Assembly (NCBI GenBank): GCA_035603615.1
Contig: DATNKC010000446.1
Span: 1-49,249 of the forward strand
Reading direction: 5' to 3'
Length of the DNA: 49,249 bases
Source: Steroidobacteraceae bacterium
GTDB lineage: Bacteria > Pseudomonadota > Gammaproteobacteria > Steroidobacterales > Steroidobacteraceae
Under the pieces are notes generated by a model. It did not search any database. It was not told the DNA's origin and worked only from the letters and a program-made list of their open reading frames with translations. The translations under genes and the position numbers were made by a program. This document shows, one piece after another, positions 1-49,249 of this stretch (position 1 is the first letter of the stretch; each line of letters begins with the position of its first letter).

Positions 1-455
1 ACACCTAGTGGGATTTCAGATAGGTAGTCGACGCCGGCTGCGTCGCCGCCTTCGGCGAGCTGTAGTGCTTCCATTTCATTGCGGATAGCCGCAAGGGTTT
101 CGGGTGGGCTCCCGTCAACATCCAAGCCTTTGGGGCCGTTCTCGCCTTCATGTGAAATCCACCATTGGCGCTTGCCTCTGGACCAGAGTTCGGCGGAGGT
201 GGCCATGACGTGCTCTTCGATGAGACACAGAAGGATGTCTTGATCGTTCGAGAGGTGGGCCAGATCCTTCGGTTTCAGGTACGGGCAGCCGTACTTGTTG
301 TGCCAAATCACGCGCCAGCCGGTGTCGAGCTTCGCCATGCAGTCCAGGGATTCGGGTATTTCTTCGGTTTCGGCTGTTGGGGTTAGGCCGAGCTTTTGGA
401 CGAACTGGTCGGCGCATTGTTCGCGAACCGCGCACCACGTGATTGAGAAACCCAT
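1..455 (-). CDS. Hypothetical protein, 3' end truncated by the window edge
   Basis: Open frame on the - strand runs off the left edge. ATG (complement of 453-455) has AAGGA about 10 nt upstream. Translation is MGFSITWCAVREQCADQFVQKLGLTPTAETEEIPESLDCMAKLDTGWRVIWHNKYGCPYLKPKDL..., which has a normal globular composition. It is absent from the supplied track because no stop lies inside the window. No family recognised. Confidence 0.6.
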   Translation of the reverse strand, partial: MGFSITWCAVREQCADQFVQKLGLTPTAETEEIPESLDCMAKLDTGWRVIWHNKYGCPYLKPKDLAHLSNDQDILLCLIEEHVMATSAELWSRGKRQWWISHEGENGPKGLDVDGSPPETLAAIRNEMEALQLAEGGDAAGVDYLSEIPLG

Positions 456-565
456 GTTGATTTGTCCTTATGTATCTGGGGTGCAATGCCATAGTCCGTG
501 TGAATTGAGCCAATCGATAACGCGGCCCCAGTGATCGCCTTCAGCGTAGCCGCGAATTGTTAAGG

Positions 566-916
566 TCACGTCCGCAAGATCTTCTCCATGGCCTTACCCT
601 TCGCCAATTCATCGATCAGCTTGTCGAGATAGCGAATTTCCCGCATGGTGGGTTCGGTGATGTCTTCCACGCGGACCCCGCATATCACACCCTTTATCAA
701 AGTCCGCGAAAGATTTGGGTGAGGTGCTTGCGCAAAAAAGGCTTCGAAGTCTTTTTGTCCCTCGAGTTGCGCTTCGAACTGTTTCTGGCTGTATCCGGTT
801 AACCAAAGAATGATTTGGTTGACTTCGGCTTTCGTGCGCCCTTTCTTCTGTGCTTTAGCCACGTAAAGCGGATAGACACTTGCGAAGCTCGTTGCGTAGA
901 TTCGGTGCTTTGTCAT
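566..916 (-). CDS. DUF2200 family protein
   Basis: The 116-aa [49 protein letters not shown]... matches the DUF2200 family as I remember it over its full length. GAGGA RBS lies upstream of the ATG. Confidence 0.85.
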
Positions 917-1059
917 GGCATCCTCGACAGCGGTCCATTCTAGATAGATAGCCTAGTCCAATATTTGGTGCGGAAGCGAATGGAGTGGAGACTCAGAGGG
1001 GACGCGGCCGAGCCGCTCGGCGCTGGCGCGCCAAGAGGGGCCTGTCGTTGCGACAGGCC

Positions 1060-1400
1060 TTCTCCATGGAAGGAAGTGTCGACGGAGCTGTTAGTCGAGA
1101 GCCAATTGCCACATGGGTGAGCAACACGGTTGCGAACGCCCGAACAGGAGTTCGGGCAGGTCCGCTAGCGGAGCAGGAAGCGAAGCGACGCGGTGGCAAC
1201 GGATCGAAGAACGCTTCGTTCCAGATCCGGAAGGCGAGCAAAAGTCACGTCTTTTACTCGCCGTGCCGGGCGAGTGCAGGGTGAGCCGCATGCGGCGAAC
1301 GCCACTACAGGAAGTAGTGGCCGGACCGTCAGCGCAGCAGGATAGCGGAGCGCAACGGACGAACAGCTCGGCCGACGGAGAATACCCGGCCGACGGAGAA
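1060..1400 (+). ncRNA. Candidate GGA-rich structured sRNA (Csr/Rsm sponge-like); boundaries uncertain
   Basis: No convincing ORF. There are 15 GGA on the + strand between 1068 and 1397, against 3 TCC. Perfect hairpins present GGA in their loops: 1138-1157 GCCCGAAC-AGGA-GTTCGGGC and 1301-1321 GCCACTAC-AGGAA-GTAGTGGC. There is a tandem CGGCCGACGGAGAA at 1369-1382 and 1387-1400. No clear promoter or intrinsic terminator was found. Confidence 0.3.
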
Positions 1401-1401
1401 G

Positions 1402-2367
1402 TTAGTGCAGCGATTCCGGTTGCCAGAACGTGCCATCCTTAGTTTTCACAATCTTGCCGATGCCGGGAAATGGGAAGTGCTCGGAATAGAGGCGCTGGCC
1501 GGTCGCGACCGAGTTGTTGACGAGAGTGACGCGTGTCGCGGCTCCCAGCTGCTGGTCGCTGTCGAAAGCCACCTGCCAAGAGGGCTTGCCGACAGAAATC
1601 ACAAAGCTGTGCATGGCATCGCCGAAGACCAGCACGCTATCGGGCCCTTCGCCGATGAGATACCCGGAGTGACCGGGCGTATGCCCCTTGAGCTCAACGG
1701 CCTTGACGATACCCGGCAGTAGATTCGCGCCGGGCTGGAAGGGTAAAACCTTCGGCTTGATTGTCATTACGAACACCGAGACGTGTTGAATCGCCATGTT
1801 CTTCGCTTGCGTCTCGGTGAGGTTCGACAGCCAATTCCATTCGGGCGCGGACATATGAATGGTGGCATTGGGGAATGCGAGCGCGCCGGAAGGCGTGATG
1901 AGTCCGCCGATGTGATCGCCGTGGGCATGCGAAATAAAGATGTCCGTGACGCTGGCTGGCTTCTCGCCTGCCGCCTTCATGGAGTCAGGCAGCTTGCCGC
2001 CGATGTCGCCATACCAATTGCCGACGCCGGTATCAAACAACAGCACGTGCTTTCCGGCGTGCACCAGCAGCGGCTGAATGCTGAACTCAAGGTGGTCGGC
2101 GGGAGCCCCTCCCGCCTTCAGCACCGCGCCGACTGCCTCGTTCGACTGGCCGACGACGAAGCTTTTGCCATCGTTCGGCATCTCGATCACACCGTCTTTG
2201 AGTGCGACAGCGCGATAACCACCGATCTTGAAAACTTTAAATTGCGCGACGGGAGTTGGCGGTGCGGCCGCAGCGCCATCGGCCGCCGCAGCATGGGCGA
2301 TTACGGTTGATAGCGACATCAAGAAGACGGAAAGGACTGCGAACGGAAATCGGCGGCGATCTTTCAT
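1402..2367 (-). CDS. Secreted MBL-fold metallo-hydrolase
   Basis: 321 aa. N-terminal signal peptide (MKDRRRFPFAVLSVFLMSLSTVIAHAAAA). Canonical HxHxDH zinc motif (SHAHGDHIGG) plus downstream His and Asp ligands (KGHTPGHSGY, FGDAMH). Confidence 0.9.
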   Translation of the reverse strand: MKDRRRFPFAVLSVFLMSLSTVIAHAAAADGAAAAPPTPVAQFKVFKIGGYRAVALKDGVIEMPNDGKSFVVGQSNEAVGAVLKAGGAPADHLEFSIQPLLVHAGKHVLLFDTGVGNWYGDIGGKLPDSMKAAGEKPASVTDIFISHAHGDHIGGLITPSGALAFPNATIHMSAPEWNWLSNLTETQAKNMAIQHVSVFVMTIKPKVLPFQPGANLLPGIVKAVELKGHTPGHSGYLIGEGPDSVLVFGDAMHSFVISVGKPSWQVAFDSDQQLGAATRVTLVNNSVATGQRLYSEHFPFPGIGKIVKTKDGTFWQPESLH

Positions 2368-2508
2368 GCGGTTACTCTTAAGCTTTAAGACGGCTGCATT
2401 CTAGCAATTAAAGTCGGGTTATTCAGATGGACCGCCGGCGAAGGTCGGCAATTGATCGCTCGTGCGTGTCACGCTGCCTCCCCGAAGAACAGATGGTGGG
2501 AATACAAA

Positions 2509-2961
2509 CTAAGGATGTGGAAATAAGCGATCATCCCAACGAATGGATTCGATGCTCAATGTGCGAATGCGAGCGGCGTGCGGATGTGCGGGATTGATGA
2601 GGGCGTTGCGCTCGACGTCGAAGACGACGCTGGGCACGAGCAGAATTGCGCTCTCTGCGCGCTCAAGCCAGGCGTCACCGGCTTGGCGGCTGATTTTCAG
2701 ATCATCGTTTCGCCAGCCGATGCGATGCGTTTCATCCAGTGTGGTTAAACTCAGGTCGTCGGAGAATTCGAAAGTGACGCAGACTTGGTGTTTGGGAATT
2801 TGGCGGCCGGTGTGGACTAGTTTCTCCAGCATCGCGCCGGCGTAAGTGGTGCAGGCATAAATGACTGCGCGGCCGGGTGAGTTCCAGCGGGCGCCATAGA
2901 TGCGCGCGCCCTCCCCGCTTTCAGGATTGAAGCGTGAGTCCGCTATTCGGTATAGACGCAC
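2509..2961 (-). CDS. RES-domain toxin (RES family NAD+-targeting toxin)
   Basis: 150 aa with a GTG start. The N-terminus MRLYRIADSRF...GEGARIYGARWNSPGRAVIYACTTYAGAMLEKLVH is typical of the RES domain. It lies 19 nt downstream of a DUF2384/Xre-type antitoxin gene. Confidence 0.9.
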   Translation of the reverse strand: MRLYRIADSRFNPESGEGARIYGARWNSPGRAVIYACTTYAGAMLEKLVHTGRQIPKHQVCVTFEFSDDLSLTTLDETHRIGWRNDDLKISRQAGDAWLERAESAILLVPSVVFDVERNALINPAHPHAARIRTLSIESIRWDDRLFPHP

Positions 2962-2980
2962 GCGATCGCGCGCTTAAGAG

Positions 2981-3403
2981 CTAGACCGGCAGGCCATAGA
3001 TGGCGCGCATCACGAGATCTTCAACTTGACGGGCGCCGAGTTCGGTCGCGGCGTTGTCGAGCGGCGTGCGGTTCTGCAGTTCGGGATGTGGTGTGCTCAG
3101 AAAACGCTGTGCGGCTGCGGGGTCGTCCCACAACAATTCGGCGAGTGCGATGACTCGAGCAAGGCGCTCGGTTTTTTCGCTCTCGTGTAATTTCAATCGA
3201 GTGCGGCGTTTAAAAGTGGCCGAGGGGACAATGCCGTGGAGTAACGCGAGGCGGGCTTTGCCCGTGACGCCGGTGCGAGCGATGACGCGGATGAGCGCGC
3301 TGCGCGGTAGTCCTCTTTCAACGGCTGCGGCCAAACCGGCCATGCCGCGGGCGGTGGGCTTCAAGCCTAGGATTTCCTCGACGCGCTCTGCGGGCATGGA
3401 CAT
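2981..3403 (-). CDS. Xre/MbcA/ParS-type antitoxin (DUF2384 toxin-binding domain)
   Basis: The internal ATG at 3403 (MSMPAERVEEILGL...) with GAGG upstream is preferred over the track start at 3511. The C-terminus ...AAAQRFLSTPHPELQNRTPLDNAATELGARQVEDLVMRAIYGLPV is the hallmark DUF2384 region. It pairs with the RES gene. Confidence 0.85.
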   Translation of the reverse strand: MSMPAERVEEILGLKPTARGMAGLAAAVERGLPRSALIRVIARTGVTGKARLALLHGIVPSATFKRRTRLKLHESEKTERLARVIALAELLWDDPAAAQRFLSTPHPELQNRTPLDNAATELGARQVEDLVMRAIYGLPV

Positions 3404-3681
3404 GGGGTACCTCGTTGTGTCGATCTTAGGTCCATTTGAGCCGTAATTCAAGCTCATATGAGCCTTCTTCGTCGGCCGGGCCGTTCGGGTGTCCATACCC
3501 TCGCCCAGCACGGCGAATCAAAGGCGTGGCTTCGATTCGCCTTCCGGACTGTGGTCCGTTGCCACTTCTTGTGGCAATTTTCAGGCCGACACGATTTTCG
3601 AAGAAGGATTTATAGGTAACTACAGGAGAGAATATAGTTGGAATGTGTAAGATATTGAATTTAAAAGTATAAATGGCATTC

Positions 3682-3884
3682 GCGGGGAGAGATGCAACGC
3701 TTTCTCGGGAGTGATGCGACGGTTTTGCGGAAGAGTTGCGACGCGAAGGTTCATCGGGTGCGGAGAAATAATTAGCGGAATCAAAGAGCGCCCTCCCCTG
3801 CCCTGGTTGCAACTCGCTGTTTTCACGTTCATTTCTGGAGAATCGGATAAGAAATAGAGGCACTGCGCGGAAGAGATGTAACGC
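3682..3884. repeat. Degenerate 18-19-nt direct repeats in an AT-rich intergenic gap
   Basis: Three long copies: GCGGGGAGAGATGCAACGC (3682-3700), GCGGAAGAGTTGCGACGC (3727-3744) and GCGGAAGAGATGTAACGC (3867-3884). There is also a shorter core copy GATGCGACGG (3713-3722). Confidence 0.5.
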
Positions 3885-4175
3885 TCATGCACTTGCTCGC
3901 AGTGCTTTGCTTAAGATGTCGCGGCCGGAAATCGATCGAAATCCATGTCGCTCATAGAGGCGTTTGGCCGCATTTAGATGCCCCTCGGACTCGCAGAAAA
4001 GGCAAGCAATTTTTGAAGAGCGACACTCAGAGGGAAATCCTCTCATAGCACGCAAAATATTTTCAAACAGTTCGAATTCCTAGTCACCAACCGCTGGCGT
4101 TCGCGCCACGCATGGCTTCCACAATCAGATTGACTGACTTAGTAAGACGAGAAAAAACCCCGCATCATGTCGAAA

Positions 4176-6800
4176 CTAGTTTTCGCACTCGCAAGAATCC
4201 CTAACACTTGACGCACACACGCGTAATGTCCGGCTGGCGCCGTTGAACAGCCGCTTGGCGACCTGGCGGCACGAATTCGCATACAGGATCGTCCCTTGGA
4301 CCAAATCTGTTTGGTCAAGGTTGATTCCGATTCGACTTCGCTGCGAATTGGCGCAGCGACCCTTCGGCAAGCTCCCGTCGATATCCTCGATTTGATTGTG
4401 CTGAATCAGCAGATTGCGCACCAGAGGCCAGTCGTGCGGCGACGGCCCGGCATGCCAAGACAGCATTGTTGAAATGCCGCCCCCTCGCAACCCATCGGCG
4501 TGCTCAACCGTGTTACGGACTATCGAAACGCCATAGCTCATAACCGGTGGAGGCGACGAAGGGGTTGGAGAGGCTCCATACCACCCTGATATTCCCGATT
4601 CACTACAATTGGAGTCCCAATCGTACTTGCCGTGAATCGCGTTGTCGCGAATCTCGAGAAACATCTGCGCCATCGCCCATGAGGTGCATTCCTTACACGC
4701 CGGATCGATGGCGCTGTATCCCTGCTGAAACTTTATGCCGTCGGCGTCGAACTGCACATTTCCCTCGATCACCGAATCGGTGCTCGGTGCCCACATCGTT
4801 ATGACGCCCCCTTTTGGCTCGGTGCGATTGCTCTTCCGGCACAACGGCTGTCGCTGGTCGATTCGATTGTTGACTGTATAGACCTGCCAAAATTGACGTT
4901 GGACGACGACGCGGCTCATTCGGGCCACCGGCAAGACATCCCACGATGGCCGGACCCTAAATGTGGCTTGCGCAGTCCGGGGATCGACCGCGTAACTTGC
5001 GATCTGTCGCGCTTGCCCGAGCCCAGGCCCCTCAACGACTTGGACCCAATGCTCAGAGTAGTACTCCGACAAGGGAACCTGACGATCATTCTGGGTGTGA
5101 GTCAATTGGCCTGATACCATCAACGCGTCTTCGGTTGCGTTCTGTACCGTCATCGCTTGCGCGAAAGCAGAGGTATTGCCGTTATCGTCGTAGGCGATTG
5201 CCTCACCATCGCCGAGCTTGTCGCCGGTGCAAGTGGCCACATTGCCGTCGACCAGACTCATCTCCTGGTTGTTATTGAGCGACCAAAAAAATGCGGCCCG
5301 CCAGCCATGCGCGTCCGTCGGAGCGTACAGATAGTCAGGCGAGGCTCCGTCGGCGGAGTTGCCGCTGAAATCAAGGTGATGAGACGCCCCCAATGAGGTG
5401 GCAATGACGCCCTGCCCTATTTTGGCGTCGATGTAGGAGCCGGGCTTGAACGTATTGAACGCCACGATGGAATCGTCGATGCGATATTTCTTGGTGGTGT
5501 CGTAGCGATTGCCGCTTAGATCCAACCCGAGGCGATAGGCGCCGAATTCGTTGTGGGTCAGGATTAAATGACGTATAGGCGCACCGGAGTCTGCAATCGC
5601 GACGCTCGGTCGATCAAAAATATTTCGTGTGATGATGATTTCATCGACCGGCCTTTGCTGCGAAAGATCGAGTCGTCGAGAACCGTCGTAGAGCGCGCCC
5701 AGTTGAAAGAACGGACACGGCGGGTCGTTTGGCGAATATATATTCGCGTCAACGAATGCAAATCCTTCTACGATACTGCCCCCGAGGAGGCTGAATGCCG
5801 CTCCGGTGCAAGATCCCTGCGGCTTCTCACGGATCAAGCGGGTCAACTTTGCGCCGGCGCCGCGCAGATTCACGCCTTTGGGAAGTACGATTCCATCGCG
5901 GGAGGGAAGCAGCTGCATGCTGCGATCCATTAATATCCACGTGCCCGCGTCAAAATCTATTTCTCCGCCGCCAGCGAGGCGCGCCGCAGAGATCGCCGCG
6001 ATCAAACACGGCGTGACATCGCCAGCGGGGCGGCAGCCGCCGAATGCCGCATCACTCACGTTGAGCTTGCGCGAAATCGATGGATCGGCCCGAACTGTTA
6101 GCTTTTGCTGGTCGACCGATATCCATCCGACGCCGTCCCGCGAGACTTGCACCACGTAAGCGCCCGCGGAAATCCTCGCCGGTAGATCAACCTCCGCGAC
6201 AAAACGTGCGGTAGCGAGTTTCGAGCCGTCCGCGCGATGCACATTGAGGGTGTAGCTTTGCGCGCCGACGAGTCTAACCCGCGTGATCGCTCCGGGCGCG
6301 GCCTCTAGATTGCGTCCCACGATCTTGATGGTGCGCGGCAAGTTGGCCAGGGGCTTTGAAACATTGACGTAGTCCGGCGCTATCCAGAGCGGGCGCGCGT
6401 CGTTGAACTTGACGGCGTCGCTCCATTCATTGGCTTTGGTGTGAACCCACAACGCGTACGCCTGGCCCGGCACCATCACCGCAGGCAGCTTTATCGTCAA
6501 CGAATAGGGAATGTTGGCCGTGGATACCACGGCCGCGATGCCCTCGTGCCCGTCGGACCGCGTCGGAATCGACTGCGGCGGCGATGGCCTTCGGGTGGTG
6601 TCTTCCAGCGCGCGATACACGACCATGTCGTCCGGCGCAAATCCGTCGCCGGGTATCAGGAGCAAGTCGTCGGGATCACCATGTACGGGGCTTTGGTAAT
6701 TTGGCCGGGAATAGACTGACGGAGGCGTAGCGCTCGCCGGAGCCGTCTGCAGTATCGCGATCGCAATTGCGGTAGCTAACAGTGCCGGCGTTTGGCGCAT
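4176..6800 (-). CDS. Secreted right-handed parallel beta-helix (pectin-lyase-fold) protein; probable polysaccharide-modifying enzyme
   Basis: 874 aa. Signal peptide MRQTPALLATAIAIAILQTAPASA. Ig-like N-terminal region. Repeated PbH1-type turns are present (ITRNIFDRPS, LTHNEFG, IEGNVQFDADG, IRDNAIHG, IVRNTVEHADG, IQHNQIEDIDG). It is the last gene of the flippase/methyltransferase/GT operon, 10 nt after the previous stop. Confidence 0.8.
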   Translation of the reverse strand: MRQTPALLATAIAIAILQTAPASATPPSVYSRPNYQSPVHGDPDDLLLIPGDGFAPDDMVVYRALEDTTRRPSPPQSIPTRSDGHEGIAAVVSTANIPYSLTIKLPAVMVPGQAYALWVHTKANEWSDAVKFNDARPLWIAPDYVNVSKPLANLPRTIKIVGRNLEAAPGAITRVRLVGAQSYTLNVHRADGSKLATARFVAEVDLPARISAGAYVVQVSRDGVGWISVDQQKLTVRADPSISRKLNVSDAAFGGCRPAGDVTPCLIAAISAARLAGGGEIDFDAGTWILMDRSMQLLPSRDGIVLPKGVNLRGAGAKLTRLIREKPQGSCTGAAFSLLGGSIVEGFAFVDANIYSPNDPPCPFFQLGALYDGSRRLDLSQQRPVDEIIITRNIFDRPSVAIADSGAPIRHLILTHNEFGAYRLGLDLSGNRYDTTKKYRIDDSIVAFNTFKPGSYIDAKIGQGVIATSLGASHHLDFSGNSADGASPDYLYAPTDAHGWRAAFFWSLNNNQEMSLVDGNVATCTGDKLGDGEAIAYDDNGNTSAFAQAMTVQNATEDALMVSGQLTHTQNDRQVPLSEYYSEHWVQVVEGPGLGQARQIASYAVDPRTAQATFRVRPSWDVLPVARMSRVVVQRQFWQVYTVNNRIDQRQPLCRKSNRTEPKGGVITMWAPSTDSVIEGNVQFDADGIKFQQGYSAIDPACKECTSWAMAQMFLEIRDNAIHGKYDWDSNCSESGISGWYGASPTPSSPPPVMSYGVSIVRNTVEHADGLRGGGISTMLSWHAGPSPHDWPLVRNLLIQHNQIEDIDGSLPKGRCANSQRSRIGINLDQTDLVQGTILYANSCRQVAKRLFNGASRTLRVCASSVRDSCECEN

Positions 6801-6810
6801 GCAGGCGAGG

Positions 6811-8022
6811 CTATTTCAGTGCGCCGATCGTTTCAAATACGTGTGACCATCGTGCTTGGTATGTGTGGTCACGAATGCTGCGCTCGCGCGCGGCTTTTCG
6901 AATAGCCGCGGCGCGATCACGATCACTCAACAGTTCCGCAATTATCCGCGCGCAATCGGCCGGATTGCTGTAAGTGACAATCTCGCGGCCGACATCGAAA
7001 ACCAGCGCTAGTTCGGGATTGTGTTGGGTCAAATACAAAGCGCCGCTCATGGGTACTTCGAAATCTCTACCCTTCAGGCACACTAGACTGCTCGAGTAGC
7101 CGACTCCGCCGCAACCGAGATTGATGCGGGTCTTCGCATAGATCGCCCGCATATCCTCGTTCGATACGGCGCCATTCGGCCAGCCAGTGCCGAAACATTC
7201 GACTTCAATCCCATATCGACGCAATTCTCTAATGAGCACCGGGCGCCAACCGAATCGTGCCCCGATAAAGGACACATCGAACTCGAACGGCAAATCGAGG
7301 GGTCGATGCAAATCCGGGTCGGCAGCCTCGGCATGGAACATGGCAAGTCCGCCTTCGACGAAATACTTCAGCGTGCCCTGCGGATCGCTGGTCAAATTCA
7401 AGTCGACGGTACTGCAGATTTCAGCCGTACTGACGTGACGATCGCCGAGCTTGGGGCCGGGCCACAGAGTCTTGTCGTCAAAACAGAAATTCGTCGTCAC
7501 GGCCCCATGCGCGGCCATTTCAGCGAAGACTTTGGCGCTCAGCGTATATCCCGAAGAATAAGCGACGACTACGTCCACGGCCCGTTCTCGCGACGCCGCA
7601 TGGAAGGCGTCCAATAAGGCGCTGCTCATGGAATCGCGCACTTCAACCCAGTTCGGCGCGGTATCGTCGAATCCCCGCGAACGCCACTCGAATGTCGTGA
7701 CCTTGCCGAAGGCAGACAGGGCGGTTGACAAAATGCCTTCCCAGTTTGTCAGCGGGTAAACGAGAAAAACATGCAGGCCACCGATTTTTTTCGGCCAGCC
7801 GAGAGCCGCCGCGCGCCGTCCAATACGCTGCGCCACCGTTGCTCTCAATGTGGCCTCATCAGACGGCGCTTGGATGCCAAGATGCTGCGCTCTTGCCAGA
7901 TATCGCCGGCGGATCATCGCCGCGTCCCGTTCCACCAAGGTGGCCTTCACGAGTGCATTTGCTGCGACCGCAAGCGGAAGTTTCTTTAGGGATTGCTTGA
8001 GATCTCTCACCACTAAAACCAC
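6811..8022 (-). CDS. CgeB-family glycosyltransferase (DUF3880 / Glyco_trans_1_2 type)
   Basis: 403 aa with a GTG start that overlaps the upstream stop by 10 nt; the start is uncertain by a few codons. The C-terminus ...RINLGCGGVGYSS..LKGRDFEVPMSGALYLTQHNPEL...FDVGREIVTY...RKAARERSIRDHTYQARW is typical of the CgeB-like family. Confidence 0.8.
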   Translation of the reverse strand: MVLVVRDLKQSLKKLPLAVAANALVKATLVERDAAMIRRRYLARAQHLGIQAPSDEATLRATVAQRIGRRAAALGWPKKIGGLHVFLVYPLTNWEGILSTALSAFGKVTTFEWRSRGFDDTAPNWVEVRDSMSSALLDAFHAASRERAVDVVVAYSSGYTLSAKVFAEMAAHGAVTTNFCFDDKTLWPGPKLGDRHVSTAEICSTVDLNLTSDPQGTLKYFVEGGLAMFHAEAADPDLHRPLDLPFEFDVSFIGARFGWRPVLIRELRRYGIEVECFGTGWPNGAVSNEDMRAIYAKTRINLGCGGVGYSSSLVCLKGRDFEVPMSGALYLTQHNPELALVFDVGREIVTYSNPADCARIIAELLSDRDRAAAIRKAARERSIRDHTYQARWSHVFETIGALK

Positions 8023-8750
8023 CCTTCACGGGCGAGAAGCCGCGAGTCGCGCCGTACGAACATCAGATCCGCGTGGACCAGATCATTATCCGCGGGACGT
8101 TGAATGTAGGTGCAGATGTCGTACATACAGAAATTGCGCTCGCCCAGGAACGAGACGACTTCGTGCGCCAACGCGCCACCCTCGTAGTATTGCCGGAATG
8201 ACAATTCCAGCAGGAGCAATTCGGTGCTTTCGAGGCAGCGCCCCGCCCCTTTGAGCACCTCCAACTCATACCCTTGCACATCGGCTTTGATGAGCAACGG
8301 CGACGGTAAATTGGCCGTGGTCAAGAATGAATCCAAGGTGCGGACTTCCACCGATTTTTCCGATCCCAAGAAATCCTTACTGGGGAAGAAACTGGATTGA
8401 TCTCCATGACAGTGCAGAACCAAATTTCCGGGGACCGCACCTATCGCACCATGCCAGACGCAAACGCGAGCATCGTCCTTGGCCATCGCGGCCAAGGCGG
8501 ACTTGTTGGCATCCAGCGGGTCAATCAATAGATAGTGCGCCTCGGGAAATACGGCTTGGCATTCGCGCGTCCACTGACCGTTTGAGGCGCCGACATCAAT
8601 GACGCCGCCAGGATGGAACCCCCGAGCCTTGGCGCGCCGGAGAGCGGTCGGAACACCTTGTGGTCCCCAATCGGCACCCACGACTCGCGCTCCAAAGAGG
8701 CGAGCAATGGAATTGAGCGTCGATTTTGCTTGATCACGCCAGCCTAACAT
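8013..8750 (-). CDS. FkbM-family SAM-dependent methyltransferase
   Basis: 245 aa. SAM-binding VIDVGASNGQWT. Family signatures VEVRTLDSFL and LIKADVQGYELEVLKGA. Confidence 0.85.
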   Translation of the reverse strand: MLGWRDQAKSTLNSIARLFGARVVGADWGPQGVPTALRRAKARGFHPGGVIDVGASNGQWTRECQAVFPEAHYLLIDPLDANKSALAAMAKDDARVCVWHGAIGAVPGNLVLHCHGDQSSFFPSKDFLGSEKSVEVRTLDSFLTTANLPSPLLIKADVQGYELEVLKGAGRCLESTELLLLELSFRQYYEGGALAHEVVSFLGERNFCMYDICTYIQRPADNDLVHADLMFVRRDSRLLAREGWF

Positions 8751-8763
8751 TGGAATTCCATCG

Positions 8764-10050
8764 CTACGCCGGCAACTGCGCTTGACCGATTCGCGCCTGT
8801 CTCAGAGCGAGATAGAGCATGAGCGCGGCACCGATGGCCTGCAATGCGAAACTCGCGCAGGTGGCCTCCGCTGCGCCGATAATGCCGTTGCGGGAAACAA
8901 GCACCAAACTGAACAAGATATTCGTCGCAGCCCCAAGCGCCATGGAAGGCAGCAATCGTGCCGACCGATTGAGCGACAGCAATCGCGTCTCAAAGATCTG
9001 GTTCACGCCGAATATGCCGTAACCCAAAGCGACCCACATCATGACGCCGACAGCTGAGGCGCGGTACTCTTTGGCGAGCAGAATTGATGAAACGAGGCCT
9101 CCTGCGAAGTGCAGGAAAACGAGCGCCGCCGCGCTGAGGCAAACGCTCGTCGCTATCCATGAACGAAATACGCGCTGTGCCTTGGCGGTATCCTGATTTT
9201 CAGCGTCGAAGAGTATCGGCCTGAAAAAATCATTTAATCCTACGTTGACCAGCGCCATGCCGCGGCTCGCGATGGCGAACGGCGCAACATATTCGCCGAC
9301 GGCGCTCGCGCCCAATAAGAATGCCACAGCATACCGATCGGCCAGATTCGCCACCCACGTCAGCATCGACATCGGTACGAATGGCACTCCATAGCTCAAG
9401 ACATTGGAGAGAAATCCGGCATTCGCGCGACCCCGTTCTCCCTTGAGTGCCTTCGGCCAAGGAGCGAGACGAACGAGAGGCATCAAGAGCACGGCGATGG
9501 CGACTACCTGTCCGACCACGTACGACCCGATCGTCGCCGATTGTCTCAACGCCAGCGCGGTCAGAACCGCAAGGAGGATGGACTCGAGCACTTGTATCGC
9601 CGTGTAGGCAGCCTGTCGGCGCTCGGCCTGCAGTCGACTCATCAAGACATTTCGCACTGTCATGGCGATGAGCCAGATCGCGGACGCTCCCGCAGCAAGG
9701 ATTTCCGCCGACTCTCCGTGCCATTGCCGCCAGAGCGAAAATCCGACGCTGCAGACAATTGCCAAAACGAGCGCGGCGCGCAGCGACCAAACGAGCGATT
9801 CCCGCGTGAACTGGCCGCCGTCTCCGCGCGCCTGTGCTTGCGAATGAAAGCGTAGCTGCGAAGCCGTAAAAGGTGCAATGACTACCTGCATGCCCAAGGC
9901 CAGCGCGCTCAACAGGAGATTTGCCTCACCAAAGACGCCCGGCGGCGCCAGCTCCGTGTAGATTCGCAACGCGGCAACGCCGACGGCGGCCGCGGCAACG
10001 TGACCGGCCAGCACCAAGGCACCGGTGCGTAACGTAGTTTTCGCAGTCAT
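8764..10050 (-). CDS. Polysaccharide/oligosaccharide flippase (Wzx-like, MOP superfamily)
   Basis: 428 aa and hydrophobic throughout, with roughly 12 predicted TM segments. It heads the minus-strand EPS operon. Confidence 0.8.
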   Translation of the reverse strand: MTAKTTLRTGALVLAGHVAAAAVGVAALRIYTELAPPGVFGEANLLLSALALGMQVVIAPFTASQLRFHSQAQARGDGGQFTRESLVWSLRAALVLAIVCSVGFSLWRQWHGESAEILAAGASAIWLIAMTVRNVLMSRLQAERRQAAYTAIQVLESILLAVLTALALRQSATIGSYVVGQVVAIAVLLMPLVRLAPWPKALKGERGRANAGFLSNVLSYGVPFVPMSMLTWVANLADRYAVAFLLGASAVGEYVAPFAIASRGMALVNVGLNDFFRPILFDAENQDTAKAQRVFRSWIATSVCLSAAALVFLHFAGGLVSSILLAKEYRASAVGVMMWVALGYGIFGVNQIFETRLLSLNRSARLLPSMALGAATNILFSLVLVSRNGIIGAAEATCASFALQAIGAALMLYLALRQARIGQAQLPA

Positions 10051-10206
10051 CCCTTAAATTACTCGTCGAACATGAACGATTTCTTTCAGCGATCAAACCG
10101 CATCCAAGCCATGTAACAGGATTTACACATATCTCGTGCAGCATGAAATTGGCTACTGTCCAAGAACATTCGGATGAACCCCAACTCTAAGCGGAGCGGT
10201 GGCTAG

Positions 10207-11229
10207 TTGCAGCGCGCGCACCACCGGGTCCTCGTCATTGGATCCAGATACTTGCCGGACGCGATGGAGTGGCACGTCGTCGACGCGCTGCAAAACCTGG
10301 GTCATGAAGTTGCCATCGTGGACACGACCCTGGTTGGCGCGAACTGGGGGCGGCTCTCGAGCGCGCTGGCGTCAAAAGCAATAGACATATTCCTTCGCGA
10401 GCCCGAGCGCAGGGCGGAGCCAAGGCTGCTGCGTAAAGTCGAACAGTTTTCGCCAACCCTGATTCTCGTGATTCTCGGCAGCCAACTTTCGCCAAAGACG
10501 GTTTCACGGCTGCGCAAAGCCACCAAGGCGCCCATCGTGTGCTGGTGTCAGGATCAAATGACGACGCTGGGTCGCCAATACCTGCTCGGCGCTGGATACG
10601 ATGCGATCTTCCTCAAGGATCGTTATATGCAGGATCTGTTCTCCCGCATGATCAAATCCACGTCGTTTTACTACTTGGCGGAGGCTTGCAACCCGCGCGT
10701 GCATCGGCGCATCGAGCTGACTGCGGAAGATGTGTCGCGCTTTGGCTGCGATGTCGGTATCGCATGTACCCTGTACTACTACCGGCAGGAAATCTTGCAG
10801 CAGCTGCGCGAATTTGACCTGAAGCTTTGGGGCACGGTACCGGATTGGCTTCTATATCGGTTGCGCGAGCGCCCCAGGGGGCGCGAAATCTTCACGGACG
10901 ACAAAGCTCGCGCCGCATCTGGCGCTCGCATCTCTTTGAATACATTACATTTTGCAGAAATCAACGGCCTGAATTCGCGTGCCTTCGAACTCGCCGGCTG
11001 TGGGGCCTTTCAAATCGTCACTTCCCGGCCCGTGCTTGAAGAGCACTTTTCGCCTGGCGAGGAAATCGAAACCTTCGACTCTATTGGTGAGTTGATCGAA
11101 AAAATCCGCCATTATTTGCGGCACCCGGAAAGCGCAGCTTCGATCGCGCAGCGCGGCCAGACGCGCGCTTACGCCGAGCACACCTATGAGCACCGGCTAC
11201 AAGAGATTTTTCGCGTCGCGGTAGCTTAG
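10207..11229 (+). CDS. CgeB-family glycosyltransferase (second copy)
   Basis: 340 aa with a TTG start and GGAG 12 nt upstream. The C-terminus ...LNTLHFAEINGLNSRAFELAGCGAFQIVTSRPVLEEHFSPGEEIETF...RGQTRAYAEHTYEHR follows the same family pattern as 6811..8022. Confidence 0.8.
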   Translation: MQRAHHRVLVIGSRYLPDAMEWHVVDALQNLGHEVAIVDTTLVGANWGRLSSALASKAIDIFLREPERRAEPRLLRKVEQFSPTLILVILGSQLSPKTVSRLRKATKAPIVCWCQDQMTTLGRQYLLGAGYDAIFLKDRYMQDLFSRMIKSTSFYYLAEACNPRVHRRIELTAEDVSRFGCDVGIACTLYYYRQEILQQLREFDLKLWGTVPDWLLYRLRERPRGREIFTDDKARAASGARISLNTLHFAEINGLNSRAFELAGCGAFQIVTSRPVLEEHFSPGEEIETFDSIGELIEKIRHYLRHPESAASIAQRGQTRAYAEHTYEHRLQEIFRVAVA

Positions 11230-11278
11230 ACAACCGCGAATCACATATGCGTCATACGCGCGCGCCATACTTGCCGAT

Positions 11279-13183
11279 ATGTGTGGAATTCTGGGGATTT
11301 TCAGCCCGTCGGGTTTGCGGCCGTTGCCCGAGGCATTTGCCAGCGCTTTGAATCGTCTCAATCTGAGGGGCCCGGACGACTCGGGCATTTGGCGTGATGA
11401 GCATGTGCAGTTTGGGCACAGGCGTCTTGCCGTGGTGGATCTGTCGGCGGCCGGTCATCAACCGATGCAGTCGTATGATCACCGCTATGCGATCGTCTTC
11501 AACGGAGAGATCTACAACCACCAGGAGCTGAGAGCAAATCTCAATCCCGCCATGCCCTGGCGAAGTTCCTCCGATACGGAGACGCTGATTGAAGCTTACC
11601 GCCGGTGGGGCGTCGCATGCCTATCGCACCTCAATGGAATGTTTGCCTTCGCGATATGGGACAAGATCGAGAGAACACTCTTCATCGCCCGCGATCGCAT
11701 GGGCGTCAAGCCCCTCTATTATGCGCAGCGCAACGGGGAATTCGCATTTGCCTCGCGACCCAGTTCCCTCACCGCGCTATTCGAAGAAGGCAGTATCGAG
11801 ATTGATACGGAGGCGTTGCAGACCTATCTCGAATTGGGCTACGTTCCGGCGCCTTTGTCATTCCATCGTGGCATGCAAAAGCTGCCCGCAGCTCACTATT
11901 TATTGATCGATGCGCGGGGAAGCCGCCGGGTGCGCTACTGGGACTTCCGCTGTATCGAGCCCGAGCAAAGTTGGCTGGCACGTCCCGAGGAAGAACTGGT
12001 AGACGAGTTGCAGGCATTGATATCGAGTGCCGTGAAGATGCGCCTGATGAGCGATGTGCCGCTCGGTGCGTTCCTCTCAGGGGGCGTGGATAGCGCGCTG
12101 ATCGTGGCCGCGATGAAATCCGCGGGCGTCGATCATCCGAAGACCTTCACCATCGGCTTCAAGGAGGCCCAATTCAATGAGGGCCCCGCGGCCGCCGGCG
12201 TTGCAAAAACCTTGGGTGTCGAGCACATCGTGGAAAATGTGGATGTCGACGGATTGCTCGAATTGTTGCCGACTTATATTGATCAATACGACGAGCCTTT
12301 CGCCGATTCCTCTGCGTTTCCCACCATGGCCGTGGCGCGGCTCGCGCGCCGCCATGTCACAGTGGCCTTGACAGGCGATGGCGCGGATGAACTCTTTGGC
12401 GGCTATCACTACTACCCGCTGATGGATCGAATTATGCCGTTGACTCGTCGCAGCCCTACATTCAAGCGAACGGTGCGGCGACTGTTGAGAAGCCTGCCCT
12501 GGCATCGCGCCAGGCTTCTCGCCGGCGCCCTGCAGTCGGAGGGCCCGGTTGAGTTGTTCAACTATCTGCGCAGCACCGGCAAGGATTATCCTACTCTCTT
12601 GAAGGCCGATCTGAGCCACTCGGGGTGGGGATCGCAGGGACGATTCGAGCAATTCGCGGCTGGATTCACCATCGATCTTCATGGCGCCGAAACAGCAATG
12701 CGGCTTGACGCCGGCTTCACCCTGCCGGATTTGTTCCTGCAGAAAGTCGATGTCGCGACCATGGCCTTTTCCTTGGAGGCTCGCTGTCCGATGACGGACT
12801 ACCGCCTGGTCGAATGGTCCATGCGATTGCCGCTGCAATTCAAATTGCGCGATGGCCAGAGCAAGTATCTCTTGAAGAAGGTGCTGTGCCGACACTTGCC
12901 GGCCGCGCAGGTTTACCGTCCAAAAATGGGGTTCGGGGTGCCCATCGCCGAGTGGTTGCGAGGACCGCTTCGACATTGGGCCCACGCGTTAATTTACGAT
13001 GAGGCGTTGATGTCGCGGCTGCCGCTCGAGCCGAAACGCGTACGCGAGTTGCTGCGCCAGCAATTGAATGGCGAACGCGAATCGCACCCGTTATTGTGGA
13101 GTGTGCTGATGTTGCTGTGTTTCATGCAACGTCACGATCGGCAGCGGGCTCTCCCTGCGATGAACTACCGGCGAGTCGCGTGA
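11279..13183 (+). CDS. asnB: Asparagine synthase (glutamine-hydrolysing) family amidotransferase, EPS/exosortase-locus type
   Basis: 634 aa. N-terminal nucleophile MCGILGIF. Class-II GATase domain plus the synthetase domain SGGVDSALI PP-loop. Confidence 0.95.
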   Translation: MCGILGIFSPSGLRPLPEAFASALNRLNLRGPDDSGIWRDEHVQFGHRRLAVVDLSAAGHQPMQSYDHRYAIVFNGEIYNHQELRANLNPAMPWRSSSDTETLIEAYRRWGVACLSHLNGMFAFAIWDKIERTLFIARDRMGVKPLYYAQRNGEFAFASRPSSLTALFEEGSIEIDTEALQTYLELGYVPAPLSFHRGMQKLPAAHYLLIDARGSRRVRYWDFRCIEPEQSWLARPEEELVDELQALISSAVKMRLMSDVPLGAFLSGGVDSALIVAAMKSAGVDHPKTFTIGFKEAQFNEGPAAAGVAKTLGVEHIVENVDVDGLLELLPTYIDQYDEPFADSSAFPTMAVARLARRHVTVALTGDGADELFGGYHYYPLMDRIMPLTRRSPTFKRTVRRLLRSLPWHRARLLAGALQSEGPVELFNYLRSTGKDYPTLLKADLSHSGWGSQGRFEQFAAGFTIDLHGAETAMRLDAGFTLPDLFLQKVDVATMAFSLEARCPMTDYRLVEWSMRLPLQFKLRDGQSKYLLKKVLCRHLPAAQVYRPKMGFGVPIAEWLRGPLRHWAHALIYDEALMSRLPLEPKRVRELLRQQLNGERESHPLLWSVLMLLCFMQRHDRQRALPAMNYRRVA

Positions 13184-14310
13184 ATCCAATACCTCCGCCG
13201 AAGCGCCTGTTGCTTCTGACCACGGAAATCTTCGCCAACGGCGGCATTCAGCGCTTCAATCAAACAATGCTCGCGGCATATGGCGGATGCCATGTGACAT
13301 GCCGAGTGCTCAGCTTGAACGACAATCCGAGATCAACCGTCGCCGCGGTTTCATACCCCAACATCACCGTGAGCGGCTTCTCGGGTCGCCGCGGACCGTT
13401 TTCACTCGGTGTCCTCCGCGCTCTCTGGGGAAGCCGCTTTGATTGGGTGCTCGTTGGCCACCTCAACTTTCTCGGGCCTGTCGTTGCCGCACTGGCATTG
13501 AAAATCTTCCAGCGCGACAAGCGCATCGCACTTTTTGCACATGGAATCGAAGTCTGGACCGGCATTGGTCTCCTGCGCCGCCTGGCGCTTTCACGTACCC
13601 GAAAGATTCTATGCGTCAGCCGTTACACTCGCCGCCGCATTCTCGATCAGGCGCCGCGCATTCCGCCGGAGCGGCTGGTCCTGTTTCCCAATGCGCTTTC
13701 GGAAACTTGGCGATCGGCAGCGCGGGACGAGCCGGCCCACTCCCTTCCAGATCGGTTCATTCTGTCGGTCACCCGCCTGGAAAGGAGCGACCGATACAAG
13801 GGGATTGTGACCGTCATTGAAGCGTTAGGCATGCTTGCTGATGATGGCATGCACTATTGCGTCATCGGCAGCGGGGATGACCTGCCCTTTCTGCAGCAGG
13901 TCGCAGAGCGCTGCGGCGTTTCGCATCGAGTGCATTTTTTGGCTGACGCCAAGGATGCTGATCTGATTTCGTACTATGAAAAATGCGCGGCGTTCGTGCT
14001 CCCGAGCGGCGGCGAAGGCTTCGGAATAGTCTTTCTCGAGGCGATGTATTTCGGCGCGCCAGTGATTGCCGCCCGGGAAAAGGGCGCGTTGGATGTAGTT
14101 CGAGATCAAGAAACGGGATTGCTGGTGAGATTCGGCGACAGTATCGCGCTCAAGGAGGCGATCGAGCGTCTCGGAGCGGACTTGGAACTGCGTGAACGGT
14201 TGCGGGTCGCGGGCCGCGCAACTGTGACCGGCCGCGGTCCATTCACCTATACCCGCTTTGCTGAACGATGCGCCGAGGTCTTTGAACTTGGCGAAGTGCA
14301 GACTGCATGA
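13180..14310 (+). CDS. Glycosyltransferase family 4
   Basis: The GTG at 13180 overlaps the asnB TGA (GTGA), so I prefer it to the track start at 13096, which lies inside asnB. The EX7E region is LPSGGEGFGIVFLEAMYFGAPVIA. Confidence 0.85.
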   Translation: MNPIPPPKRLLLLTTEIFANGGIQRFNQTMLAAYGGCHVTCRVLSLNDNPRSTVAAVSYPNITVSGFSGRRGPFSLGVLRALWGSRFDWVLVGHLNFLGPVVAALALKIFQRDKRIALFAHGIEVWTGIGLLRRLALSRTRKILCVSRYTRRRILDQAPRIPPERLVLFPNALSETWRSAARDEPAHSLPDRFILSVTRLERSDRYKGIVTVIEALGMLADDGMHYCVIGSGDDLPFLQQVAERCGVSHRVHFLADAKDADLISYYEKCAAFVLPSGGEGFGIVFLEAMYFGAPVIAAREKGALDVVRDQETGLLVRFGDSIALKEAIERLGADLELRERLRVAGRATVTGRGPFTYTRFAERCAEVFELGEVQTA

Positions 14311-15140
14311 GCGGCGTTTCGATACTCATTTTGACCCTCAACGAGGAGATCAATCTTCCGGCGTGCATCGATTCCTGCGCCTGGTCCGACGACATCGTGG
14401 TATTCGACTCCATGAGCAAAGATCGCACGCTGCAGTTCGCGCAGGAAAAAGGCGCGCGCATAGTGCAGCGCCATTTCGACAATTACGCGGCGCAGCGAAA
14501 CGCGGCGCTGACGACGGTTGACTACAAACATCCCTGGGTGCTGATGGTGGATGCGGACGAGCGGGTGACCCCCGAACTCGCGCGCGAGATTGCAAAGGCC
14601 GTTAGCGGCGCGAGTGCCGATGTCGCGATGTTCCGCATGCGCCGCAAGGACTATTTTCTCGGCAAATGGCTCAGGCGCAGCAGCGGGTACCCAACGTGGT
14701 TTGGCCGACTGGTACGGGTCGGGCGCATACGCGTGGAGCGCGAGGTTAACGAGGAATACATCGCCGATGGAAGGGTCGGGCACCTGGACGCCCATTTGCA
14801 TCATTATCCGTTCAATAACGGGATTGCCTATTGGTTCGAGCGGCACAATCGATATTCCACCATGGAGGCGGCGGCCAAGGCGCGTGTCCGCGATGAGCCG
14901 ATCGCGATGGGTGCACTGATGAGCGGCGACCCGATCGATCGCAGACGGGCATTGAAACGGATGCTCTACCGTATGCCGCTGCGACCGATGATCATTTTTC
15001 TTTACCTGTACATCGTCAGGCTTGGAATTCTGGATGGCCGCGCAGGATTTCATTTCAGCCGGATGCGCGCCGCCTATGAAATGTTGATTGACCTGAAAGT
15101 GATCGAGGCAAGGCGTCGCCAACACGATCTGGCAATGTGA
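14307..15140 (+). CDS. Glycosyltransferase family 2
   Basis: 277 aa. The ATG overlaps the upstream TGA (ATGA). N-terminus VSILILTLNEEINLPACIDS and DxD-type MVDADE. Confidence 0.9.
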   Translation: MSGVSILILTLNEEINLPACIDSCAWSDDIVVFDSMSKDRTLQFAQEKGARIVQRHFDNYAAQRNAALTTVDYKHPWVLMVDADERVTPELAREIAKAVSGASADVAMFRMRRKDYFLGKWLRRSSGYPTWFGRLVRVGRIRVEREVNEEYIADGRVGHLDAHLHHYPFNNGIAYWFERHNRYSTMEAAAKARVRDEPIAMGALMSGDPIDRRRALKRMLYRMPLRPMIIFLYLYIVRLGILDGRAGFHFSRMRAAYEMLIDLKVIEARRRQHDLAM

Positions 15141-15154
15141 GTGCGTGTCTTGAC

Positions 15155-16423
15155 TCAAACCGCCGCCGTCGCCCGGTCTGCCACTTCTGTCAACAGTGTC
15201 CTCCAGCTTGCCAGCGCGAGCTTCGTCGAAAAGCACGAACACAGCAGTGCGCGCGCGGCCAGCCCCATCGCGGCAAGCTGATCTCTGTCGCCTTCCAGAG
15301 TTCTTATCGCTTCAGCGAGCGCTTCCGAGTTGCCGGGAGCGATCACCAGCCCGCAATGGGCGGCGCGAATCACCCGTGACAATTCGCCGTCTCGATCGCC
15401 GATAAACAGCACCGCACGGCCGGCGGCCAGAATGCCATAGAATTTACTGGGCACGATCAGCCCTTCCAGAGAGGGAATCAGGCTGACCAGATGCAGGTCT
15501 GCCGCCGCGAGACTATCTTCCAACTCCGCGCGCGGCTGATAGGGAAGGAAGCGAAGATTAGGCATGCCGCGCAGCTCAGCTTCCGATTGCAGGGCGGCCA
15601 TATTGGCTCCCGCACCAATGAATAAGAACACGAAACGCGGGTCCGACTGCAAGGCCTCGGCGGCGCCGAGAATGGTGTCGTATTCATGCGCACGCCCTAA
15701 ATTCCCCGAATAGCCGATCACGAATTTGTCGGTCAATCCCAGACGCGACCGCAGCGAGCTGTCGCGGATGGATTTTGCGCGAATCAAGTCGGGGTCCGCC
15801 GAATTCTCGATGATCTTGCACTTGGATTTGGGCACGCCGCGAGTTCCGAGGTACTCGAGCATTCGGCTGCCCAGTACCACGTTGGCTTTGGCGACCCGTA
15901 GCGACGTATCCCGAAGAGTACGCAGGAAGCGTCCAAGAATCGCTGGCAAGGGCATGACTCCCAATTGCGATGCCACCTCGGGAAATATGTCTTGCAGCCA
16001 ATTGATCAGAAAGGCGCCTTTGAGCCGCGCTGCGGCGGCCGCGACTATCGAAATCAGCGGCGGATCCGTTTTCGCGACGACGATATCCGTGCGGCGAAGC
16101 AATCGGATCAGGGCAGCGGCAGACGTTATATAGAAAGACGTGTAGTCCAGTGCGCGACCCAACAAGCGCCGGCGTCCAAACCGCGTAGTCCAGACGCGGT
16201 GTATCACGACTCCACGCGCGTCCTCGCGTGCCGCAAGTCGCGCAATCGGGTTTTCGTAAAGCTGGCGCGAGCACACGATGTGCACTTCGATTCCACCCGC
16301 CGAAAGGCCGATCGCCAGGTCTGTCAATAACTGCGCGGTCGCGGACTCATCTGGGTAGTAGTACCGATTGACGAACACCACCCGCAGTGCGGATTGGGGT
16401 GCGGACTGAATTTCGCTATGCAT
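15155..16423 (-). CDS. Glycosyltransferase family 4 (WcaI-like)
   Basis: The ATG at 16423 (MHSEIQSAP...) is chosen to avoid overlapping the upstream gene. Motifs VVFVNRYYYPDESATAQLLTDLA and ...LVSLIPSLEGLIVPSKFYGILAAGRAVLFIG. Its stop lies only 14 nt from the convergent GT2 stop. Confidence 0.85.
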   Translation of the reverse strand: MHSEIQSAPQSALRVVFVNRYYYPDESATAQLLTDLAIGLSAGGIEVHIVCSRQLYENPIARLAAREDARGVVIHRVWTTRFGRRRLLGRALDYTSFYITSAAALIRLLRRTDIVVAKTDPPLISIVAAAAARLKGAFLINWLQDIFPEVASQLGVMPLPAILGRFLRTLRDTSLRVAKANVVLGSRMLEYLGTRGVPKSKCKIIENSADPDLIRAKSIRDSSLRSRLGLTDKFVIGYSGNLGRAHEYDTILGAAEALQSDPRFVFLFIGAGANMAALQSEAELRGMPNLRFLPYQPRAELEDSLAAADLHLVSLIPSLEGLIVPSKFYGILAAGRAVLFIGDRDGELSRVIRAAHCGLVIAPGNSEALAEAIRTLEGDRDQLAAMGLAARALLCSCFSTKLALASWRTLLTEVADRATAAV

Positions 16424-16439
16424 GATGCGGCGATCTTGC

Positions 16440-17441
16440 TTAGTGGGGATCGCCATACGGGCGTGCCAATGGTTCGCCGATGAATAGCCCCTGGCCTGGC
16501 ATTTCCACACTTTTCCAATACGCCTCGAGCAGCGTATCCCCGCGGAGATAGTGGTTCATAAAAACTGCAGGGTTTGGAAATTTGGTGATCCTGTTGCAGG
16601 GTTCCGATACCGCACCGTAGGAGCCGGTTGCTCCCTGGTTCAGCCACGCCAAGGCCGACATTTGGCTGCCGCCTTGGAGCACGCCTCCGGCCGAAGTCAA
16701 ATGATCGGCGACGGCGCCTGGCCGAAATCCGAGCTTGTCTAGTTCATCGACGCGCGTCGCACCGGTGAAATAGGCCACGATGTCCGACGGCGCCGCGTCA
16801 ACTGGCGTCGTCAACTCTCGCACCCGCAGGCGGCTTGATAGCAGTGTTTTGGTGTCGGGATACTCCACCGCCCTGACATTGCGTATCGCATCCTGGCTCC
16901 GAACCAAGTACATCGTGCCGCCTGGTCGCGAGCCATCGGCCTCGATTCCTCGATCGATCAGTGCACGGGCCATTGCTTCATGCTCGCTGGGCAACAGCAT
17001 GGCGGGCAACCAACCGACCGTGTCTGCGGGCAGCCAACCGTTGTTGTCGAACAATGGATTGCGCGTAGTGTCCGCGCAACCCGGTTCACAGAACCCAGGC
17101 TGAAAGCCCGCTGCCATTGCTGTGGTAATCGACATGCACTCGACGGCATAGGGTTTGGACCAGATCACGAGCAAGGACTGTACATTTGAGGGCAGCACAG
17201 CGAGGACTTGGGTACGCAAACGCGAGAGTTCAGTGCGGTTGATGACGGGAGAATCGGAAACGGACAAACCCACCAGGTTCCCAGGAGGGATATGCCGTTG
17301 TATCGCATAGTATTGTGCGATACGCGCGCTGGCTGGAACGTTGCGGTTGTATATCAGGCCGAGCCGATCTGGCGTTAGACCTTCGGCTCTTGATTCAAAG
17401 GCATATAGCGCCAGGCCCAACAGCAGGACTCGGCGGAACAT
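16440..17441 (-). CDS. Secreted conserved hypothetical protein of the EPS locus (resembles the uncharacterised family annotated TIGR03790-type, from memory)
   Basis: 333 aa. Signal peptide MFRRVLLLGLALYAFESRAEG. The N-terminal LGLIYNRNVPASARIAQYYAIQRHIP pattern is present. Conserved-looking His (VADHLTSAGG) and Cys (GAVSEPC). Gaps to both neighbours are 12-16 nt. Confidence 0.75.
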   Translation of the reverse strand: MFRRVLLLGLALYAFESRAEGLTPDRLGLIYNRNVPASARIAQYYAIQRHIPPGNLVGLSVSDSPVINRTELSRLRTQVLAVLPSNVQSLLVIWSKPYAVECMSITTAMAAGFQPGFCEPGCADTTRNPLFDNNGWLPADTVGWLPAMLLPSEHEAMARALIDRGIEADGSRPGGTMYLVRSQDAIRNVRAVEYPDTKTLLSSRLRVRELTTPVDAAPSDIVAYFTGATRVDELDKLGFRPGAVADHLTSAGGVLQGGSQMSALAWLNQGATGSYGAVSEPCNRITKFPNPAVFMNHYLRGDTLLEAYWKSVEMPGQGLFIGEPLARPYGDPH

Positions 17442-17453
17442 CGGCGTCCTATC

Positions 17454-18332
17454 TTAAGCCGCGCCGTTGTTGGGTATTCCCACAGGGGCCATTCTCAACT
17501 CCATTGCGCTAGACATTGCGGGAAGCGCGACGCCGTTGCCGCGATCCCGAAGCACCTGGGCAATCAAATCAGCATCAATCGTCTTACGGCCATCGGCAAA
17601 TGCATACAGCAACCCGAAATCGCACAGCTGATTCACCAAGCGCGGAATTCCTTTGGTGCGCGCATGCACAAGCTCAATGGCATCCGCCGAGAACAACGCG
17701 GGTGACCCTCCTGCTATCTCGAGCCGATGGCGCACATATGCGAGAGTTTCGGTTCGATCGAGAGGCTTCAAGTGAAAATCGACGGACACGCGTTGCGCGA
17801 ATTGAATCATTTCCGGGTTCGACAGCTTTTCACGCAGCTCCGGCTGACCCACCAAGAGGACTTGTAATATGAGATCCTGTTCAGAATTTACGTTGGATAG
17901 CAGGCGCAGCTCTTCCAACACCTGGAGCGACAAATTTTGCGCTTCATCGATGATGAGGAGCGTACGACGCCCTACAGCGTACTGGCTTACGAACGAATCG
18001 ACCAATGCTGAATATTGCCCGACGTCTGAATTGTCCGCCGGCACGACTCCCAGTGCGGAAAGCGCCCAGCTATGAATGGATTTGAACTGGCCATGGGTGT
18101 GGCTTACGAGTCCGACCACAACTCGATCGCCCAAACCGCGCAGCAGATGCCGCACGAGCATGGTTTTGCCGCAACCGATATCGCCAGTCAACAAAGAAAA
18201 CGCCGCCTGCGATTCCAAACCATATTCGAGCATGGTCATGCCCATGGCGTGCTGGCGCGACGGATAAAGAAATGCCGGATCCGGCGTCAGTGAAAACGGC
18301 TTTGTCCTGAAGCCAAAATGGCGCTCATACAT
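17454..18332 (-). CDS. ExeA-like AAA ATPase, PEP-CTERM/exosortase-locus subfamily
   Basis: 292 aa. MYERHFGFRTKPFSLTPDPAFLY N-terminus. Walker A GDIGCGKTML and Walker B LLIIDEAQ. Confidence 0.9.
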   Translation of the reverse strand: MYERHFGFRTKPFSLTPDPAFLYPSRQHAMGMTMLEYGLESQAAFSLLTGDIGCGKTMLVRHLLRGLGDRVVVGLVSHTHGQFKSIHSWALSALGVVPADNSDVGQYSALVDSFVSQYAVGRRTLLIIDEAQNLSLQVLEELRLLSNVNSEQDLILQVLLVGQPELREKLSNPEMIQFAQRVSVDFHLKPLDRTETLAYVRHRLEIAGGSPALFSADAIELVHARTKGIPRLVNQLCDFGLLYAFADGRKTIDADLIAQVLRDRGNGVALPAMSSAMELRMAPVGIPNNGAA

Positions 18333-18344
18333 GGGGAGAGCGCC

Positions 18345-19163
18345 TCAGTAACCCGCCGGCGCATCGGCGGCACGATTGAGAACTGTCCCGACTAGGGGCG
18401 TCTTATGCAACAACTCAACGGTCCGCACGAGATCTTTGCGCCGCGTGCGCCCCTCAGCGGCCACCACCAACCCGCATTCAACCTGCGGAGCAAACGACAG
18501 GGCATCATCGGTTAACAACACCGGCGGCAGATCAATCACCACGATTCGTTCAGGATAGCGTGCGCGTAACTCGCCGACGATCTCGCGGCTGCGTGGACCC
18601 GAGAGAACTTCCGAAGAGTTGCCGAGCGTCGACCGCGCCGGCATGAGAACAAGCCGGTCGAATCCCTCCGGGTGATAAAGGCAGTCTTCAACGCGAGCGC
18701 GCCCCGTCATAGCATCATCTGCACCGAACTCGGGGGCCAGGCCGAGTCGCGCCCCCACATTCGGATGTTTGAAATCCAGGTCCACCAGCAATACGGTGTG
18801 AGATTGGTCACTAGCCAGGCTTATAGCGAGGTTGATAGCAGTCGTCGTCTTGCCATCGCTCGCGCCCGGGCTGAATATCGCAATCGAACGCCAGCCGTGG
18901 GCATCCATTCGCTGCAATACCTGAGTACGCAACATCCGAAATGCGACCGCCGCCGGATCCGTGGACGCCGGATTGATGATCCGGTTGTCTTCGAGAACGC
19001 CGGCAGACGGAGTAAACACGCGAGTCCGTGAATAGACGATGGAGGCTGGCGATCCGTTGGCCGCGGGTACGGCGTCGAATTCGGTCACCGCCGCCGTAGA
19101 TGCAGCCTCATGGTGTACCCGCTCCAATCGCGCCAGATCCAACGCCTTGCGAATTCGATCCAT
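18345..19163 (-). CDS. BY-kinase-like P-loop ATPase (exopolysaccharide/PEP-CTERM locus tyrosine autokinase type)
   Basis: 272 aa. Walker A SPGASDGKTT, A' VLLVDLDFKHP and B IVVIDLPPV. It lies immediately downstream of the chain-length determinant (3-nt gap). Confidence 0.85.
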   Translation of the reverse strand: MDRIRKALDLARLERVHHEAASTAAVTEFDAVPAANGSPASIVYSRTRVFTPSAGVLEDNRIINPASTDPAAVAFRMLRTQVLQRMDAHGWRSIAIFSPGASDGKTTTAINLAISLASDQSHTVLLVDLDFKHPNVGARLGLAPEFGADDAMTGRARVEDCLYHPEGFDRLVLMPARSTLGNSSEVLSGPRSREIVGELRARYPERIVVIDLPPVLLTDDALSFAPQVECGLVVAAEGRTRRKDLVRTVELLHKTPLVGTVLNRAADAPAGY

Positions 19164-19166
19164 GAC

Positions 19167-20924
19167 CTATACGCCAAATCGCCGCAATAAGCTCAGCCAA
19201 ACCACGTCCAAGGGTTTGACGAAGAGATGTAGTGTAAGTGCCGCCAAAGCGACGACCGCAATGCTGCCGCCCCACGAGAACCCGACCAATCTCCTGCGAC
19301 GCACGCGGTCGGCGGCTGTGACGATGATAGGAATTGATGCAAGCGCCGGTACGCGCAGCATGAGATGGATGTCGCCGGGTCCGCGCACTGAAGCGTCGAG
19401 CGAGTCCCTGGCAACGGCCGCGCCGACTCCCGCGACAATGGCAATGAACAGCCCGGCAATTAAAATGAGCATTCGATTGGGCTTAATGGGCTTTTCCGGA
19501 GGTTGCGGCGGTTCGATGAGAGTGAAGCGCTCGCCCTTTTTTTCCGTCTCGAGATTCGCCGACACTTGCGCTTCGGTTTGTTTGGAGAGAATTTCCTGGT
19601 ACTTGGACTGCGCGCTCTCCAGGTCGCGTGCCATCGTTCGATATTGCCGCTCGACTTCCGGCGACTCCGCCATACGCTTCTCATACTGGTCAAGCTTGGC
19701 ATGCAAGTCATCGCGTTTTTTGATGGCATTGACCCGCTCGACGGCGACGGAGTCGAGCTGGCCTTTGACCTGAATGTACACCGGATTGTCCGCATGCGCG
19801 GCTTCCGTGCGTTTGGTTCCAACATCCGCTTCCTTTGCCACAGACTCCTCGAGACTGTCGATGCTGCGCTTCAAGCGCATGACGTCGGGATGATCATCGG
19901 AATACTTGTCTTTCGCCGCCGCCAACTGAGATTTCGCCTCGGAGAGTTGCCGTAATCGCTCCGCCGTCTGGTCTTCCGCCTTGACTTCCTTTTCCAAGCC
20001 GTCGACCTCGCGTTGCGTGCTCATGATATCGGGGTGCCCCGGAGCGTAACGTGCCTTGTAACTTGCGAGCTGGGATTTCAACGTCTTGAGGCGATCCTCA
20101 GGTCCAAACACTCGTTGCCCGCTATCGGTAAATACCTGCGTATTGGGGCTGATCTGCGCAAGCTGCGCCTCGAGAAGCACACGCTGAGAATCCAAGGAAC
20201 TGAGGCGATTTTCCGCATCGCGCAACTCCATCTCGGTCCGCTCCATCGACGTGACATTGAGCTGAGCAAGCTCGGGCAGCTCGTCGTGATGCTTCTCTTT
20301 GAAGGCCGCAAGATCTTTGTCCAACTCGGCGATGCGCGTCGCTTCGCGCGTCGATTGTTCGGTGAAGAACGTCGAGGTCTGCTCAGACAGCTGCGTACGC
20401 GACGTCAGATTTTCACTGAGATATAGCGATGTGAGTTCATTGGCGACCTTCAACGCCAACTCAGGAGAGCGGTTCTGATAGGACACGGCGAAGGCGATCG
20501 TCGCCTGCGTCGGGCGGCCGCTGCGCGGATCAATGACATCGGCGCTGATCATTTGCATGCCGATATCGTTCCTGAATCTCTGCAGCAGCACCTCGCGCGG
20601 CTCTTTCTGGCGGATCTCGGGATACAGGCCATAGCGCTCGATTAAGGACAGGAGGTTTTGCGTCGTCATGACCCGCTGGCTGATCACCTGTACTCGCTGG
20701 TCGGCGAAGGAAGTGATCACCGAACGCACCATGTCTTGCGGAATCTCCTGCTGTTCAATCAGGATGGTGCCCATCGCGCGATACGTTGGGGGCAAAAGGA
20801 GTGCAATGGCCAGCGCGACGACTGCCGCCAAGCCGGCCACGATCACAAAAATCGCGCGCTGACGCCAATACGACAAGAATTTTTCGCGCATATCGATCGA
20901 GACTTTTTCGGTCGGCGTATTCAT
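19167..20924 (-). CDS. Polysaccharide chain-length determinant (Wzz/GumC-like PCP)
   Basis: 585 aa. N-terminal TM segment followed by the PPTYRA motif. A long coiled-coil periplasmic region and C-terminal TM segments. Confidence 0.9.
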   Translation of the reverse strand: MNTPTEKVSIDMREKFLSYWRQRAIFVIVAGLAAVVALAIALLLPPTYRAMGTILIEQQEIPQDMVRSVITSFADQRVQVISQRVMTTQNLLSLIERYGLYPEIRQKEPREVLLQRFRNDIGMQMISADVIDPRSGRPTQATIAFAVSYQNRSPELALKVANELTSLYLSENLTSRTQLSEQTSTFFTEQSTREATRIAELDKDLAAFKEKHHDELPELAQLNVTSMERTEMELRDAENRLSSLDSQRVLLEAQLAQISPNTQVFTDSGQRVFGPEDRLKTLKSQLASYKARYAPGHPDIMSTQREVDGLEKEVKAEDQTAERLRQLSEAKSQLAAAKDKYSDDHPDVMRLKRSIDSLEESVAKEADVGTKRTEAAHADNPVYIQVKGQLDSVAVERVNAIKKRDDLHAKLDQYEKRMAESPEVERQYRTMARDLESAQSKYQEILSKQTEAQVSANLETEKKGERFTLIEPPQPPEKPIKPNRMLILIAGLFIAIVAGVGAAVARDSLDASVRGPGDIHLMLRVPALASIPIIVTAADRVRRRRLVGFSWGGSIAVVALAALTLHLFVKPLDVVWLSLLRRFGV

Positions 20925-20930
20925 GGTTGC

Positions 20931-22148
20931 CTATTGAAATTTCTTCCAGTCGAACTGACGCGACAGTTCGACGCTGACGCCGGTCGAGTCGACTCCGATG
21001 ATTGGCGTAGCGAAGTGTTCGAGCACATACGATACGTTGACGCTCGCTGTCCAATGCTCGGTCCATTGCCAGGTCCCGAATACCCTTAGAGTACTGATGT
21101 CGAGATCAACGATGGGGCCGGTTCGTTGCGGCTGTTGATAGTTGACTCGGTGCACGTCCCCTCCAAAGGTCCAACGCTCCGAAGGGGTGTAGTTCGCTTT
21201 CAACCCATAGCTGTCTTGGCGCGAGAGAAACACGAAGCCCGTAGGGGTGAGCTGCCGCGACGCATCGGCAGCCAGCAGCAGCAGCTCTGTTTGACGGGCC
21301 AGACTTACGGAAAAGACACTGCCGTTTTGACTGGACTTCACGGCAATCGGCACCGATACGATGGCAATGCCGCTCCCGGTGAATTCGAGAAACTGCTCGT
21401 TGGTGTTGAGTTCATTGTTTGCCCGCGAGTATCCTCCGCTCGCGGACAGGGACCAGATTTCAGTCAGTTTTTTGGTAAAGCCCAGCTGCAGATTGGCGTT
21501 GCTGCTTTCCGTGGTCCCGTCGAGAGATTTGTACCGGCCGGCGCTGGCTGTCGCCGTAATCTTGGTTCGCTCGGACTCGTCCCAGGTGAGACCCGGCGTG
21601 ACGCTGGTGTACTTGTAGTCTGTGAGCGTGCCGACGCCTTGCGGTGCACCGTAGCGCACTCTGCTCGTACTGATATCCGTGTTGAACTCCAACCGTTCCG
21701 TCAGATGCCGGTCCCAATTCAGCTCCGCTGTTGCCGTGTCGCGCCGCACGCCGGCGGCACCGTCCAATATATAGTCGTGATAGAGGCTTGAATCACGCGC
21801 CAAACCCGCGCTGAGGATCAGCGCACTGCGCGCCGTATCGAATTCACTGCTGACGTTTAGATGCGCATAGTCGGAGTCCAGGGACGAATAGCCTTGGGTA
21901 TCGCTGAGACGAAAGCTTGGAAGGACCGAAAACTTGAACGCGTCGCCGTTGTACGTAGTGGGCCCGTCCAGCAGCAGGGCCGCATGGCTCTCGGCAGTGT
22001 TCGGGAGATTGAGCAATCCGGGGTTTGTGGAATAGTCGCCTGAGACGCCCACCGTCGGCTGTGAGCCCCATACGCCCGCCGATGAGGGCTTAGCAATAGA
22101 CATGGCCGCTGCCAGCACGCAGAACGGCGCCACCCGGCTTGGGGTCAT
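20931..22148 (-). CDS. Outer-membrane beta-barrel protein paired with the OPX exporter
   Basis: 405 aa. Signal peptide, then alternating amphipathic beta-strand pattern rich in Y, T, S and G. The ATG overlaps the OPX stop (ATGA). Confidence 0.75.
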   Translation of the reverse strand: MTPSRVAPFCVLAAAMSIAKPSSAGVWGSQPTVGVSGDYSTNPGLLNLPNTAESHAALLLDGPTTYNGDAFKFSVLPSFRLSDTQGYSSLDSDYAHLNVSSEFDTARSALILSAGLARDSSLYHDYILDGAAGVRRDTATAELNWDRHLTERLEFNTDISTSRVRYGAPQGVGTLTDYKYTSVTPGLTWDESERTKITATASAGRYKSLDGTTESSNANLQLGFTKKLTEIWSLSASGGYSRANNELNTNEQFLEFTGSGIAIVSVPIAVKSSQNGSVFSVSLARQTELLLLAADASRQLTPTGFVFLSRQDSYGLKANYTPSERWTFGGDVHRVNYQQPQRTGPIVDLDISTLRVFGTWQWTEHWTASVNVSYVLEHFATPIIGVDSTGVSVELSRQFDWKKFQ

Positions 22149-22726
22149 GGCACGACAACCGTGTCACCATTCCTCAAGAGGATATTTTGAGACAACCTGC
22201 GCCCATGCTCGATATCACCGTAGCGGAAAGGAATCGAAATTTCGCGATCCCCTTCGCGCCGCAAAATGCGGATGGCATTGGTGTTTGCGAATGGCGTCGA
22301 GCCCCCCGCGAGGGTCAGCGCCTGCACTACATCGATCGGCCCAATGAGAGGAAAGTCGCCGGGACGGGTTACCTTGCCAATGACGTAAATTCGATTGCCG
22401 CCGGCCGCCTTCACGCTCACGGTCACGACCGCGTCCGGTATGAATTTGCGAATTTTCGTTTCGAGCATCGAGGTAAGCTCCGCGACGGTATGCCCCGCGG
22501 CCGGCAATTCCCCCGCCAGGGCAAACGATATGCCGCCGTCGGGGCGCACCAGCACCTCGCCCTGTAAATCAGTTTCCTTCCAAACCGATATCACCAGCAT
22601 ATCCCCAGCGCGCAATTTGTAGCCATCCGGGGATACGGCCGCAGGTTCATCGGCCGCGAAGGCCAGTCCGCAGAAGACGAACAGAACTACAGCCAGACAA
22701 CTGAGCAGACTACGTGGCGATACCAC
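22145..22726 (-). CDS. Short outer-membrane polysaccharide export (OPX/Wza-like) protein
   Basis: 193 aa with a GTG start and a signal peptide. Poly_export/PES region YKLRAGDMLVISVW...GEVLVRPDGGISFALAGELPAAGHTVAEL plus one SLBB-like domain. There is no C-terminal amphipathic helix. Confidence 0.9.
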   Translation of the reverse strand: MVSPRSLLSCLAVVLFVFCGLAFAADEPAAVSPDGYKLRAGDMLVISVWKETDLQGEVLVRPDGGISFALAGELPAAGHTVAELTSMLETKIRKFIPDAVVTVSVKAAGGNRIYVIGKVTRPGDFPLIGPIDVVQALTLAGGSTPFANTNAIRILRREGDREISIPFRYGDIEHGRRLSQNILLRNGDTVVVP

Positions 22727-22820
22727 AATCCTTCACGCCTTACAGCCCTTCAAGGAACGAGAAGTCTAGGCACGGGATATGTGAGTTTCATTGCAACAAA
22801 CTACATTTCGGCGGTCGGCG

Positions 22821-23309
22821 TCATGCAATTGTCGGCACTTTGTCATCGAAACGACCTCGATACCGCATACCGAACAGTAAACCCAAGCCCGACAGCAGCA
22901 GGATCAGGGTGCCGGGCAGGGGAACGGGAGTACCGGTGGGCTGAAAGTTCAGTTTTATACCGTAGACACCGACGCCGAATATGCCGGCGGCGTCCCCGTA
23001 CCAATGCGCGTAGACCATGCCCGGCCCGACGCTCATCGATTCGGTGCCCGCGCCCATCGACGCTCCCACGGTACCCGAGGCCGTGGTCAGGAAGAAATTG
23101 AGATTGCTGATGGTGTCCAACCATGGAATATCCGAGAGACTGACCGTGAGCGTGCCGGCAGTCGTTATGTCGAAGGACTGGACGAAGGACTGTTGGCCCT
23201 GAATGAAGCCGGAGCTGTCGTAGAGCACCGTGTCCGCGGAGGCGGAACCGAACGGCAAAGCCCACGCGACCATCCCTGCGAGTGCGATAATCAATTGTCG
23301 GATGTGCAC
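22821..23309 (-). CDS. PEP-CTERM sorting-domain protein
   Basis: 162 aa with a GTG start, AAGGGGA RBS and a signal peptide. The C-terminus TPVPLPGTLILLLSGLGLLFGMRYRGR has the (V)P(L/E)P motif, a TM helix and a basic cluster. Confidence 0.85.
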   Translation of the reverse strand: MHIRQLIIALAGMVAWALPFGSASADTVLYDSSGFIQGQQSFVQSFDITTAGTLTVSLSDIPWLDTISNLNFFLTTASGTVGASMGAGTESMSVGPGMVYAHWYGDAAGIFGVGVYGIKLNFQPTGTPVPLPGTLILLLSGLGLLFGMRYRGRFDDKVPTIA

Positions 23310-23345
23310 GATTTTCCCCTTCTCTCGATCAAATGAGCTAAATCG

Positions 23346-23897
23346 CTAAGCCGGGTGCCGAGCATGCACTCGGGCGGCTTCGTCGATCGGTACAACGTTG
23401 TCTTGGCCGGTGCTGAACCCATCAGTCCGGTTCTCTGAATTTCGATATACATACTTGTCATACAGATAGCGCCGCAAAGAATGCGTCTGTTCTGACGATT
23501 CGCCGTCGGCCGCCGGGCGCCCATCCTTGATGCGCATGAGCAAGTATTCGTCGCGCAAGCCGCTCATCGCGAGCAGCGCCACATCGTCGCGGTCGACCTG
23601 CCTGCCCTCTTCGGCCTTGTCGTTGATGATGCTTTCCAGTCGGAACGCATCCAGCTCGAAATAGCGGATCAGTTCGTCGCCCGATTCAACCAGTACCGGC
23701 ACGAGATTTCGTCCGCGGATTCCGTGATCGCACAGCGGCGCGATTCGCCCCAAAGTCGATTTGATCGCGAACCGAATGATGTCCGAATCCCTTACTCCGA
23801 GCCGCTTTGCGATGCGCTTGATGTTCCGGATATCGCTGTCGCCCAAACGAATCGACACGGCTTGTTTACGTTGATCAACCACGATGTCTCCGTTCAT
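23346..23897 (-). CDS. Hypothetical protein with an N-terminal ribbon-helix-helix-like segment (possible locus regulator)
   Basis: The internal ATG at 23897 (MNGDIVVDQRKQAVSIRLGDSDIRNIKRIAKRLGVRDSDIIRFAIKSTL...) is preferred, because the upstream 71 codons of the track ORF look non-coding. The strand-helix-helix pattern resembles CopG/RHH. It lies 36 nt upstream of the PEP-CTERM gene. Confidence 0.6.
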   Translation of the reverse strand: MNGDIVVDQRKQAVSIRLGDSDIRNIKRIAKRLGVRDSDIIRFAIKSTLGRIAPLCDHGIRGRNLVPVLVESGDELIRYFELDAFRLESIINDKAEEGRQVDRDDVALLAMSGLRDEYLLMRIKDGRPAADGESSEQTHSLRRYLYDKYVYRNSENRTDGFSTGQDNVVPIDEAARVHARHPA

Positions 23898-24151
23898 CAG
23901 ATGGATGTAAGACCCAACACTGAGGATCGTAGGTGAAAAGTGTGTCGTGAGAATGGCACTTACATGACGAATTTGACCTGTTATGTAATCAATCGTTGGG
24001 CCTGTGCATACGCGGAGTAAGCACTTCAAGGTTGTGGATTCGGCCGAGGCACTCGAAAGCCATGAGCGCGCAGTCGCTGCGCAGCCGTCGCACGCGACTG
24101 CCCGCAGCAATCCCGGTGGATGCGCTTTAAGCGAGTTTGGGTCGAGTCAGC

Positions 24152-26401
24152 CTATACCGAGATCTGGCTGCGCGGCGAAAGCTGCCGGGAAGCCGCGGCC
24201 TTCTCGGCACGAGCCACGGCGCTCGCGTCGGTCAGGTGCATGAGCGGTCCGACGAACGGTGCATAGTTGCGCCACCGCTCCACTGAAGTTTTGCTGATTT
24301 TCTGCCGAACCTGCCACTTGCTGAAGGTGCTGACTCGGCGGTTCGTCTGGTGAAAATCGATGCACGCCGGATCCCAAGGCAGCCCGACGAAATCCAGCAT
24401 TTTTCGGCTCCACGTTTCCTGATCGGCCACCAGCGCCTCGTAGGGAACTTCGAGAATCGCGCTTGGCGGCAGGATGGAACGCCAATGTTGCATGAGCAGC
24501 TGGTACTCATGGTGATAGTGAGCCAGATCCTCCAGATCGTTCGCGTAGGAGTGAGCGACATGGAAATTCTGAAAGTAGATCGACAGGCAGGTATCGATGG
24601 GATTGCGGCGCATGTGGATGAATCGTGCGTTCGGCAGCGCCGCATGAATCATGCCCAAATGCGCGAAATTCGCGGGCATTTTGTCGACCACTCGAGACGC
24701 GTCCAGTGATAGCCCGGTAAGCAGCTGTAAATATTCATCCGCGAGCTTCGCCAGGACGCTTCCGTCAAAGCCGCTTTCCAATGCCGCGGATCCGACCTGG
24801 AGCGATGCGGTCTTCCAAAAGGATAATTCGCCGGCCCCGAACACCGCGGGATGCGAAGCCAGTATCTGCTCGGCCAGCGAAGTGCCGGAGCGCGGCATGC
24901 CGACGATAAAAATCGGGCGCGACGAGCTATTTGACGTTACTTTGGCTCGGTCGAGCCACTCGCGGTCATAGAGCCGGGTGGTGAACTCGAACGTCCGCGC
25001 CAGATGTTGCCGGTCGTGCGGGGGGCTGTAGGCCTTCGCAATTTCGTTGGCGCGCCGGTAACTTACGAAAGCCTGCTCGTAATCTTGGACATCGTCGAAG
25101 AATTTGCCCATGGCGTAGCGCAAATGTGCTTCGTCCCGGGGCCGCAATGGCCGCTGCGCTATGCGCTGAGCTTCTTTGATCCAGGCGGAATCGTCGCTGG
25201 TCATTTTCCGCAACGCAGCCAGGCCGGCCCACGCCTGGGCCGATTCGGGGTGGCCCGCATAGGCCTTTTTGTATAGATTCTCGGCCTCTGCAAATTGCCC
25301 TCTATCGGCATACAACTCCGCGAGCGAAGTGATGGTCGGCGCGGCGCCGGGATCAATGCTGAGCGCCCGGCGCAGACTCGCCTCGGCCTCGTCCGCGCGG
25401 CCTTGCAACCTTTGCACGACTCCCAAGTTGGTCAGGATTTCTGAGGAATCGGCGCGGATTGCCAATGCGCGCCGGTAGCTCGCCTCGGCCTCGTCCAGTT
25501 TTGCGAGTTCACGAAATGCGCTGCCCAAGTTACTGTGGGCCTTTGCGAAGTCGGGCTCGAGTTCAAGCGCGCGCGAGTAGCTCGCCACGGCCTCCTCAAT
25601 CCGCCCCAGATCGAGCAGCGCGTTTCCTAGATTGTTGTGCAACTTGGCGTAATCCGGTCTGATTGCCACGGCGCACCGGTAGCTCGCCGCGGCTTCCTCG
25701 AGTCGTCCCGAATCTCGCAAGGCATTGCCCAGGTTATTGTGCGCTTCCACGGAATCCGGCCGAAAATGCAAAACGCGGCGGTAGCTCCACGCCGCCTCGT
25801 CGAGCCGTCCGAGAGCCAACAAGGTATCGCCCAAATTCATGTGCGCCATCGCAAAATCAGGCTTGATGGAAATCGCCTGGCGATAGCTCGCCACGGCATG
25901 ATCCGGACGCTTCGAGTCGCGCAGCGCGCTGCCTAGGTTGTTGTGCGCTTCTGCATAGTCAGGCTTCAGCGCAATGGCGCGCCGATGGCACGACACGGCC
26001 TCGTCCAGGCGGCCACGCGCCCGCAAGACGTTTCCCAGATTCGTTTGCGACTCCGGATCACGCGACAGTAGTTTTGCCGCAGTTTCCAGCGCCGCCAAAG
26101 CGTCTTTACCCTGATTGAAGAGCGCCGCTCCCAACAGCTTCCACAGGATTCCGAAGTCTTTGTGCCGCGCGAGCAACCCGAGCGCGTCTCTCTCCAGTTC
26201 GGGATTTCGACCTGCTGCGAGCAGCGCGAACAACGGAGTTAAATCCGGCGCCGCGGCGGCGGGGATCCGCGTAATATCTTGTGTGTCGCTGCCCCGCGCC
26301 TCGACTGCGTGCTGCGCACAGCACTTCTTGTATTTCTTACCGCTGCCGCAGAGGCAAGGGTCGTTTCTTCCAGGCGTCAAGGTGGTTTCCCGCGATGGCA
26401 T
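24152..26401 (-). CDS. SEC-C motif / TPR-repeat / sulfotransferase fusion protein
   Basis: 749 aa. N-terminal CLCGSGKKYKKCC (SEC-C metal-binding motif). About 9 TPR units (repeated ...AHNNLGNAL...GRLEEA..SYRRA). C-terminal sulfotransferase with the PAPS 5'-PSB loop IVGMPRSGTSL. No signal peptide. Confidence 0.9.
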   Translation of the reverse strand: MPSRETTLTPGRNDPCLCGSGKKYKKCCAQHAVEARGSDTQDITRIPAAAAPDLTPLFALLAAGRNPELERDALGLLARHKDFGILWKLLGAALFNQGKDALAALETAAKLLSRDPESQTNLGNVLRARGRLDEAVSCHRRAIALKPDYAEAHNNLGSALRDSKRPDHAVASYRQAISIKPDFAMAHMNLGDTLLALGRLDEAAWSYRRVLHFRPDSVEAHNNLGNALRDSGRLEEAAASYRCAVAIRPDYAKLHNNLGNALLDLGRIEEAVASYSRALELEPDFAKAHSNLGSAFRELAKLDEAEASYRRALAIRADSSEILTNLGVVQRLQGRADEAEASLRRALSIDPGAAPTITSLAELYADRGQFAEAENLYKKAYAGHPESAQAWAGLAALRKMTSDDSAWIKEAQRIAQRPLRPRDEAHLRYAMGKFFDDVQDYEQAFVSYRRANEIAKAYSPPHDRQHLARTFEFTTRLYDREWLDRAKVTSNSSSRPIFIVGMPRSGTSLAEQILASHPAVFGAGELSFWKTASLQVGSAALESGFDGSVLAKLADEYLQLLTGLSLDASRVVDKMPANFAHLGMIHAALPNARFIHMRRNPIDTCLSIYFQNFHVAHSYANDLEDLAHYHHEYQLLMQHWRSILPPSAILEVPYEALVADQETWSRKMLDFVGLPWDPACIDFHQTNRRVSTFSKWQVRQKISKTSVERWRNYAPFVGPLMHLTDASAVARAEKAAASRQLSPRSQISV

Positions 26402-26483
26402 CGATCGCTAGAGTCAATCCCGCGCGCGCGAGTTTGCCAGCCGCGCGGTGACAACTTTGTGACAGGCGGCTTCGAACGAGCCC

Positions 26484-28367
26484 TCACGACGTTTCCTGAA
26501 CCGAAAAACTGCACGGCGGCTGGCCTTGTTGGGCGCGCTGCCACATGCTGAGGTAGGCGCTCTCCAGGTGCCTGCGCGTTCGATCGGTGTCGAACAAAGG
26601 GCTGGTCGACCTCGAGTTCCGCAGACGGGTGCGCAATGCAGCGAGGCGATCAGGATCCTCCGCCAGCGCAAGAGCGACACCTTCGTATTCCTGCCAGCTC
26701 GTCGTGATCAGCTCCGTCAAGCCGGCAGCCCTGAGCAAGCTGCCGGCCATGCGCGAGACAAACGAACGACCGGCGTAAGTCACGACCGGCACGCCCGCCC
26801 AAAGTGCATCGCTGGTGGTCGTCGCCCCATTGACCGGCGCCGTATCGAGACACAGGTCGGCGAGCGCAATTCTCGCCACATGATCTGTATTGGAAACGTT
26901 GGACGCGAAAACCAAGCGGGCGGGATCGATGTGGCGGGCCGCCGCTTCCAAGAGCAGGTTCTTTTCGGTCTCCTTTGCGCCCGGTATCACCCACAGCACG
27001 CTGTCGTGCACCGCGGCCAATAAGCGGCACCAAATGTCAAAGAGGGGCGGATTGAATTTGTAGGCATTGTTAAAACAGCACCATACGAAGGCATTTCTCG
27101 GCAGGCCGCAATCGGCCCGAGACGGCACCGCACTCGTGTTCCGCCGACGGTCATTGGGCTGATAGGTTCCTGGCAGATAGACGATCTGTTCGGAATAATG
27201 GACTCTTTCCGGCTTGGGTATCAGGAACTCATCGGCAATCAAGTAGTCCGCATCGTGACCGCCCAGAGTGCCCGGATAGCCCAGGTAGTTAACCTGGATC
27301 GGCGCCGGCCGCCGCGCGAAAATCTCGTGCAGAACACCTCCGGTATAACCCATCAGGTCGACCGCGATATCGACCTCGAGTTCGCGCATCAGCTGCGCGA
27401 TGGCGGCGTCCCGCAGCATGCTCGCGTCGACGAAGCGATCGAATGCCGATTTCACACGCCGCCCCACCTCAGAGTTCTCCGCAGGCCGCAGCGATATCGC
27501 AATTGTCTCGAATTGCTGTCTGTCGTGTTGCTCCCAAAGGTCCATCATCAGATAGGAGGTCGGATGAGCGCGAAAATCTTCGGAAACGTAAGCAATCCGA
27601 ATGCGATCGTGCCGGTAGGGTTCGCCTTGCCACTGCGGCGCCATGTTGGGGCGGCAGCGGGCCGCAAATTGGCGCGCACAGCGCAGTTGCAACTCGCATG
27701 AATCGCTGACAGAAAAAAACACGAATGGAAATGCGGCCGGCTTATCGTCGCGCACGGCCGCTTCAATTTTCTCTTTTTGCGCTTGGTAGTCGCCCCAAAG
27801 ACAGGCATGCAGCTCCGCCCAGAGACGCGCGCCCAGGACGTATTCATAGGTTGGATCGAGGGCGAAGACCCGGCGAAAGCATGCAGCGGCTTCGGCCGGC
27901 CGAGCGAGCTGCGCCAACGCGCGCCCACACAAAAACAAAGTCGTCGGATCGGTCGGCTGCAAATGGACAGCCGCTTCGAGGGCGGCCAGCGCCGCTTGAT
28001 TGAGGGCGCGGTCCAGAAGTATCTTGCCGCGCCCCACCAAGGCGCCAACTACTTGCGGCGAAAATGACAGCGCACGGTCATAGCAATCCAGCGCCTCGTC
28101 GAAGCGGCCCAACTGCGCCAGCGCATCGCCCAAGCTGGCGTGCGCGATCGCCTGTTGGGGCCGCAAGGCGAGCGAACGCCTGATGAGTTCGGCGCCCTCG
28201 GCTGGACGCCGCGTCTGAGTGAGCACGACACCCAGCAAATGCAGGGCGTGGGATTGATTGGGATCGAGGCGCAACACCTCGAGATAGGCCATTTCGGCCT
28301 CCGCGAGGCGTCCGAACCGATGACACTCCACCGCCTGCTTGAGCGGCCGTTCGAGCGCGGACAGCAC
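26484..28367 (-). CDS. TPR-repeat / GT41 (O-GlcNAc-transferase/SPINDLY-like) glycosyltransferase
   Basis: 627 aa with a GTG start, 8 nt after the upstream stop. N-terminal TPRs. The C-terminal part IRIAYVSEDFRAHPTSYLM...VDLMGYTGG...IQVNYLGYPGTLGGHDADYLIADEFLIP...VWCCFNNAYKFNP is typical of the GT41 catalytic region. No signal peptide. Confidence 0.85.
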   Translation of the reverse strand: MLSALERPLKQAVECHRFGRLAEAEMAYLEVLRLDPNQSHALHLLGVVLTQTRRPAEGAELIRRSLALRPQQAIAHASLGDALAQLGRFDEALDCYDRALSFSPQVVGALVGRGKILLDRALNQAALAALEAAVHLQPTDPTTLFLCGRALAQLARPAEAAACFRRVFALDPTYEYVLGARLWAELHACLWGDYQAQKEKIEAAVRDDKPAAFPFVFFSVSDSCELQLRCARQFAARCRPNMAPQWQGEPYRHDRIRIAYVSEDFRAHPTSYLMMDLWEQHDRQQFETIAISLRPAENSEVGRRVKSAFDRFVDASMLRDAAIAQLMRELEVDIAVDLMGYTGGVLHEIFARRPAPIQVNYLGYPGTLGGHDADYLIADEFLIPKPERVHYSEQIVYLPGTYQPNDRRRNTSAVPSRADCGLPRNAFVWCCFNNAYKFNPPLFDIWCRLLAAVHDSVLWVIPGAKETEKNLLLEAAARHIDPARLVFASNVSNTDHVARIALADLCLDTAPVNGATTTSDALWAGVPVVTYAGRSFVSRMAGSLLRAAGLTELITTSWQEYEGVALALAEDPDRLAALRTRLRNSRSTSPLFDTDRTRRHLESAYLSMWQRAQQGQPPCSFSVQETS

Positions 28368-28375
28368 GGCCGGCC

Positions 28376-29026
28376 TTACGGGCCGTTCTTTTTTGCGGCC
28401 CGAAGCGCCAGGGCGCGCGCGCGATATTCGTCCACGAAATTCTCGATCCGCGTGCGCGCGATTTTCGTGAACGGGTCCGCCGTGCCGACCTTGGTGAATA
28501 CGCCAATGTGTTCGTAACGATCGAGAATTTGGCTATTCACTTCGAAAAGCCCGAGGTTATCCTCGGCGCATTTGTCGAAAGCAACGGAACGTTCCTTGAG
28601 GTCATTCTGCAACTTGGCGCGGTCGGCCTCCACTTCCTTGAGATTCATTGCCATCTCGCGAAAGCGCGCCACCAGCTCCGTGGTTCGCTGCTTGAGTTGT
28701 TCGAGACTCTTTTCAGCCGCTTCCTTGCCCGCGGTTAACTGTGCGAATTGGACGCTCGAGCCCCCAGCGCGCGACTTCAACGCGTCGCGCTCCTTTTTTA
28801 CCGCCGCGAGCTCGCCCCTGGCGGTGTCGAGATCGTTCTTCATCTGTGTCGCCTGCGCTTGCAGCGCGGTTTTTTCTGCCGCGAGCTGTTGATATTGCTG
28901 CATGAACTTCTGGGTCTCGTTGCCGCTGCGCTGGGTTTGCGCCTGCGCGCAGGGCATCGCGAAGATCCCGAGGATCAGCGGCATTGCCAGGCGCAAAAAC
29001 ATGTAGCTGGGCCGGCTGTGGTTCAT
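28376..29026 (-). CDS. Periplasmic coiled-coil protein
   Basis: The ATG at 29026 has a GGAGGG RBS; the track start at 29272 would lie inside the porin gene. Signal peptide MNHSRPSYMFLRLAMPLILGIFAMPCAQA. About 130 aa of heptad-like Q/A/E/K-rich sequence, followed by a globular tail. Confidence 0.7.
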   Translation of the reverse strand: MNHSRPSYMFLRLAMPLILGIFAMPCAQAQTQRSGNETQKFMQQYQQLAAEKTALQAQATQMKNDLDTARGELAAVKKERDALKSRAGGSSVQFAQLTAGKEAAEKSLEQLKQRTTELVARFREMAMNLKEVEADRAKLQNDLKERSVAFDKCAEDNLGLFEVNSQILDRYEHIGVFTKVGTADPFTKIARTRIENFVDEYRARALALRAAKKNGP

Positions 29027-29037
29027 TGTCGTCCCTC

Positions 29038-30657
29038 CTAGAAGCGGGTGCTTACGTCGAATTGCAAGGTATCGACGCCGAATCGCGGACCGTCGACTTC
29101 GTTGGCACTCAAATAGCGCAGGCGCAGCCACACGTGATTGGCGACGCCGTAATCGCCCACGAAGTAATAACCCCTGGCATTGGTCCCGCCGAAGTAATGA
29201 AAGTCCGAATCGGTGTATCCGTCGATCACGGCGTCGTTCTGCAAGTAGCGATAACCGATGAGCGCACGCCAATTGCCTGGGATCAATACCGTGGGATCGC
29301 CGAAACTAATCTCCCCCTGATAACCGGTCGTTCCCGGTGTGACGTAGAAGCCCGTATTGGCCTCAACCTGCGCCTCGTGGAAACCGAAATTTCTGACCGC
29401 GTCCGCCGTGACCTTCAGCAGGTACTTGCCGACGCCGAGGCTATAGGTGGCATTCACGTTCGCGAGACGGAATTTGGACGCCAGTGCGAACAGATTCGTG
29501 GTCGGATCGGCCAAATTCGCGATATCGAACACCGTGTTGCCATAGCGCATAAACGTGGGTGCCGTATAGTCGAAAAGACCAGGGCTGCCAGGCGGGTTCA
29601 AGCGCCCCGTGACATTGAAGTAATCATAGAACGCGCCGGTGAAGCGCAGGCGCTGCGCCTCCCCCCAGCGGAAATTGGTTCCCAGTTCCGCGGCGACCAG
29701 CCACTTGTCCTGCGGGGAAAATTCCACATCCTGCAAGGGATGCGCGCCAACCGTGAAAAACATCTGCGATTGCTCGGGACTGCCATCCCCCAAGCCGAGG
29801 CGCGCTGTGGTGGCGAGACCGGTGAAGGTCAAGTCTTTGTGGAATATCAAATCGGTGGGCGTCTCGTATGGATTCAAAAATCGGCCGCCGACCACGGTCA
29901 ACCACGGAAATTTCTGTTCGTTGCGTTCGTCCAATCGAATATAAAGCTCATCGAGCCCGAATTGATACGGCGCGGTTCCGTCGACCGTCTGCGTTTCGGA
30001 CACCAGATCGGTGGTGTTGCCCGTGACCAGGCGCATCCCCGCCGTGATGGAATCGCTGAGATCCGATTCCACGCCGAGGCGCGCGCGGCCGCGAAAGCGA
30101 ACGCGTGTCTCGTCGTCGTCCAAAAAGGCGTTCTGACCGGCCTTGGCGATCGAGCCGGCCTGATTGATCTGGTAGTAGTTGAAAAACTGGTCGTGCGCGT
30201 TCGTGCCGTCGTAGAACAAGCCTTCCTCGCGCAGCGTTAATTCACCCGAAATGCGCGTTCGCGTCAGCCATTCGGGGAGCGCGCCCGGTACACCCCATTT
30301 TTCCGTTTTCGCTTCGTTGAGGACATCCGCGACCACGCCGGGTTTGACCTCGTCGGCCACTTGCTTCGCGATCTCATCTTTGACGATTTGCGGTACGTAG
30401 GGCACGCGCACGGCGCCCTCGTCCGCTTTGGCCACTGCGGCGGCATCCGCGGCGGCTTTGTCCTGCGCGGCCTTGACCATTTGAGCGGCCTTTTCGCGCG
30501 TGATGACTCCTTGATCGACCAGGACCTGCAGCAAATTGACGACGGTGTTGCGCAGTTCCTCGAGCGATTGGCGCTCGTCCGCGCGGCACGCGATTGCGGG
30601 CGCCAACGTGATCGCCAATGAGGCGAGCGCAGCCCGCAATACTTTCCCGTTGAACAT
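29038..30657 (-). CDS. Porin-like outer-membrane beta-barrel with N-terminal helical periplasmic extension ('putative porin' family type)
   Basis: 539 aa with a GGAGGGAG RBS and a signal peptide. About 100 aa of Ala/Lys/Asp-rich helical region (VDQGVITREKAAQMVKAAQDKAAADAAAVAKADEG). After that come alternating beta-strands ending in ...FDVSTRF with a terminal aromatic residue. Confidence 0.8.
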   Translation of the reverse strand: MFNGKVLRAALASLAITLAPAIACRADERQSLEELRNTVVNLLQVLVDQGVITREKAAQMVKAAQDKAAADAAAVAKADEGAVRVPYVPQIVKDEIAKQVADEVKPGVVADVLNEAKTEKWGVPGALPEWLTRTRISGELTLREEGLFYDGTNAHDQFFNYYQINQAGSIAKAGQNAFLDDDETRVRFRGRARLGVESDLSDSITAGMRLVTGNTTDLVSETQTVDGTAPYQFGLDELYIRLDERNEQKFPWLTVVGGRFLNPYETPTDLIFHKDLTFTGLATTARLGLGDGSPEQSQMFFTVGAHPLQDVEFSPQDKWLVAAELGTNFRWGEAQRLRFTGAFYDYFNVTGRLNPPGSPGLFDYTAPTFMRYGNTVFDIANLADPTTNLFALASKFRLANVNATYSLGVGKYLLKVTADAVRNFGFHEAQVEANTGFYVTPGTTGYQGEISFGDPTVLIPGNWRALIGYRYLQNDAVIDGYTDSDFHYFGGTNARGYYFVGDYGVANHVWLRLRYLSANEVDGPRFGVDTLQFDVSTRF

Positions 30658-30703
30658 GATAGAAACTCCCTCCGGGCTTTTTTTGAATCGGAAACGAAAA
30701 TTT

Positions 30704-31351
30704 TCAGAAGACGACGCGCAGATTCACTTGCTCCGGCATGCCCGGCGGCGGCGCATCCCCCACGGTCGTAATCGACGCCAATACCTTGTCGACGCACTCA
30801 TCGACCCGTGCATTGCCGGTGCTCGTCGTTAATTGGATCTGCTTCACACGGCCATCGGCGGCCACCACGACACGAGTAGACACCGAGCCCTTGGCGGACT
30901 TGGTGCAGGGCGCGGCGGTCAATTTTTCCTTGATGGCATCGCGCATTCGATTGGTGTACCAGGCAAATGGCGCCGTACCGCTGCCGCCGATCAGATCGCT
31001 GCCGCCGCGGCGAGCGGCGAGTCCGAACGCGTCTCCACCGGCGCTGCCGTCTGCGTCGATCCCGAGCGGCTGATCCGGCGCCTGATCGGGCTGCTGCTCC
31101 GGAGTCGGATCCGGCACGTCCTTGGGCAAGGGCTCCTGGGTCTTCTCGGGCGGCGGAGGCGGCGGCTGATCGGGCGGTGGTGGTGGTGGCGGGCGAATAA
31201 TTTGTACCGATTGCACCAGCCGCTGAGGTTTCGAAGTCTTGAGCGACATCATCGTGTTGACGAACCAGACGAAACCCGCGATCAGCGCAATTGCGATCAC
31301 ACCTCCGCCGATGCGCGAAACCAGGCGACGCTGGGCTCCCTTGTCGGCCAC
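30704..31351 (-). CDS. tonB: TonB-family energy transducer
   Basis: 215 aa with a GTG start. N-terminal TM anchor and a poly-proline spacer (RPPPPPPPDQPPPPPPEKTQEPLPKDVPDP). C-terminal TonB-like domain (GSVSTRVVVAADGRVKQIQLTTSTGNARVDECV). Confidence 0.85.
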   Translation of the reverse strand: MADKGAQRRLVSRIGGGVIAIALIAGFVWFVNTMMSLKTSKPQRLVQSVQIIRPPPPPPPDQPPPPPPEKTQEPLPKDVPDPTPEQQPDQAPDQPLGIDADGSAGGDAFGLAARRGGSDLIGGSGTAPFAWYTNRMRDAIKEKLTAAPCTKSAKGSVSTRVVVAADGRVKQIQLTTSTGNARVDECVDKVLASITTVGDAPPPGMPEQVNLRVVF

Positions 31352-31360
31352 GCGAGCCCG

Positions 31361-31774
31361 CTACTTACTGAGCCGCTGGGTCACTAACCCAAGTTGATTG
31401 ATCTCGAGCCGTCCAACGACGTCGAGTACGTCGATCACGCGCTGATACGCGATCGTGGAATCGGCCTTGACGACCACCGGCAGGTTCGGATTGGCCGCCT
31501 TGGCGTTGCGCAGTAGATTCTCGAGTTCCGGGAGACTGACCGGGTAGGTGTCCAAGTACATCGTCCCGTCCGCGGTCAGGGTGATCGCTTTGGTCTGTGG
31601 TTTTGCAAGCGATGGCGTGTCGCTGGCTTTCGGTAAGTTGACCTTGATGCCCTGCACGGACGCGGTGGTCATGATGATGAAGATCACCATCAGCACATAG
31701 GCGAGATCGAGCATGGGGGTGATGTTGATATCGTCGTAGACATCCTTTTCGCCGCTATCAATGGATCCGGACAC
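31361..31774 (-). CDS. exbD: ExbD/TolR-family biopolymer transport protein
   Basis: 137 aa starting at GTG 31774, with GAGG 8 nt upstream and 10 nt after the ExbB stop. DDINITPMLDLAYVLMVIFIIM TM region plus a periplasmic domain. The track start at 31966 lies inside the upstream gene. Confidence 0.9.
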   Translation of the reverse strand: MSGSIDSGEKDVYDDINITPMLDLAYVLMVIFIIMTTASVQGIKVNLPKASDTPSLAKPQTKAITLTADGTMYLDTYPVSLPELENLLRNAKAANPNLPVVVKADSTIAYQRVIDVLDVVGRLEINQLGLVTQRLSK

Positions 31775-31784
31775 GGTCGCGGCC

Positions 31785-33605
31785 TCAGCTGTACTGCTCT
31801 GCAACGCGCGTGACGAACTCGTCCACGAAAACGCGGTTGTCCGCCGTGATCGCCTTGATACGCGTGTTGAGCCAGTTGTAGCCAAACAAAGAAGGAATCG
31901 CGACCGCAAGACCCGCGACAGTCGCGGCCAAAGCCGCCGCGGTGCCCGGCGCAATGGCATTGACATTCACATCGCCTGAAAGCGCAATGGCCGCGAAGGT
32001 GATCATCACGCCGATGACAGTGCCGAGCAGGCCTAGAAACGGGCCGCCCGAAATCGCAATGGTCAATAGCACCATCTGACTCGAGAGAGTTTGCTGCAAA
32101 CGGGTCATCGATGAATCCATCGCGGCGCGAATGGCGTCCATCGATTGCGGCGACAGCGTCTTGACTCGTTGTGCGCTCACGGTTTGGCCGCCAATGCGTT
32201 TGTTCAGCTCGAACACACCATGGTGATAGAGCCGGTAGAGCGTCGATGCGCCATATTTGTTCTGATCCTTCGCAAGCTCGGCCATCGAAGGGGCGGCGGC
32301 GATGAGATCCTGCTCTTCCGACGAGGTGGACGGCTTGTCGAGCACGGTAGGATCACCGCTCAGGCGGCGAAACTCCCGCAGAAAGCGCGCGTTGGCGCGT
32401 TCGACACGCGCCAGGAAAATGGCTTTGAACACCATGATGAGCAGGGAGACCGCGAGCATCGCCATGCAAATGCCGATCACCACCCAGCCGTCGATGGTCA
32501 GGTTTTTCGCGATGGTGCCGAAGTAAGACGCTTGACTGCCGCCTTCTTTCTGCCCATCCGGTCCGTAGACGACCAGATTGGCATCCATGCCCTGAGCGCG
32601 CGCCGATGCCTTGATCCAATCCGCCGATCGCACGACCTTGGATACCTCGACTTCGTCGAGGTCGCCCGTCAAGAACGCCTTTCCGTCCGCGGACCCGATC
32701 CTGAGGGTGCCTCCCAACTCGGCCAAGGTGATCGGGGCACTTGCCGTGGCGAGCCCATCGACATAGAGCGTGAGTTTGCCGCTGCCGACGGTCAGTGCGA
32801 CATGGTGCCACTGATTCAACGATAGATCGGTCGGCTGCGTCGCTGTGGCAGGTGCGCCGTCAAGAGCCGCACGCGCGACCATTTTCGATCCGTCGATGGA
32901 CAGTTCGACGAACTTGCCCTGATCGGCCAATGCAAGGATGGTGGCCTGCTGCGCTTTCTCGATCCTCAGCCACGCTGACATTGTCAAACCTTGGTTGGGA
33001 AGCAGCCGCAGGGATGCGCTGGCCGGCACCGCAATGGTTTCCTTGCCGGAAAACTTGGCGCCGCCACCGATCAGCGAGGCCGGCGTCAAGCCGGCGTTGG
33101 ATGCGGATGGGTTGTTCTTATAGGCCGTTAAGTCCTGTGGAGTGCCGCTGCTCTCCGACATCGGTAGGACCAAAACTTGCGCGGCGTCGTACGTGCCGGG
33201 CGCATCCGCCGCGTTGGGTGCGTCGGCGTTGCCATAGTAGGCGTAAATCTTATCGCTCTTCGAACCGCCGGTGATTTGCGGCACACGCACCCACAACAGA
33301 GCCATCTGGTTTTGGACGTCGTACTTCTCGAAGTGAAACTTAAGTGGCGTCTTGTCATCGCCCGCGACGATGCGGAAATCAGAGCCATCCGGCTTGGTGT
33401 CGTTGAAGTAGCTGAAGTTGGCCAATGAAAGACGAATCAATACCGGAACGTCGAGCGGCGTGCCGGCGACATCGGCGCCGGTCGCAGACAAATCCAGGCT
33501 GATCTCTTTGCGATATTTCCAATCGTTGTTCCACCATGTTGCGGCGAGCGCCGCCATGGGAATAAGCGTCGCAGCGACGGCGATCAATGCGGCCAAACGC
33601 TTCAT
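31785..33605 (-). CDS. exbB: DUF2341 / LamG-like / MotA-TolQ-ExbB proton-channel fusion protein
   Basis: 606 aa with a signal peptide. The WWNNDWKYRKEISL hallmark of DUF2341 is present, as is the concanavalin/LamG-type segment (LTMSAWLRIE...WHHVALTVGSGKLTLYVDG...GDLDEVEV). The C-terminal third has three TM helices, including the conserved ExbB GGPFLGLLGTVIGV segment. Confidence 0.9.
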   Translation of the reverse strand: MKRLAALIAVAATLIPMAALAATWWNNDWKYRKEISLDLSATGADVAGTPLDVPVLIRLSLANFSYFNDTKPDGSDFRIVAGDDKTPLKFHFEKYDVQNQMALLWVRVPQITGGSKSDKIYAYYGNADAPNAADAPGTYDAAQVLVLPMSESSGTPQDLTAYKNNPSASNAGLTPASLIGGGAKFSGKETIAVPASASLRLLPNQGLTMSAWLRIEKAQQATILALADQGKFVELSIDGSKMVARAALDGAPATATQPTDLSLNQWHHVALTVGSGKLTLYVDGLATASAPITLAELGGTLRIGSADGKAFLTGDLDEVEVSKVVRSADWIKASARAQGMDANLVVYGPDGQKEGGSQASYFGTIAKNLTIDGWVVIGICMAMLAVSLLIMVFKAIFLARVERANARFLREFRRLSGDPTVLDKPSTSSEEQDLIAAAPSMAELAKDQNKYGASTLYRLYHHGVFELNKRIGGQTVSAQRVKTLSPQSMDAIRAAMDSSMTRLQQTLSSQMVLLTIAISGGPFLGLLGTVIGVMITFAAIALSGDVNVNAIAPGTAAALAATVAGLAVAIPSLFGYNWLNTRIKAITADNRVFVDEFVTRVAEQYS

Positions 33606-33708
33606 CAGACCGCAGTCCTTTCGAGGGAGATTTCTTCCAGCATCGCATCATTGTCGATGCGTCCCGTGATGGTTGTGTTACAGCTGCTACGAGTTTTTTG
33701 CCGGAACT

Positions 33709-36700
33709 TTAGGGCGCCGCTGATCTCTGGCGCTTCAAGCATTCAATGTCGTCTTGCTTGCAATTTTCTTCGCCCAATCCCGTGACGAACACATCGAGCC
33801 AACTCAATGCGGCCTGCGCCAAGGGAACGGTTTCCTTGGCTGCGTTTGTCTCGGCAACGGATGAAGTGCTGCTGGTGGTAGCGCCGGCTGCGACCGCCGA
33901 GACGCCGGACAAGCTCGCGCTCAGATTGCTCAGGTCCGACGGCACGCCGGTCGCGGTTCCGCCGAAGTTGATGTTGTCCACGCCGATCACGTGCGCCGCG
34001 GCGATATTGATGTTTCCCGCGGCGCCGATGCCTGCATCGCCGGCATCCACCGTGCCGACCGGGGCATCGAGATCCACATCGCCCGCCGGTATGCTGGGAT
34101 TCGTTTGTATGGTTCGAATCCCCGAGCCTGTCGCCAGAGAACCGGCAAAGTTCAGGGTGACCACGCCTTGCTGATTCACGGAAACGGTGGGCGGCGGCAC
34201 TGACAGCGACGACTTGGAACCGTTGCCGGCATCGATGCTGCCTTCATCCGACCAGATGAGAATATTGCCGCCGCCCAGCGTGAAGACGCGGGACTGATTC
34301 ACATTCACATCGCCTTGCGTATAGATATCCACGTTGCCCGCTCCCTGCGCGACGATGCCGAGGCTGGATGCCGGTTTCGCGACGACGGTGGGCGGAGGAT
34401 TCGCGAGTCCGACATCGACCTCTCCTCCCGGGACCAGGATCGAGATGTTGCCGCCGCTGTCGGTATAGATGCGGCTCGTGGTCAAGGTCAGATTTCCCGC
34501 GTAGGGCGAAGCTGTAGTGCTCGAGCGGCTGCCGGGGAACAGTGCATCGATGGCGTTGTAGCCTTGCTGGAAGCCAACGCCGGTTCCCGAATTCGCGGCG
34601 CGGCCGGAAAGCAGCAGCTCGTTGAAGAACACGTTGTCGACCAAAGCGGTCTGCTGACTACTCGAAAGACCCGCGAATTGAGATTCGGCCTGCGCAAAAG
34701 TCAGTCCCGAGGTGCCTTCGAGCGATTCTACGTAGCCGGTGAGCTGCGCCTGATAGGCGGTGGACGGCGCAATGATTTGATTCACGAATCCCGAGAGATC
34801 GGCGCCTTGCGTGCCGTAGCCGACCAGCACGTTCGCATTGGCGCCCTGCGATGTCGGCAAATTTGCATTGACCAGATTTCCCAGGGTCACCAGGCCATTG
34901 CCGAACCCGAAGTTGAGGTTGCGGCCGGTGAGCACATCGATGCTGCCGGGACCGCTCAATTGAATGCCCTGGTTCGATCCGCTTCCCGCGCTCGTGAGGT
35001 CGCGGCCCGCCGAGATCAGCGTGATGTCGCTCGCGGAAGTGTTTTGGCCGGCGTAGTTAAGATTGACGATGTCGCGGCCGGCCACGATGTCCGCGGCCTT
35101 GGGAATGGAAAAGCCCACGCCGACGATGTCGCGACCCGCGGTGATGAGAGCGGGGATCGGGTCTCCCGAGTGTATTACGCCCTGGAACGGCACGATCACG
35201 CTTCCCAGGAGCGACGGGTCGGCCGCGGTTGGGATAGTCGATAGAAATGCGTCCGAGAGAGTAATTTGATTGTTGCTGCCGGTCGTGCCCGCCGCTATAT
35301 CTTGCGCGGCGAACAGCGAGAGCTGGCCATCGCTGGCTGGGGCAAGATTGGGTCCGCCACTGACGATGATATCGCCTTGCAGCGCTTGCACCCCTAGGTT
35401 GGGAGGCGCCACCAACAGGGACGTAACGCCGCCGCGGACCACTTCGGCCGTGCCCAATAATGTTCCCATCGGTCCGTTGGTCGAGGGGTTGAGCTCGATC
35501 GTCACTGCGCCGCTCGTGCTCGAGAGGTTGACTGCGGCCGCGGGTCCGTAAGTCAAAAATCCCCCGAGCAGCGTTGAGTCCAACGCTCCGTTGACCTGAG
35601 CTACCAGTGTTGGATTGTAGATCGCATCGATCTGCACGCCGTTGCGCGCCCAAACGGAAATCTGCGAGTTGTCCAATGCAATCGACGAACCGACCGGCAA
35701 ACCGCCGGTCGCGCCGATTCGCGTCGAAGTTCTTATCGGGATAAGGCCGCCGCCCGCGATGACAGTCCCCACACCGTCCGCAACGAAAAGTTGTGCGCTG
35801 CCGATATCGCCGCCCGCAGTAATCGATAAACCGCCGCCGGCACCATACATGGCTGCGTTGCCATCCAGCGTATTGGCGCCGGAGACCAAGCTGTCGGCGG
35901 TCGCCGCGGAAAGGTTCGTGACATTCGATCCGGCCGTCACGGTCACATCGCCGCCACCGAGCGCACCCACATTCCAGTCGAATGCGCCGTAATCGATCCC
36001 ATATTGCGCGGGAATACCGGCAGAGCCCTGGTGCAGCTGCCAGCCGCTTACGCTGTAATTCCCACCGTCGCTTTTGGAGAATGAAACGCCCACCGGGGAT
36101 CCCACCACGTCACCGCCGGCACTGACCCGGACGTTTCCGCCGTTGCTGCCGAAATTCTGAATCAACGCACCGTTGTCGAACGATACCGGTCCGAGCACGT
36201 TGGCCGGCGCATATCCTGCGGTATACACCGCGGCTCCGCCTCCGCCGGCCGCCGCAAACACCACATCGCCCGCGGCGGCCAGATTGATATCCCCGGTACC
36301 GGTGCGCACCACCGAAGGACCGACGCCGTCGGTACTGCCATCCGCCGCTCGGGTCGAGGACATGAGCGTCAGATTCGCGGAGCTGCCTCTGAGCACCGAC
36401 AGCGCATTGGCGCTGCTCACATCGGCCCCGGCCACGAAACTAAATGATGCCGAAGGCAGACTGCTGAGCGCCAGCAGATTGGTATTGCCCGTCGGGTCAG
36501 TTATGAAGCCGTCAGAGAAAGTGCCATTGATATTGATCGAACCTGCCGCGCGCACCGATACATTGATGACCTGCGGTGCCTGCGACGAACCATAGTAGGC
36601 AGGATCGCTGTAGGTGCTCAGGTCCGTCAAACCTTGCAACGTCAGCGCCTCAATATTCGCATCCTGCAATTCGACTCCGGCCTGCACCGAGAGGGGCGTG

Positions 36701-39700
36701 CTGCCAGTGCTCAGTCGCGCCGCGATTCCTGGACTGGCGTTCGTCAAGAAGTTTGACGCGGAACCGATCGCATTCGCCAAATCCGCGTTGACTGTACCCG
36801 AGGTCGTTTGCAGCGTCGTCACGGCGTCGACGACGACCTGACCGACACGGCTGACATCGGCGCCGATGCCCGTCGATCCGACGTTGACGGCTACGTCGGT
36901 GCCGCCGACGGCCGGAGCGCGCAGGATGAGTTGGCCCATCTGGTTCGTGCCTGCGGTCGTAATCACGCTGCCCGGGGCCAACGTGATCGAACAGGCCGCG
37001 CAAGTCGAATTGAGCTCAATCTCGCCGCCCAGTTCCGTGGTACCAGTACCGTCTGCATGCAATTGCCCGCTCGCGTCGAGCCTTACGGCGGTGCCGGCCG
37101 ATAGGTCGATTAAACCCCGCTGCGCGCCCGACTGTGCGCTCAGTACGCCCGCGATCTCGACGGCGCCGGTATCGGCGGTCAGGGTGATGCTGTTCGCATC
37201 AATGACACCACCGTTTTGCAACTGTAAGTCGCCGCTGCGAGCCCGCACATTGACCGCGTTGCTGAAGCCGCCGCTGGCGAGCATCGATGCCAACGGCGTG
37301 AGTCCGCCGGCCAACTGGCCGGCATCCAGCGTGAAGTTGCCGCCGGCCCCGCCGCTGCCGGCGGCGCCGCTGAGCGTACCCGCGAGCGAGACGACTTGGC
37401 CGCCGACGATGGTCAGACTGCCCGCCGGCGCCTGCTGTTCGCCGGCCACACTGAGCATCGAGCCCGCATCCAGCGTGACATTTCCAGAAGCAGTGAGCGC
37501 GATCATCCCGCCCGGTGAAGGTGCCTGCTGATTGACGGCCTGCAGCAGCGTGCCGGCCACGTTGATCGAGCCGCTGCTGCCGAGTTCCAGGTCGCCGCCT
37601 CCAGCATTCATAAACACGAGGCCCGAGGGCGCGGCGATCGCACCTTGATCGAAGATTGCGTTGGCATTCAGGGTCAGGCTGCCGCCGACCAGCGTCGTTG
37701 CGGTCGTGCCTTTGGCAGGCGCGGTAGGCGCACCGAGGGTGAGCAATCCAGAAGCGTTGATCGTGGTCTGTGAACCGGCCCCCGGCGTGAGCTCAACCGC
37801 GTTGATGGTCAAGTCGCCGGCGACGTTCAGGCCGCTGCTGCTGCCCGCCGCGCTCGACACGGTCCCGGCGATCTGCGCGACGGTGCCGGCGAAGCCGCTG
37901 ATGCCCATCGAGTTGGACGCCAAGTTCAAGTTGTTTGCCACGAACGAAAGAGTGCCGCTGCCGACGGCTGGTGTGCTGACCGTCGTACCGCTGGCAGCCG
38001 GGCTAACGCCGCCCAAGGTCAGATTCGCTGCGCCAAAGACGGAGTCCGCGTCAACGGCGTTGTTGATTTGCGTACCCAGCAGGGTCAGGGAGCTCAAGGT
38101 CGGCGCCCCCGTACTCGCGCCGGCGCCGAGAGTCACCGGCGCGTACAAATCAATGTTGCCCTGACTCGAGATGCGCACCGCGCCCGCTGCCTGCAGCGAT
38201 GTCAGCAAACCGGAATCGATATTGAGCGTATCCGGCGAGGTGCCCGAGCCTACGAAGGCCACGCTGTTCGACGCCAGAGACCAACTGGCTCCCTTGCCGT
38301 TGATCGTGCCATTCAGAATGACATTGCCCGGCGCGTCCAGAGCCAGCGCACCGCCGGAACTTAAGCTCGATCCAGATTCAAGCGTGATGGCCGCGCCGGC
38401 GCCGTTGCCCGAGCGCGCGACGACCGGCAACCCGACATCGGAAACCGCGACGAGAGCCGCGCCGGGATTGCTTAGAGTTATCACCTCGGTTGGCGGCAGC
38501 GTCGCGAGCGTGGTGCCGTTCTTTCCGGAAGTCGATGCGAGCGCGCCGTTGAGGTCGATGGATGCCTGCGCCACGACGAAAATTTGATCGGCGGTCAGAT
38601 TAACGCCGCTATCCACAAGCACGCTGTTGGCGGCGACGCTGATGCTGCTGCCGTCAGTGGCGCCGCCCAGCGTCAGCGCGCTGGCGTTCCAGCTTTGCAG
38701 GACCGATCCGGACACGGCCACGAAATCCGGCGTCGTTGCGGCGCCGCCGTTCGTCACTTCCAGATTCGGGGCGCTGATATTGATCAGCGCACCGCGACCG
38801 CCTGTCGCCGCCGCGGTTTGCACATTGCCCTGCAGGTTCAACGAATTGCCGAGCAGGGCGTTGGATCCTTGCACCACAGAAAGACTCAATGTGCCGGCAT
38901 CGGCGGGCTCGGCGACCGGACCTGTTCCGGCGAGCGCCGCCACGGCGCCAAAGTAAGTTGAGGCACTGCTGATATTGTAGGTCGCCAATTGTTGGCCGTA
39001 GCTGCCGGGATAGACGGCGAATCCCTCATAGACGGTCGAGCCCGTGTGAAGCGCGGTTCCGATTGAGCTTAGGTATCCGGCTACGACGGGCGTGCCATCC
39101 GCAAGCGACCCGATTTGGCCGCCGGTCGCGCTGCTGTAGCTGGGCTCGATTTGAATCAGAAGCGCGCCCGGTGCAAGCGCGTAGCGCGGCGGCAGGAGTG
39201 CGTAATAGCCGGGAGCGACGCCAGCGCCGCCGGAAAGATACACGGTCTGCGTGGGATTGAATCCGCCGCTTTCCTGCGGATCGAAGGGCGCCGCCTGTCC
39301 TCTGGCGGCCGGCAAGATCGCGTAGAGACCTGGCGTGCTTTGCGGGCCTGAGCCTGCCAGGGCATCCGTCAGCCCACCGGTACCGGGAACCCATTCATAG
39401 GCGTATAAATCGCCGCCGCCACGCAAGTCCACGGTGGCATTGGATTGCACCGTCACATTGGGGGCGGTCAAACTGACCTGTTTTCCGGGAGTGGCAGTTA
39501 TCGGCGTTTGGCCCGACGGAGTCTGATAAATCCACTGCGCACCGTTCTCCTGTGTCTGCCCGAACGGCACAGTGAGATCGGCACCGCTCACCGAGACCAA
39601 GCTGCCATTGGACAGCGTGAGCGAATTGTTGGCGCTCAGCGCGATTTCGCCGAACGGGGCGAGCAGTGTTCCGCCAACCTCGATGTTGTCCGCCACGATG

Positions 39701-42700
39701 GTCACGGAGCCACCGGCGGATAGAGGCGGTCCCGGCGATGGCGCCGGCTGACCGTTGATCATCACTTGATCGATGTTCACGCTCGTGTTGCTGCCGGCCG
39801 CGCCGGCTCCCGATGCCTGAATCGTAAAGCTCGTGAAGGTATCGGGATAAACTCGCGCAGCTTGGATGGTGAGATTGCCGGCGGTCAGCAGGGAGCCCGT
39901 CTCAACGCCGGCTTGAGAACCAATGGTGCCCTGCAGTTGCACGTCGCCTTGACTCGTCAGCGTCGTGTTGCCGATCCCCTGCAGCGTCAGGTTCCCCAGC
40001 AGAGTGAGCTGATTCGCCGCCACGACCAGGTTACCCGCGCCGGGGGTGGGAACAGGTTGCGTGATGTCGTTTGACAGCAGCGTGAGTGGGTTGCCGATCT
40101 GCACATAAGGCGCGGCGATACCGGCGGTAACGCCATCCGCCACCGACAGAGTCTGGGTCTCGAGGATGACGGACCGGTTCAAGGCCAGCGGTTGGTTGGT
40201 TTGAAGCGAGATCAGGCCCGGCGCGATCCCGCCGGCGTTGAGAATCAAAGAATCAATTCCGGAGTTTGCGATCTCAGAGACGCCGATGGTCGCGAGGTCC
40301 ACGACAGGCGGCGTGGGGGACGCGGCTGCCGTGCCAACGAGCGCGATTTGCAGCGGCTCGCCATTGGGATCGGGTTGACCCAGGATCGAGTCACCGGCGA
40401 GGCGGGCCAAATCGATCTCCAGCGTACCAGCCGCCGCTGCACCGCCGGTGCCCACACCGGCTTTGCCCTGGATGTTTCCCAGGAGCTCGATCGACTCCTG
40501 TGAACTCACCGTGAGCGATCCGCCCGGCGTAGCGACGACTTCGCGGCTGTAACCGGCGCCGGGGCTGGCCACATCGAGTGTCGCGCTGCTGCCCGAAAAA
40601 TTGATCGACGATCCAGCGTCGAGAACCACGGTGCCGCGCTGTGCATTGATGTCGACCGAGCCGCCGGCCTTCACGGTGCCCAACAACAGCCCCTGGTCAT
40701 TCGGCGTCAATATGGCATTGCCGCCGCTGACATCGATGACGGCGGTCGGCGCCAGGGATATTCCAAGTCCGGCAACGTAACCAGGATCCAAAGTCGTCGC
40801 GGTGTTGTCATTGAAGAGCGTCGGCGACGTCAATACTATTGATACGGTGCCGCCGGGAGCTTTCAATGATCCGCCAATGAAGATATCGCCTTCGCCGGCA
40901 ATGCTGATGGCGGCGCCGGGATCTCCGACGATGGCGGCGCCCGGTTGGATGTCGAGGGCGCCGTAGCCGGTCGAGCCCAGTTGTATGTCGTCAGCTAAGC
41001 GCAGCACGTTCAAAGAAACGTTGGTGGTTGGCCGAAGATCGGCCGGCAGCATGACGGCTTGGGAGAATCCGGCGACGGTGCCGCCGCTGACACGCGTCTG
41101 ATAACCTGGCTCGAGCTGCAGTGACAGAGTCTGCGCGTTGATCGTGGCTCCCGCGGTCCCGGCTGCCGATCCTTGAACCGTGAGCACATCGTCGGTGGCT
41201 GACTGCACGGCGCCGGTGGCCGTCAAGGAGATGTTCGAAAATCCGTAGGTCGAGAAAAGCGGCGCATAAACATTCAACATCTGACCCTGACCGTCAAGGT
41301 CGTCGACACTCTGCGCCTCGGTCCACGCCGTGCCCGTGCCTTGAGAAACATCGATACGCGGCGCCAGAAGCGCGAAGCTGCCGCCCGCCGCCGTATAGAC
41401 ACCGAAAGCCTCGATGGCAAGTCCCTGGCCGAACTGCACGGCGCTTTGCGACGGACTGGCATCAAGCGTGATGGATCCGCCATGGCCGTAGATCAGGCTG
41501 CCATTGCTTTGCAGCCAAGCTCCGCCGTCGGCTTTGAGCGCGACATTGTCGCCCAGCACCAGTTCGCTGCCAGGCAATGTCAATTGCAAATTGATCGAGC
41601 CGCCATTCTGCAGCGTGGGGCCGGATCCGATGCCGCCGGCGAGCACGCTGTCATTGGTCCAGAGGCCGCTGACGTTCAATGTCACGCCGTCGCCGACACC
41701 GATTCCCAGGCGCGGATATCCGGTTCCCAGTGTGGGGGCGGCCAATGGATTTTGATCGGCGATCGTGAGCTCGCTTTGAAAGCTCAGACTGCCGCCCAAA
41801 TCGGTGATGTTCGAGTCGATGTCGATGCGCGAACCTTGAACAAGCAGCGAAGATCCGGCAGGCAGCTGCAATGGCAACTTAGCGGGCAGCTGAAAGCTCG
41901 TATTCGTATAGATTTGCGTATTGGTGAAGCCGTCGCTGGTCAAATAAGTCGCCGGCAACTGCAGCATCTGCGGCGGCAGGGGCACTGTGTCGGCGACCAC
42001 GATGGGCGTGGGGTTTGCCGTCACGGTGATGGGCGGTGCGAAATAATCCGCCTGCCCATCGACATTGACGTTGCCCGTGGACTTCGGCGTCCCGATAATC
42101 AAGGTGCCTCCCAACGTGGCAGCGGCGCCGAAGGGGCCGCGCTGGTAAGGGCCATAGACGGCGCTCGCCTGCAAGCTGCCATTGAGGACGAGATTGGGGG
42201 CGGCGAACTGCACCACGCCTGCCGCCGCGCCTTGTTGGTAGCCGGACTCGTAGTGGCTAAGCCCCGGCGTCGGGACAATCTCTTGGACGCCCCACTTGTC
42301 GAAGGACTGTGTCAATGTCGGGTTGACCACACCGGTGTAAGTCAGCAGCGGATTCGCACTGCCGATATCGTAGAGCTGGCCATTGGCGCCGACGAGTTGC
42401 GTGGTCTGAATGCTGCCACCCAGATAGGTGGTCGCGCCGCCCGATACGTTGATCGTGGCGCCCGGATTGAAGACGATGTCACCTTCAGATAAAAACGTCG
42501 CCGTACCGCCCGCTTCGGTCCGCTGCGCGACGGTGCGGCCAACCGCGGCGATCGCGGAGGAAACATCGGCGATGGGTGTCCCGGCTCCGCCGTCCGCGCG
42601 TACATCCACTGTGACCGTGTCTCCGCGCAACGCGCCGTTTCGCTGAGTGGGATCGCCGCTGAATTCGTTGGAACGCAACTGCACCGTGACAAGGTTGGCA

Positions 42701-43950
42701 TCCATCGGCAGCGTGGCATCGCTGCCGGATAAATCGATATCGGTTCCGGCATCGATGCGAATTCGCGCCTGCGAATTACCGCCGGATTGCAGGCCCGCGC
42801 TAGGATCGGCAAGCGCGGTCACGGTGAGATTGCCGCCGGGCGCGTGGATGGAGCCACCCTGCATCAAGACCTGTTGGGCGGTGATGGTAATGGCCGATGG
42901 CAGCTGAACTTGTGCGTCGACGGCCGTGGCGGTATCGGCGTATTCCGGCAATATCTCGATGCCGCTATCGGGCCCTATGGTGATTTGCCCACCGACTGTG
43001 GCGGTGAGCGGATTGGACGCGACTGACGGCTTGTCGGCCGCCTCGAGAGTGACCGAGCCATTGGCGGACACGCTGGTCGTCGCTGAAATGCGCCCGTCTT
43101 GATTGATCATCAGCCCGGTCAACGTGACATTGCCGCGCGGGGCCGACAAATCGCCCGTGGCTTCATTGGTCACGCCCATCAATTGGCTGGCGGCCGAAGT
43201 TCCTCCGTCAACCTGTACGATCAAGCCTCGAACGGACGGATCCTGGCTGGCCTGCAAGTAAATGTTCTGCCCGGCGGCCAAAACGATTTGACCATCGGGC
43301 GCGGTCAAGGTGCCGGCGTTATCGACAGTAGGAGCGGCCAGCAAGAGCCGTCCGCCGCTAGAGGCCGTCAATTGCGCGCCATTTTGCACCGTGATACTGC
43401 CGGTATTGGTGAGCTTGGCGCCAAAATCATCCGAGAAATGCTGCGGATTGCCAGTGAACTGTTCAAGCGCCGGCAGTCCGTTCACCAATGGTGAAAGAAC
43501 GCCGCTGTTGAAGGTGCTGTCGGTGAGATTGAGCGACGAGGCAATCAAGCCCGCGACATTCACCGTTGAGGTGGCGCCGAATAGAAAGCCGTTGGCATTG
43601 ATCAGATAGATCTGACCATTGGCGCTTAGCGCGCCGAAAATGCTGCTGGGATTGGCATCGTAGATGCGATTGAGCGCCACCGAGGTGCTGGACGGCTGCT
43701 GGAAAACCACTTTGCCGTCGCCGCTGATATTGAATGAAGCCCAATTCAGCGTCGCATTGTTGCTGGTCTGAGTCACGGCAAGGGTCTTGCCGGATTGAAC
43801 CGCGGTTGCGGCACCCGAGGTCACGAAGACATTGTTGTTTGCGCAGGCGCCAGGCGCGCAAGGAATTGGCAATTGCGTAGCGGCAAAAGCGATGCCGCCG
43901 ATACCGAGACCGATCGCCGGGAGAAGGACCGCCTGCCCGAGCCTGCTCAT
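33709..43950 (-). CDS. Giant two-partner-secretion exoprotein (TpsA, filamentous haemagglutinin family), about 3,413 aa
   Basis: The start is taken at ATG 43950 (MSRLGQAVLLPAIGLGIGGIAFA signal peptide). The track TTG at 44001 and an ATG at 43980 are alternatives. The TPS secretion domain is NATLNWASFNISGDGKVVFQQP...ALNRIY...SANGQIYLINANGFLFG. It is followed by thousands of residues of G/A/T/S/N-rich beta-helix repeats. The C-terminal region (FFNELLLSGR..., GGNILIWSDEGSIDAGNGSK, GSGIRT) is like the DUF3739-type FHA C-terminus. Confidence 0.95.
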   Translation of the reverse strand: MSRLGQAVLLPAIGLGIGGIAFAATQLPIPCAPGACANNNVFVTSGAATAVQSGKTLAVTQTSNNATLNWASFNISGDGKVVFQQPSSTSVALNRIYDANPSSIFGALSANGQIYLINANGFLFGATSTVNVAGLIASSLNLTDSTFNSGVLSPLVNGLPALEQFTGNPQHFSDDFGAKLTNTGSITVQNGAQLTASSGGRLLLAAPTVDNAGTLTAPDGQIVLAAGQNIYLQASQDPSVRGLIVQVDGGTSAASQLMGVTNEATGDLSAPRGNVTLTGLMINQDGRISATTSVSANGSVTLEAADKPSVASNPLTATVGGQITIGPDSGIEILPEYADTATAVDAQVQLPSAITITAQQVLMQGGSIHAPGGNLTVTALADPSAGLQSGGNSQARIRIDAGTDIDLSGSDATLPMDANLVTVQLRSNEFSGDPTQRNGALRGDTVTVDVRADGGAGTPIADVSSAIAAVGRTVAQRTEAGGTATFLSEGDIVFNPGATINVSGGATTYLGGSIQTTQLVGANGQLYDIGSANPLLTYTGVVNPTLTQSFDKWGVQEIVPTPGLSHYESGYQQGAAAGVVQFAAPNLVLNGSLQASAVYGPYQRGPFGAAATLGGTLIIGTPKSTGNVNVDGQADYFAPPITVTANPTPIVVADTVPLPPQMLQLPATYLTSDGFTNTQIYTNTSFQLPAKLPLQLPAGSSLLVQGSRIDIDSNITDLGGSLSFQSELTIADQNPLAAPTLGTGYPRLGIGVGDGVTLNVSGLWTNDSVLAGGIGSGPTLQNGGSINLQLTLPGSELVLGDNVALKADGGAWLQSNGSLIYGHGGSITLDASPSQSAVQFGQGLAIEAFGVYTAAGGSFALLAPRIDVSQGTGTAWTEAQSVDDLDGQGQMLNVYAPLFSTYGFSNISLTATGAVQSATDDVLTVQGSAAGTAGATINAQTLSLQLEPGYQTRVSGGTVAGFSQAVMLPADLRPTTNVSLNVLRLADDIQLGSTGYGALDIQPGAAIVGDPGAAISIAGEGDIFIGGSLKAPGGTVSIVLTSPTLFNDNTATTLDPGYVAGLGISLAPTAVIDVSGGNAILTPNDQGLLLGTVKAGGSVDINAQRGTVVLDAGSSINFSGSSATLDVASPGAGYSREVVATPGGSLTVSSQESIELLGNIQGKAGVGTGGAAAAGTLEIDLARLAGDSILGQPDPNGEPLQIALVGTAAASPTPPVVDLATIGVSEIANSGIDSLILNAGGIAPGLISLQTNQPLALNRSVILETQTLSVADGVTAGIAAPYVQIGNPLTLLSNDITQPVPTPGAGNLVVAANQLTLLGNLTLQGIGNTTLTSQGDVQLQGTIGSQAGVETGSLLTAGNLTIQAARVYPDTFTSFTIQASGAGAAGSNTSVNIDQVMINGQPAPSPGPPLSAGGSVTIVADNIEVGGTLLAPFGEIALSANNSLTLSNGSLVSVSGADLTVPFGQTQENGAQWIYQTPSGQTPITATPGKQVSLTAPNVTVQSNATVDLRGGGDLYAYEWVPGTGGLTDALAGSGPQSTPGLYAILPAARGQAAPFDPQESGGFNPTQTVYLSGGAGVAPGYYALLPPRYALAPGALLIQIEPSYSSATGGQIGSLADGTPVVAGYLSSIGTALHTGSTVYEGFAVYPGSYGQQLATYNISSASTYFGAVAALAGTGPVAEPADAGTLSLSVVQGSNALLGNSLNLQGNVQTAAATGGRGALINISAPNLEVTNGGAATTPDFVAVSGSVLQSWNASALTLGGATDGSSISVAANSVLVDSGVNLTADQIFVVAQASIDLNGALASTSGKNGTTLATLPPTEVITLSNPGAALVAVSDVGLPVVARSGNGAGAAITLESGSSLSSGGALALDAPGNVILNGTINGKGASWSLASNSVAFVGSGTSPDTLNIDSGLLTSLQAAGAVRISSQGNIDLYAPVTLGAGASTGAPTLSSLTLLGTQINNAVDADSVFGAANLTLGGVSPAASGTTVSTPAVGSGTLSFVANNLNLASNSMGISGFAGTVAQIAGTVSSAAGSSSGLNVAGDLTINAVELTPGAGSQTTINASGLLTLGAPTAPAKGTTATTLVGGSLTLNANAIFDQGAIAAPSGLVFMNAGGGDLELGSSGSINVAGTLLQAVNQQAPSPGGMIALTASGNVTLDAGSMLSVAGEQQAPAGSLTIVGGQVVSLAGTLSGAAGSGGAGGNFTLDAGQLAGGLTPLASMLASGGFSNAVNVRARSGDLQLQNGGVIDANSITLTADTGAVEIAGVLSAQSGAQRGLIDLSAGTAVRLDASGQLHADGTGTTELGGEIELNSTCAACSITLAPGSVITTAGTNQMGQLILRAPAVGGTDVAVNVGSTGIGADVSRVGQVVVDAVTTLQTTSGTVNADLANAIGSASNFLTNASPGIAARLSTGSTPLSVQAGVELQDANIEALTLQGLTDLSTYSDPAYYGSSQAPQVINVSVRAAGSININGTFSDGFITDPTGNTNLLALSSLPSASFSFVAGADVSSANALSVLRGSSANLTLMSSTRAADGSTDGVGPSVVRTGTGDINLAAAGDVVFAAAGGGGAAVYTAGYAPANVLGPVSFDNGALIQNFGSNGGNVRVSAGGDVVGSPVGVSFSKSDGGNYSVSGWQLHQGSAGIPAQYGIDYGAFDWNVGALGGGDVTVTAGSNVTNLSAATADSLVSGANTLDGNAAMYGAGGGLSITAGGDIGSAQLFVADGVGTVIAGGGLIPIRTSTRIGATGGLPVGSSIALDNSQISVWARNGVQIDAIYNPTLVAQVNGALDSTLLGGFLTYGPAAAVNLSSTSGAVTIELNPSTNGPMGTLLGTAEVVRGGVTSLLVAPPNLGVQALQGDIIVSGGPNLAPASDGQLSLFAAQDIAAGTTGSNNQITLSDAFLSTIPTAADPSLLGSVIVPFQGVIHSGDPIPALITAGRDIVGVGFSIPKAADIVAGRDIVNLNYAGQNTSASDITLISAGRDLTSAGSGSNQGIQLSGPGSIDVLTGRNLNFGFGNGLVTLGNLVNANLPTSQGANANVLVGYGTQGADLSGFVNQIIAPSTAYQAQLTGYVESLEGTSGLTFAQAESQFAGLSSSQQTALVDNVFFNELLLSGRAANSGTGVGFQQGYNAIDALFPGSRSSTTASPYAGNLTLTTSRIYTDSGGNISILVPGGEVDVGLANPPPTVVAKPASSLGIVAQGAGNVDIYTQGDVNVNQSRVFTLGGGNILIWSDEGSIDAGNGSKSSLSVPPPTVSVNQQGVVTLNFAGSLATGSGIRTIQTNPSIPAGDVDLDAPVGTVDAGDAGIGAAGNINIAAAHVIGVDNINFGGTATGVPSDLSNLSASLSGVSAVAAGATTSSTSSVAETNAAKETVPLAQAALSWLDVFVTGLGEENCKQDDIECLKRQRSAAP

Positions 43951-44027
43951 TTCACATCCAGCGATGCTCGATCTACGCATCTCACTACGATATCCGCGCA
44001 ATGTGACATGGGCATGGCTCGCTCGAG

Positions 44028-45638
44028 TCAGAAACTGCCGCGCGCAATAAACAAAACGCGCGAGTCGCCCGCGTGCGTGACGCTGGCGCTATCCATTGCC
44101 CTCGCCCACGTCGCGCTCGCCGTGAATTTTTGTCCCGGCAGGATATCCATGCCGAATCCCCAGCTGCGCAGCCTGGCGCTAGCCGGTTCTCCGGGGAGGG
44201 CATCGAATATCGAACCTTTACCGACGTCAAAAAAGCCGTACGCGTCGATGATTATCAGATCGTGTCGATGCAGTCCGGGCGAGATCAGCTGGAGGGTTCC
44301 CTTGATACCCTTGTCCACCAACTCTTCCGCTTCAAGATAGCCACGCACGCCGTCAGCCCCCGCCAATGAGAAATCCTCGTTGGTAATCAAGGGCTCCGTC
44401 GCACCCTGGCCCGCGGCGCGTAGACGCAAGCTGAAATCCTCGGGCAATTTGATGACCGTGACCAGGTCCGCGCGTAAATCGAAATAGTTTGGGCGCCCTT
44501 TGAATCGATCGTTCTCGAATGCCGGCGCATTGTTCACCAAGCCGCGCGGACCGGCGTTGGCCGAAAAGACCAAGGTTGTCACCTGACTGTCCGTGTGCCA
44601 GTAGCCGTTATAGGCAGCCGAGAGATTCAGATACGTGATGGGCGTGTCGAGCGCGGTAGTCGCATCTTGGCTGATGGTATTGCGAAAATGCTTGTAGTCC
44701 ACGCCCACGCTCACCGACTGCAGCGAGGCGGCCGACGTCAGGAGCGAATAAGAGAGCTTCGCGCTGGTGATTTCACCGATACCGAGTACGCCGAGACTGC
44801 CTGCAGTTGCCACATTGCTGTTGGAGTTGATATAGCTCAACGACGGCTGCAGACCCGAATCCCAAGCGTGCGCGACGTAGTTGACCGCAATCACCCGCAC
44901 TTGGTCGAACTGCTGCGGCGTGAATTGGTATTGAAGGGCCAACGTGTCGAAGCGACCAAACAGGTCGTCGTAGTTGAGGCTGACGATCGTACGCAATTCC
45001 TCGGTATCAACGGTCGCTTGGTTATTGAGTTCAACGCTGCCGTGCAGCGGCAGCGTGTCGTTCACCTTGAGCGCCACATCCACGGTCCCGGGGGCCGATC
45101 CGGCCTTGAGGATGGGAACCACTGCGCGATCCGGCGTTTCGCTATTGACGGCGCCGAGTTGCTCCTGCAGCTTTGAAAGCTGCAGCACCGTTCCCGGAGT
45201 GGCCGCGGGCAGCTGTGCGATCACATCGCGTTCAGGAAAATATTTGGCGCCGCTGATGACGGTGCTTTCGATTCGTCCCTCCGTCACCCGCAGCCGGACC
45301 AAACCCTCGCGGACCGTCTGCGGCGGAATGTCGACAAATGCTGTCCCGTAGCCGCGCTGGTGATACAGGTCTTCCAACTGTTTGCGCGCAACTTCGACGT
45401 CTGCGATCGTTTTCTTGGGGCCCAACAACGGGTACAACAACCGCTCTATGTCTCGGCCGGCGAGCACCGTGTTGCCGACCACGCGATACTCCGTGACCTC
45501 GAAACTTTGATCCGACGTGCCCACCCTGACCGGCTCGGGCGGATTGGGCGCTTCCGATGCCGACACAGCGGCTGCCGCCAGTATTAGACAAGACGCAATC
45601 GCTGAGCCCAAGGTCCGGGTAGCGCCCGAGCGAGTCAT
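44028..45638 (-). CDS. TpsB transporter (ShlB/FhaC/HecB family, POTRA + 16-strand barrel)
   Basis: 536 aa with a signal peptide. POTRA region FEVTEYRVVGNTVL...RKQLEDLYHQRGY. Barrel ending ...VLFIARGSF. It lies directly upstream of tpsA. Confidence 0.95.
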   Translation of the reverse strand: MTRSGATRTLGSAIASCLILAAAAVSASEAPNPPEPVRVGTSDQSFEVTEYRVVGNTVLAGRDIERLLYPLLGPKKTIADVEVARKQLEDLYHQRGYGTAFVDIPPQTVREGLVRLRVTEGRIESTVISGAKYFPERDVIAQLPAATPGTVLQLSKLQEQLGAVNSETPDRAVVPILKAGSAPGTVDVALKVNDTLPLHGSVELNNQATVDTEELRTIVSLNYDDLFGRFDTLALQYQFTPQQFDQVRVIAVNYVAHAWDSGLQPSLSYINSNSNVATAGSLGVLGIGEITSAKLSYSLLTSAASLQSVSVGVDYKHFRNTISQDATTALDTPITYLNLSAAYNGYWHTDSQVTTLVFSANAGPRGLVNNAPAFENDRFKGRPNYFDLRADLVTVIKLPEDFSLRLRAAGQGATEPLITNEDFSLAGADGVRGYLEAEELVDKGIKGTLQLISPGLHRHDLIIIDAYGFFDVGKGSIFDALPGEPASARLRSWGFGMDILPGQKFTASATWARAMDSASVTHAGDSRVLFIARGSF

Positions 45639-45683
45639 GAAACCAACAAGCAGGTTGTGCGCAATGGCTGTCCCGAAATAGAA

Positions 45684-45709
45684 CTGGCCTCCCTTTACGG
45701 GGAGGCCAG
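45684..45709 (-). terminator. Probable intrinsic terminator downstream of the PBP-like gene
   Basis: A perfect 10-bp GC-rich stem, CTGGCCTCCC (45684-45693) with GGGAGGCCAG (45700-45709). On the - strand it is followed by TTCTATTT. It lies in the 102-nt gap between the PBP-like stop and the tpsB start. Confidence 0.5.
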
Positions 45710-45740
45710 TGAATCGTCGTTAGTCGTCTTCTTTTGCTGC

Positions 45741-47087
45741 TTATTGCACAGTCGCCGTGTACGTCGGCGCATCGCAGGTCACGCCGTTGCGTGTGAACGG
45801 GTTGACGTATATGGTCGCGGCGCCCAGAGCTGCCACAGTGCTTGCACTGTTGGCAACCACGGAGTGAGCCACGTTTGCTCCAGTGCCCGACGGGACACCC
45901 GGTATTGCCAATACATCGGCCAGATGTGGTGCGGTTGCCTCTGTCTGCAGCGCCGAGGTGATGAAACCCATCACATTGGCGTCCGCCTTGGAAGCAGGAT
46001 TGATGACGAACGTCGCTTCCACCCAAAACGGATAGGCGCCCGTCGCGGCACTCAAGTTGCTCGGCGCGACGCCATTCAGCGTGACCTTTGACACGCCCGT
46101 TGGCGGCGTCTGGTCGATGGTCGCGTACGTGATGGCGCCCTGTGTGGCGCCCACCGCGGTCAGCACATCGCCGGTGGAGAAGAAATCCGTGGCGCCGACC
46201 GCGTCAAACAAGGCACTGCCGCCGGTGGTGCAGACATCGCCCGCAATCAAAAGATCGGTGGCGGTACGGCTGCCCGAACCCTTTTCCCGGTTCACGATGG
46301 TAATGGCAAGTGGCGCGTTGGTCACCGCGTTGCCGTTGACATCGGTCACCAGGCTCCAATTCTTGATCTTGTGCGTGAGGATTTGCTGCACGGTTTGCAC
46401 GCTCAGGTTCAGCGGATTCTCCGTAAAGATGGTCGTGCCTTCGTTCACAAACAGCGCATACACCTCGCCGAAGAGCTGCGTGGCCGCAAGATTCACCAGG
46501 CCCGACGGGTTCACGGGTCCCCAAACAGTGGTCGAATAGGGTGTCGGATAGTTATTGCCGATCAACGCTGCCGGCTCGACATCGGCGATGCCGATGTCCA
46601 CGGTCTCTTTTGCAAGCGTTCCCGCGGGTCCGAATGAGTCATCGACGCCGTTGGTCGAACTGGTTCCGGTCACCGTGATGTTGCAAGGACTCGAGGTGCA
46701 GCCGCCGATGGTGCCCGCCACGAGACTCAGCTGATTGATCTGTTTTGAATTGACAATCGGCAGCATGCCGACGACCGAACCGCCCTCATCGCGGTAAAAA
46801 AAGTTGTAAACGCCCGCATTGATGGGGTTCGCTGCCGCCACCGGGACACAGGAGACCGCAAAAAAATTGGCATTGCCCGAACTATTGAAGATGAACGCGT
46901 TCGCCGCGCCACCGCATACATTTGTCTCCAGAGCACCGAGGACGGCATTCTTGGCCGCGGATGAGCCGGCGATGTAGACGTTATTGGTTGAGGTCTCAAT
47001 TTGCGCCAGGGTCGGCGGAGAGGCGTACGCCGCTCCGGTGCCCAGCACGGCAGCAATCGAAGCTGCCAGGGTCATTGTACGATTCAT
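45741..47087 (-). CDS. Secreted PstS-like (type-2 periplasmic binding protein fold) protein without transporter partners
   Basis: The ATG at 47087 has a GGAG RBS, and the signal peptide is MNRTMTLAASIAAVLGTGAAYA. PBP-like signatures are present: VYIAGSSAAKNA, ...QQILTHKIKNWS... and NREKGSGSRTAT. No permease or ATPase genes lie nearby. Confidence 0.75.
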   Translation of the reverse strand: MNRTMTLAASIAAVLGTGAAYASPPTLAQIETSTNNVYIAGSSAAKNAVLGALETNVCGGAANAFIFNSSGNANFFAVSCVPVAAANPINAGVYNFFYRDEGGSVVGMLPIVNSKQINQLSLVAGTIGGCTSSPCNITVTGTSSTNGVDDSFGPAGTLAKETVDIGIADVEPAALIGNNYPTPYSTTVWGPVNPSGLVNLAATQLFGEVYALFVNEGTTIFTENPLNLSVQTVQQILTHKIKNWSLVTDVNGNAVTNAPLAITIVNREKGSGSRTATDLLIAGDVCTTGGSALFDAVGATDFFSTGDVLTAVGATQGAITYATIDQTPPTGVSKVTLNGVAPSNLSAATGAYPFWVEATFVINPASKADANVMGFITSALQTEATAPHLADVLAIPGVPSGTGANVAHSVVANSASTVAALGAATIYVNPFTRNGVTCDAPTYTATVQ

Positions 47088-47130
47088 GGATAAACTCCAA
47101 ATTAAATGATGGATGCGTTCCCGGGTACCG

Positions 47131-47949
47131 TTAGGCTGCAATTGTCTTGCGGCGGCCGATTCCGAAGAGACCGAGCAGGCCACTGCCCAAGAGCCAGATG
47201 GCAGCAGGCAGCGGAACGGGCGCAGCAGCCGTCGAGAACACCAAGCCGGCAGCCGTCAACGTGACGTTGCCGAGCGCGGTGGTCTTCACCAGATTCGTCG
47301 AGGTCACGGAATCTCCGGTGACGCCGTACAGAGTCGCGCTCGTGCCGAGCCCGTTGACCAGATTGGTGGGTCCATTGGAATACCAATTGGAGGCGTTGGA
47401 AAACAGGATCGTCGGATCCCAACCGGCCGCGCCGCTCGCCGATGTCGCAAAGATATCCGCACTACCGCCAGGACCGCCGGTGACCGGACCGCCAGTGTTG
47501 GTGTTGAGAAGCGTCGCGGTATTTGTCATACCCGTCACCCAGCTACCCAGGTTGCCGCCCTTGCGGCCCGTCAATGTGCCTAAGGTGCTATTGGTGTCGG
47601 TAGTGACGAATTGCAGCGTGTTGGTGGTCTGCTGACCGCCGCCGCCCATGACAGCCCACTGAATCGTGTTGCCGGCTTGCGAACCCAACGCAATCAGGCT
47701 GGCGAGATTCGTGGTTGAGCCGTACAGCGTTTGGCCGTTGGTCAAGTTGCCGGTAACGCCGGTCGCACCATTCACTGTCACCGTGGTGTCGGCCGCAAAG
47801 GCGCCGATGACCGAGCCGCCGGAGATGACGTCGGCAAACAAAAAGACATCGCCGGGATTTGAACTTGAAGGAATCACGGCGCCGGCGTGGGCCGTTACGT
47901 ATCCCATGGCGAGCGCGCTGGCCACACCGATCTTAGCGAGAGTATTCAT
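47131..47949 (-). CDS. PEP-CTERM sorting-domain protein (G/T/N/S-rich)
   Basis: The ATG at 47949 has AGGAG 7 nt upstream; the track start is a TTG two codons earlier. A signal peptide is present. The C-terminus AAPVPLPAAIWLLGSGLLGLFGIGRRK is a textbook PEP-CTERM signal. Confidence 0.9.
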   Translation of the reverse strand: MNTLAKIGVASALAMGYVTAHAGAVIPSSSNPGDVFLFADVISGGSVIGAFAADTTVTVNGATGVTGNLTNGQTLYGSTTNLASLIALGSQAGNTIQWAVMGGGGQQTTNTLQFVTTDTNSTLGTLTGRKGGNLGSWVTGMTNTATLLNTNTGGPVTGGPGGSADIFATSASGAAGWDPTILFSNASNWYSNGPTNLVNGLGTSATLYGVTGDSVTSTNLVKTTALGNVTLTAAGLVFSTAAAPVPLPAAIWLLGSGLLGLFGIGRRKTIAA

Positions 47950-48248
47950 TAGCAAACTCCTAATAAAAGAATTGAAAGCAAGGTAATCATTCGCGCAGCG
48001 CGCTCCCCAATGAATCCCAAGTTGGTTTTTTTGGCGAACTCGATGCCTTGTCTGATCAACTGGGGCGCAGTTTGGGGACGGCAGATGGCAAGCGAGTGAG
48101 AGAATTGTGAACCTTTGCTCACAAAATGAACTTTAGAAAAGCGCGCTCGCGCCGATAACGGCAGCTTCTCGAATTTTGTGTAACGAATCGCCCGCGAACG
48201 TATGACACATGAATGACGCGCGTAGTCGAAATCGCCGATCCGCGTTGG

Positions 48249-48818
48249 TCACGGGATCTGTTGGCTGAAGTCCTTATATGATGGACTGCGCAGCGTCAAT
48301 TGATCGCCCGAAAGCATTTTCAGTCCTTGGTTCGAACCGAAATGTTTTTGCGTGCCGGCGCTCAAGACAAACTGCGTCTGCGAGGTTTCTTGCGTGGCGA
48401 TATTCACTTCAGTGGCTGTGATCGTGAGCGGCTCGCCGGATGAGTTGGAGATGATTCCTTCCTTCACTTGCCGGGAGACGTTGACAAGTTTGCCTTCGTC
48501 ATTTTCCTCTGCCGTGTAAGTCGCACGCTCGGAAAAGGCGAACACAATGGGCAGATCAGGTCCATCGTAATTGTCGGAAGGCGTTTCCTGCGCTCGATTG
48601 CCGGGAACCGGGGGTACGCTTGCGCGATCGACGGGTCCCGCGACCATCGGCGTCGGTATCAATGGTACGACAGGTGCCGGGGGAAGCGGTGTGGCTGGAC
48701 TCGTCGAAGGGATTGGCGCCGGCGCCGCGTTCTTTCCCGACCAATACAAGACGCCGCAAGCGACCGCGACCCCGATCAGCAGCGTCAATGTGATATGCAG
48801 GTCTTCGTGATTGGCCAA
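48249..48818 (-). CDS. Membrane-anchored proline-rich hypothetical protein
   Basis: 189 aa with a TTG start and GGAGAG 10 nt upstream. It has a single N-terminal TM helix (ITLTLLIGVAVACGVLYW), a Pro-rich linker and a globular C-terminus. No family recognised. Confidence 0.5.
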   Translation of the reverse strand: MANHEDLHITLTLLIGVAVACGVLYWSGKNAAPAPIPSTSPATPLPPAPVVPLIPTPMVAGPVDRASVPPVPGNRAQETPSDNYDGPDLPIVFAFSERATYTAEENDEGKLVNVSRQVKEGIISNSSGEPLTITATEVNIATQETSQTQFVLSAGTQKHFGSNQGLKMLSGDQLTLRSPSYKDFSQQIP

Positions 48819-48835
48819 CGCAGCAGATCTCTCCG

Positions 48836-49111
48836 CTACGCGGCCGACATCACCGAGCGCGCCAGTGGTTTTGCCGCGATTTGCGGGGATCCCATGTCGA
48901 TGTAGGTCAATTGATCGCCCAAGGCGTCGCGCAAATTCTCGAGCTCAGCCAATTGCGTACGCGCGCGCCGCCAGGCCGTCTCAGCGAGTTCCAGCACCTC
49001 ACGCAATACTTCGCATTCGGCTTCCGCAACCCGAACGGCCGTGATCGACGAAAACCAACGGCGCTCGAGAAGATTCGCCGCCGCATCCCGATCTGTGTAA
49101 CCGTCGATCAT
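48836..49111 (-). CDS. Small hypothetical protein (predicted helical/coiled-coil)
   Basis: 91-aa ORF on the same strand, 17 nt upstream of the next gene. E/L/R/A-rich helical sequence. No family recognised. Confidence 0.4.
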   Translation of the reverse strand: MIDGYTDRDAAANLLERRWFSSITAVRVAEAECEVLREVLELAETAWRRARTQLAELENLRDALGDQLTYIDMGSPQIAAKPLARSVMSAA

Positions 49112-49135
49112 ACGATCTCCTTGGAGGCGTCCGTC

Positions 49136-49249
49136 CTAGCCGAGCAAACGGTCTTCGAGCCTCTCTATCTTTGCCATGATGTGCGCTTTCGCCCCTTCCG
49201 CGCGCTCGAGTCGCGTTTGCGCCTTGGCAATGGCCGTTAGGCTCGGCTT
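49136..49249 (-). CDS. Hypothetical protein, 5' end outside the window
   Basis: Open frame entering from the right edge. It translates as ...KPSLTAIAKAQTRLERAEGAKAHIMAKIERLEDRLLG and ends at TAG (complement of 49136-49138). Confidence 0.4.
   Translation of the reverse strand, partial: KPSLTAIAKAQTRLERAEGAKAHIMAKIERLEDRLLG

Follow-up and report, generated by a model that had tools for sequence, protein, structure and literature searches.

A conserved TPS and Ton-like motor module adjoins TPR-enzyme genes and an EPS export locus in a Steroidobacteraceae bacterium

Introduction

The closest described counterpart of the locus analyzed here is found in Pseudomonas aeruginosa, where the PUMA3/sigma-VreI regulon locus (PA0690–PA0701), a phosphate-starvation locus, is expressed in a PhoB- and sigma-VreI-dependent manner (PMC7035377, PMC4971064). 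This locus encompasses pdtA, phdA, pdtB, exbB2, exbD2, tonB4, PA0696, PA0697, PA0698 (YbjN), PA0699 (PpiC) and PA0701 (LysR) (PMC7035377, PMC2729926), and its pho boxes were demonstrated by mutagenesis and EMSA (PMC4971064). Llamas et al. (2009) reported the association of TPS, ExbBD and PA0696 genes in several genera; in the same work, transposon mutants in tonB4, PA0696, tpsA and tpsB showed no phenotype in zebrafish lethality, the one assay reported (PMC2729926). A DUF2341-LamG appendage on ExbB has been noted in the literature and is uncharacterised (PMC12505986). The TonB system of the P. aeruginosa locus itself is still uncharacterised.

Two further systems combine some of the same functions. 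In HMW1A/B/C of Haemophilus influenzae, a TPS adhesin is accompanied by a cytoplasmic GT41 glycosyltransferase. In Myxococcus, a TolQR-type motor, TonB-like proteins and outer-membrane barrels of the Glt/Nfs, AglRQS motor and Exo export systems act on a surface adhesin or a polysaccharide coat.

Here, we analyze a run of 20 genes in a 49,249-nt stretch of DNA (the window) from a Steroidobacteraceae bacterium. Our best explanation, to which we assign a probability of about 0.6, is that the run is neither a single operon nor a single new machine, but a juxtaposition of three units, a TPS–motor module, a pair of TPR enzymes and an EPS export locus, which are probably switched on together.

Results

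Gene content and architecture of the run

The run lies on a single strand, with 20 minus-strand ORFs tiling positions 47955..15155. All 19 junction lengths given in a preliminary description of this DNA were reproduced exactly from the ORF coordinates with the same starts (g01, ATG at 47949; g02, 47087; g04, 43950; g06, 31774; g09, 29026; g12, 23897; g20, 16423); from g01 to g20 they are 43, 102, 77, 103, 10, 9, 46, 11, 8, 82, 254, 36, 94, -4 (ATGA), 6, 3, 12, 12 and 16 nt. If orientation were independent, 20 genes would be co-oriented by chance with a probability of ~2e-6; because it is not independent in bacterial surface-polymer loci, co-orientation by itself is weak evidence of function. 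The genes are:

47131..47949, minus strand: g01, secreted Gly/Thr/Ser-rich protein with a C-terminal VPLPA/PEP-CTERM sorting signal (HMM)
45741..47087, minus strand: g02, secreted PstS-like substrate-binding protein (PBP_like_2, E=8.7e-10)
44028..45638, minus strand: g03, TpsB outer-membrane translocator (POTRA_2, E=1.2e-19; ShlB, E=1.9e-17)
33709..43950, minus strand: g04, giant TpsA exoprotein, 3,413 aa from ATG 43950 (TPS and DUF3739)
31785..33605, minus strand: g05, ExbB/TolQ-type proton channel with N-terminal periplasmic DUF2341 and LamG (Pfam MotA_ExbB)
31361..31774, minus strand: g06, ExbD/TolR (ExbD, E=3.7e-27)
30704..31351, minus strand: g07, TonB-like protein with an N-terminal TM segment, Pro-rich spacer and TonB_2 C-terminal domain (E=3.9e-8)
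29038..30657, minus strand: g08, Porin_5 outer-membrane barrel (E=1.3e-133) with an N-terminal helical stalk of ~100 residues
28376..29026, minus strand: g09, secreted coiled-coil protein, 216 aa (signal peptide; Pfam matches of coiled-coil type only)
26484..28367, minus strand: g10, cytoplasmic TPR and GT41 (OGT-like) glycosyltransferase (Glyco_transf_41, E=8.4e-85)
24152..26401, minus strand: g11, cytoplasmic SEC-C, TPR and sulfotransferase protein (Sulfotransfer_3, E=4.9e-46; SEC-C, E=2.6e-9)
23346..23897, minus strand: g12, small RHH-like putative regulator at the head of the EPS block (weak RHH_1, E=0.008)
22821..23309, minus strand: g13, small PEP-CTERM protein (21.0 bits; cut-off, 20.7)
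15155..22726, minus strand: EPS export/assembly block g14–g20 (domain searches)
22145..22726, minus strand: g14, OPX (Poly_export and SLBB)
20931..22148, minus strand: g15, putative barrel
19167..20924, minus strand: g16, PCP (Wzz and GNVR)
18345..19163, minus strand: g17, BY-kinase-like ATPase (BY-kinase-like P-loop)
17454..18332, minus strand: g18, AAA_22 ATPase
16440..17441, minus strand: g19, TIGR03790 protein
15155..16423, minus strand: g20, GT4
4176..15140, both strands: continuation of the EPS locus (domain searches)
45683..45710, minus strand: G+C-rich hairpin with a weak T tract between g02 and tpsB (11 pairs, 8 G-C)

These domain calls agree with the earlier gene labels except for g15, which matches no family and for which "barrel" is conjectural. 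The C-terminus of g01 passes the VPLPA-CTERM model (28.7 bits; cut-off, 25.35) and falls below the Pfam PEP-CTERM cut-off (17.8 against 20.7).

The hairpin, the only convincing terminator that had been pointed out, is indeed the top-ranked terminator-like site, 45 nt from the tpsB start, and no comparable intergenic minus-strand site was found in 14500–30500. It probably terminates transcription only in part or acts as an attenuator. Together with the 254-nt gap upstream of g12 and at least one strong internal promoter (see below), it speaks against the view of the run as one operon.

Beyond g20, the continuation encodes a GT2, a GT4, an AsnB-type amidotransferase, two Glyco_trans_1_2 proteins, an HfsF-like flippase, an FkbM methyltransferase and an 874-aa secreted protein of unknown family. 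Together, g12–g20 and this region are an ordinary Wza/Wzc-type EPS export locus with PEP-CTERM-type cargo. The putative regulator g12 is conserved at 40–81% in the same place in relatives.

Neither a TM segment nor a signal peptide is predicted in g10. The TPR-enzyme genes differ among relatives in number, place and strand, and their insertion between the motor and the EPS block spans 0–13 kb in Steroidobacteraceae. The g10–g11 pair and the EPS block are a lineage-specific neighbour of the TPS–motor module, and any substrates of the two enzymes are presumptive.

A TPS–motor module conserved across phyla

The preliminary description counted the TPS fibre and the Ton-like motor with its porin-like barrel among the parts of one programme; that these components belong together is borne out by synteny across phyla. 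The conserved module consists of TpsB/TpsA, DUF2341-LamG-ExbB, ExbD, the TonB-like protein, Porin_5 and the secreted coiled-coil protein, and probably also includes g02; it is widespread and still uncharacterised. ExbD, TonB, Porin_5 and coil genes follow LamG-ExbB in 55 of 56 Steroidobacteraceae loci, and the TpsA C-terminus is encoded upstream of the motor genes in 56 of 64; in two loci (L044 and L045), the TPS pair is relocated downstream of the coil gene with the linkage kept. The order TpsB-LamG-ExbB-ExbD-TonB_2-Porin_5-coil recurs in all 30 full loci of Verrucomicrobiota, with TpsA in 27 and a PpiC PPIase in 17 of them. The module set is also present on three proteobacterial plasmids (Klebsiella, Cupriavidus and Methylosinus). 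In P. fluorescens R124, the order is DUF772-TpsB-LamG-ExbB-ExbD-TonB_2-Porin_5-209aa-YbjN-PpiC-LysR, the proteins are 28–50% identical to those of the window, and the arrangement reproduces the published PA0691–PA0701 order (PMC7035377, PMC2729926).

The TpsA protein g04 is rich in Gly, Ala, Ser and Thr, with the TPS domain at residues 62–317 and DUF3739 at 3244–3354. Its conservation is highest at both ends, with the final 30 residues 73–86% identical. In g05, a signal-like segment is predicted to precede ~350 periplasmic residues and three TM segments, and TolQ structures are closest to the channel part (E=7.5e-15). ExbD (g06) is 50–93% identical across all relatives, and the TM segment of g07 is predicted at residues 10–28. 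A moderate-confidence AF2 model of g08 (pLDDT 65) is closest in fold to OmpM1, a stalked porin, and to porins of the OmpF/PhoE type. Homologues of g09 occupy the equivalent position in Verrucomicrobiota, Klebsiella, Methylosinus and P. fluorescens.

PPIase and YbjN genes accompany the module, and in interleaved versions the motor genes sit between tpsB and tpsA; these features, along with the strong conservation of the TpsA C-terminus, favor a function in fibre handling.

We envisage that TpsB/TpsA would export a fibre of ~3,400 residues and that the ExbB/TolQ-like channel with its DUF2341-LamG head, ExbD and the TonB-like transducer would form a pmf-driven motor. Tentatively, at somewhat less than even odds, the motor works on the TPS pathway through putative contacts of TonB, the coiled-coil protein and the stalked porin. 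It might thread, anchor or release the giant fibre via the highly conserved C-terminal DUF3739 end.

Pho-box-like promoters

Candidate promoter elements were located upstream of five genes of the run:

33650..33683, minus strand: Pho-box-like promoter of the motor operon, CTGTAACACAACCATCAC, 10 nt, GACAAT (36.2 bits; shuffle maximum, 19.1)
48091..48124, minus strand: candidate promoter upstream of g01, TGTGAG-CAAAG-GTTCAC-AATTC-TCTCAC, three 11-bp-phased repeats
26448..26465, minus strand: Pho-box-like element CTGTCACAAAGTTGTCAC in the 82-nt gap upstream of g11 (16.5 bits)
23926..23970, minus strand: promoter block upstream of g12, TCGTCAT-GTAA-GTGCCAT-TCTC-ACGACAC, 10 nt, TACGAT
22763..22796, minus strand: conserved promoter upstream of the OPX gene g14, TGCAATGAAACTCACAT, 10 nt, TAGACT

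The exbB box consensus derived from 54 sites is CTGT[C/A]A[C/T]AAAA-NN-ATCAC-N10-NA[C/T]AAT. The corresponding PWM yielded 67 matches in 1.27 Mb of related loci, none of them inside mapped coding sequence, compared to 0–1 in shuffles; 56 lie upstream of exbB and 7 upstream of inverted Porin_5 units, so that each of the seven inverted loci has its own copy. The box agrees at 15 of 18 positions with the Pho-box consensus of E. coli. By this resemblance and by analogy with P. aeruginosa, 33650..33683 is a Pho-box-like element that would drive the motor operon; another OmpR-family regulator would explain it equally well.

The CTGTCACAAAGTTGTCAC box is the second-best scorer in the window and has a poor -10 element. 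The block upstream of g01 is kept upstream of its homologues in L078 and L079, has a low PWM score and is only suggestive of a promoter. The g12 block is near-invariant in a MAFFT alignment of 11–12 related loci. Promoters of the TGCAATGAAACTCACAT type were found in 12 loci of the closest clade; in the distant locus L173, a strong Pho-type box replaces this element, and clear TGTCAC-type boxes precede OPX in L173 and several distant loci. The 102-nt gap before tpsB yielded no box, and in the 77-nt gap before tpsA the PWM gave no match at threshold. The exbB-derived matrix gives low scores to the g01, g11, g12 and g14 boxes, and the case for them is built on architecture and conservation only. 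Their 11-bp phasing suggests one regulon, and since the Pho-box-type exbB promoter is joined by these weaker boxes of the same architecture, the cluster is probably co-induced. A PhoB/OmpR-family regulator is the probable activator, by analogy most likely under phosphate limitation.

Such regulation raises the possibility that the module is a phosphorus-scavenging importer following HxuABC logic, in which TpsA captures a ligand, the motor opens Porin_5 and the PstS-like protein receives the ligand. Outer-membrane import is the canonical job of TonB systems, and the Pho-box-type promoter fits this idea. The sole PDB sequence match of g02 is PstS (4exl, E=3.4e-5), and genes homologous to g02 adjoin TPS genes in at least two lineages, Steroidobacteraceae (L078 and L079) and a Methylomagnum plasmid, where phoU lies beside the module; an annotated SBP gene adjoins TpsA on the Methylosinus plasmid, and genes for a type II secretion system and an extracellular nuclease lie beside the Cupriavidus copy. 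In Pseudomonas, the counterpart depends on PhoB and shares its regulation with the alkaline phosphatase LapA and the Hxc system that secretes it (PMC7035377). However, Porin_5 has a general-porin fold with no plug or TonB-dependent-receptor domain, the periplasmic LamG head on the stator and the conserved PpiC/YbjN partners are not features of known importers, and the PstS-like gene is absent from the Verrucomicrobiota and Pseudomonas versions. We consider import unlikely.

Linkage of the module to the EPS export locus

Throughout Steroidobacteraceae, the EPS block lies downstream of the motor in the same orientation despite rearrangements, at 21.6–24.4 kb in four long-read genomes. The pairing is kept at 52–80% ExbB identity, across inversions and TPR-array insertions, and recurs in a Chromatiaceae-labelled MAG locus (L173; ExbB 47% identical). 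This part of the linkage originally proposed thus stands; in Verrucomicrobiota, Pseudomonas and the plasmids, the EPS and TPR-enzyme blocks are absent from the module, which counts against the proposed linkage outside this lineage. Within 10 kb of the module, neither EPS export nor GT41 genes were detected in 80 Verrucomicrobiota loci, where a single weak TPR-type match was seen. No EPS export or TPR-enzyme genes are annotated beside the module in P. fluorescens or on the Klebsiella and Cupriavidus plasmids; in the Methylosinus record, two glycosyltransferase genes lie ~8 kb upstream.

These data bear on the proposal of the preliminary description that the 20 genes are one integrated matrix-assembly system, in which the motor and barrel energise the export and assembly of both EPS/PEP-CTERM products and the fibre. 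The TPS–motor–porin unit, the persistent linkage to EPS genes, the similar-architecture boxes before g01, exbB, g11, g12 and OPX, and the TGTCAC-type boxes in distant loci are consistent with such a programme; the run is not one operon, however, and the EPS and TPR genes are absent from the module elsewhere. In addition to the modules lacking EPS genes described above, six other gammaproteobacterial loci contain the EPS block with no motor within 10 kb, and since it comes with an OPX and a candidate barrel of its own, the block does not need Porin_5. An integrated system is accordingly quite improbable.

At the other extreme, the arrangement could be an accident of inherited synteny among surface-structure genes in one family, with no functional or regulatory tie between blocks. 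The motor–EPS pairing was seen only in one family and one MAG, and large surface-polymer islands are often co-oriented. Yet the linkage outlasts several independent rearrangements (inversion of Porin_5, movement of the TPS pair and variation in the TPR arrays), every inverted Porin_5 unit has its own copy of the box, and the promoter blocks before g12 and OPX are conserved, making mere accident very improbable. Juxtaposed, probably co-switched units remain our preferred explanation.

Comparison with known systems

The EPS part of the window resembles XrtA/PEP-CTERM loci (Haft-type EpsH and Zoogloea floc clusters) in the order of OPX, candidate barrel, PCP, BY-kinase and AAA ATPase genes, the AsnB-type amidotransferase, the GT4 enzymes and the PEP-CTERM-type cargo. 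The best NCBIfam matches of g14–g20 are XrtA-system families, all below the curated cut-offs except TIGR03790. However, no exosortase, PrsK, PrsR or PrsT was found in the 49-kb window, and the cargo tails read VPLP(A/G), so that the earlier "XrtA-type" label is not established. The suggested involvement of sigma-54 (rpoN) is likewise unsupported, with no promoter consensus on the coding strand.

As in HMW1A/B/C, a signal-less GT41 enzyme is encoded beside a TPS pair, and that system is a precedent for cytoplasmic glycosylation of TpsA ahead of export. In contrast to HMW1C, g10 is of the TPR-OGT type (22.5 bits against the HMW1C-type NGT model; cut-off, 1000), GT41 is not part of the module outside Steroidobacteraceae, and NxS/T sequons in TpsA are modestly enriched (50 observed, 36.5 expected).

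With canonical TonB-ExbB-ExbD and Tol-Pal, the module shares an ExbB/TolQ-type channel, ExbD/TolR and a TonB_2 domain behind a Pro-rich spacer. It differs in its partner in the outer membrane, where a porin-fold barrel bearing a helical stalk takes the place of a plugged 22-strand receptor, and in the ~350-residue periplasmic DUF2341-LamG head of ExbB. The Myxococcus Glt/Nfs/AglRQS machinery is a precedent for Ton-like motors performing non-import work, although the component sets differ and the homology seen is a weak, below-cut-off match of g07 to the AgmX/PglI tail (22 bits).

Although thought at first to be undescribed, TPS secretion paired with a Ton-like motor has been published as the co-regulated pdtA/pdtB-exbB2D2-tonB4-PA0696-PA0697 genes of P. 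aeruginosa (PMC7035377, PMC4971064). Both loci encode a giant TpsA with TpsB, ExbB, ExbD, a TonB-like protein, a "putative outer membrane porin" and a small signal-peptide protein (PMC7035377, PMC2729926). Expression in P. aeruginosa requires PhoB and pho boxes (PMC4971064), and the window has a Pho-box-type promoter; its box stands in place of the -35 element, as in sigma-70 Pho promoters, whereas that of P. aeruginosa is upstream of an ECF -35. The window lacks vreAIR, ECF sigma, YbjN, PpiC, LysR, Hxc and LapA genes, has tpsB-tpsA ahead of the motor, and adds the PstS-like gene, TPR-GT41, sulfotransferase and EPS locus. P. fluorescens R124 shares with the window both DUF2341+LamG+ExbB and Porin_5. 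Thus, as the P. fluorescens proteins and the gene order indicate, the TPS–motor module is the counterpart of the P. aeruginosa pdtA/pdtB–tonB4 system.

Organization of the gene run

Twenty minus-strand ORFs tile positions 47955–15155, in agreement with the single-strand run proposed in the preliminary description. All 19 junction lengths, recomputed from the same start codons, were identical to those reported there (43, 102, 77, 103, 10, 9, 46, 11, 8, 82, 254, 36, 94, −4, 6, 3, 12, 12 and 16 nt), and the gene labels agree with Pfam and NCBIfam domain matches.

Genes of the minus-strand run (47949 down to 15155), numbered in transcription order
g01, VPLPA/PEP-CTERM protein (VPLPA-CTERM score 28.7, cut-off 25.35; marginal)
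g02, PstS-like binding protein (sole PDB sequence match, PstS)
g03, TpsB (POTRA_2, E=1.2e-19; ShlB, E=1.9e-17)
g04, TpsA (TPS domain, residues 62–317, E=3.6e-21; C-terminal DUF3739)
g05, ExbB/TolQ-type channel after DUF2341 and LamG (MotA_ExbB, E=1.1e-24)
g06, ExbD (E=3.7e-27)
g07, TonB_2 protein (E=3.9e-8)
g08, Porin_5 (E=1e-133; no other family matched)
g09, secreted coiled coil
g10, TPR-GT41
g11, SEC-C-TPR-sulfotransferase
g12, weakly RHH-like protein
g13, PEP-CTERM protein (score 21.0, cut-off 20.7; marginal)
g14, OPX (Poly_export and SLBB)
g15, no family match
g16, PCP (Wzz and GNVR)
g17, BY-kinase-like P-loop protein
g18, AAA_22 ATPase
g19, TIGR03790 protein
g20, GT4

PDB sequence searches with g08, g12 and g15 found nothing significant. 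G+C content is even (0.57–0.65), with its peak in tpsA. The terminator hairpin described for the 102-nt gap was recovered at 45710–45683 (11 pairs, eight of them G-C, with a weak T tract) as the top terminator-like site, and no comparable hairpin was found in the minus-strand gaps of 14500–30500. The likely transcription units are g01–g02, with attenuated read-through into tpsB–tpsA; g05–g10; g11; g12–g13; and g14–g20.

Two more ORFs without a family match lie 5' of g01 (48249–49111, minus strand), encoding a 189-residue membrane-anchored Pro-rich protein and a 91-residue protein; were both ORFs genuine genes, the run would grow to 22.

Anatomy of the fibre, motor and porin module

We refer to g03–g09, probably together with g02, as the module. 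The tpsA gene starts 77 nt downstream of tpsB, and its product is most conserved at both ends, the last 30 residues being 73–86% identical against 28–60% in the core. A CdiBAI toxin reading of g04 was rejected: the TPS domain and DUF3739 are its sole matches, the C-terminus is conserved, and exbB, not an immunity gene, comes next. The domain search of g04 found no PT-VENN boundary, variable C-terminal toxin or CDI features. A ShlA-type haemolysin reading was likewise rejected on domain content and the conserved C-terminus.

The ExbB protein is predicted to begin with a signal-like segment, followed by a periplasmic part of about 350 residues (DUF2341 and LamG) and three transmembrane segments; its channel part is closer to TolQ than to ExbB structures. 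The DUF2341–LamG unit of this head also occurs in 10–21 tandem copies in proteins of 4,700–7,900 residues (representatives P0121–P0129 and others). In the AF2 model of the Porin_5 protein, of moderate confidence (pLDDT 65), some 100 helical residues at the N-terminus precede a barrel of about 16–18 strands; by fold the model comes closest to OmpM1, a stalked attachment porin, and to porins of the OmpF/PhoE type. Judged from this model, g08 is not a TonB-dependent receptor.

Conservation within Steroidobacteraceae

The LamG-ExbB query retrieved 77 loci, nearly all from Steroidobacteraceae genomes and MAGs with three cultured species among them, onto which all window proteins were mapped by tblastn. 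Steroidobacter agaridevorans, Peristeroidobacter soli and Steroidobacter flavus each have the module. The ExbD, TonB, Porin_5 and coiled-coil genes follow exbB in 55 of the 56 loci with sufficient flank, the exception being a frameshifted contig, and the C-terminus of a TpsA homologue lies 5' of exbB in 56 of 64. The Porin_5–coil pair is inverted in seven loci, and in two (L044 and L045) the TPS pair lies 3' of the coil gene, not 5'.

Of 50 loci, 22 have at least two EPS export genes inside the 10-kb flank and 23 have TPR enzymes there. Some loci have flanks filled with TPR-GT41 and sulfotransferase genes in arrays of up to four or more, and further TPR-GT41 genes occur 5' of g01 homologues. 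A scan anchored on PCP, whose 12 loci allow distances in four genomes but not statistics, placed the EPS block 21.6–24.4 kb downstream, with its orientation kept, in four long-read genomes; TpsB as anchor gave two loci only. In a more distant MAG (L173, ExbB 47% identical), ExbB-ExbD-Porin_5 stands directly 5' of g12-g13-OPX-PCP, and in six further gammaproteobacterial loci the 10 kb around the EPS block contain no motor.

Two database entries call for separate mention. Locus L071 (CAVSQF010000035.1), from a MAG labelled 'delta proteobacterium', was rejected as a distant copy because it is a frameshifted long-read contig carrying a Steroidobacteraceae-type cluster with 88% ExbD identity; its many frameshifts look like long-read assembly error, and its taxonomic label is doubtful. 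The sole 100%-identical public contig (L001, DATNNI010000229.1, 2 kb) comes from a MAG assigned to Xanthobacteraceae (Alphaproteobacteria) and is probably mis-binned, all other relatives being Steroidobacteraceae (Gammaproteobacteria).

Relatives in other phyla and on plasmids

The full-length DUF2341-LamG-ExbB protein (about 600 residues) represents a large family, with 1,091 representatives at E<1e-30 among 1.84 billion cluster representatives searched. Starting from one representative at 37% identity, we obtained 80 loci, which all belong to Verrucomicrobiota; TpsB lies immediately 5' of LamG-ExbB in 78 of them. The order in the 30 loci with full flanks is TpsB, LamG-ExbB, ExbD, TonB_2, Porin_5 (E=5e-196), coiled coil and TpsA; the first six genes are present in 30/30 and TpsA in 27/30, and a PpiC-type PPIase precedes TpsA in 17/30. 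EPS export genes were not detected in the 80 loci, which gave a single weak TPR-type match.

The window Porin_5 protein as query found no relative below 72% identity, and more distant context came from a plasmid collection and a Klebsiella-seeded search. The module set occurs on plasmids of Klebsiella pneumoniae, Cupriavidus and Methylosinus, in each of which Pfam confirmed the LamG-ExbB architecture. The Methylosinus copy is preceded by VreA-like, ECF sigma factor and FecR genes. On a Methylomagnum plasmid, TpsA-TpsB adjoins a PBP_like_2 protein, with phoU nearby.

The K. pneumoniae locus (L161, NZ_CP065459.1, 1–13800) lies on a clinical IncFIB/IncHI1B plasmid and reads LamG-ExbB-ExbD-TonB-Porin_5-coil-YbjN-PpiC-LysR; upstream, TpsA is reduced to a C-terminal fragment and TpsB is frameshifted. 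The nearest relatives of its Porin_5 protein, at 89–95% identity, are in Serratia. The Cupriavidus module (L162, NZ_CP017750.1) adjoins a type II secretion system as well as a gene for a secreted DNA/RNA non-specific endonuclease, a neighbourhood that echoes the Hxc/LapA surroundings of the P. aeruginosa locus.

The Pseudomonas counterpart

In P. aeruginosa PAO1, phosphate starvation co-induces, via PhoB and sigma-VreI, pdtA (TpsA), phdA (transposase-like), pdtB (TpsB), exbB2, exbD2 and tonB4, together with PA0696 ('putative outer membrane porin'), PA0697 (signal peptide), PA0698 (YbjN family), PA0699 (PpiC PPIase) and PA0701 (LysR family); the TonB part was termed 'still uncharacterized' (PMC7035377, PMC4971064). 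The joint occurrence of homologues of TPS, ExbBD and PA0696 was recorded by Llamas et al. 2009 for Pseudomonas, Burkholderia, Rhodopseudomonas and Janthinobacterium (PMC2729926). The search seeded with the Klebsiella Porin_5 protein yielded many Pseudomonas proteins. On the P. fluorescens R124 chromosome the order is DUF772, TpsB, DUF2341-LamG-ExbB, ExbD, TonB_2, Porin_5, a 209-residue protein, YbjN, PpiC and LysR, which is the published PA0691–PA0701 order, and its proteins are 28–50% identical to those of the window.

Because of the P. fluorescens/PAO1 locus and Llamas et al. 2009 (PMC2729926), the pairing of TPS with a Ton-like motor, part of a combination initially put forward as undescribed, is a described, though unexplained, association. 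Literature searches combining 'exosortase' with 'two-partner secretion', and on Porin_5/PF16930, found nothing relevant.

The EPS locus

The Wza/Wzc-type export set is represented by OPX, PCP and a BY-kinase-like P-loop protein (g14, g16 and g17). EPS genes run on to 4176 on both strands; the flippase candidate at 8764–10050 has only a weak HfsF match, and no polymerase was identified in the locus. PEP-CTERM-type sorting signals are present on the cargo proteins g01 and g13, both marginal. The label 'XrtA-type', used at the outset, is not established: no match to the exosortase (EpsH/XrtA) family was found among the scanned ORFs of the 49-kb window, and all XrtA-system HMM scores fall below their curated cut-offs. 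PCP comes close (275.6 vs 278.85); the other scores are those of the ATPase (277.4 vs 324.5), tyrosine kinase (134.8 vs 230.65), OPX (120.9 vs 180) and amidotransferase (527.6 vs 816.9). An exosortase gene may lie elsewhere in the genome.

The final gene of the locus encodes a secreted protein of 874 residues that has a Cys-rich C-terminus and no Pfam or NCBIfam match, and a type II RES-Xre toxin-antitoxin pair (2509–3511, minus strand) marks the far edge.

Features at the far edge of the EPS locus
4176–6800, minus strand, secreted protein with Cys-rich C-terminus
2981–3511, minus strand, Xre/ParS-type antitoxin
2509–2961, minus strand, RES toxin (RES domain, E=1.3e-28), directly 3' of the antitoxin gene

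Conserved promoter elements

The 103-nt gap between tpsA and exbB holds a conserved element with the consensus CTGT[C/A]A[C/T]AAAA-NN-ATCAC, 10 nt, NA[C/T]AAT (54 sites). It matches 15 of the 18 positions of the E. coli Pho-box consensus CTGTCATAWAWCTGTCAY. Two direct repeats of 7 bp, spaced 11 bp apart, make up the element and lie 10 bp 5' of the −10 hexamer; a Pho box replacing the −35 element has such an architecture (PMC4971064, citing Blanco 2002 and Makino 1986).

The window copy (33650–33683) scores 36 bits against a shuffle maximum of 19, and the six best full-matrix matches in the window are all intergenic. A matrix scan of 1.27 Mb of related loci gave 67 matches against 0–1 in shuffles, none inside mapped genes. 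Fifty-six lie 5' of exbB and are circular as evidence, because the matrix was built from those sites. All seven inverted Porin_5 units bear their own copy at sites independent of the matrix; the remaining matches lie 5' of OPX (two), 5' of a TPR enzyme gene (one) and at an unmapped position (one).

Other gene starts carry related elements. A second good box lies 5' of g11 (26448–26465), and a near-invariant block, TCGTCAT-GTAA-GTGCCAT-TCTC-ACGACAC, 10 nt, TACGAT, precedes g12. Twelve loci have in common, 5' of OPX, TGCAATGAAACTC[T/A]CA[C/T], 10 nt, TA[A/G]ACT; more distant loci have CTGTCACAAA-type boxes there, that of L173 being strong. Three phased repeats 5' of g01 are kept in two homologous loci (L078 and L079). 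The corresponding window positions are 26432 (g11), 23926 (g12), 22763 (OPX) and about 48091 (g01). These weaker boxes (g01, g11, g12 and OPX) rest on architecture and conservation, not score, and may be over-read. In the Verrucomicrobiota loci Pho-type boxes are only sporadic, one of them 5' of tpsB (L147).

The sigma-54 (RpoN) promoters suggested earlier were not borne out: TGGCAC-N5-TTGCW with one mismatch gave two plus-strand matches only, at chance level. A generic sigma-70 scan of the intergenic gaps yielded nothing useful. A 13-bit box-plus-(−10) match at 45632–45665 (plus strand), in the g02–tpsB gap, overlaps the tpsB start, is antisense to g02 and may be due to chance. Weak box-like matches also occur at 10072–10144, in the divergent flippase/GT promoter region, and at 11238–11271, 5' of the AsnB-type amidotransferase gene.

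Proposed function

Domain content, synteny across phyla and promoter conservation are direct observations. Beyond them, we propose that the seven module genes work as one unit and that a PhoB-type regulator, as the promoter sequences suggest, would switch it on. Action of the motor on the fibre pathway is the mechanism we favour, at slightly less than even odds: in most lineages the motor genes stand between tpsB and tpsA, the module is accompanied by a periplasmic PPIase and YbjN, and the C-terminal end of the fibre is its most constrained part. Such a role is plausible since the FhaB prodomain remains periplasmic and the PPIase Par27 is a chaperone of FHA. On the same question of mechanism, Pho control and the PstS-like neighbour would also fit a Hxu-like system that captures and imports phosphorus, which we consider the less likely alternative.

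TpsA or the CTERM proteins are the probable targets of the cytoplasmic GT41 and sulfotransferase, which would modify them ahead of Sec export; HMW1C and Aah are precedents. As a family assignment, an HMW1C-type GT41 dedicated to TpsA was rejected, g10 scoring 22.5 bits with the NGT model against a cut-off of 1000.

The most far-reaching reading, to which we assign a probability of about 35%, is that TpsB, LamG-ExbB, ExbD, TonB, the stalked Porin_5, the coiled coil (often with PpiC) and the DUF3739-ended TpsA form one unrecognised pmf-energised envelope machine, found from Verrucomicrobiota to Pseudomonadota, in which a Ton/Tol-type motor would work a type Vb fibre and import no nutrient. In Steroidobacteraceae, shared Pho-type promoters would tie this machine to EPS export and protein-modifying enzymes in a phosphate-limitation surface-remodelling programme. 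The idea of one programme for the whole run gains some regulatory support within the lineage. The EPS and TPR blocks are neighbours of the module specific to this lineage: Steroidobacteraceae coupled a cross-phylum module to matrix genes.

This suggests that in environmental Steroidobacteraceae the fibre, EPS and PEP-CTERM matrix may answer phosphate limitation, and a phosphate-responsive matrix would bear on aggregate formation in soil and peat. The module is also carried by a clinical Klebsiella pneumoniae plasmid.

Comparison with known systems

Since 2009, the set exbB2-exbD2-tonB4-PA0696-PA0697 has carried the label 'uncharacterized putative TonB system'. This window and its relatives place the PAO1-type TonB genes in a seven-to-eight-gene module kept across phyla; the stator of the module has a periplasmic LamG head, and a stalked porin takes the place of a TonB-dependent receptor in the outer membrane. 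A vague annotation thereby becomes two testable hypotheses, energised handling of a giant TPS fibre and fibre-assisted phosphorus capture.

Judged from the published PAO1 gene order (PMC7035377) and the P. fluorescens R124 sequences, the window resembles the PUMA3 locus in its linked TPS pair, ExbB, ExbD, TonB-like protein, putative porin and small secreted protein. It differs in that the YbjN, PpiC, LysR and vreAIR (ECF) families are not among the scanned window ORFs; accessory families of these types are present in five homologous loci (L161–L163, L176 and L177).

With HMW1ABC the likeness is limited, as g10 is a TPR-OGT-type GT41 and the module of other lineages lacks GT41; HMW1C serves by analogy as a functional precedent for g10. 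Like canonical TonB uptake systems, the window encodes ExbB, ExbD and a TonB C-terminal domain, but its outer-membrane partner lacks the plug and 22-strand barrel of a receptor and is a Porin_5 protein instead. As in type Vb two-partner secretion, a TpsB with POTRA and ShlB domains adjoins a TPS-domain exoprotein.

Follow-up and report, generated by a model that had tools for sequence, protein, structure and literature searches.

A receptor-less Ton/Tol-type motor cluster linked to giant two-partner secretion exoproteins in a Steroidobacteraceae bacterium

The 49,249-nt stretch of Steroidobacteraceae DNA analysed here (the window) carries a five-gene cluster whose features support a Ton/Tol-type motor that lacks a receptor and is partnered by a porin-like barrel without a plug. 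The explanation that we somewhat favour is a motor dedicated to two-partner secretion (TPS), which would pass proton-motive force on to an adhesin system at its outer-membrane end. Of the envelope machine proposed in the preliminary description, the receptor-less, adhesin-tied, non-housekeeping motor was retained, but its link to exopolysaccharide (EPS) was not.

All five genes are encoded by the minus strand, and their coordinates and intergenic gaps of 10, 9, 46 and 11 nt were reproduced on the sequence. The ExbB fusion (33605..31785, 606 aa) is followed by the ExbD/TolR-type subunit (31361..31774, 137 aa, GTG start), the TonB/TolA-like transducer (30704..31351, 215 aa), the Porin_5 outer-membrane barrel (29038..30657, 539 aa) and an exported coiled-coil protein (28376..29026, 216 aa), the counterpart of PA0697. 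The 103-nt gap between tpsA and the ExbB fusion was likewise reproduced, the module being located directly downstream of tpsBA, while the gene string runs past 28376 into a TPR + GT41 gene beginning 8 nt after the coiled-coil gene. The Pfam analysis matched all of the proposed DUF2341, Laminin_G_3, MotA_ExbB, ExbD (1.2e-27) and Porin_5 (1.3e-133, full length) domains. The proposed TonB domain was recovered as TonB_2 (3.9e-8), but TonB_C remained under its cut-off. Plug and TonB_dep_Rec gave no matches among the 34 larger window ORFs scanned, in agreement with the earlier claim that a TonB-dependent receptor is absent.

The transporter TpsB (44028..45638, minus strand, 536 aa) is of the Omp85 type, with POTRA_2 at aa 46-121 and ShlB at aa 184-474 (Pfam). 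Since only ~17 residues separate its predicted signal peptide from POTRA1 in the N-terminal alignment, TpsB has no space for an FhaC-like H1 helix and linker, a feature in favour of a TPS-dedicated motor. Its partner TpsA (33709..44001, minus strand) is a giant exoprotein or adhesin of 3430 aa having an N-terminal TPS domain (3.6e-21) and a C-terminal DUF3739-type domain (2.2e-33). Conservation of the C-terminal ~280 aa extends to all linked TpsA proteins with a visible end. The alignment and motif counts mark the tail (33739..33798, minus strand) as a candidate for an anchor or handle within the periplasm. It consists of a Ser/Ala/Thr-rich linker, the strand motif LDVFVTGLG (aa 3402-3410) with its V, V, G and G invariant in the alignment, and a C-x6-C pair (C3414, C3421). 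The strand motif was found in 62 of 84 TpsA ORFs, the misses being mostly truncated ORFs or near variants.

The motor and TPS are linked whichever of the two is taken as the starting point, and the linkage extends across phyla. On the TPS side of the synteny survey that had been suggested, tpsB or tpsA was directly upstream in all 21 fusion-ExbB genome loci with upstream sequence, the loci sampled spanning Gamma-, Beta- and Alphaproteobacteria and Verrucomicrobiota. The order ExbD-TonB-Porin_5-coiled coil after the fusion ExbB was kept in 18 of 20 genome loci, and the coiled-coil gene was present in 18/20 loci of sufficient extent. For the reverse survey, metagenome loci extending 6 kb or more beyond the end of a DUF3739-type TpsA were used, and all 39 carried the ExbB fusion and/or Porin_5 (ExbB in 35, the porin in 38 and the coiled coil in 32). 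It should be noted that this survey is biased to relatives of the window's TpsA, which weighs against a TPS-dedicated motor. In the control, TPS or Porin_5 matches were seen at 4 of 57 ordinary ExbB/TolQ loci. Two of the four were truncated orthologues of the ExbB fusion; the other two, from Nitrospira and Verrucomicrobia, were tpsB-tpsA-exbB-exbD-tonB clusters, indicating that TPS and a Ton-like motor are also paired without the ectodomain. Porin_5 was absent beside the motor in four loci retaining TPS (L011, L017, L038 and L039). At several Pseudomonas loci, tpsA does not lie within 10 kb of the motor, and this too counts against a TPS-dedicated motor.

The genes downstream of the module bear on the proposal that a proton-motive-force-driven machine acts in the export, anchoring or sensing of the PEP-CTERM/XrtA EPS. 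The window does carry a bona fide XrtA/PEP-CTERM EPS locus downstream of the module, EPS export genes are found downstream in L004, L006 and L007 as well, and the LamG fold is often carbohydrate-binding. In spite of this, Poly_export followed the module in only 3/23 genome and 3/39 metagenome loci, close relatives, including one 78% identical, have unrelated genes there, and EPS genes are absent at the Pseudomonas loci. As synteny with surface-polymer genes is not conserved, the surface-polymer half of the first reading fails and an EPS machine is very unlikely; the association is lineage-specific. The neighbouring TPR enzymes more likely belong with the TPS module than with EPS because they recur beside it in metagenome loci. 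The TPR + GT41 glycosyltransferase (26484..28367, minus strand, 627 aa, no signal peptide; Glyco_transf_41 8.4e-85), found in 12 of 39 of these as well as in L002 and L004, is a probable accessory of the module. Relatives of the cytoplasmic 749-aa protein with a SEC-C motif (2.6e-9), TPR and a sulfotransferase domain (24152..26401, minus strand; Sulfotransfer_3 4.9e-46) were recurrent neighbours (15/39).

The ExbB fusion combines DUF2341 (5.9e-15, aa 73-140), Laminin_G_3 (5.8e-23, aa 197-332) and MotA_ExbB (1.1e-24, aa 485-588). A single DUF2341 + LamG cassette makes up the periplasmic ectodomain (aa 22-372; 32490..33542, minus strand); the exported region is thus as proposed in content, but it measures ~350 aa after the signal peptide rather than ~400. 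Within the WWNNDWKYRKEI motif at aa 24-35, W24, W25, W29 and R32 hardly vary among 34 diverse homologues. The LamG part was modelled at pLDDT 78-94, and confidence was low for the DUF2341 part. The structures matched by the fold were generic ConA/LamG jelly rolls; the term lectin-like applies only at the level of the fold, which does not specify a ligand. The same cassette also occurs as tandem arrays in giant proteins, and a DUF2341 appendage on ExbB-like subunits was described in 2025.

The channel part (31785..32489, minus strand) contains three TM helices of the MotA/TolQ/ExbB family. Its NCBIfam score was 102 bits for tolQ versus 52-64 bits for exbB, and its PDB matches were 7.5e-15 for TolQ versus 3.2e-8 for ExbB. 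The names ExbB and ExbD agree with the Pfam families, but the TolQ/TolR models outscore the ExbB/ExbD models for both the channel and the ExbD subunit. T529 (GLLGTV) and T562 (AATVAGL) of the channel are invariant in the 34 homologues, as is the TM Asp of ExbD (TPMLDLAYV) in 25 orthologues. This conservation of the predicted catalytic residues indicates a functional motor. The TonB-like protein is built of a single TM helix at the N-terminus, a poly-Pro spacer and a C-terminal domain of ~90 aa. Its ortholog profile gave weak matches to the C-domains of HasB/TonB and TolA, and the ortholog alignment showed no conserved S-x3-H motif in the TM helix, another observation against a TPS-dedicated motor.

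An ordinary or spare Ton system powering TonB-dependent receptors encoded elsewhere would explain the ExbB, ExbD and TonB-type domains, and several TonB paralogues are common in bacteria. Nevertheless, such a housekeeping system is disfavoured, to the point of being extremely improbable, by the invariant linkage to TPS, Porin_5 and the coiled-coil protein, the 350-aa ectodomain on ExbB, the TonB_C score below the Pfam cut-off and the lack of a receptor among the scanned ORFs. These data support a motor tied to a surface adhesin rather than a housekeeping system for iron or B12.

In the barrel protein, the signal peptide is followed by a helical N-extension in the periplasm (aa ~27-133) and then by the 16-strand barrel. 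Its AlphaFold2 model shows 16 long strands with pLDDT 70-95 and a helical N-region of low confidence; the low confidence here and in DUF2341 weighs against a TPS-dedicated motor. Foldseek with the barrel model returned only 16-strand porins, OmpM1 being the best and OmpF types next, and no TonB-dependent receptor among the top 50. The model and the search agree with the earlier description of a barrel with a helical N-extension in place of a plug, and they point to a general-porin fold carrying a helical stalk in the periplasm. The VRVPYVP segment of the N-extension (aa 83-89; 30391..30411, minus strand), predicted to be non-helical and to lie between helices, is invariant in 54 close homologues and conserved across phyla, which makes it a candidate strand for the TonB-like C-domain. 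The coiled-coil protein has a signal peptide, a variable coiled coil and a conserved C-terminal domain with the pattern C..N..LY....Y..//..EPF....RV..EN in the alignments. It matched no Pfam family and otherwise gave generic coiled-coil matches; DUF3450 was weakly matched by 5 of 19 family members.

The Tol-Pal system is encoded in the order tolQRA-tolB-pal-cpoB, and the Q-R-A-like proteins, outer-membrane partner and periplasmic coiled coil of the cluster parallel it. A similar tether, in which the motor, stalked porin and coiled-coil protein tie the inner membrane, peptidoglycan and outer membrane together, would give local envelope support at the anchor of the 3400-aa adhesin, not acting on TpsA itself. 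This proposal fits the TolQ/TolR scores and the top structural match, OmpM1 being a stalked porin for outer-membrane attachment. However, no peptidoglycan-binding domain (OmpA, SLH, LysM) was detected in any of the five proteins by Pfam, the spacer is poly-Pro as in TonB and not helical as in TolA, and strict two-way co-inheritance with one TpsA subfamily exceeds a general envelope need. We regard such a tether as rather improbable.

TPS-assisted nutrient capture would resemble hxuCBA of H. influenzae, which couples an anchored TpsA to a TonB-dependent importer (PMC5422565). Here, the anchored TpsA would bind or release an extracellular substrate, e.g., a phosphate-containing polymer, and Porin_5, gated via its N-extension by the TonB-like protein, would import it. 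The P. aeruginosa cluster is induced by phosphate starvation along with OprO, OprP and phosphatases (PMC7035377), the barrel has a diffusion-porin fold with the chitoporin VhChiP (listed with an N-terminally truncated form) among its matches, an atypical PstS-like PBP_like_2 gene adjoins tpsB in the window, and the Nitrospira cluster contains a distantly similar PBP gene. Still, we consider this explanation unlikely. Porins of 16 strands need no energy, the plug is absent, and the cluster includes no conserved inner-membrane transporter. Loci in which the 8-10 kb upstream of tpsB are visible do not have the PBP gene there, a terminator-like hairpin separates this gene from tpsB in the window, and the Pho-box scan of the window was at chance level. 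Moreover, TPS is kept in the four loci that lack Porin_5 beside the motor.

The TPS-dedicated motor would be a 5:2 proton-driven assembly of the ExbB/TolQ-like channel and the ExbD/TolR-like subunit with a TonB/TolA-like transducer, serving no plugged receptors. It would be a dedicated, co-inherited accessory of one two-partner (type Vb) secretion subfamily, namely the PdtA/PdtB-like one with a giant TpsA ending in the DUF3739 domain. TpsB would export TpsA, whose C-terminal tail (the flexible linker, strand motif and disulfide loop) would stay periplasmic as in HMW1 and HxuA. The TonB-like C-domain could grip a conserved strand by beta-augmentation, this being either the TpsA tail motif or VRVPYVP, and we infer that force passes through the TpsA tail or the porin N-extension. 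The pull might govern whether secretion is completed, whether the adhesin is retained at or released from the surface, or how it is mechanically tensioned. A periplasm-spanning link may be formed by the five LamG/DUF2341 ectodomains of the ExbB pentamer together with the porin stalk and the coiled-coil protein. TPS secretion has been reconstituted in vitro without energy input and type V secretion is held to need none (PMC5422565), which argues against a TPS-dedicated motor.

The porin-like partner and the lectin-like ExbB ectodomain had been described as not explained by the known Ton paradigm, but the cluster has a precedent already named in P. aeruginosa: exbB2-exbD2-tonB4-PA0696-PA0697, located beside pdtA/pdtB and "still uncharacterized" in the literature. 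The co-travelling of TPS, exbBD and PA0696 homologues was noted by Llamas et al. (2009). Transposon mutants of PA0695 (tonB4) and PA0696 keep VreI-induced zebrafish virulence, as do the tpsA and tpsB mutants (PMC2729926); the virulence kept in the PA0695/PA0696 mutants counts against a TPS-dedicated motor. The comparison was made via a P. fluorescens locus (L084), which encodes DUF772, TpsB, DUF2341/LamG/ExbB, ExbD, TonB_2, Porin_5, a 209-aa protein, YbjN, a PpiC rotamase and LysR, and with which the published PA0691-PA0701 agree gene for gene (PMC7035377, PMC2729926). The C-x6-C tail of TpsA, as judged from its sequence, resembles the periplasmic disulfide anchor established for HMW1 and HxuA (PMC5422565). 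By its gene content, the window's cluster appears to correspond gene for gene to P. aeruginosa pdtA-phdA-pdtB-exbB2-exbD2-tonB4-PA0696-PA0697.

The five minus-strand ORFs of the preliminary description are present at the coordinates that it gave. They encode an ExbB fusion, an ExbB/TolQ-like channel with an N-terminal DUF2341 and LamG ectodomain (33605..31785, 606 aa), ExbD (31774..31361, with a GTG start 10 nt beyond the ExbB stop), a TonB-like protein (31351..30704), an outer-membrane barrel (30657..29038), and a coiled-coil protein (29026..28376), whose gene starts 11 nt beyond the barrel stop and has a GAGGGA ribosome-binding site in front. The domains named in that description were confirmed by the Pfam HMMs, as it had proposed, with TonB_C alone staying sub-threshold, and the neighbours of the module also match its account. 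The genes tpsB and tpsA of a two-partner (type Vb) secretion system (TPS) lie upstream, together with a PstS-like gene, and the end of tpsA is 103 nt from the ExbB fusion; the TPR enzymes (a TPR-GT41 and a TPR-sulfotransferase) and an XrtA/PEP-CTERM EPS locus lie downstream. The gene string runs on beyond 28376, with the GT41 start located 8 nt from the coiled-coil stop. The scan for a promoter and a terminator of the module gave results at chance level, and the Pho-box scan of the window returned 3 matches against 2.6 expected, so that Pho control is not evident. As had been stated, no TonB-dependent receptor accompanies the module: neither Plug nor TonB_dep_Rec was detected by Pfam in its five ORFs and 29 further window ORFs, and the conserved cluster likewise contains no plugged 22-strand receptor that could act as a partner.

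The preliminary description had also proposed a survey of co-occurrence with TPS genes, and this co-occurrence proved to be two-way and cross-phylum. With 1091 clusters (50% identity, E <= 1e-30), the family of fusion ExbBs is a large one. For the forward survey, one genome per species was taken, giving 23 full-length fusion loci whose ORFs were searched with the window proteins. These loci come from Gammaproteobacteria (Pseudomonas, Stenotrophomonas, Luteibacter, Methylococcales), Betaproteobacteria (Azonexus, Gallionellaceae, Janthinobacterium), Alphaproteobacteria (Sphingobium, Sandaracinobacteroides, Rhizomicrobium, Micropepsaceae), and Verrucomicrobiota (Opitutaceae, Akkermansiaceae, Chthoniobacter). 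Wherever upstream sequence is available (21 loci), a tpsB or tpsA gene directly precedes the fusion gene. Downstream of the fusion gene come exbD in 23/23 loci and a tonB-like gene in 21/23, both misses being contig ends; among the loci extending far enough, Porin_5 follows the motor in 18/20 and the coiled-coil gene in 18/20. For the reverse survey, metagenomes were scanned with the C-terminal domain of TpsA, which yielded 80 loci, a set biased toward the window's relatives. All 39 reverse loci with at least 6 kb downstream contain the fusion ExbB and/or Porin_5 (ExbB in 35, the porin in 38, the coiled coil in 32), and for 9 kb or more the figures become 28/30 and 29/30. In the control, the same scan found TPS or Porin_5 matches in 4 of 57 ordinary ExbB/TolQ loci, of which two are truncated fusion copies and two are tpsB-tpsA-exbB-exbD-tonB clusters of Nitrospira and Verrucomicrobia with a plain 260-aa ExbB. 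We conclude that coupling of the module to one TPS subfamily is obligatory.

The two plain-ExbB clusters (L038 3272-12265 and L039 3648-12506) represent a simpler variant composed of tpsB, tpsA (1343-1482 aa), a gene for a plain ExbB without an ectodomain (259-270 aa), exbD, and a TonB_2 gene; Porin_5 was not seen in the visible sequence. This variant indicates that the coupling of TPS to Ton-like motors is broader than the DUF2341 fusion family. In two of the forward loci (L011 and L017), the coiled-coil gene directly follows the tonB-like gene and Porin_5 was not found in the next 4-8 kb.

The connection to EPS proposed in the preliminary description did not survive the synteny test. Although the EPS locus lies downstream of the module in the window, export genes were found downstream in just 3/23 genome loci and 3/39 metagenome loci, and in a 78%-identical relative (5-Mb contig) the downstream genes are unrelated; an EPS role of the motor is thus very improbable. 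Several further features of this region were recorded. A toxin with a RES domain and an antitoxin of the Xre/MbcA type (an MbcT/MbcA-like pair, 2509-3511, minus strand) lie at the distal end of the EPS locus. An 874-aa ORF in the locus (4176-6800, minus strand) has no Pfam match at E <= 0.001, and a 405-aa ORF between the export and chain-length genes (20931-22148) has none in Pfam or in NCBIfam (E <= 1e-4). The TPS-motor block is flanked by sorting-signal proteins of the VPLPA-CTERM (47131-47955, minus strand) and PEP-CTERM (22821-23309, minus strand) types, which is consistent with an exosortase system in the window's genome. Upstream of tpsB, the atypical PstS-like protein of 480 aa (45741-47183, minus strand) matches PBP_like_2, under the NCBIfam cut-off, and a GC-rich hairpin with a T-run (about 45690-45720) separates its gene from tpsB. 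The Nitrospira plain-ExbB cluster ends in a distant PBP_like_2 gene (L039 13866-15140; 27% identity over 180 aa), and a PBP_like_2 fragment stands in front of tpsA in another locus (L099).

The ExbB fusion contains the Pfam domains DUF2341, Laminin_G_3, and MotA_ExbB (1.1e-24 for the channel domain); behind the signal peptide (aa 1-21), ~350 aa make up a periplasmic ectodomain, and a three-TM channel completes the protein. Among 34 homologues (33-46% identity), a WW..W..R motif at the mature N-terminus is near-invariant, and the channel motifs, including T529 and T562, the Thr pair lining the proton path, are invariant. ExbD matches the Pfam ExbD family (1.2e-27) and has a single TM helix, in which the Asp of 'TPMLDLAYV' is invariant in 25/25 orthologues. 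Judged from these residues, the motor appears to be intact. By NCBIfam and PDB sequence searches, the channel and ExbD are nearer to TolQ/TolR than to ExbB/ExbD: the channel scored 102 bits against the NCBIfam tolQ model and 52-64 bits against exbB, and its PDB sequence matches were TolQ (8odt, 7.5e-15) and ExbB (5sv0, 3.2e-8). Three loci encode two tandem ExbD paralogues and not one (L010 11750-12563, L014 11653-12467, and L147 6020-6844). P0001, a 100% identical database protein, is labelled as belonging to a Xanthobacteraceae MAG; as its named close relatives are nearly all Steroidobacteraceae, a binning or label error is possible.

In the AF2 model of the fusion ExbB, the TM helices are present and the LamG jelly roll alone is confident (pLDDT 78-94), while the DUF2341 part is all-beta and ill-defined, which places its fold and the domain arrangement beyond interpretation. 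The Foldseek matches of the LamG fold were of a generic ConA/LamG kind (a neurotoxin Hc-N domain, an agrin LG, an arabinanase domain, and a trans-sialidase lectin domain), so the ectodomain may be called 'lectin-like' at the fold level of the model, these matches being too generic for inferring a ligand. The DUF2341 and LamG pair is a cassette that occurs in 4-21 tandem copies in giant proteins. The giant cassette proteins found in the homologue search (P0241-P0249, P0299, P0356, P0370, and P0388) have 2000-7800 aa of tandem DUF2341 and Laminin_G_3, some with fn3 or a beta-propeller. In a 2025 survey of MotAB relatives, DUF3450 and DUF2341 are listed among the N-terminal appendages of ExbB-like subunits and DUF2341 stands as an unexplained one (PMC12505986).

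The TonB-like protein consists of one TM helix (IGGGVIAIALIAGFVWFVNTMM), a poly-Pro spacer with a PPPPPPP run in all orthologues, and a C-domain of ~90 aa. It scored 33.7 bits against the Pfam TonB_2 model (cut-off 22) and a sub-threshold 19.7 bits against TonB_C (24.6). The S-x3-H motif is absent from its TM helix, and the alignment is without a conserved His. The ortholog profile of the C-domain gave weak and roughly equal matches to HasB/TonB (1.6e-3 to 0.06) and TolA (0.02), and the matches of the protein to the NCBIfam AgmX/PglI and GltJ models were also weak and far under the cut-offs.

The plug-less porin-like barrel of the preliminary description is supported by its predicted structure. 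The protein matches Pfam Porin_5 (PF16930) at 1.3e-133 over profile positions 1-535 of 535, and because this match covers the full length, the N-extension belongs to the Porin_5 family. Its AF2 monomer model, built from 54 sequences, has 16 long strands (pLDDT 70-95), as in the 16-strand barrel of general (OmpF-type) porins, and a low-confidence helical N-region (aa 28-132). The sequence search against the PDB gave no match, and the fold search alone did: all Foldseek matches are 16-18-strand porins or substrate channels, the best being the stalked attachment porin OmpM1 (E 1.3e-13, TM 0.75 on target), followed by the OmpF, PhoE, and OmpC types, with no TonB-dependent receptor among the top 50. 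On this model, the outer-membrane partner is most probably a plug-less porin. A VRVPYVP segment in the N-extension is conserved from Pseudomonas to Verrucomicrobiota. In the coiled-coil protein, the signal peptide and a variable coiled-coil stretch are combined with a C-terminal domain that is conserved; searches of Pfam, NCBIfam, and PDB profiles returned generic coiled-coil matches only and no Pfam family. Its kinship to TtpB/DUF3450 was rejected, as 5/19 orthologues gave weak matches (best 0.0023), all below the gathering score.

In Pfam, the giant exoprotein TpsA matches the TPS domain at its N-terminus (3.6e-21) and the Omp85-type transporter TpsB (44028-45638, minus strand) matches POTRA_2 (1.2e-19) and ShlB (1.9e-17). 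The last ~280 aa of the linked TpsAs, Pfam DUF3739 included, are conserved. All visible TpsA C-termini of this subfamily comprise a linker rich in Ser/Ala/Thr and, beyond it, a strand-like motif, [LIF]xV[FEDQ][VIL]xG[LF]G[DE], which stands at the extreme C-terminus in nearly all linked TpsAs. In the window, this motif reads LDVFVTGLG (aa 3402-3410; nt 33739-33798, minus strand, including the tail to aa 3421), and in the window's clade it is followed by C-x6-C (C3414, C3421). A disulfide-looped C-terminus kept in the periplasm serves as an anchor in HMW1 and HxuA (PMC5422565). The short TpsAs of the plain-ExbB variants likewise close with a strand of alternating hydrophobic residues (VVIQVDV, RVTVIL). 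In TpsB, POTRA1 begins at precursor aa 46, leaving a mature N-terminus of ~17 Pro-rich residues; in the orthologues this end varies and is rich in Ala/Pro. The window TpsB apparently lacks the H1 plug helix and ~30-residue linker of the FhaC/CdiB type, on which FhaC secretion depends.

HMW1C, a member of GT41, glycosylates the TpsA adhesin HMW1, and the window's TPR and GT41 glycosyltransferase gene (26484-28367, minus strand) may by analogy recall it. Such genes stand beside TPS-motor clusters in 12/39 metagenome loci and also in L002 and L004 of the surveyed loci. The TpsA sequence contains 50 N-x-S/T sequons, where shuffled sequences give 36.5 +/- 5.1, an excess that is suggestive only of HMW1C-like glycosylation. 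The neighbouring cytoplasmic protein (24152-26401, minus strand) combines a SEC-C zinc motif at its N-terminus with about 10 TPR repeats and a sulfotransferase domain, for which TpsA and the polysaccharide are candidate substrates. TPR-sulfotransferase-like genes were found in 15/39 TPS-motor loci and are, with GT41, recurrent extras.

The gene order of a P. fluorescens chromosome (L084) is DUF772, TpsB, fusion ExbB, ExbD, TonB_2, Porin_5, a 209-aa protein, YbjN, PpiC rotamase, and LysR. The published list of P. aeruginosa PA0691-PA0701 starts with phdA (transposase-like), pdtB, exbB2, exbD2, and tonB4 and continues with PA0696, a 'putative outer membrane porin', the helical PA0697 with a signal peptide, the YbjN-family PA0698, the PpiC-type isomerase PA0699, and the LysR-type regulator PA0701 (PMC7035377). 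The same seven-gene content and order, beside a pdtB/pdtA-type TPS, was seen in the Pseudomonas loci L084 and L019-L026 when set against this list. The equivalence to PAO1 is drawn from the gene-for-gene match of the P. fluorescens locus to the list. The best 120 matches of the Pseudomonas-profile search were P. fluorescens-group clusters only, and the correspondence to PA0693 is deduced by way of the P. fluorescens locus and the literature. The module is a further case of a known, functionally unexplained cluster type. The preliminary description of a real and unusual module was thus correct and careful, but its degree of novelty was set too high, since the P. aeruginosa cluster had already been named.

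Llamas et al. (2009, PMC2729926) remarked in passing that TPS, exbBD, and PA0696 homologues occur together in Pseudomonas, Burkholderia, Rhodopseudomonas, and Janthinobacterium, which the present survey turns into a testable rule. In the same work, PA0695 and PA0696 transposon mutants, like tpsA/tpsB mutants, kept VreI-induced virulence. Our literature search found no functional study of Porin_5, tonB4, PA0696, or PA0697. The exbB2-exbD2-tonB4-PA0696-PA0697 genes are strongly induced under phosphate starvation of P. aeruginosa, with infection-time expression also reported, and PA0696 is among the most induced proteins under phosphate limitation (PMC9769906). This Pho regulation, as well as the PstS-like genes in the window and Nitrospira, would suit an HxuCBA-like capture of nutrients with the porin as a gated importer. 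We regard such a function as unlikely, given the porin fold of the barrel, the lack of a conserved inner-membrane transporter in the cluster, and the loci in which the TPS is kept but the porin is not.

Type V secretion is taught as independent of ATP and membrane potential, and the 2017 TPS review does not have this motor among its accessory proteins and states that type V secretion is driven by no energy source (PMC5422565). The co-inheritance, both ways, of a complete proton-motive-force motor with one TPS subfamily from Pseudomonas to Verrucomicrobiota is difficult to account for without some step that consumes energy; secretion, retention, release, and force generation are candidate steps. 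We lean, by a small degree, toward an accessory motor dedicated to TPS, taken as a whole with its force-transmitting mechanism. Force from the motor would be transmitted via the C-domain of the TonB-like protein, which might bind the strand of the TpsA tail or the VRVPYVP segment of the porin by beta-augmentation. A periplasmic bridge would be built from the LamG ectodomains, the stalk of the porin, and the coiled-coil protein. The governed step might be the completion of export, the retention or release of the adhesin, or its tension. That the motor pulls on the TpsA tail is, as a single step, rather doubtful. Equally tentative is the broader proposal that a widespread type Vb subfamily is energy-dependent and has an obligate proton-driven 5:2 motor of its own, whose TonB-like arm pulls on the TpsA tail, porin, or TpsB partner and whose LamG/DUF2341 ring on the ExbB pentamer would act as a periplasmic rotor or adaptor; if true, this would be the first type V system to be energised and mechanically actuated. 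The two-way cross-phylum motor-TPS rule, the structural class of the barrel, and the candidate contact motifs, which are now concrete, are new in this analysis. The module is also a naturally occurring example of a putative 5:2 motor bearing a large appendage in the periplasm, flagged as unexplained by recent stator-evolution work. It is of note for questioning the view that type V secretion runs without energy, and because model pseudomonads allow direct tests.

Among the known systems, the P. aeruginosa cluster of the VreI/PhoB regulon, read through the P. fluorescens locus, has the gene order and families of the window, and a TPS pair adjoins both. The fusion ExbBs of the window and Pseudomonas are about 38-40% identical. 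In contrast to that cluster, the window has tpsB-tpsA directly upstream and no phdA/DUF772 gene, has GT41 and TPR-sulfotransferase genes downstream in place of YbjN, PpiC, and LysR, and gives no evident sign of VreAIR or Pho regulation. The canonical ExbB-ExbD-TonB system shares with the module the three-TM channel, the ExbD TM Asp, the TonB-like TM anchor, the Pro-rich spacer, and the small C-domain. However, the partner of the module has a predicted 16-strand porin fold and is not a 22-strand plugged receptor, its ExbB carries the 350-aa DUF2341 and LamG ectodomain, its TonB TM helix is without S-x3-H, and its sequence is nearer to TolQ/TolR; that it is a spare Ton system is extremely improbable. 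A Tol-Pal-like tether, which we consider quite improbable, could draw on the best HMM and PDB matches of the channel and ExbD to the Tol-Pal system (TolQ-TolR-TolA-TolB-Pal-CpoB) and on the operon logic, which closes with a periplasmic coiled-coil protein in both; the module, however, is without the TolB propeller, the Pal lipoprotein, and the helical TolA domain II, and is tied to TPS and not to cell division.

Vibrio TonB2 serves ordinary receptors. Its cluster (TtpB, TtpC, ExbB2, ExbD2, TonB2, TtpD) resembles the module in having extra periplasmic or coiled-coil accessory proteins, but the coiled-coil protein of the module lies outside DUF3450 and there is no TPR TtpD. OmpM1 of Veillonella likewise combines a periplasmic N-terminal extension with a 16-strand porin, as modelled for the barrel, which differs in its 12-13% identity, the lack of an SLH domain, and the low confidence of the N-extension model. 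Near its C-terminus, the window TpsA carries two Cys residues that recall the disulfide by which HMW1 and HxuA are anchored in the periplasm; HxuCBA is also a TPS operon carrying an extra Ton-related component (HxuC), and HMW1ABC has a GT41 glycosyltransferase. Unlike these operons, that of the window encodes the Ton motor as well, and its barrel is a predicted porin, not a receptor, while the GT41 enzyme, unlike that of HMW1ABC, has TPR repeats as OGT does. The Agl-Glt system of Myxococcus is a TolQR-like motor with TonB-like proteins that act on non-plugged outer-membrane barrels and operate a surface adhesin. The module shares its motor type, and its TonB-like protein gave the weak AgmX/PglI and GltJ model matches; it differs in being without the other Glt components and in having a TPS exoprotein as the adhesin.
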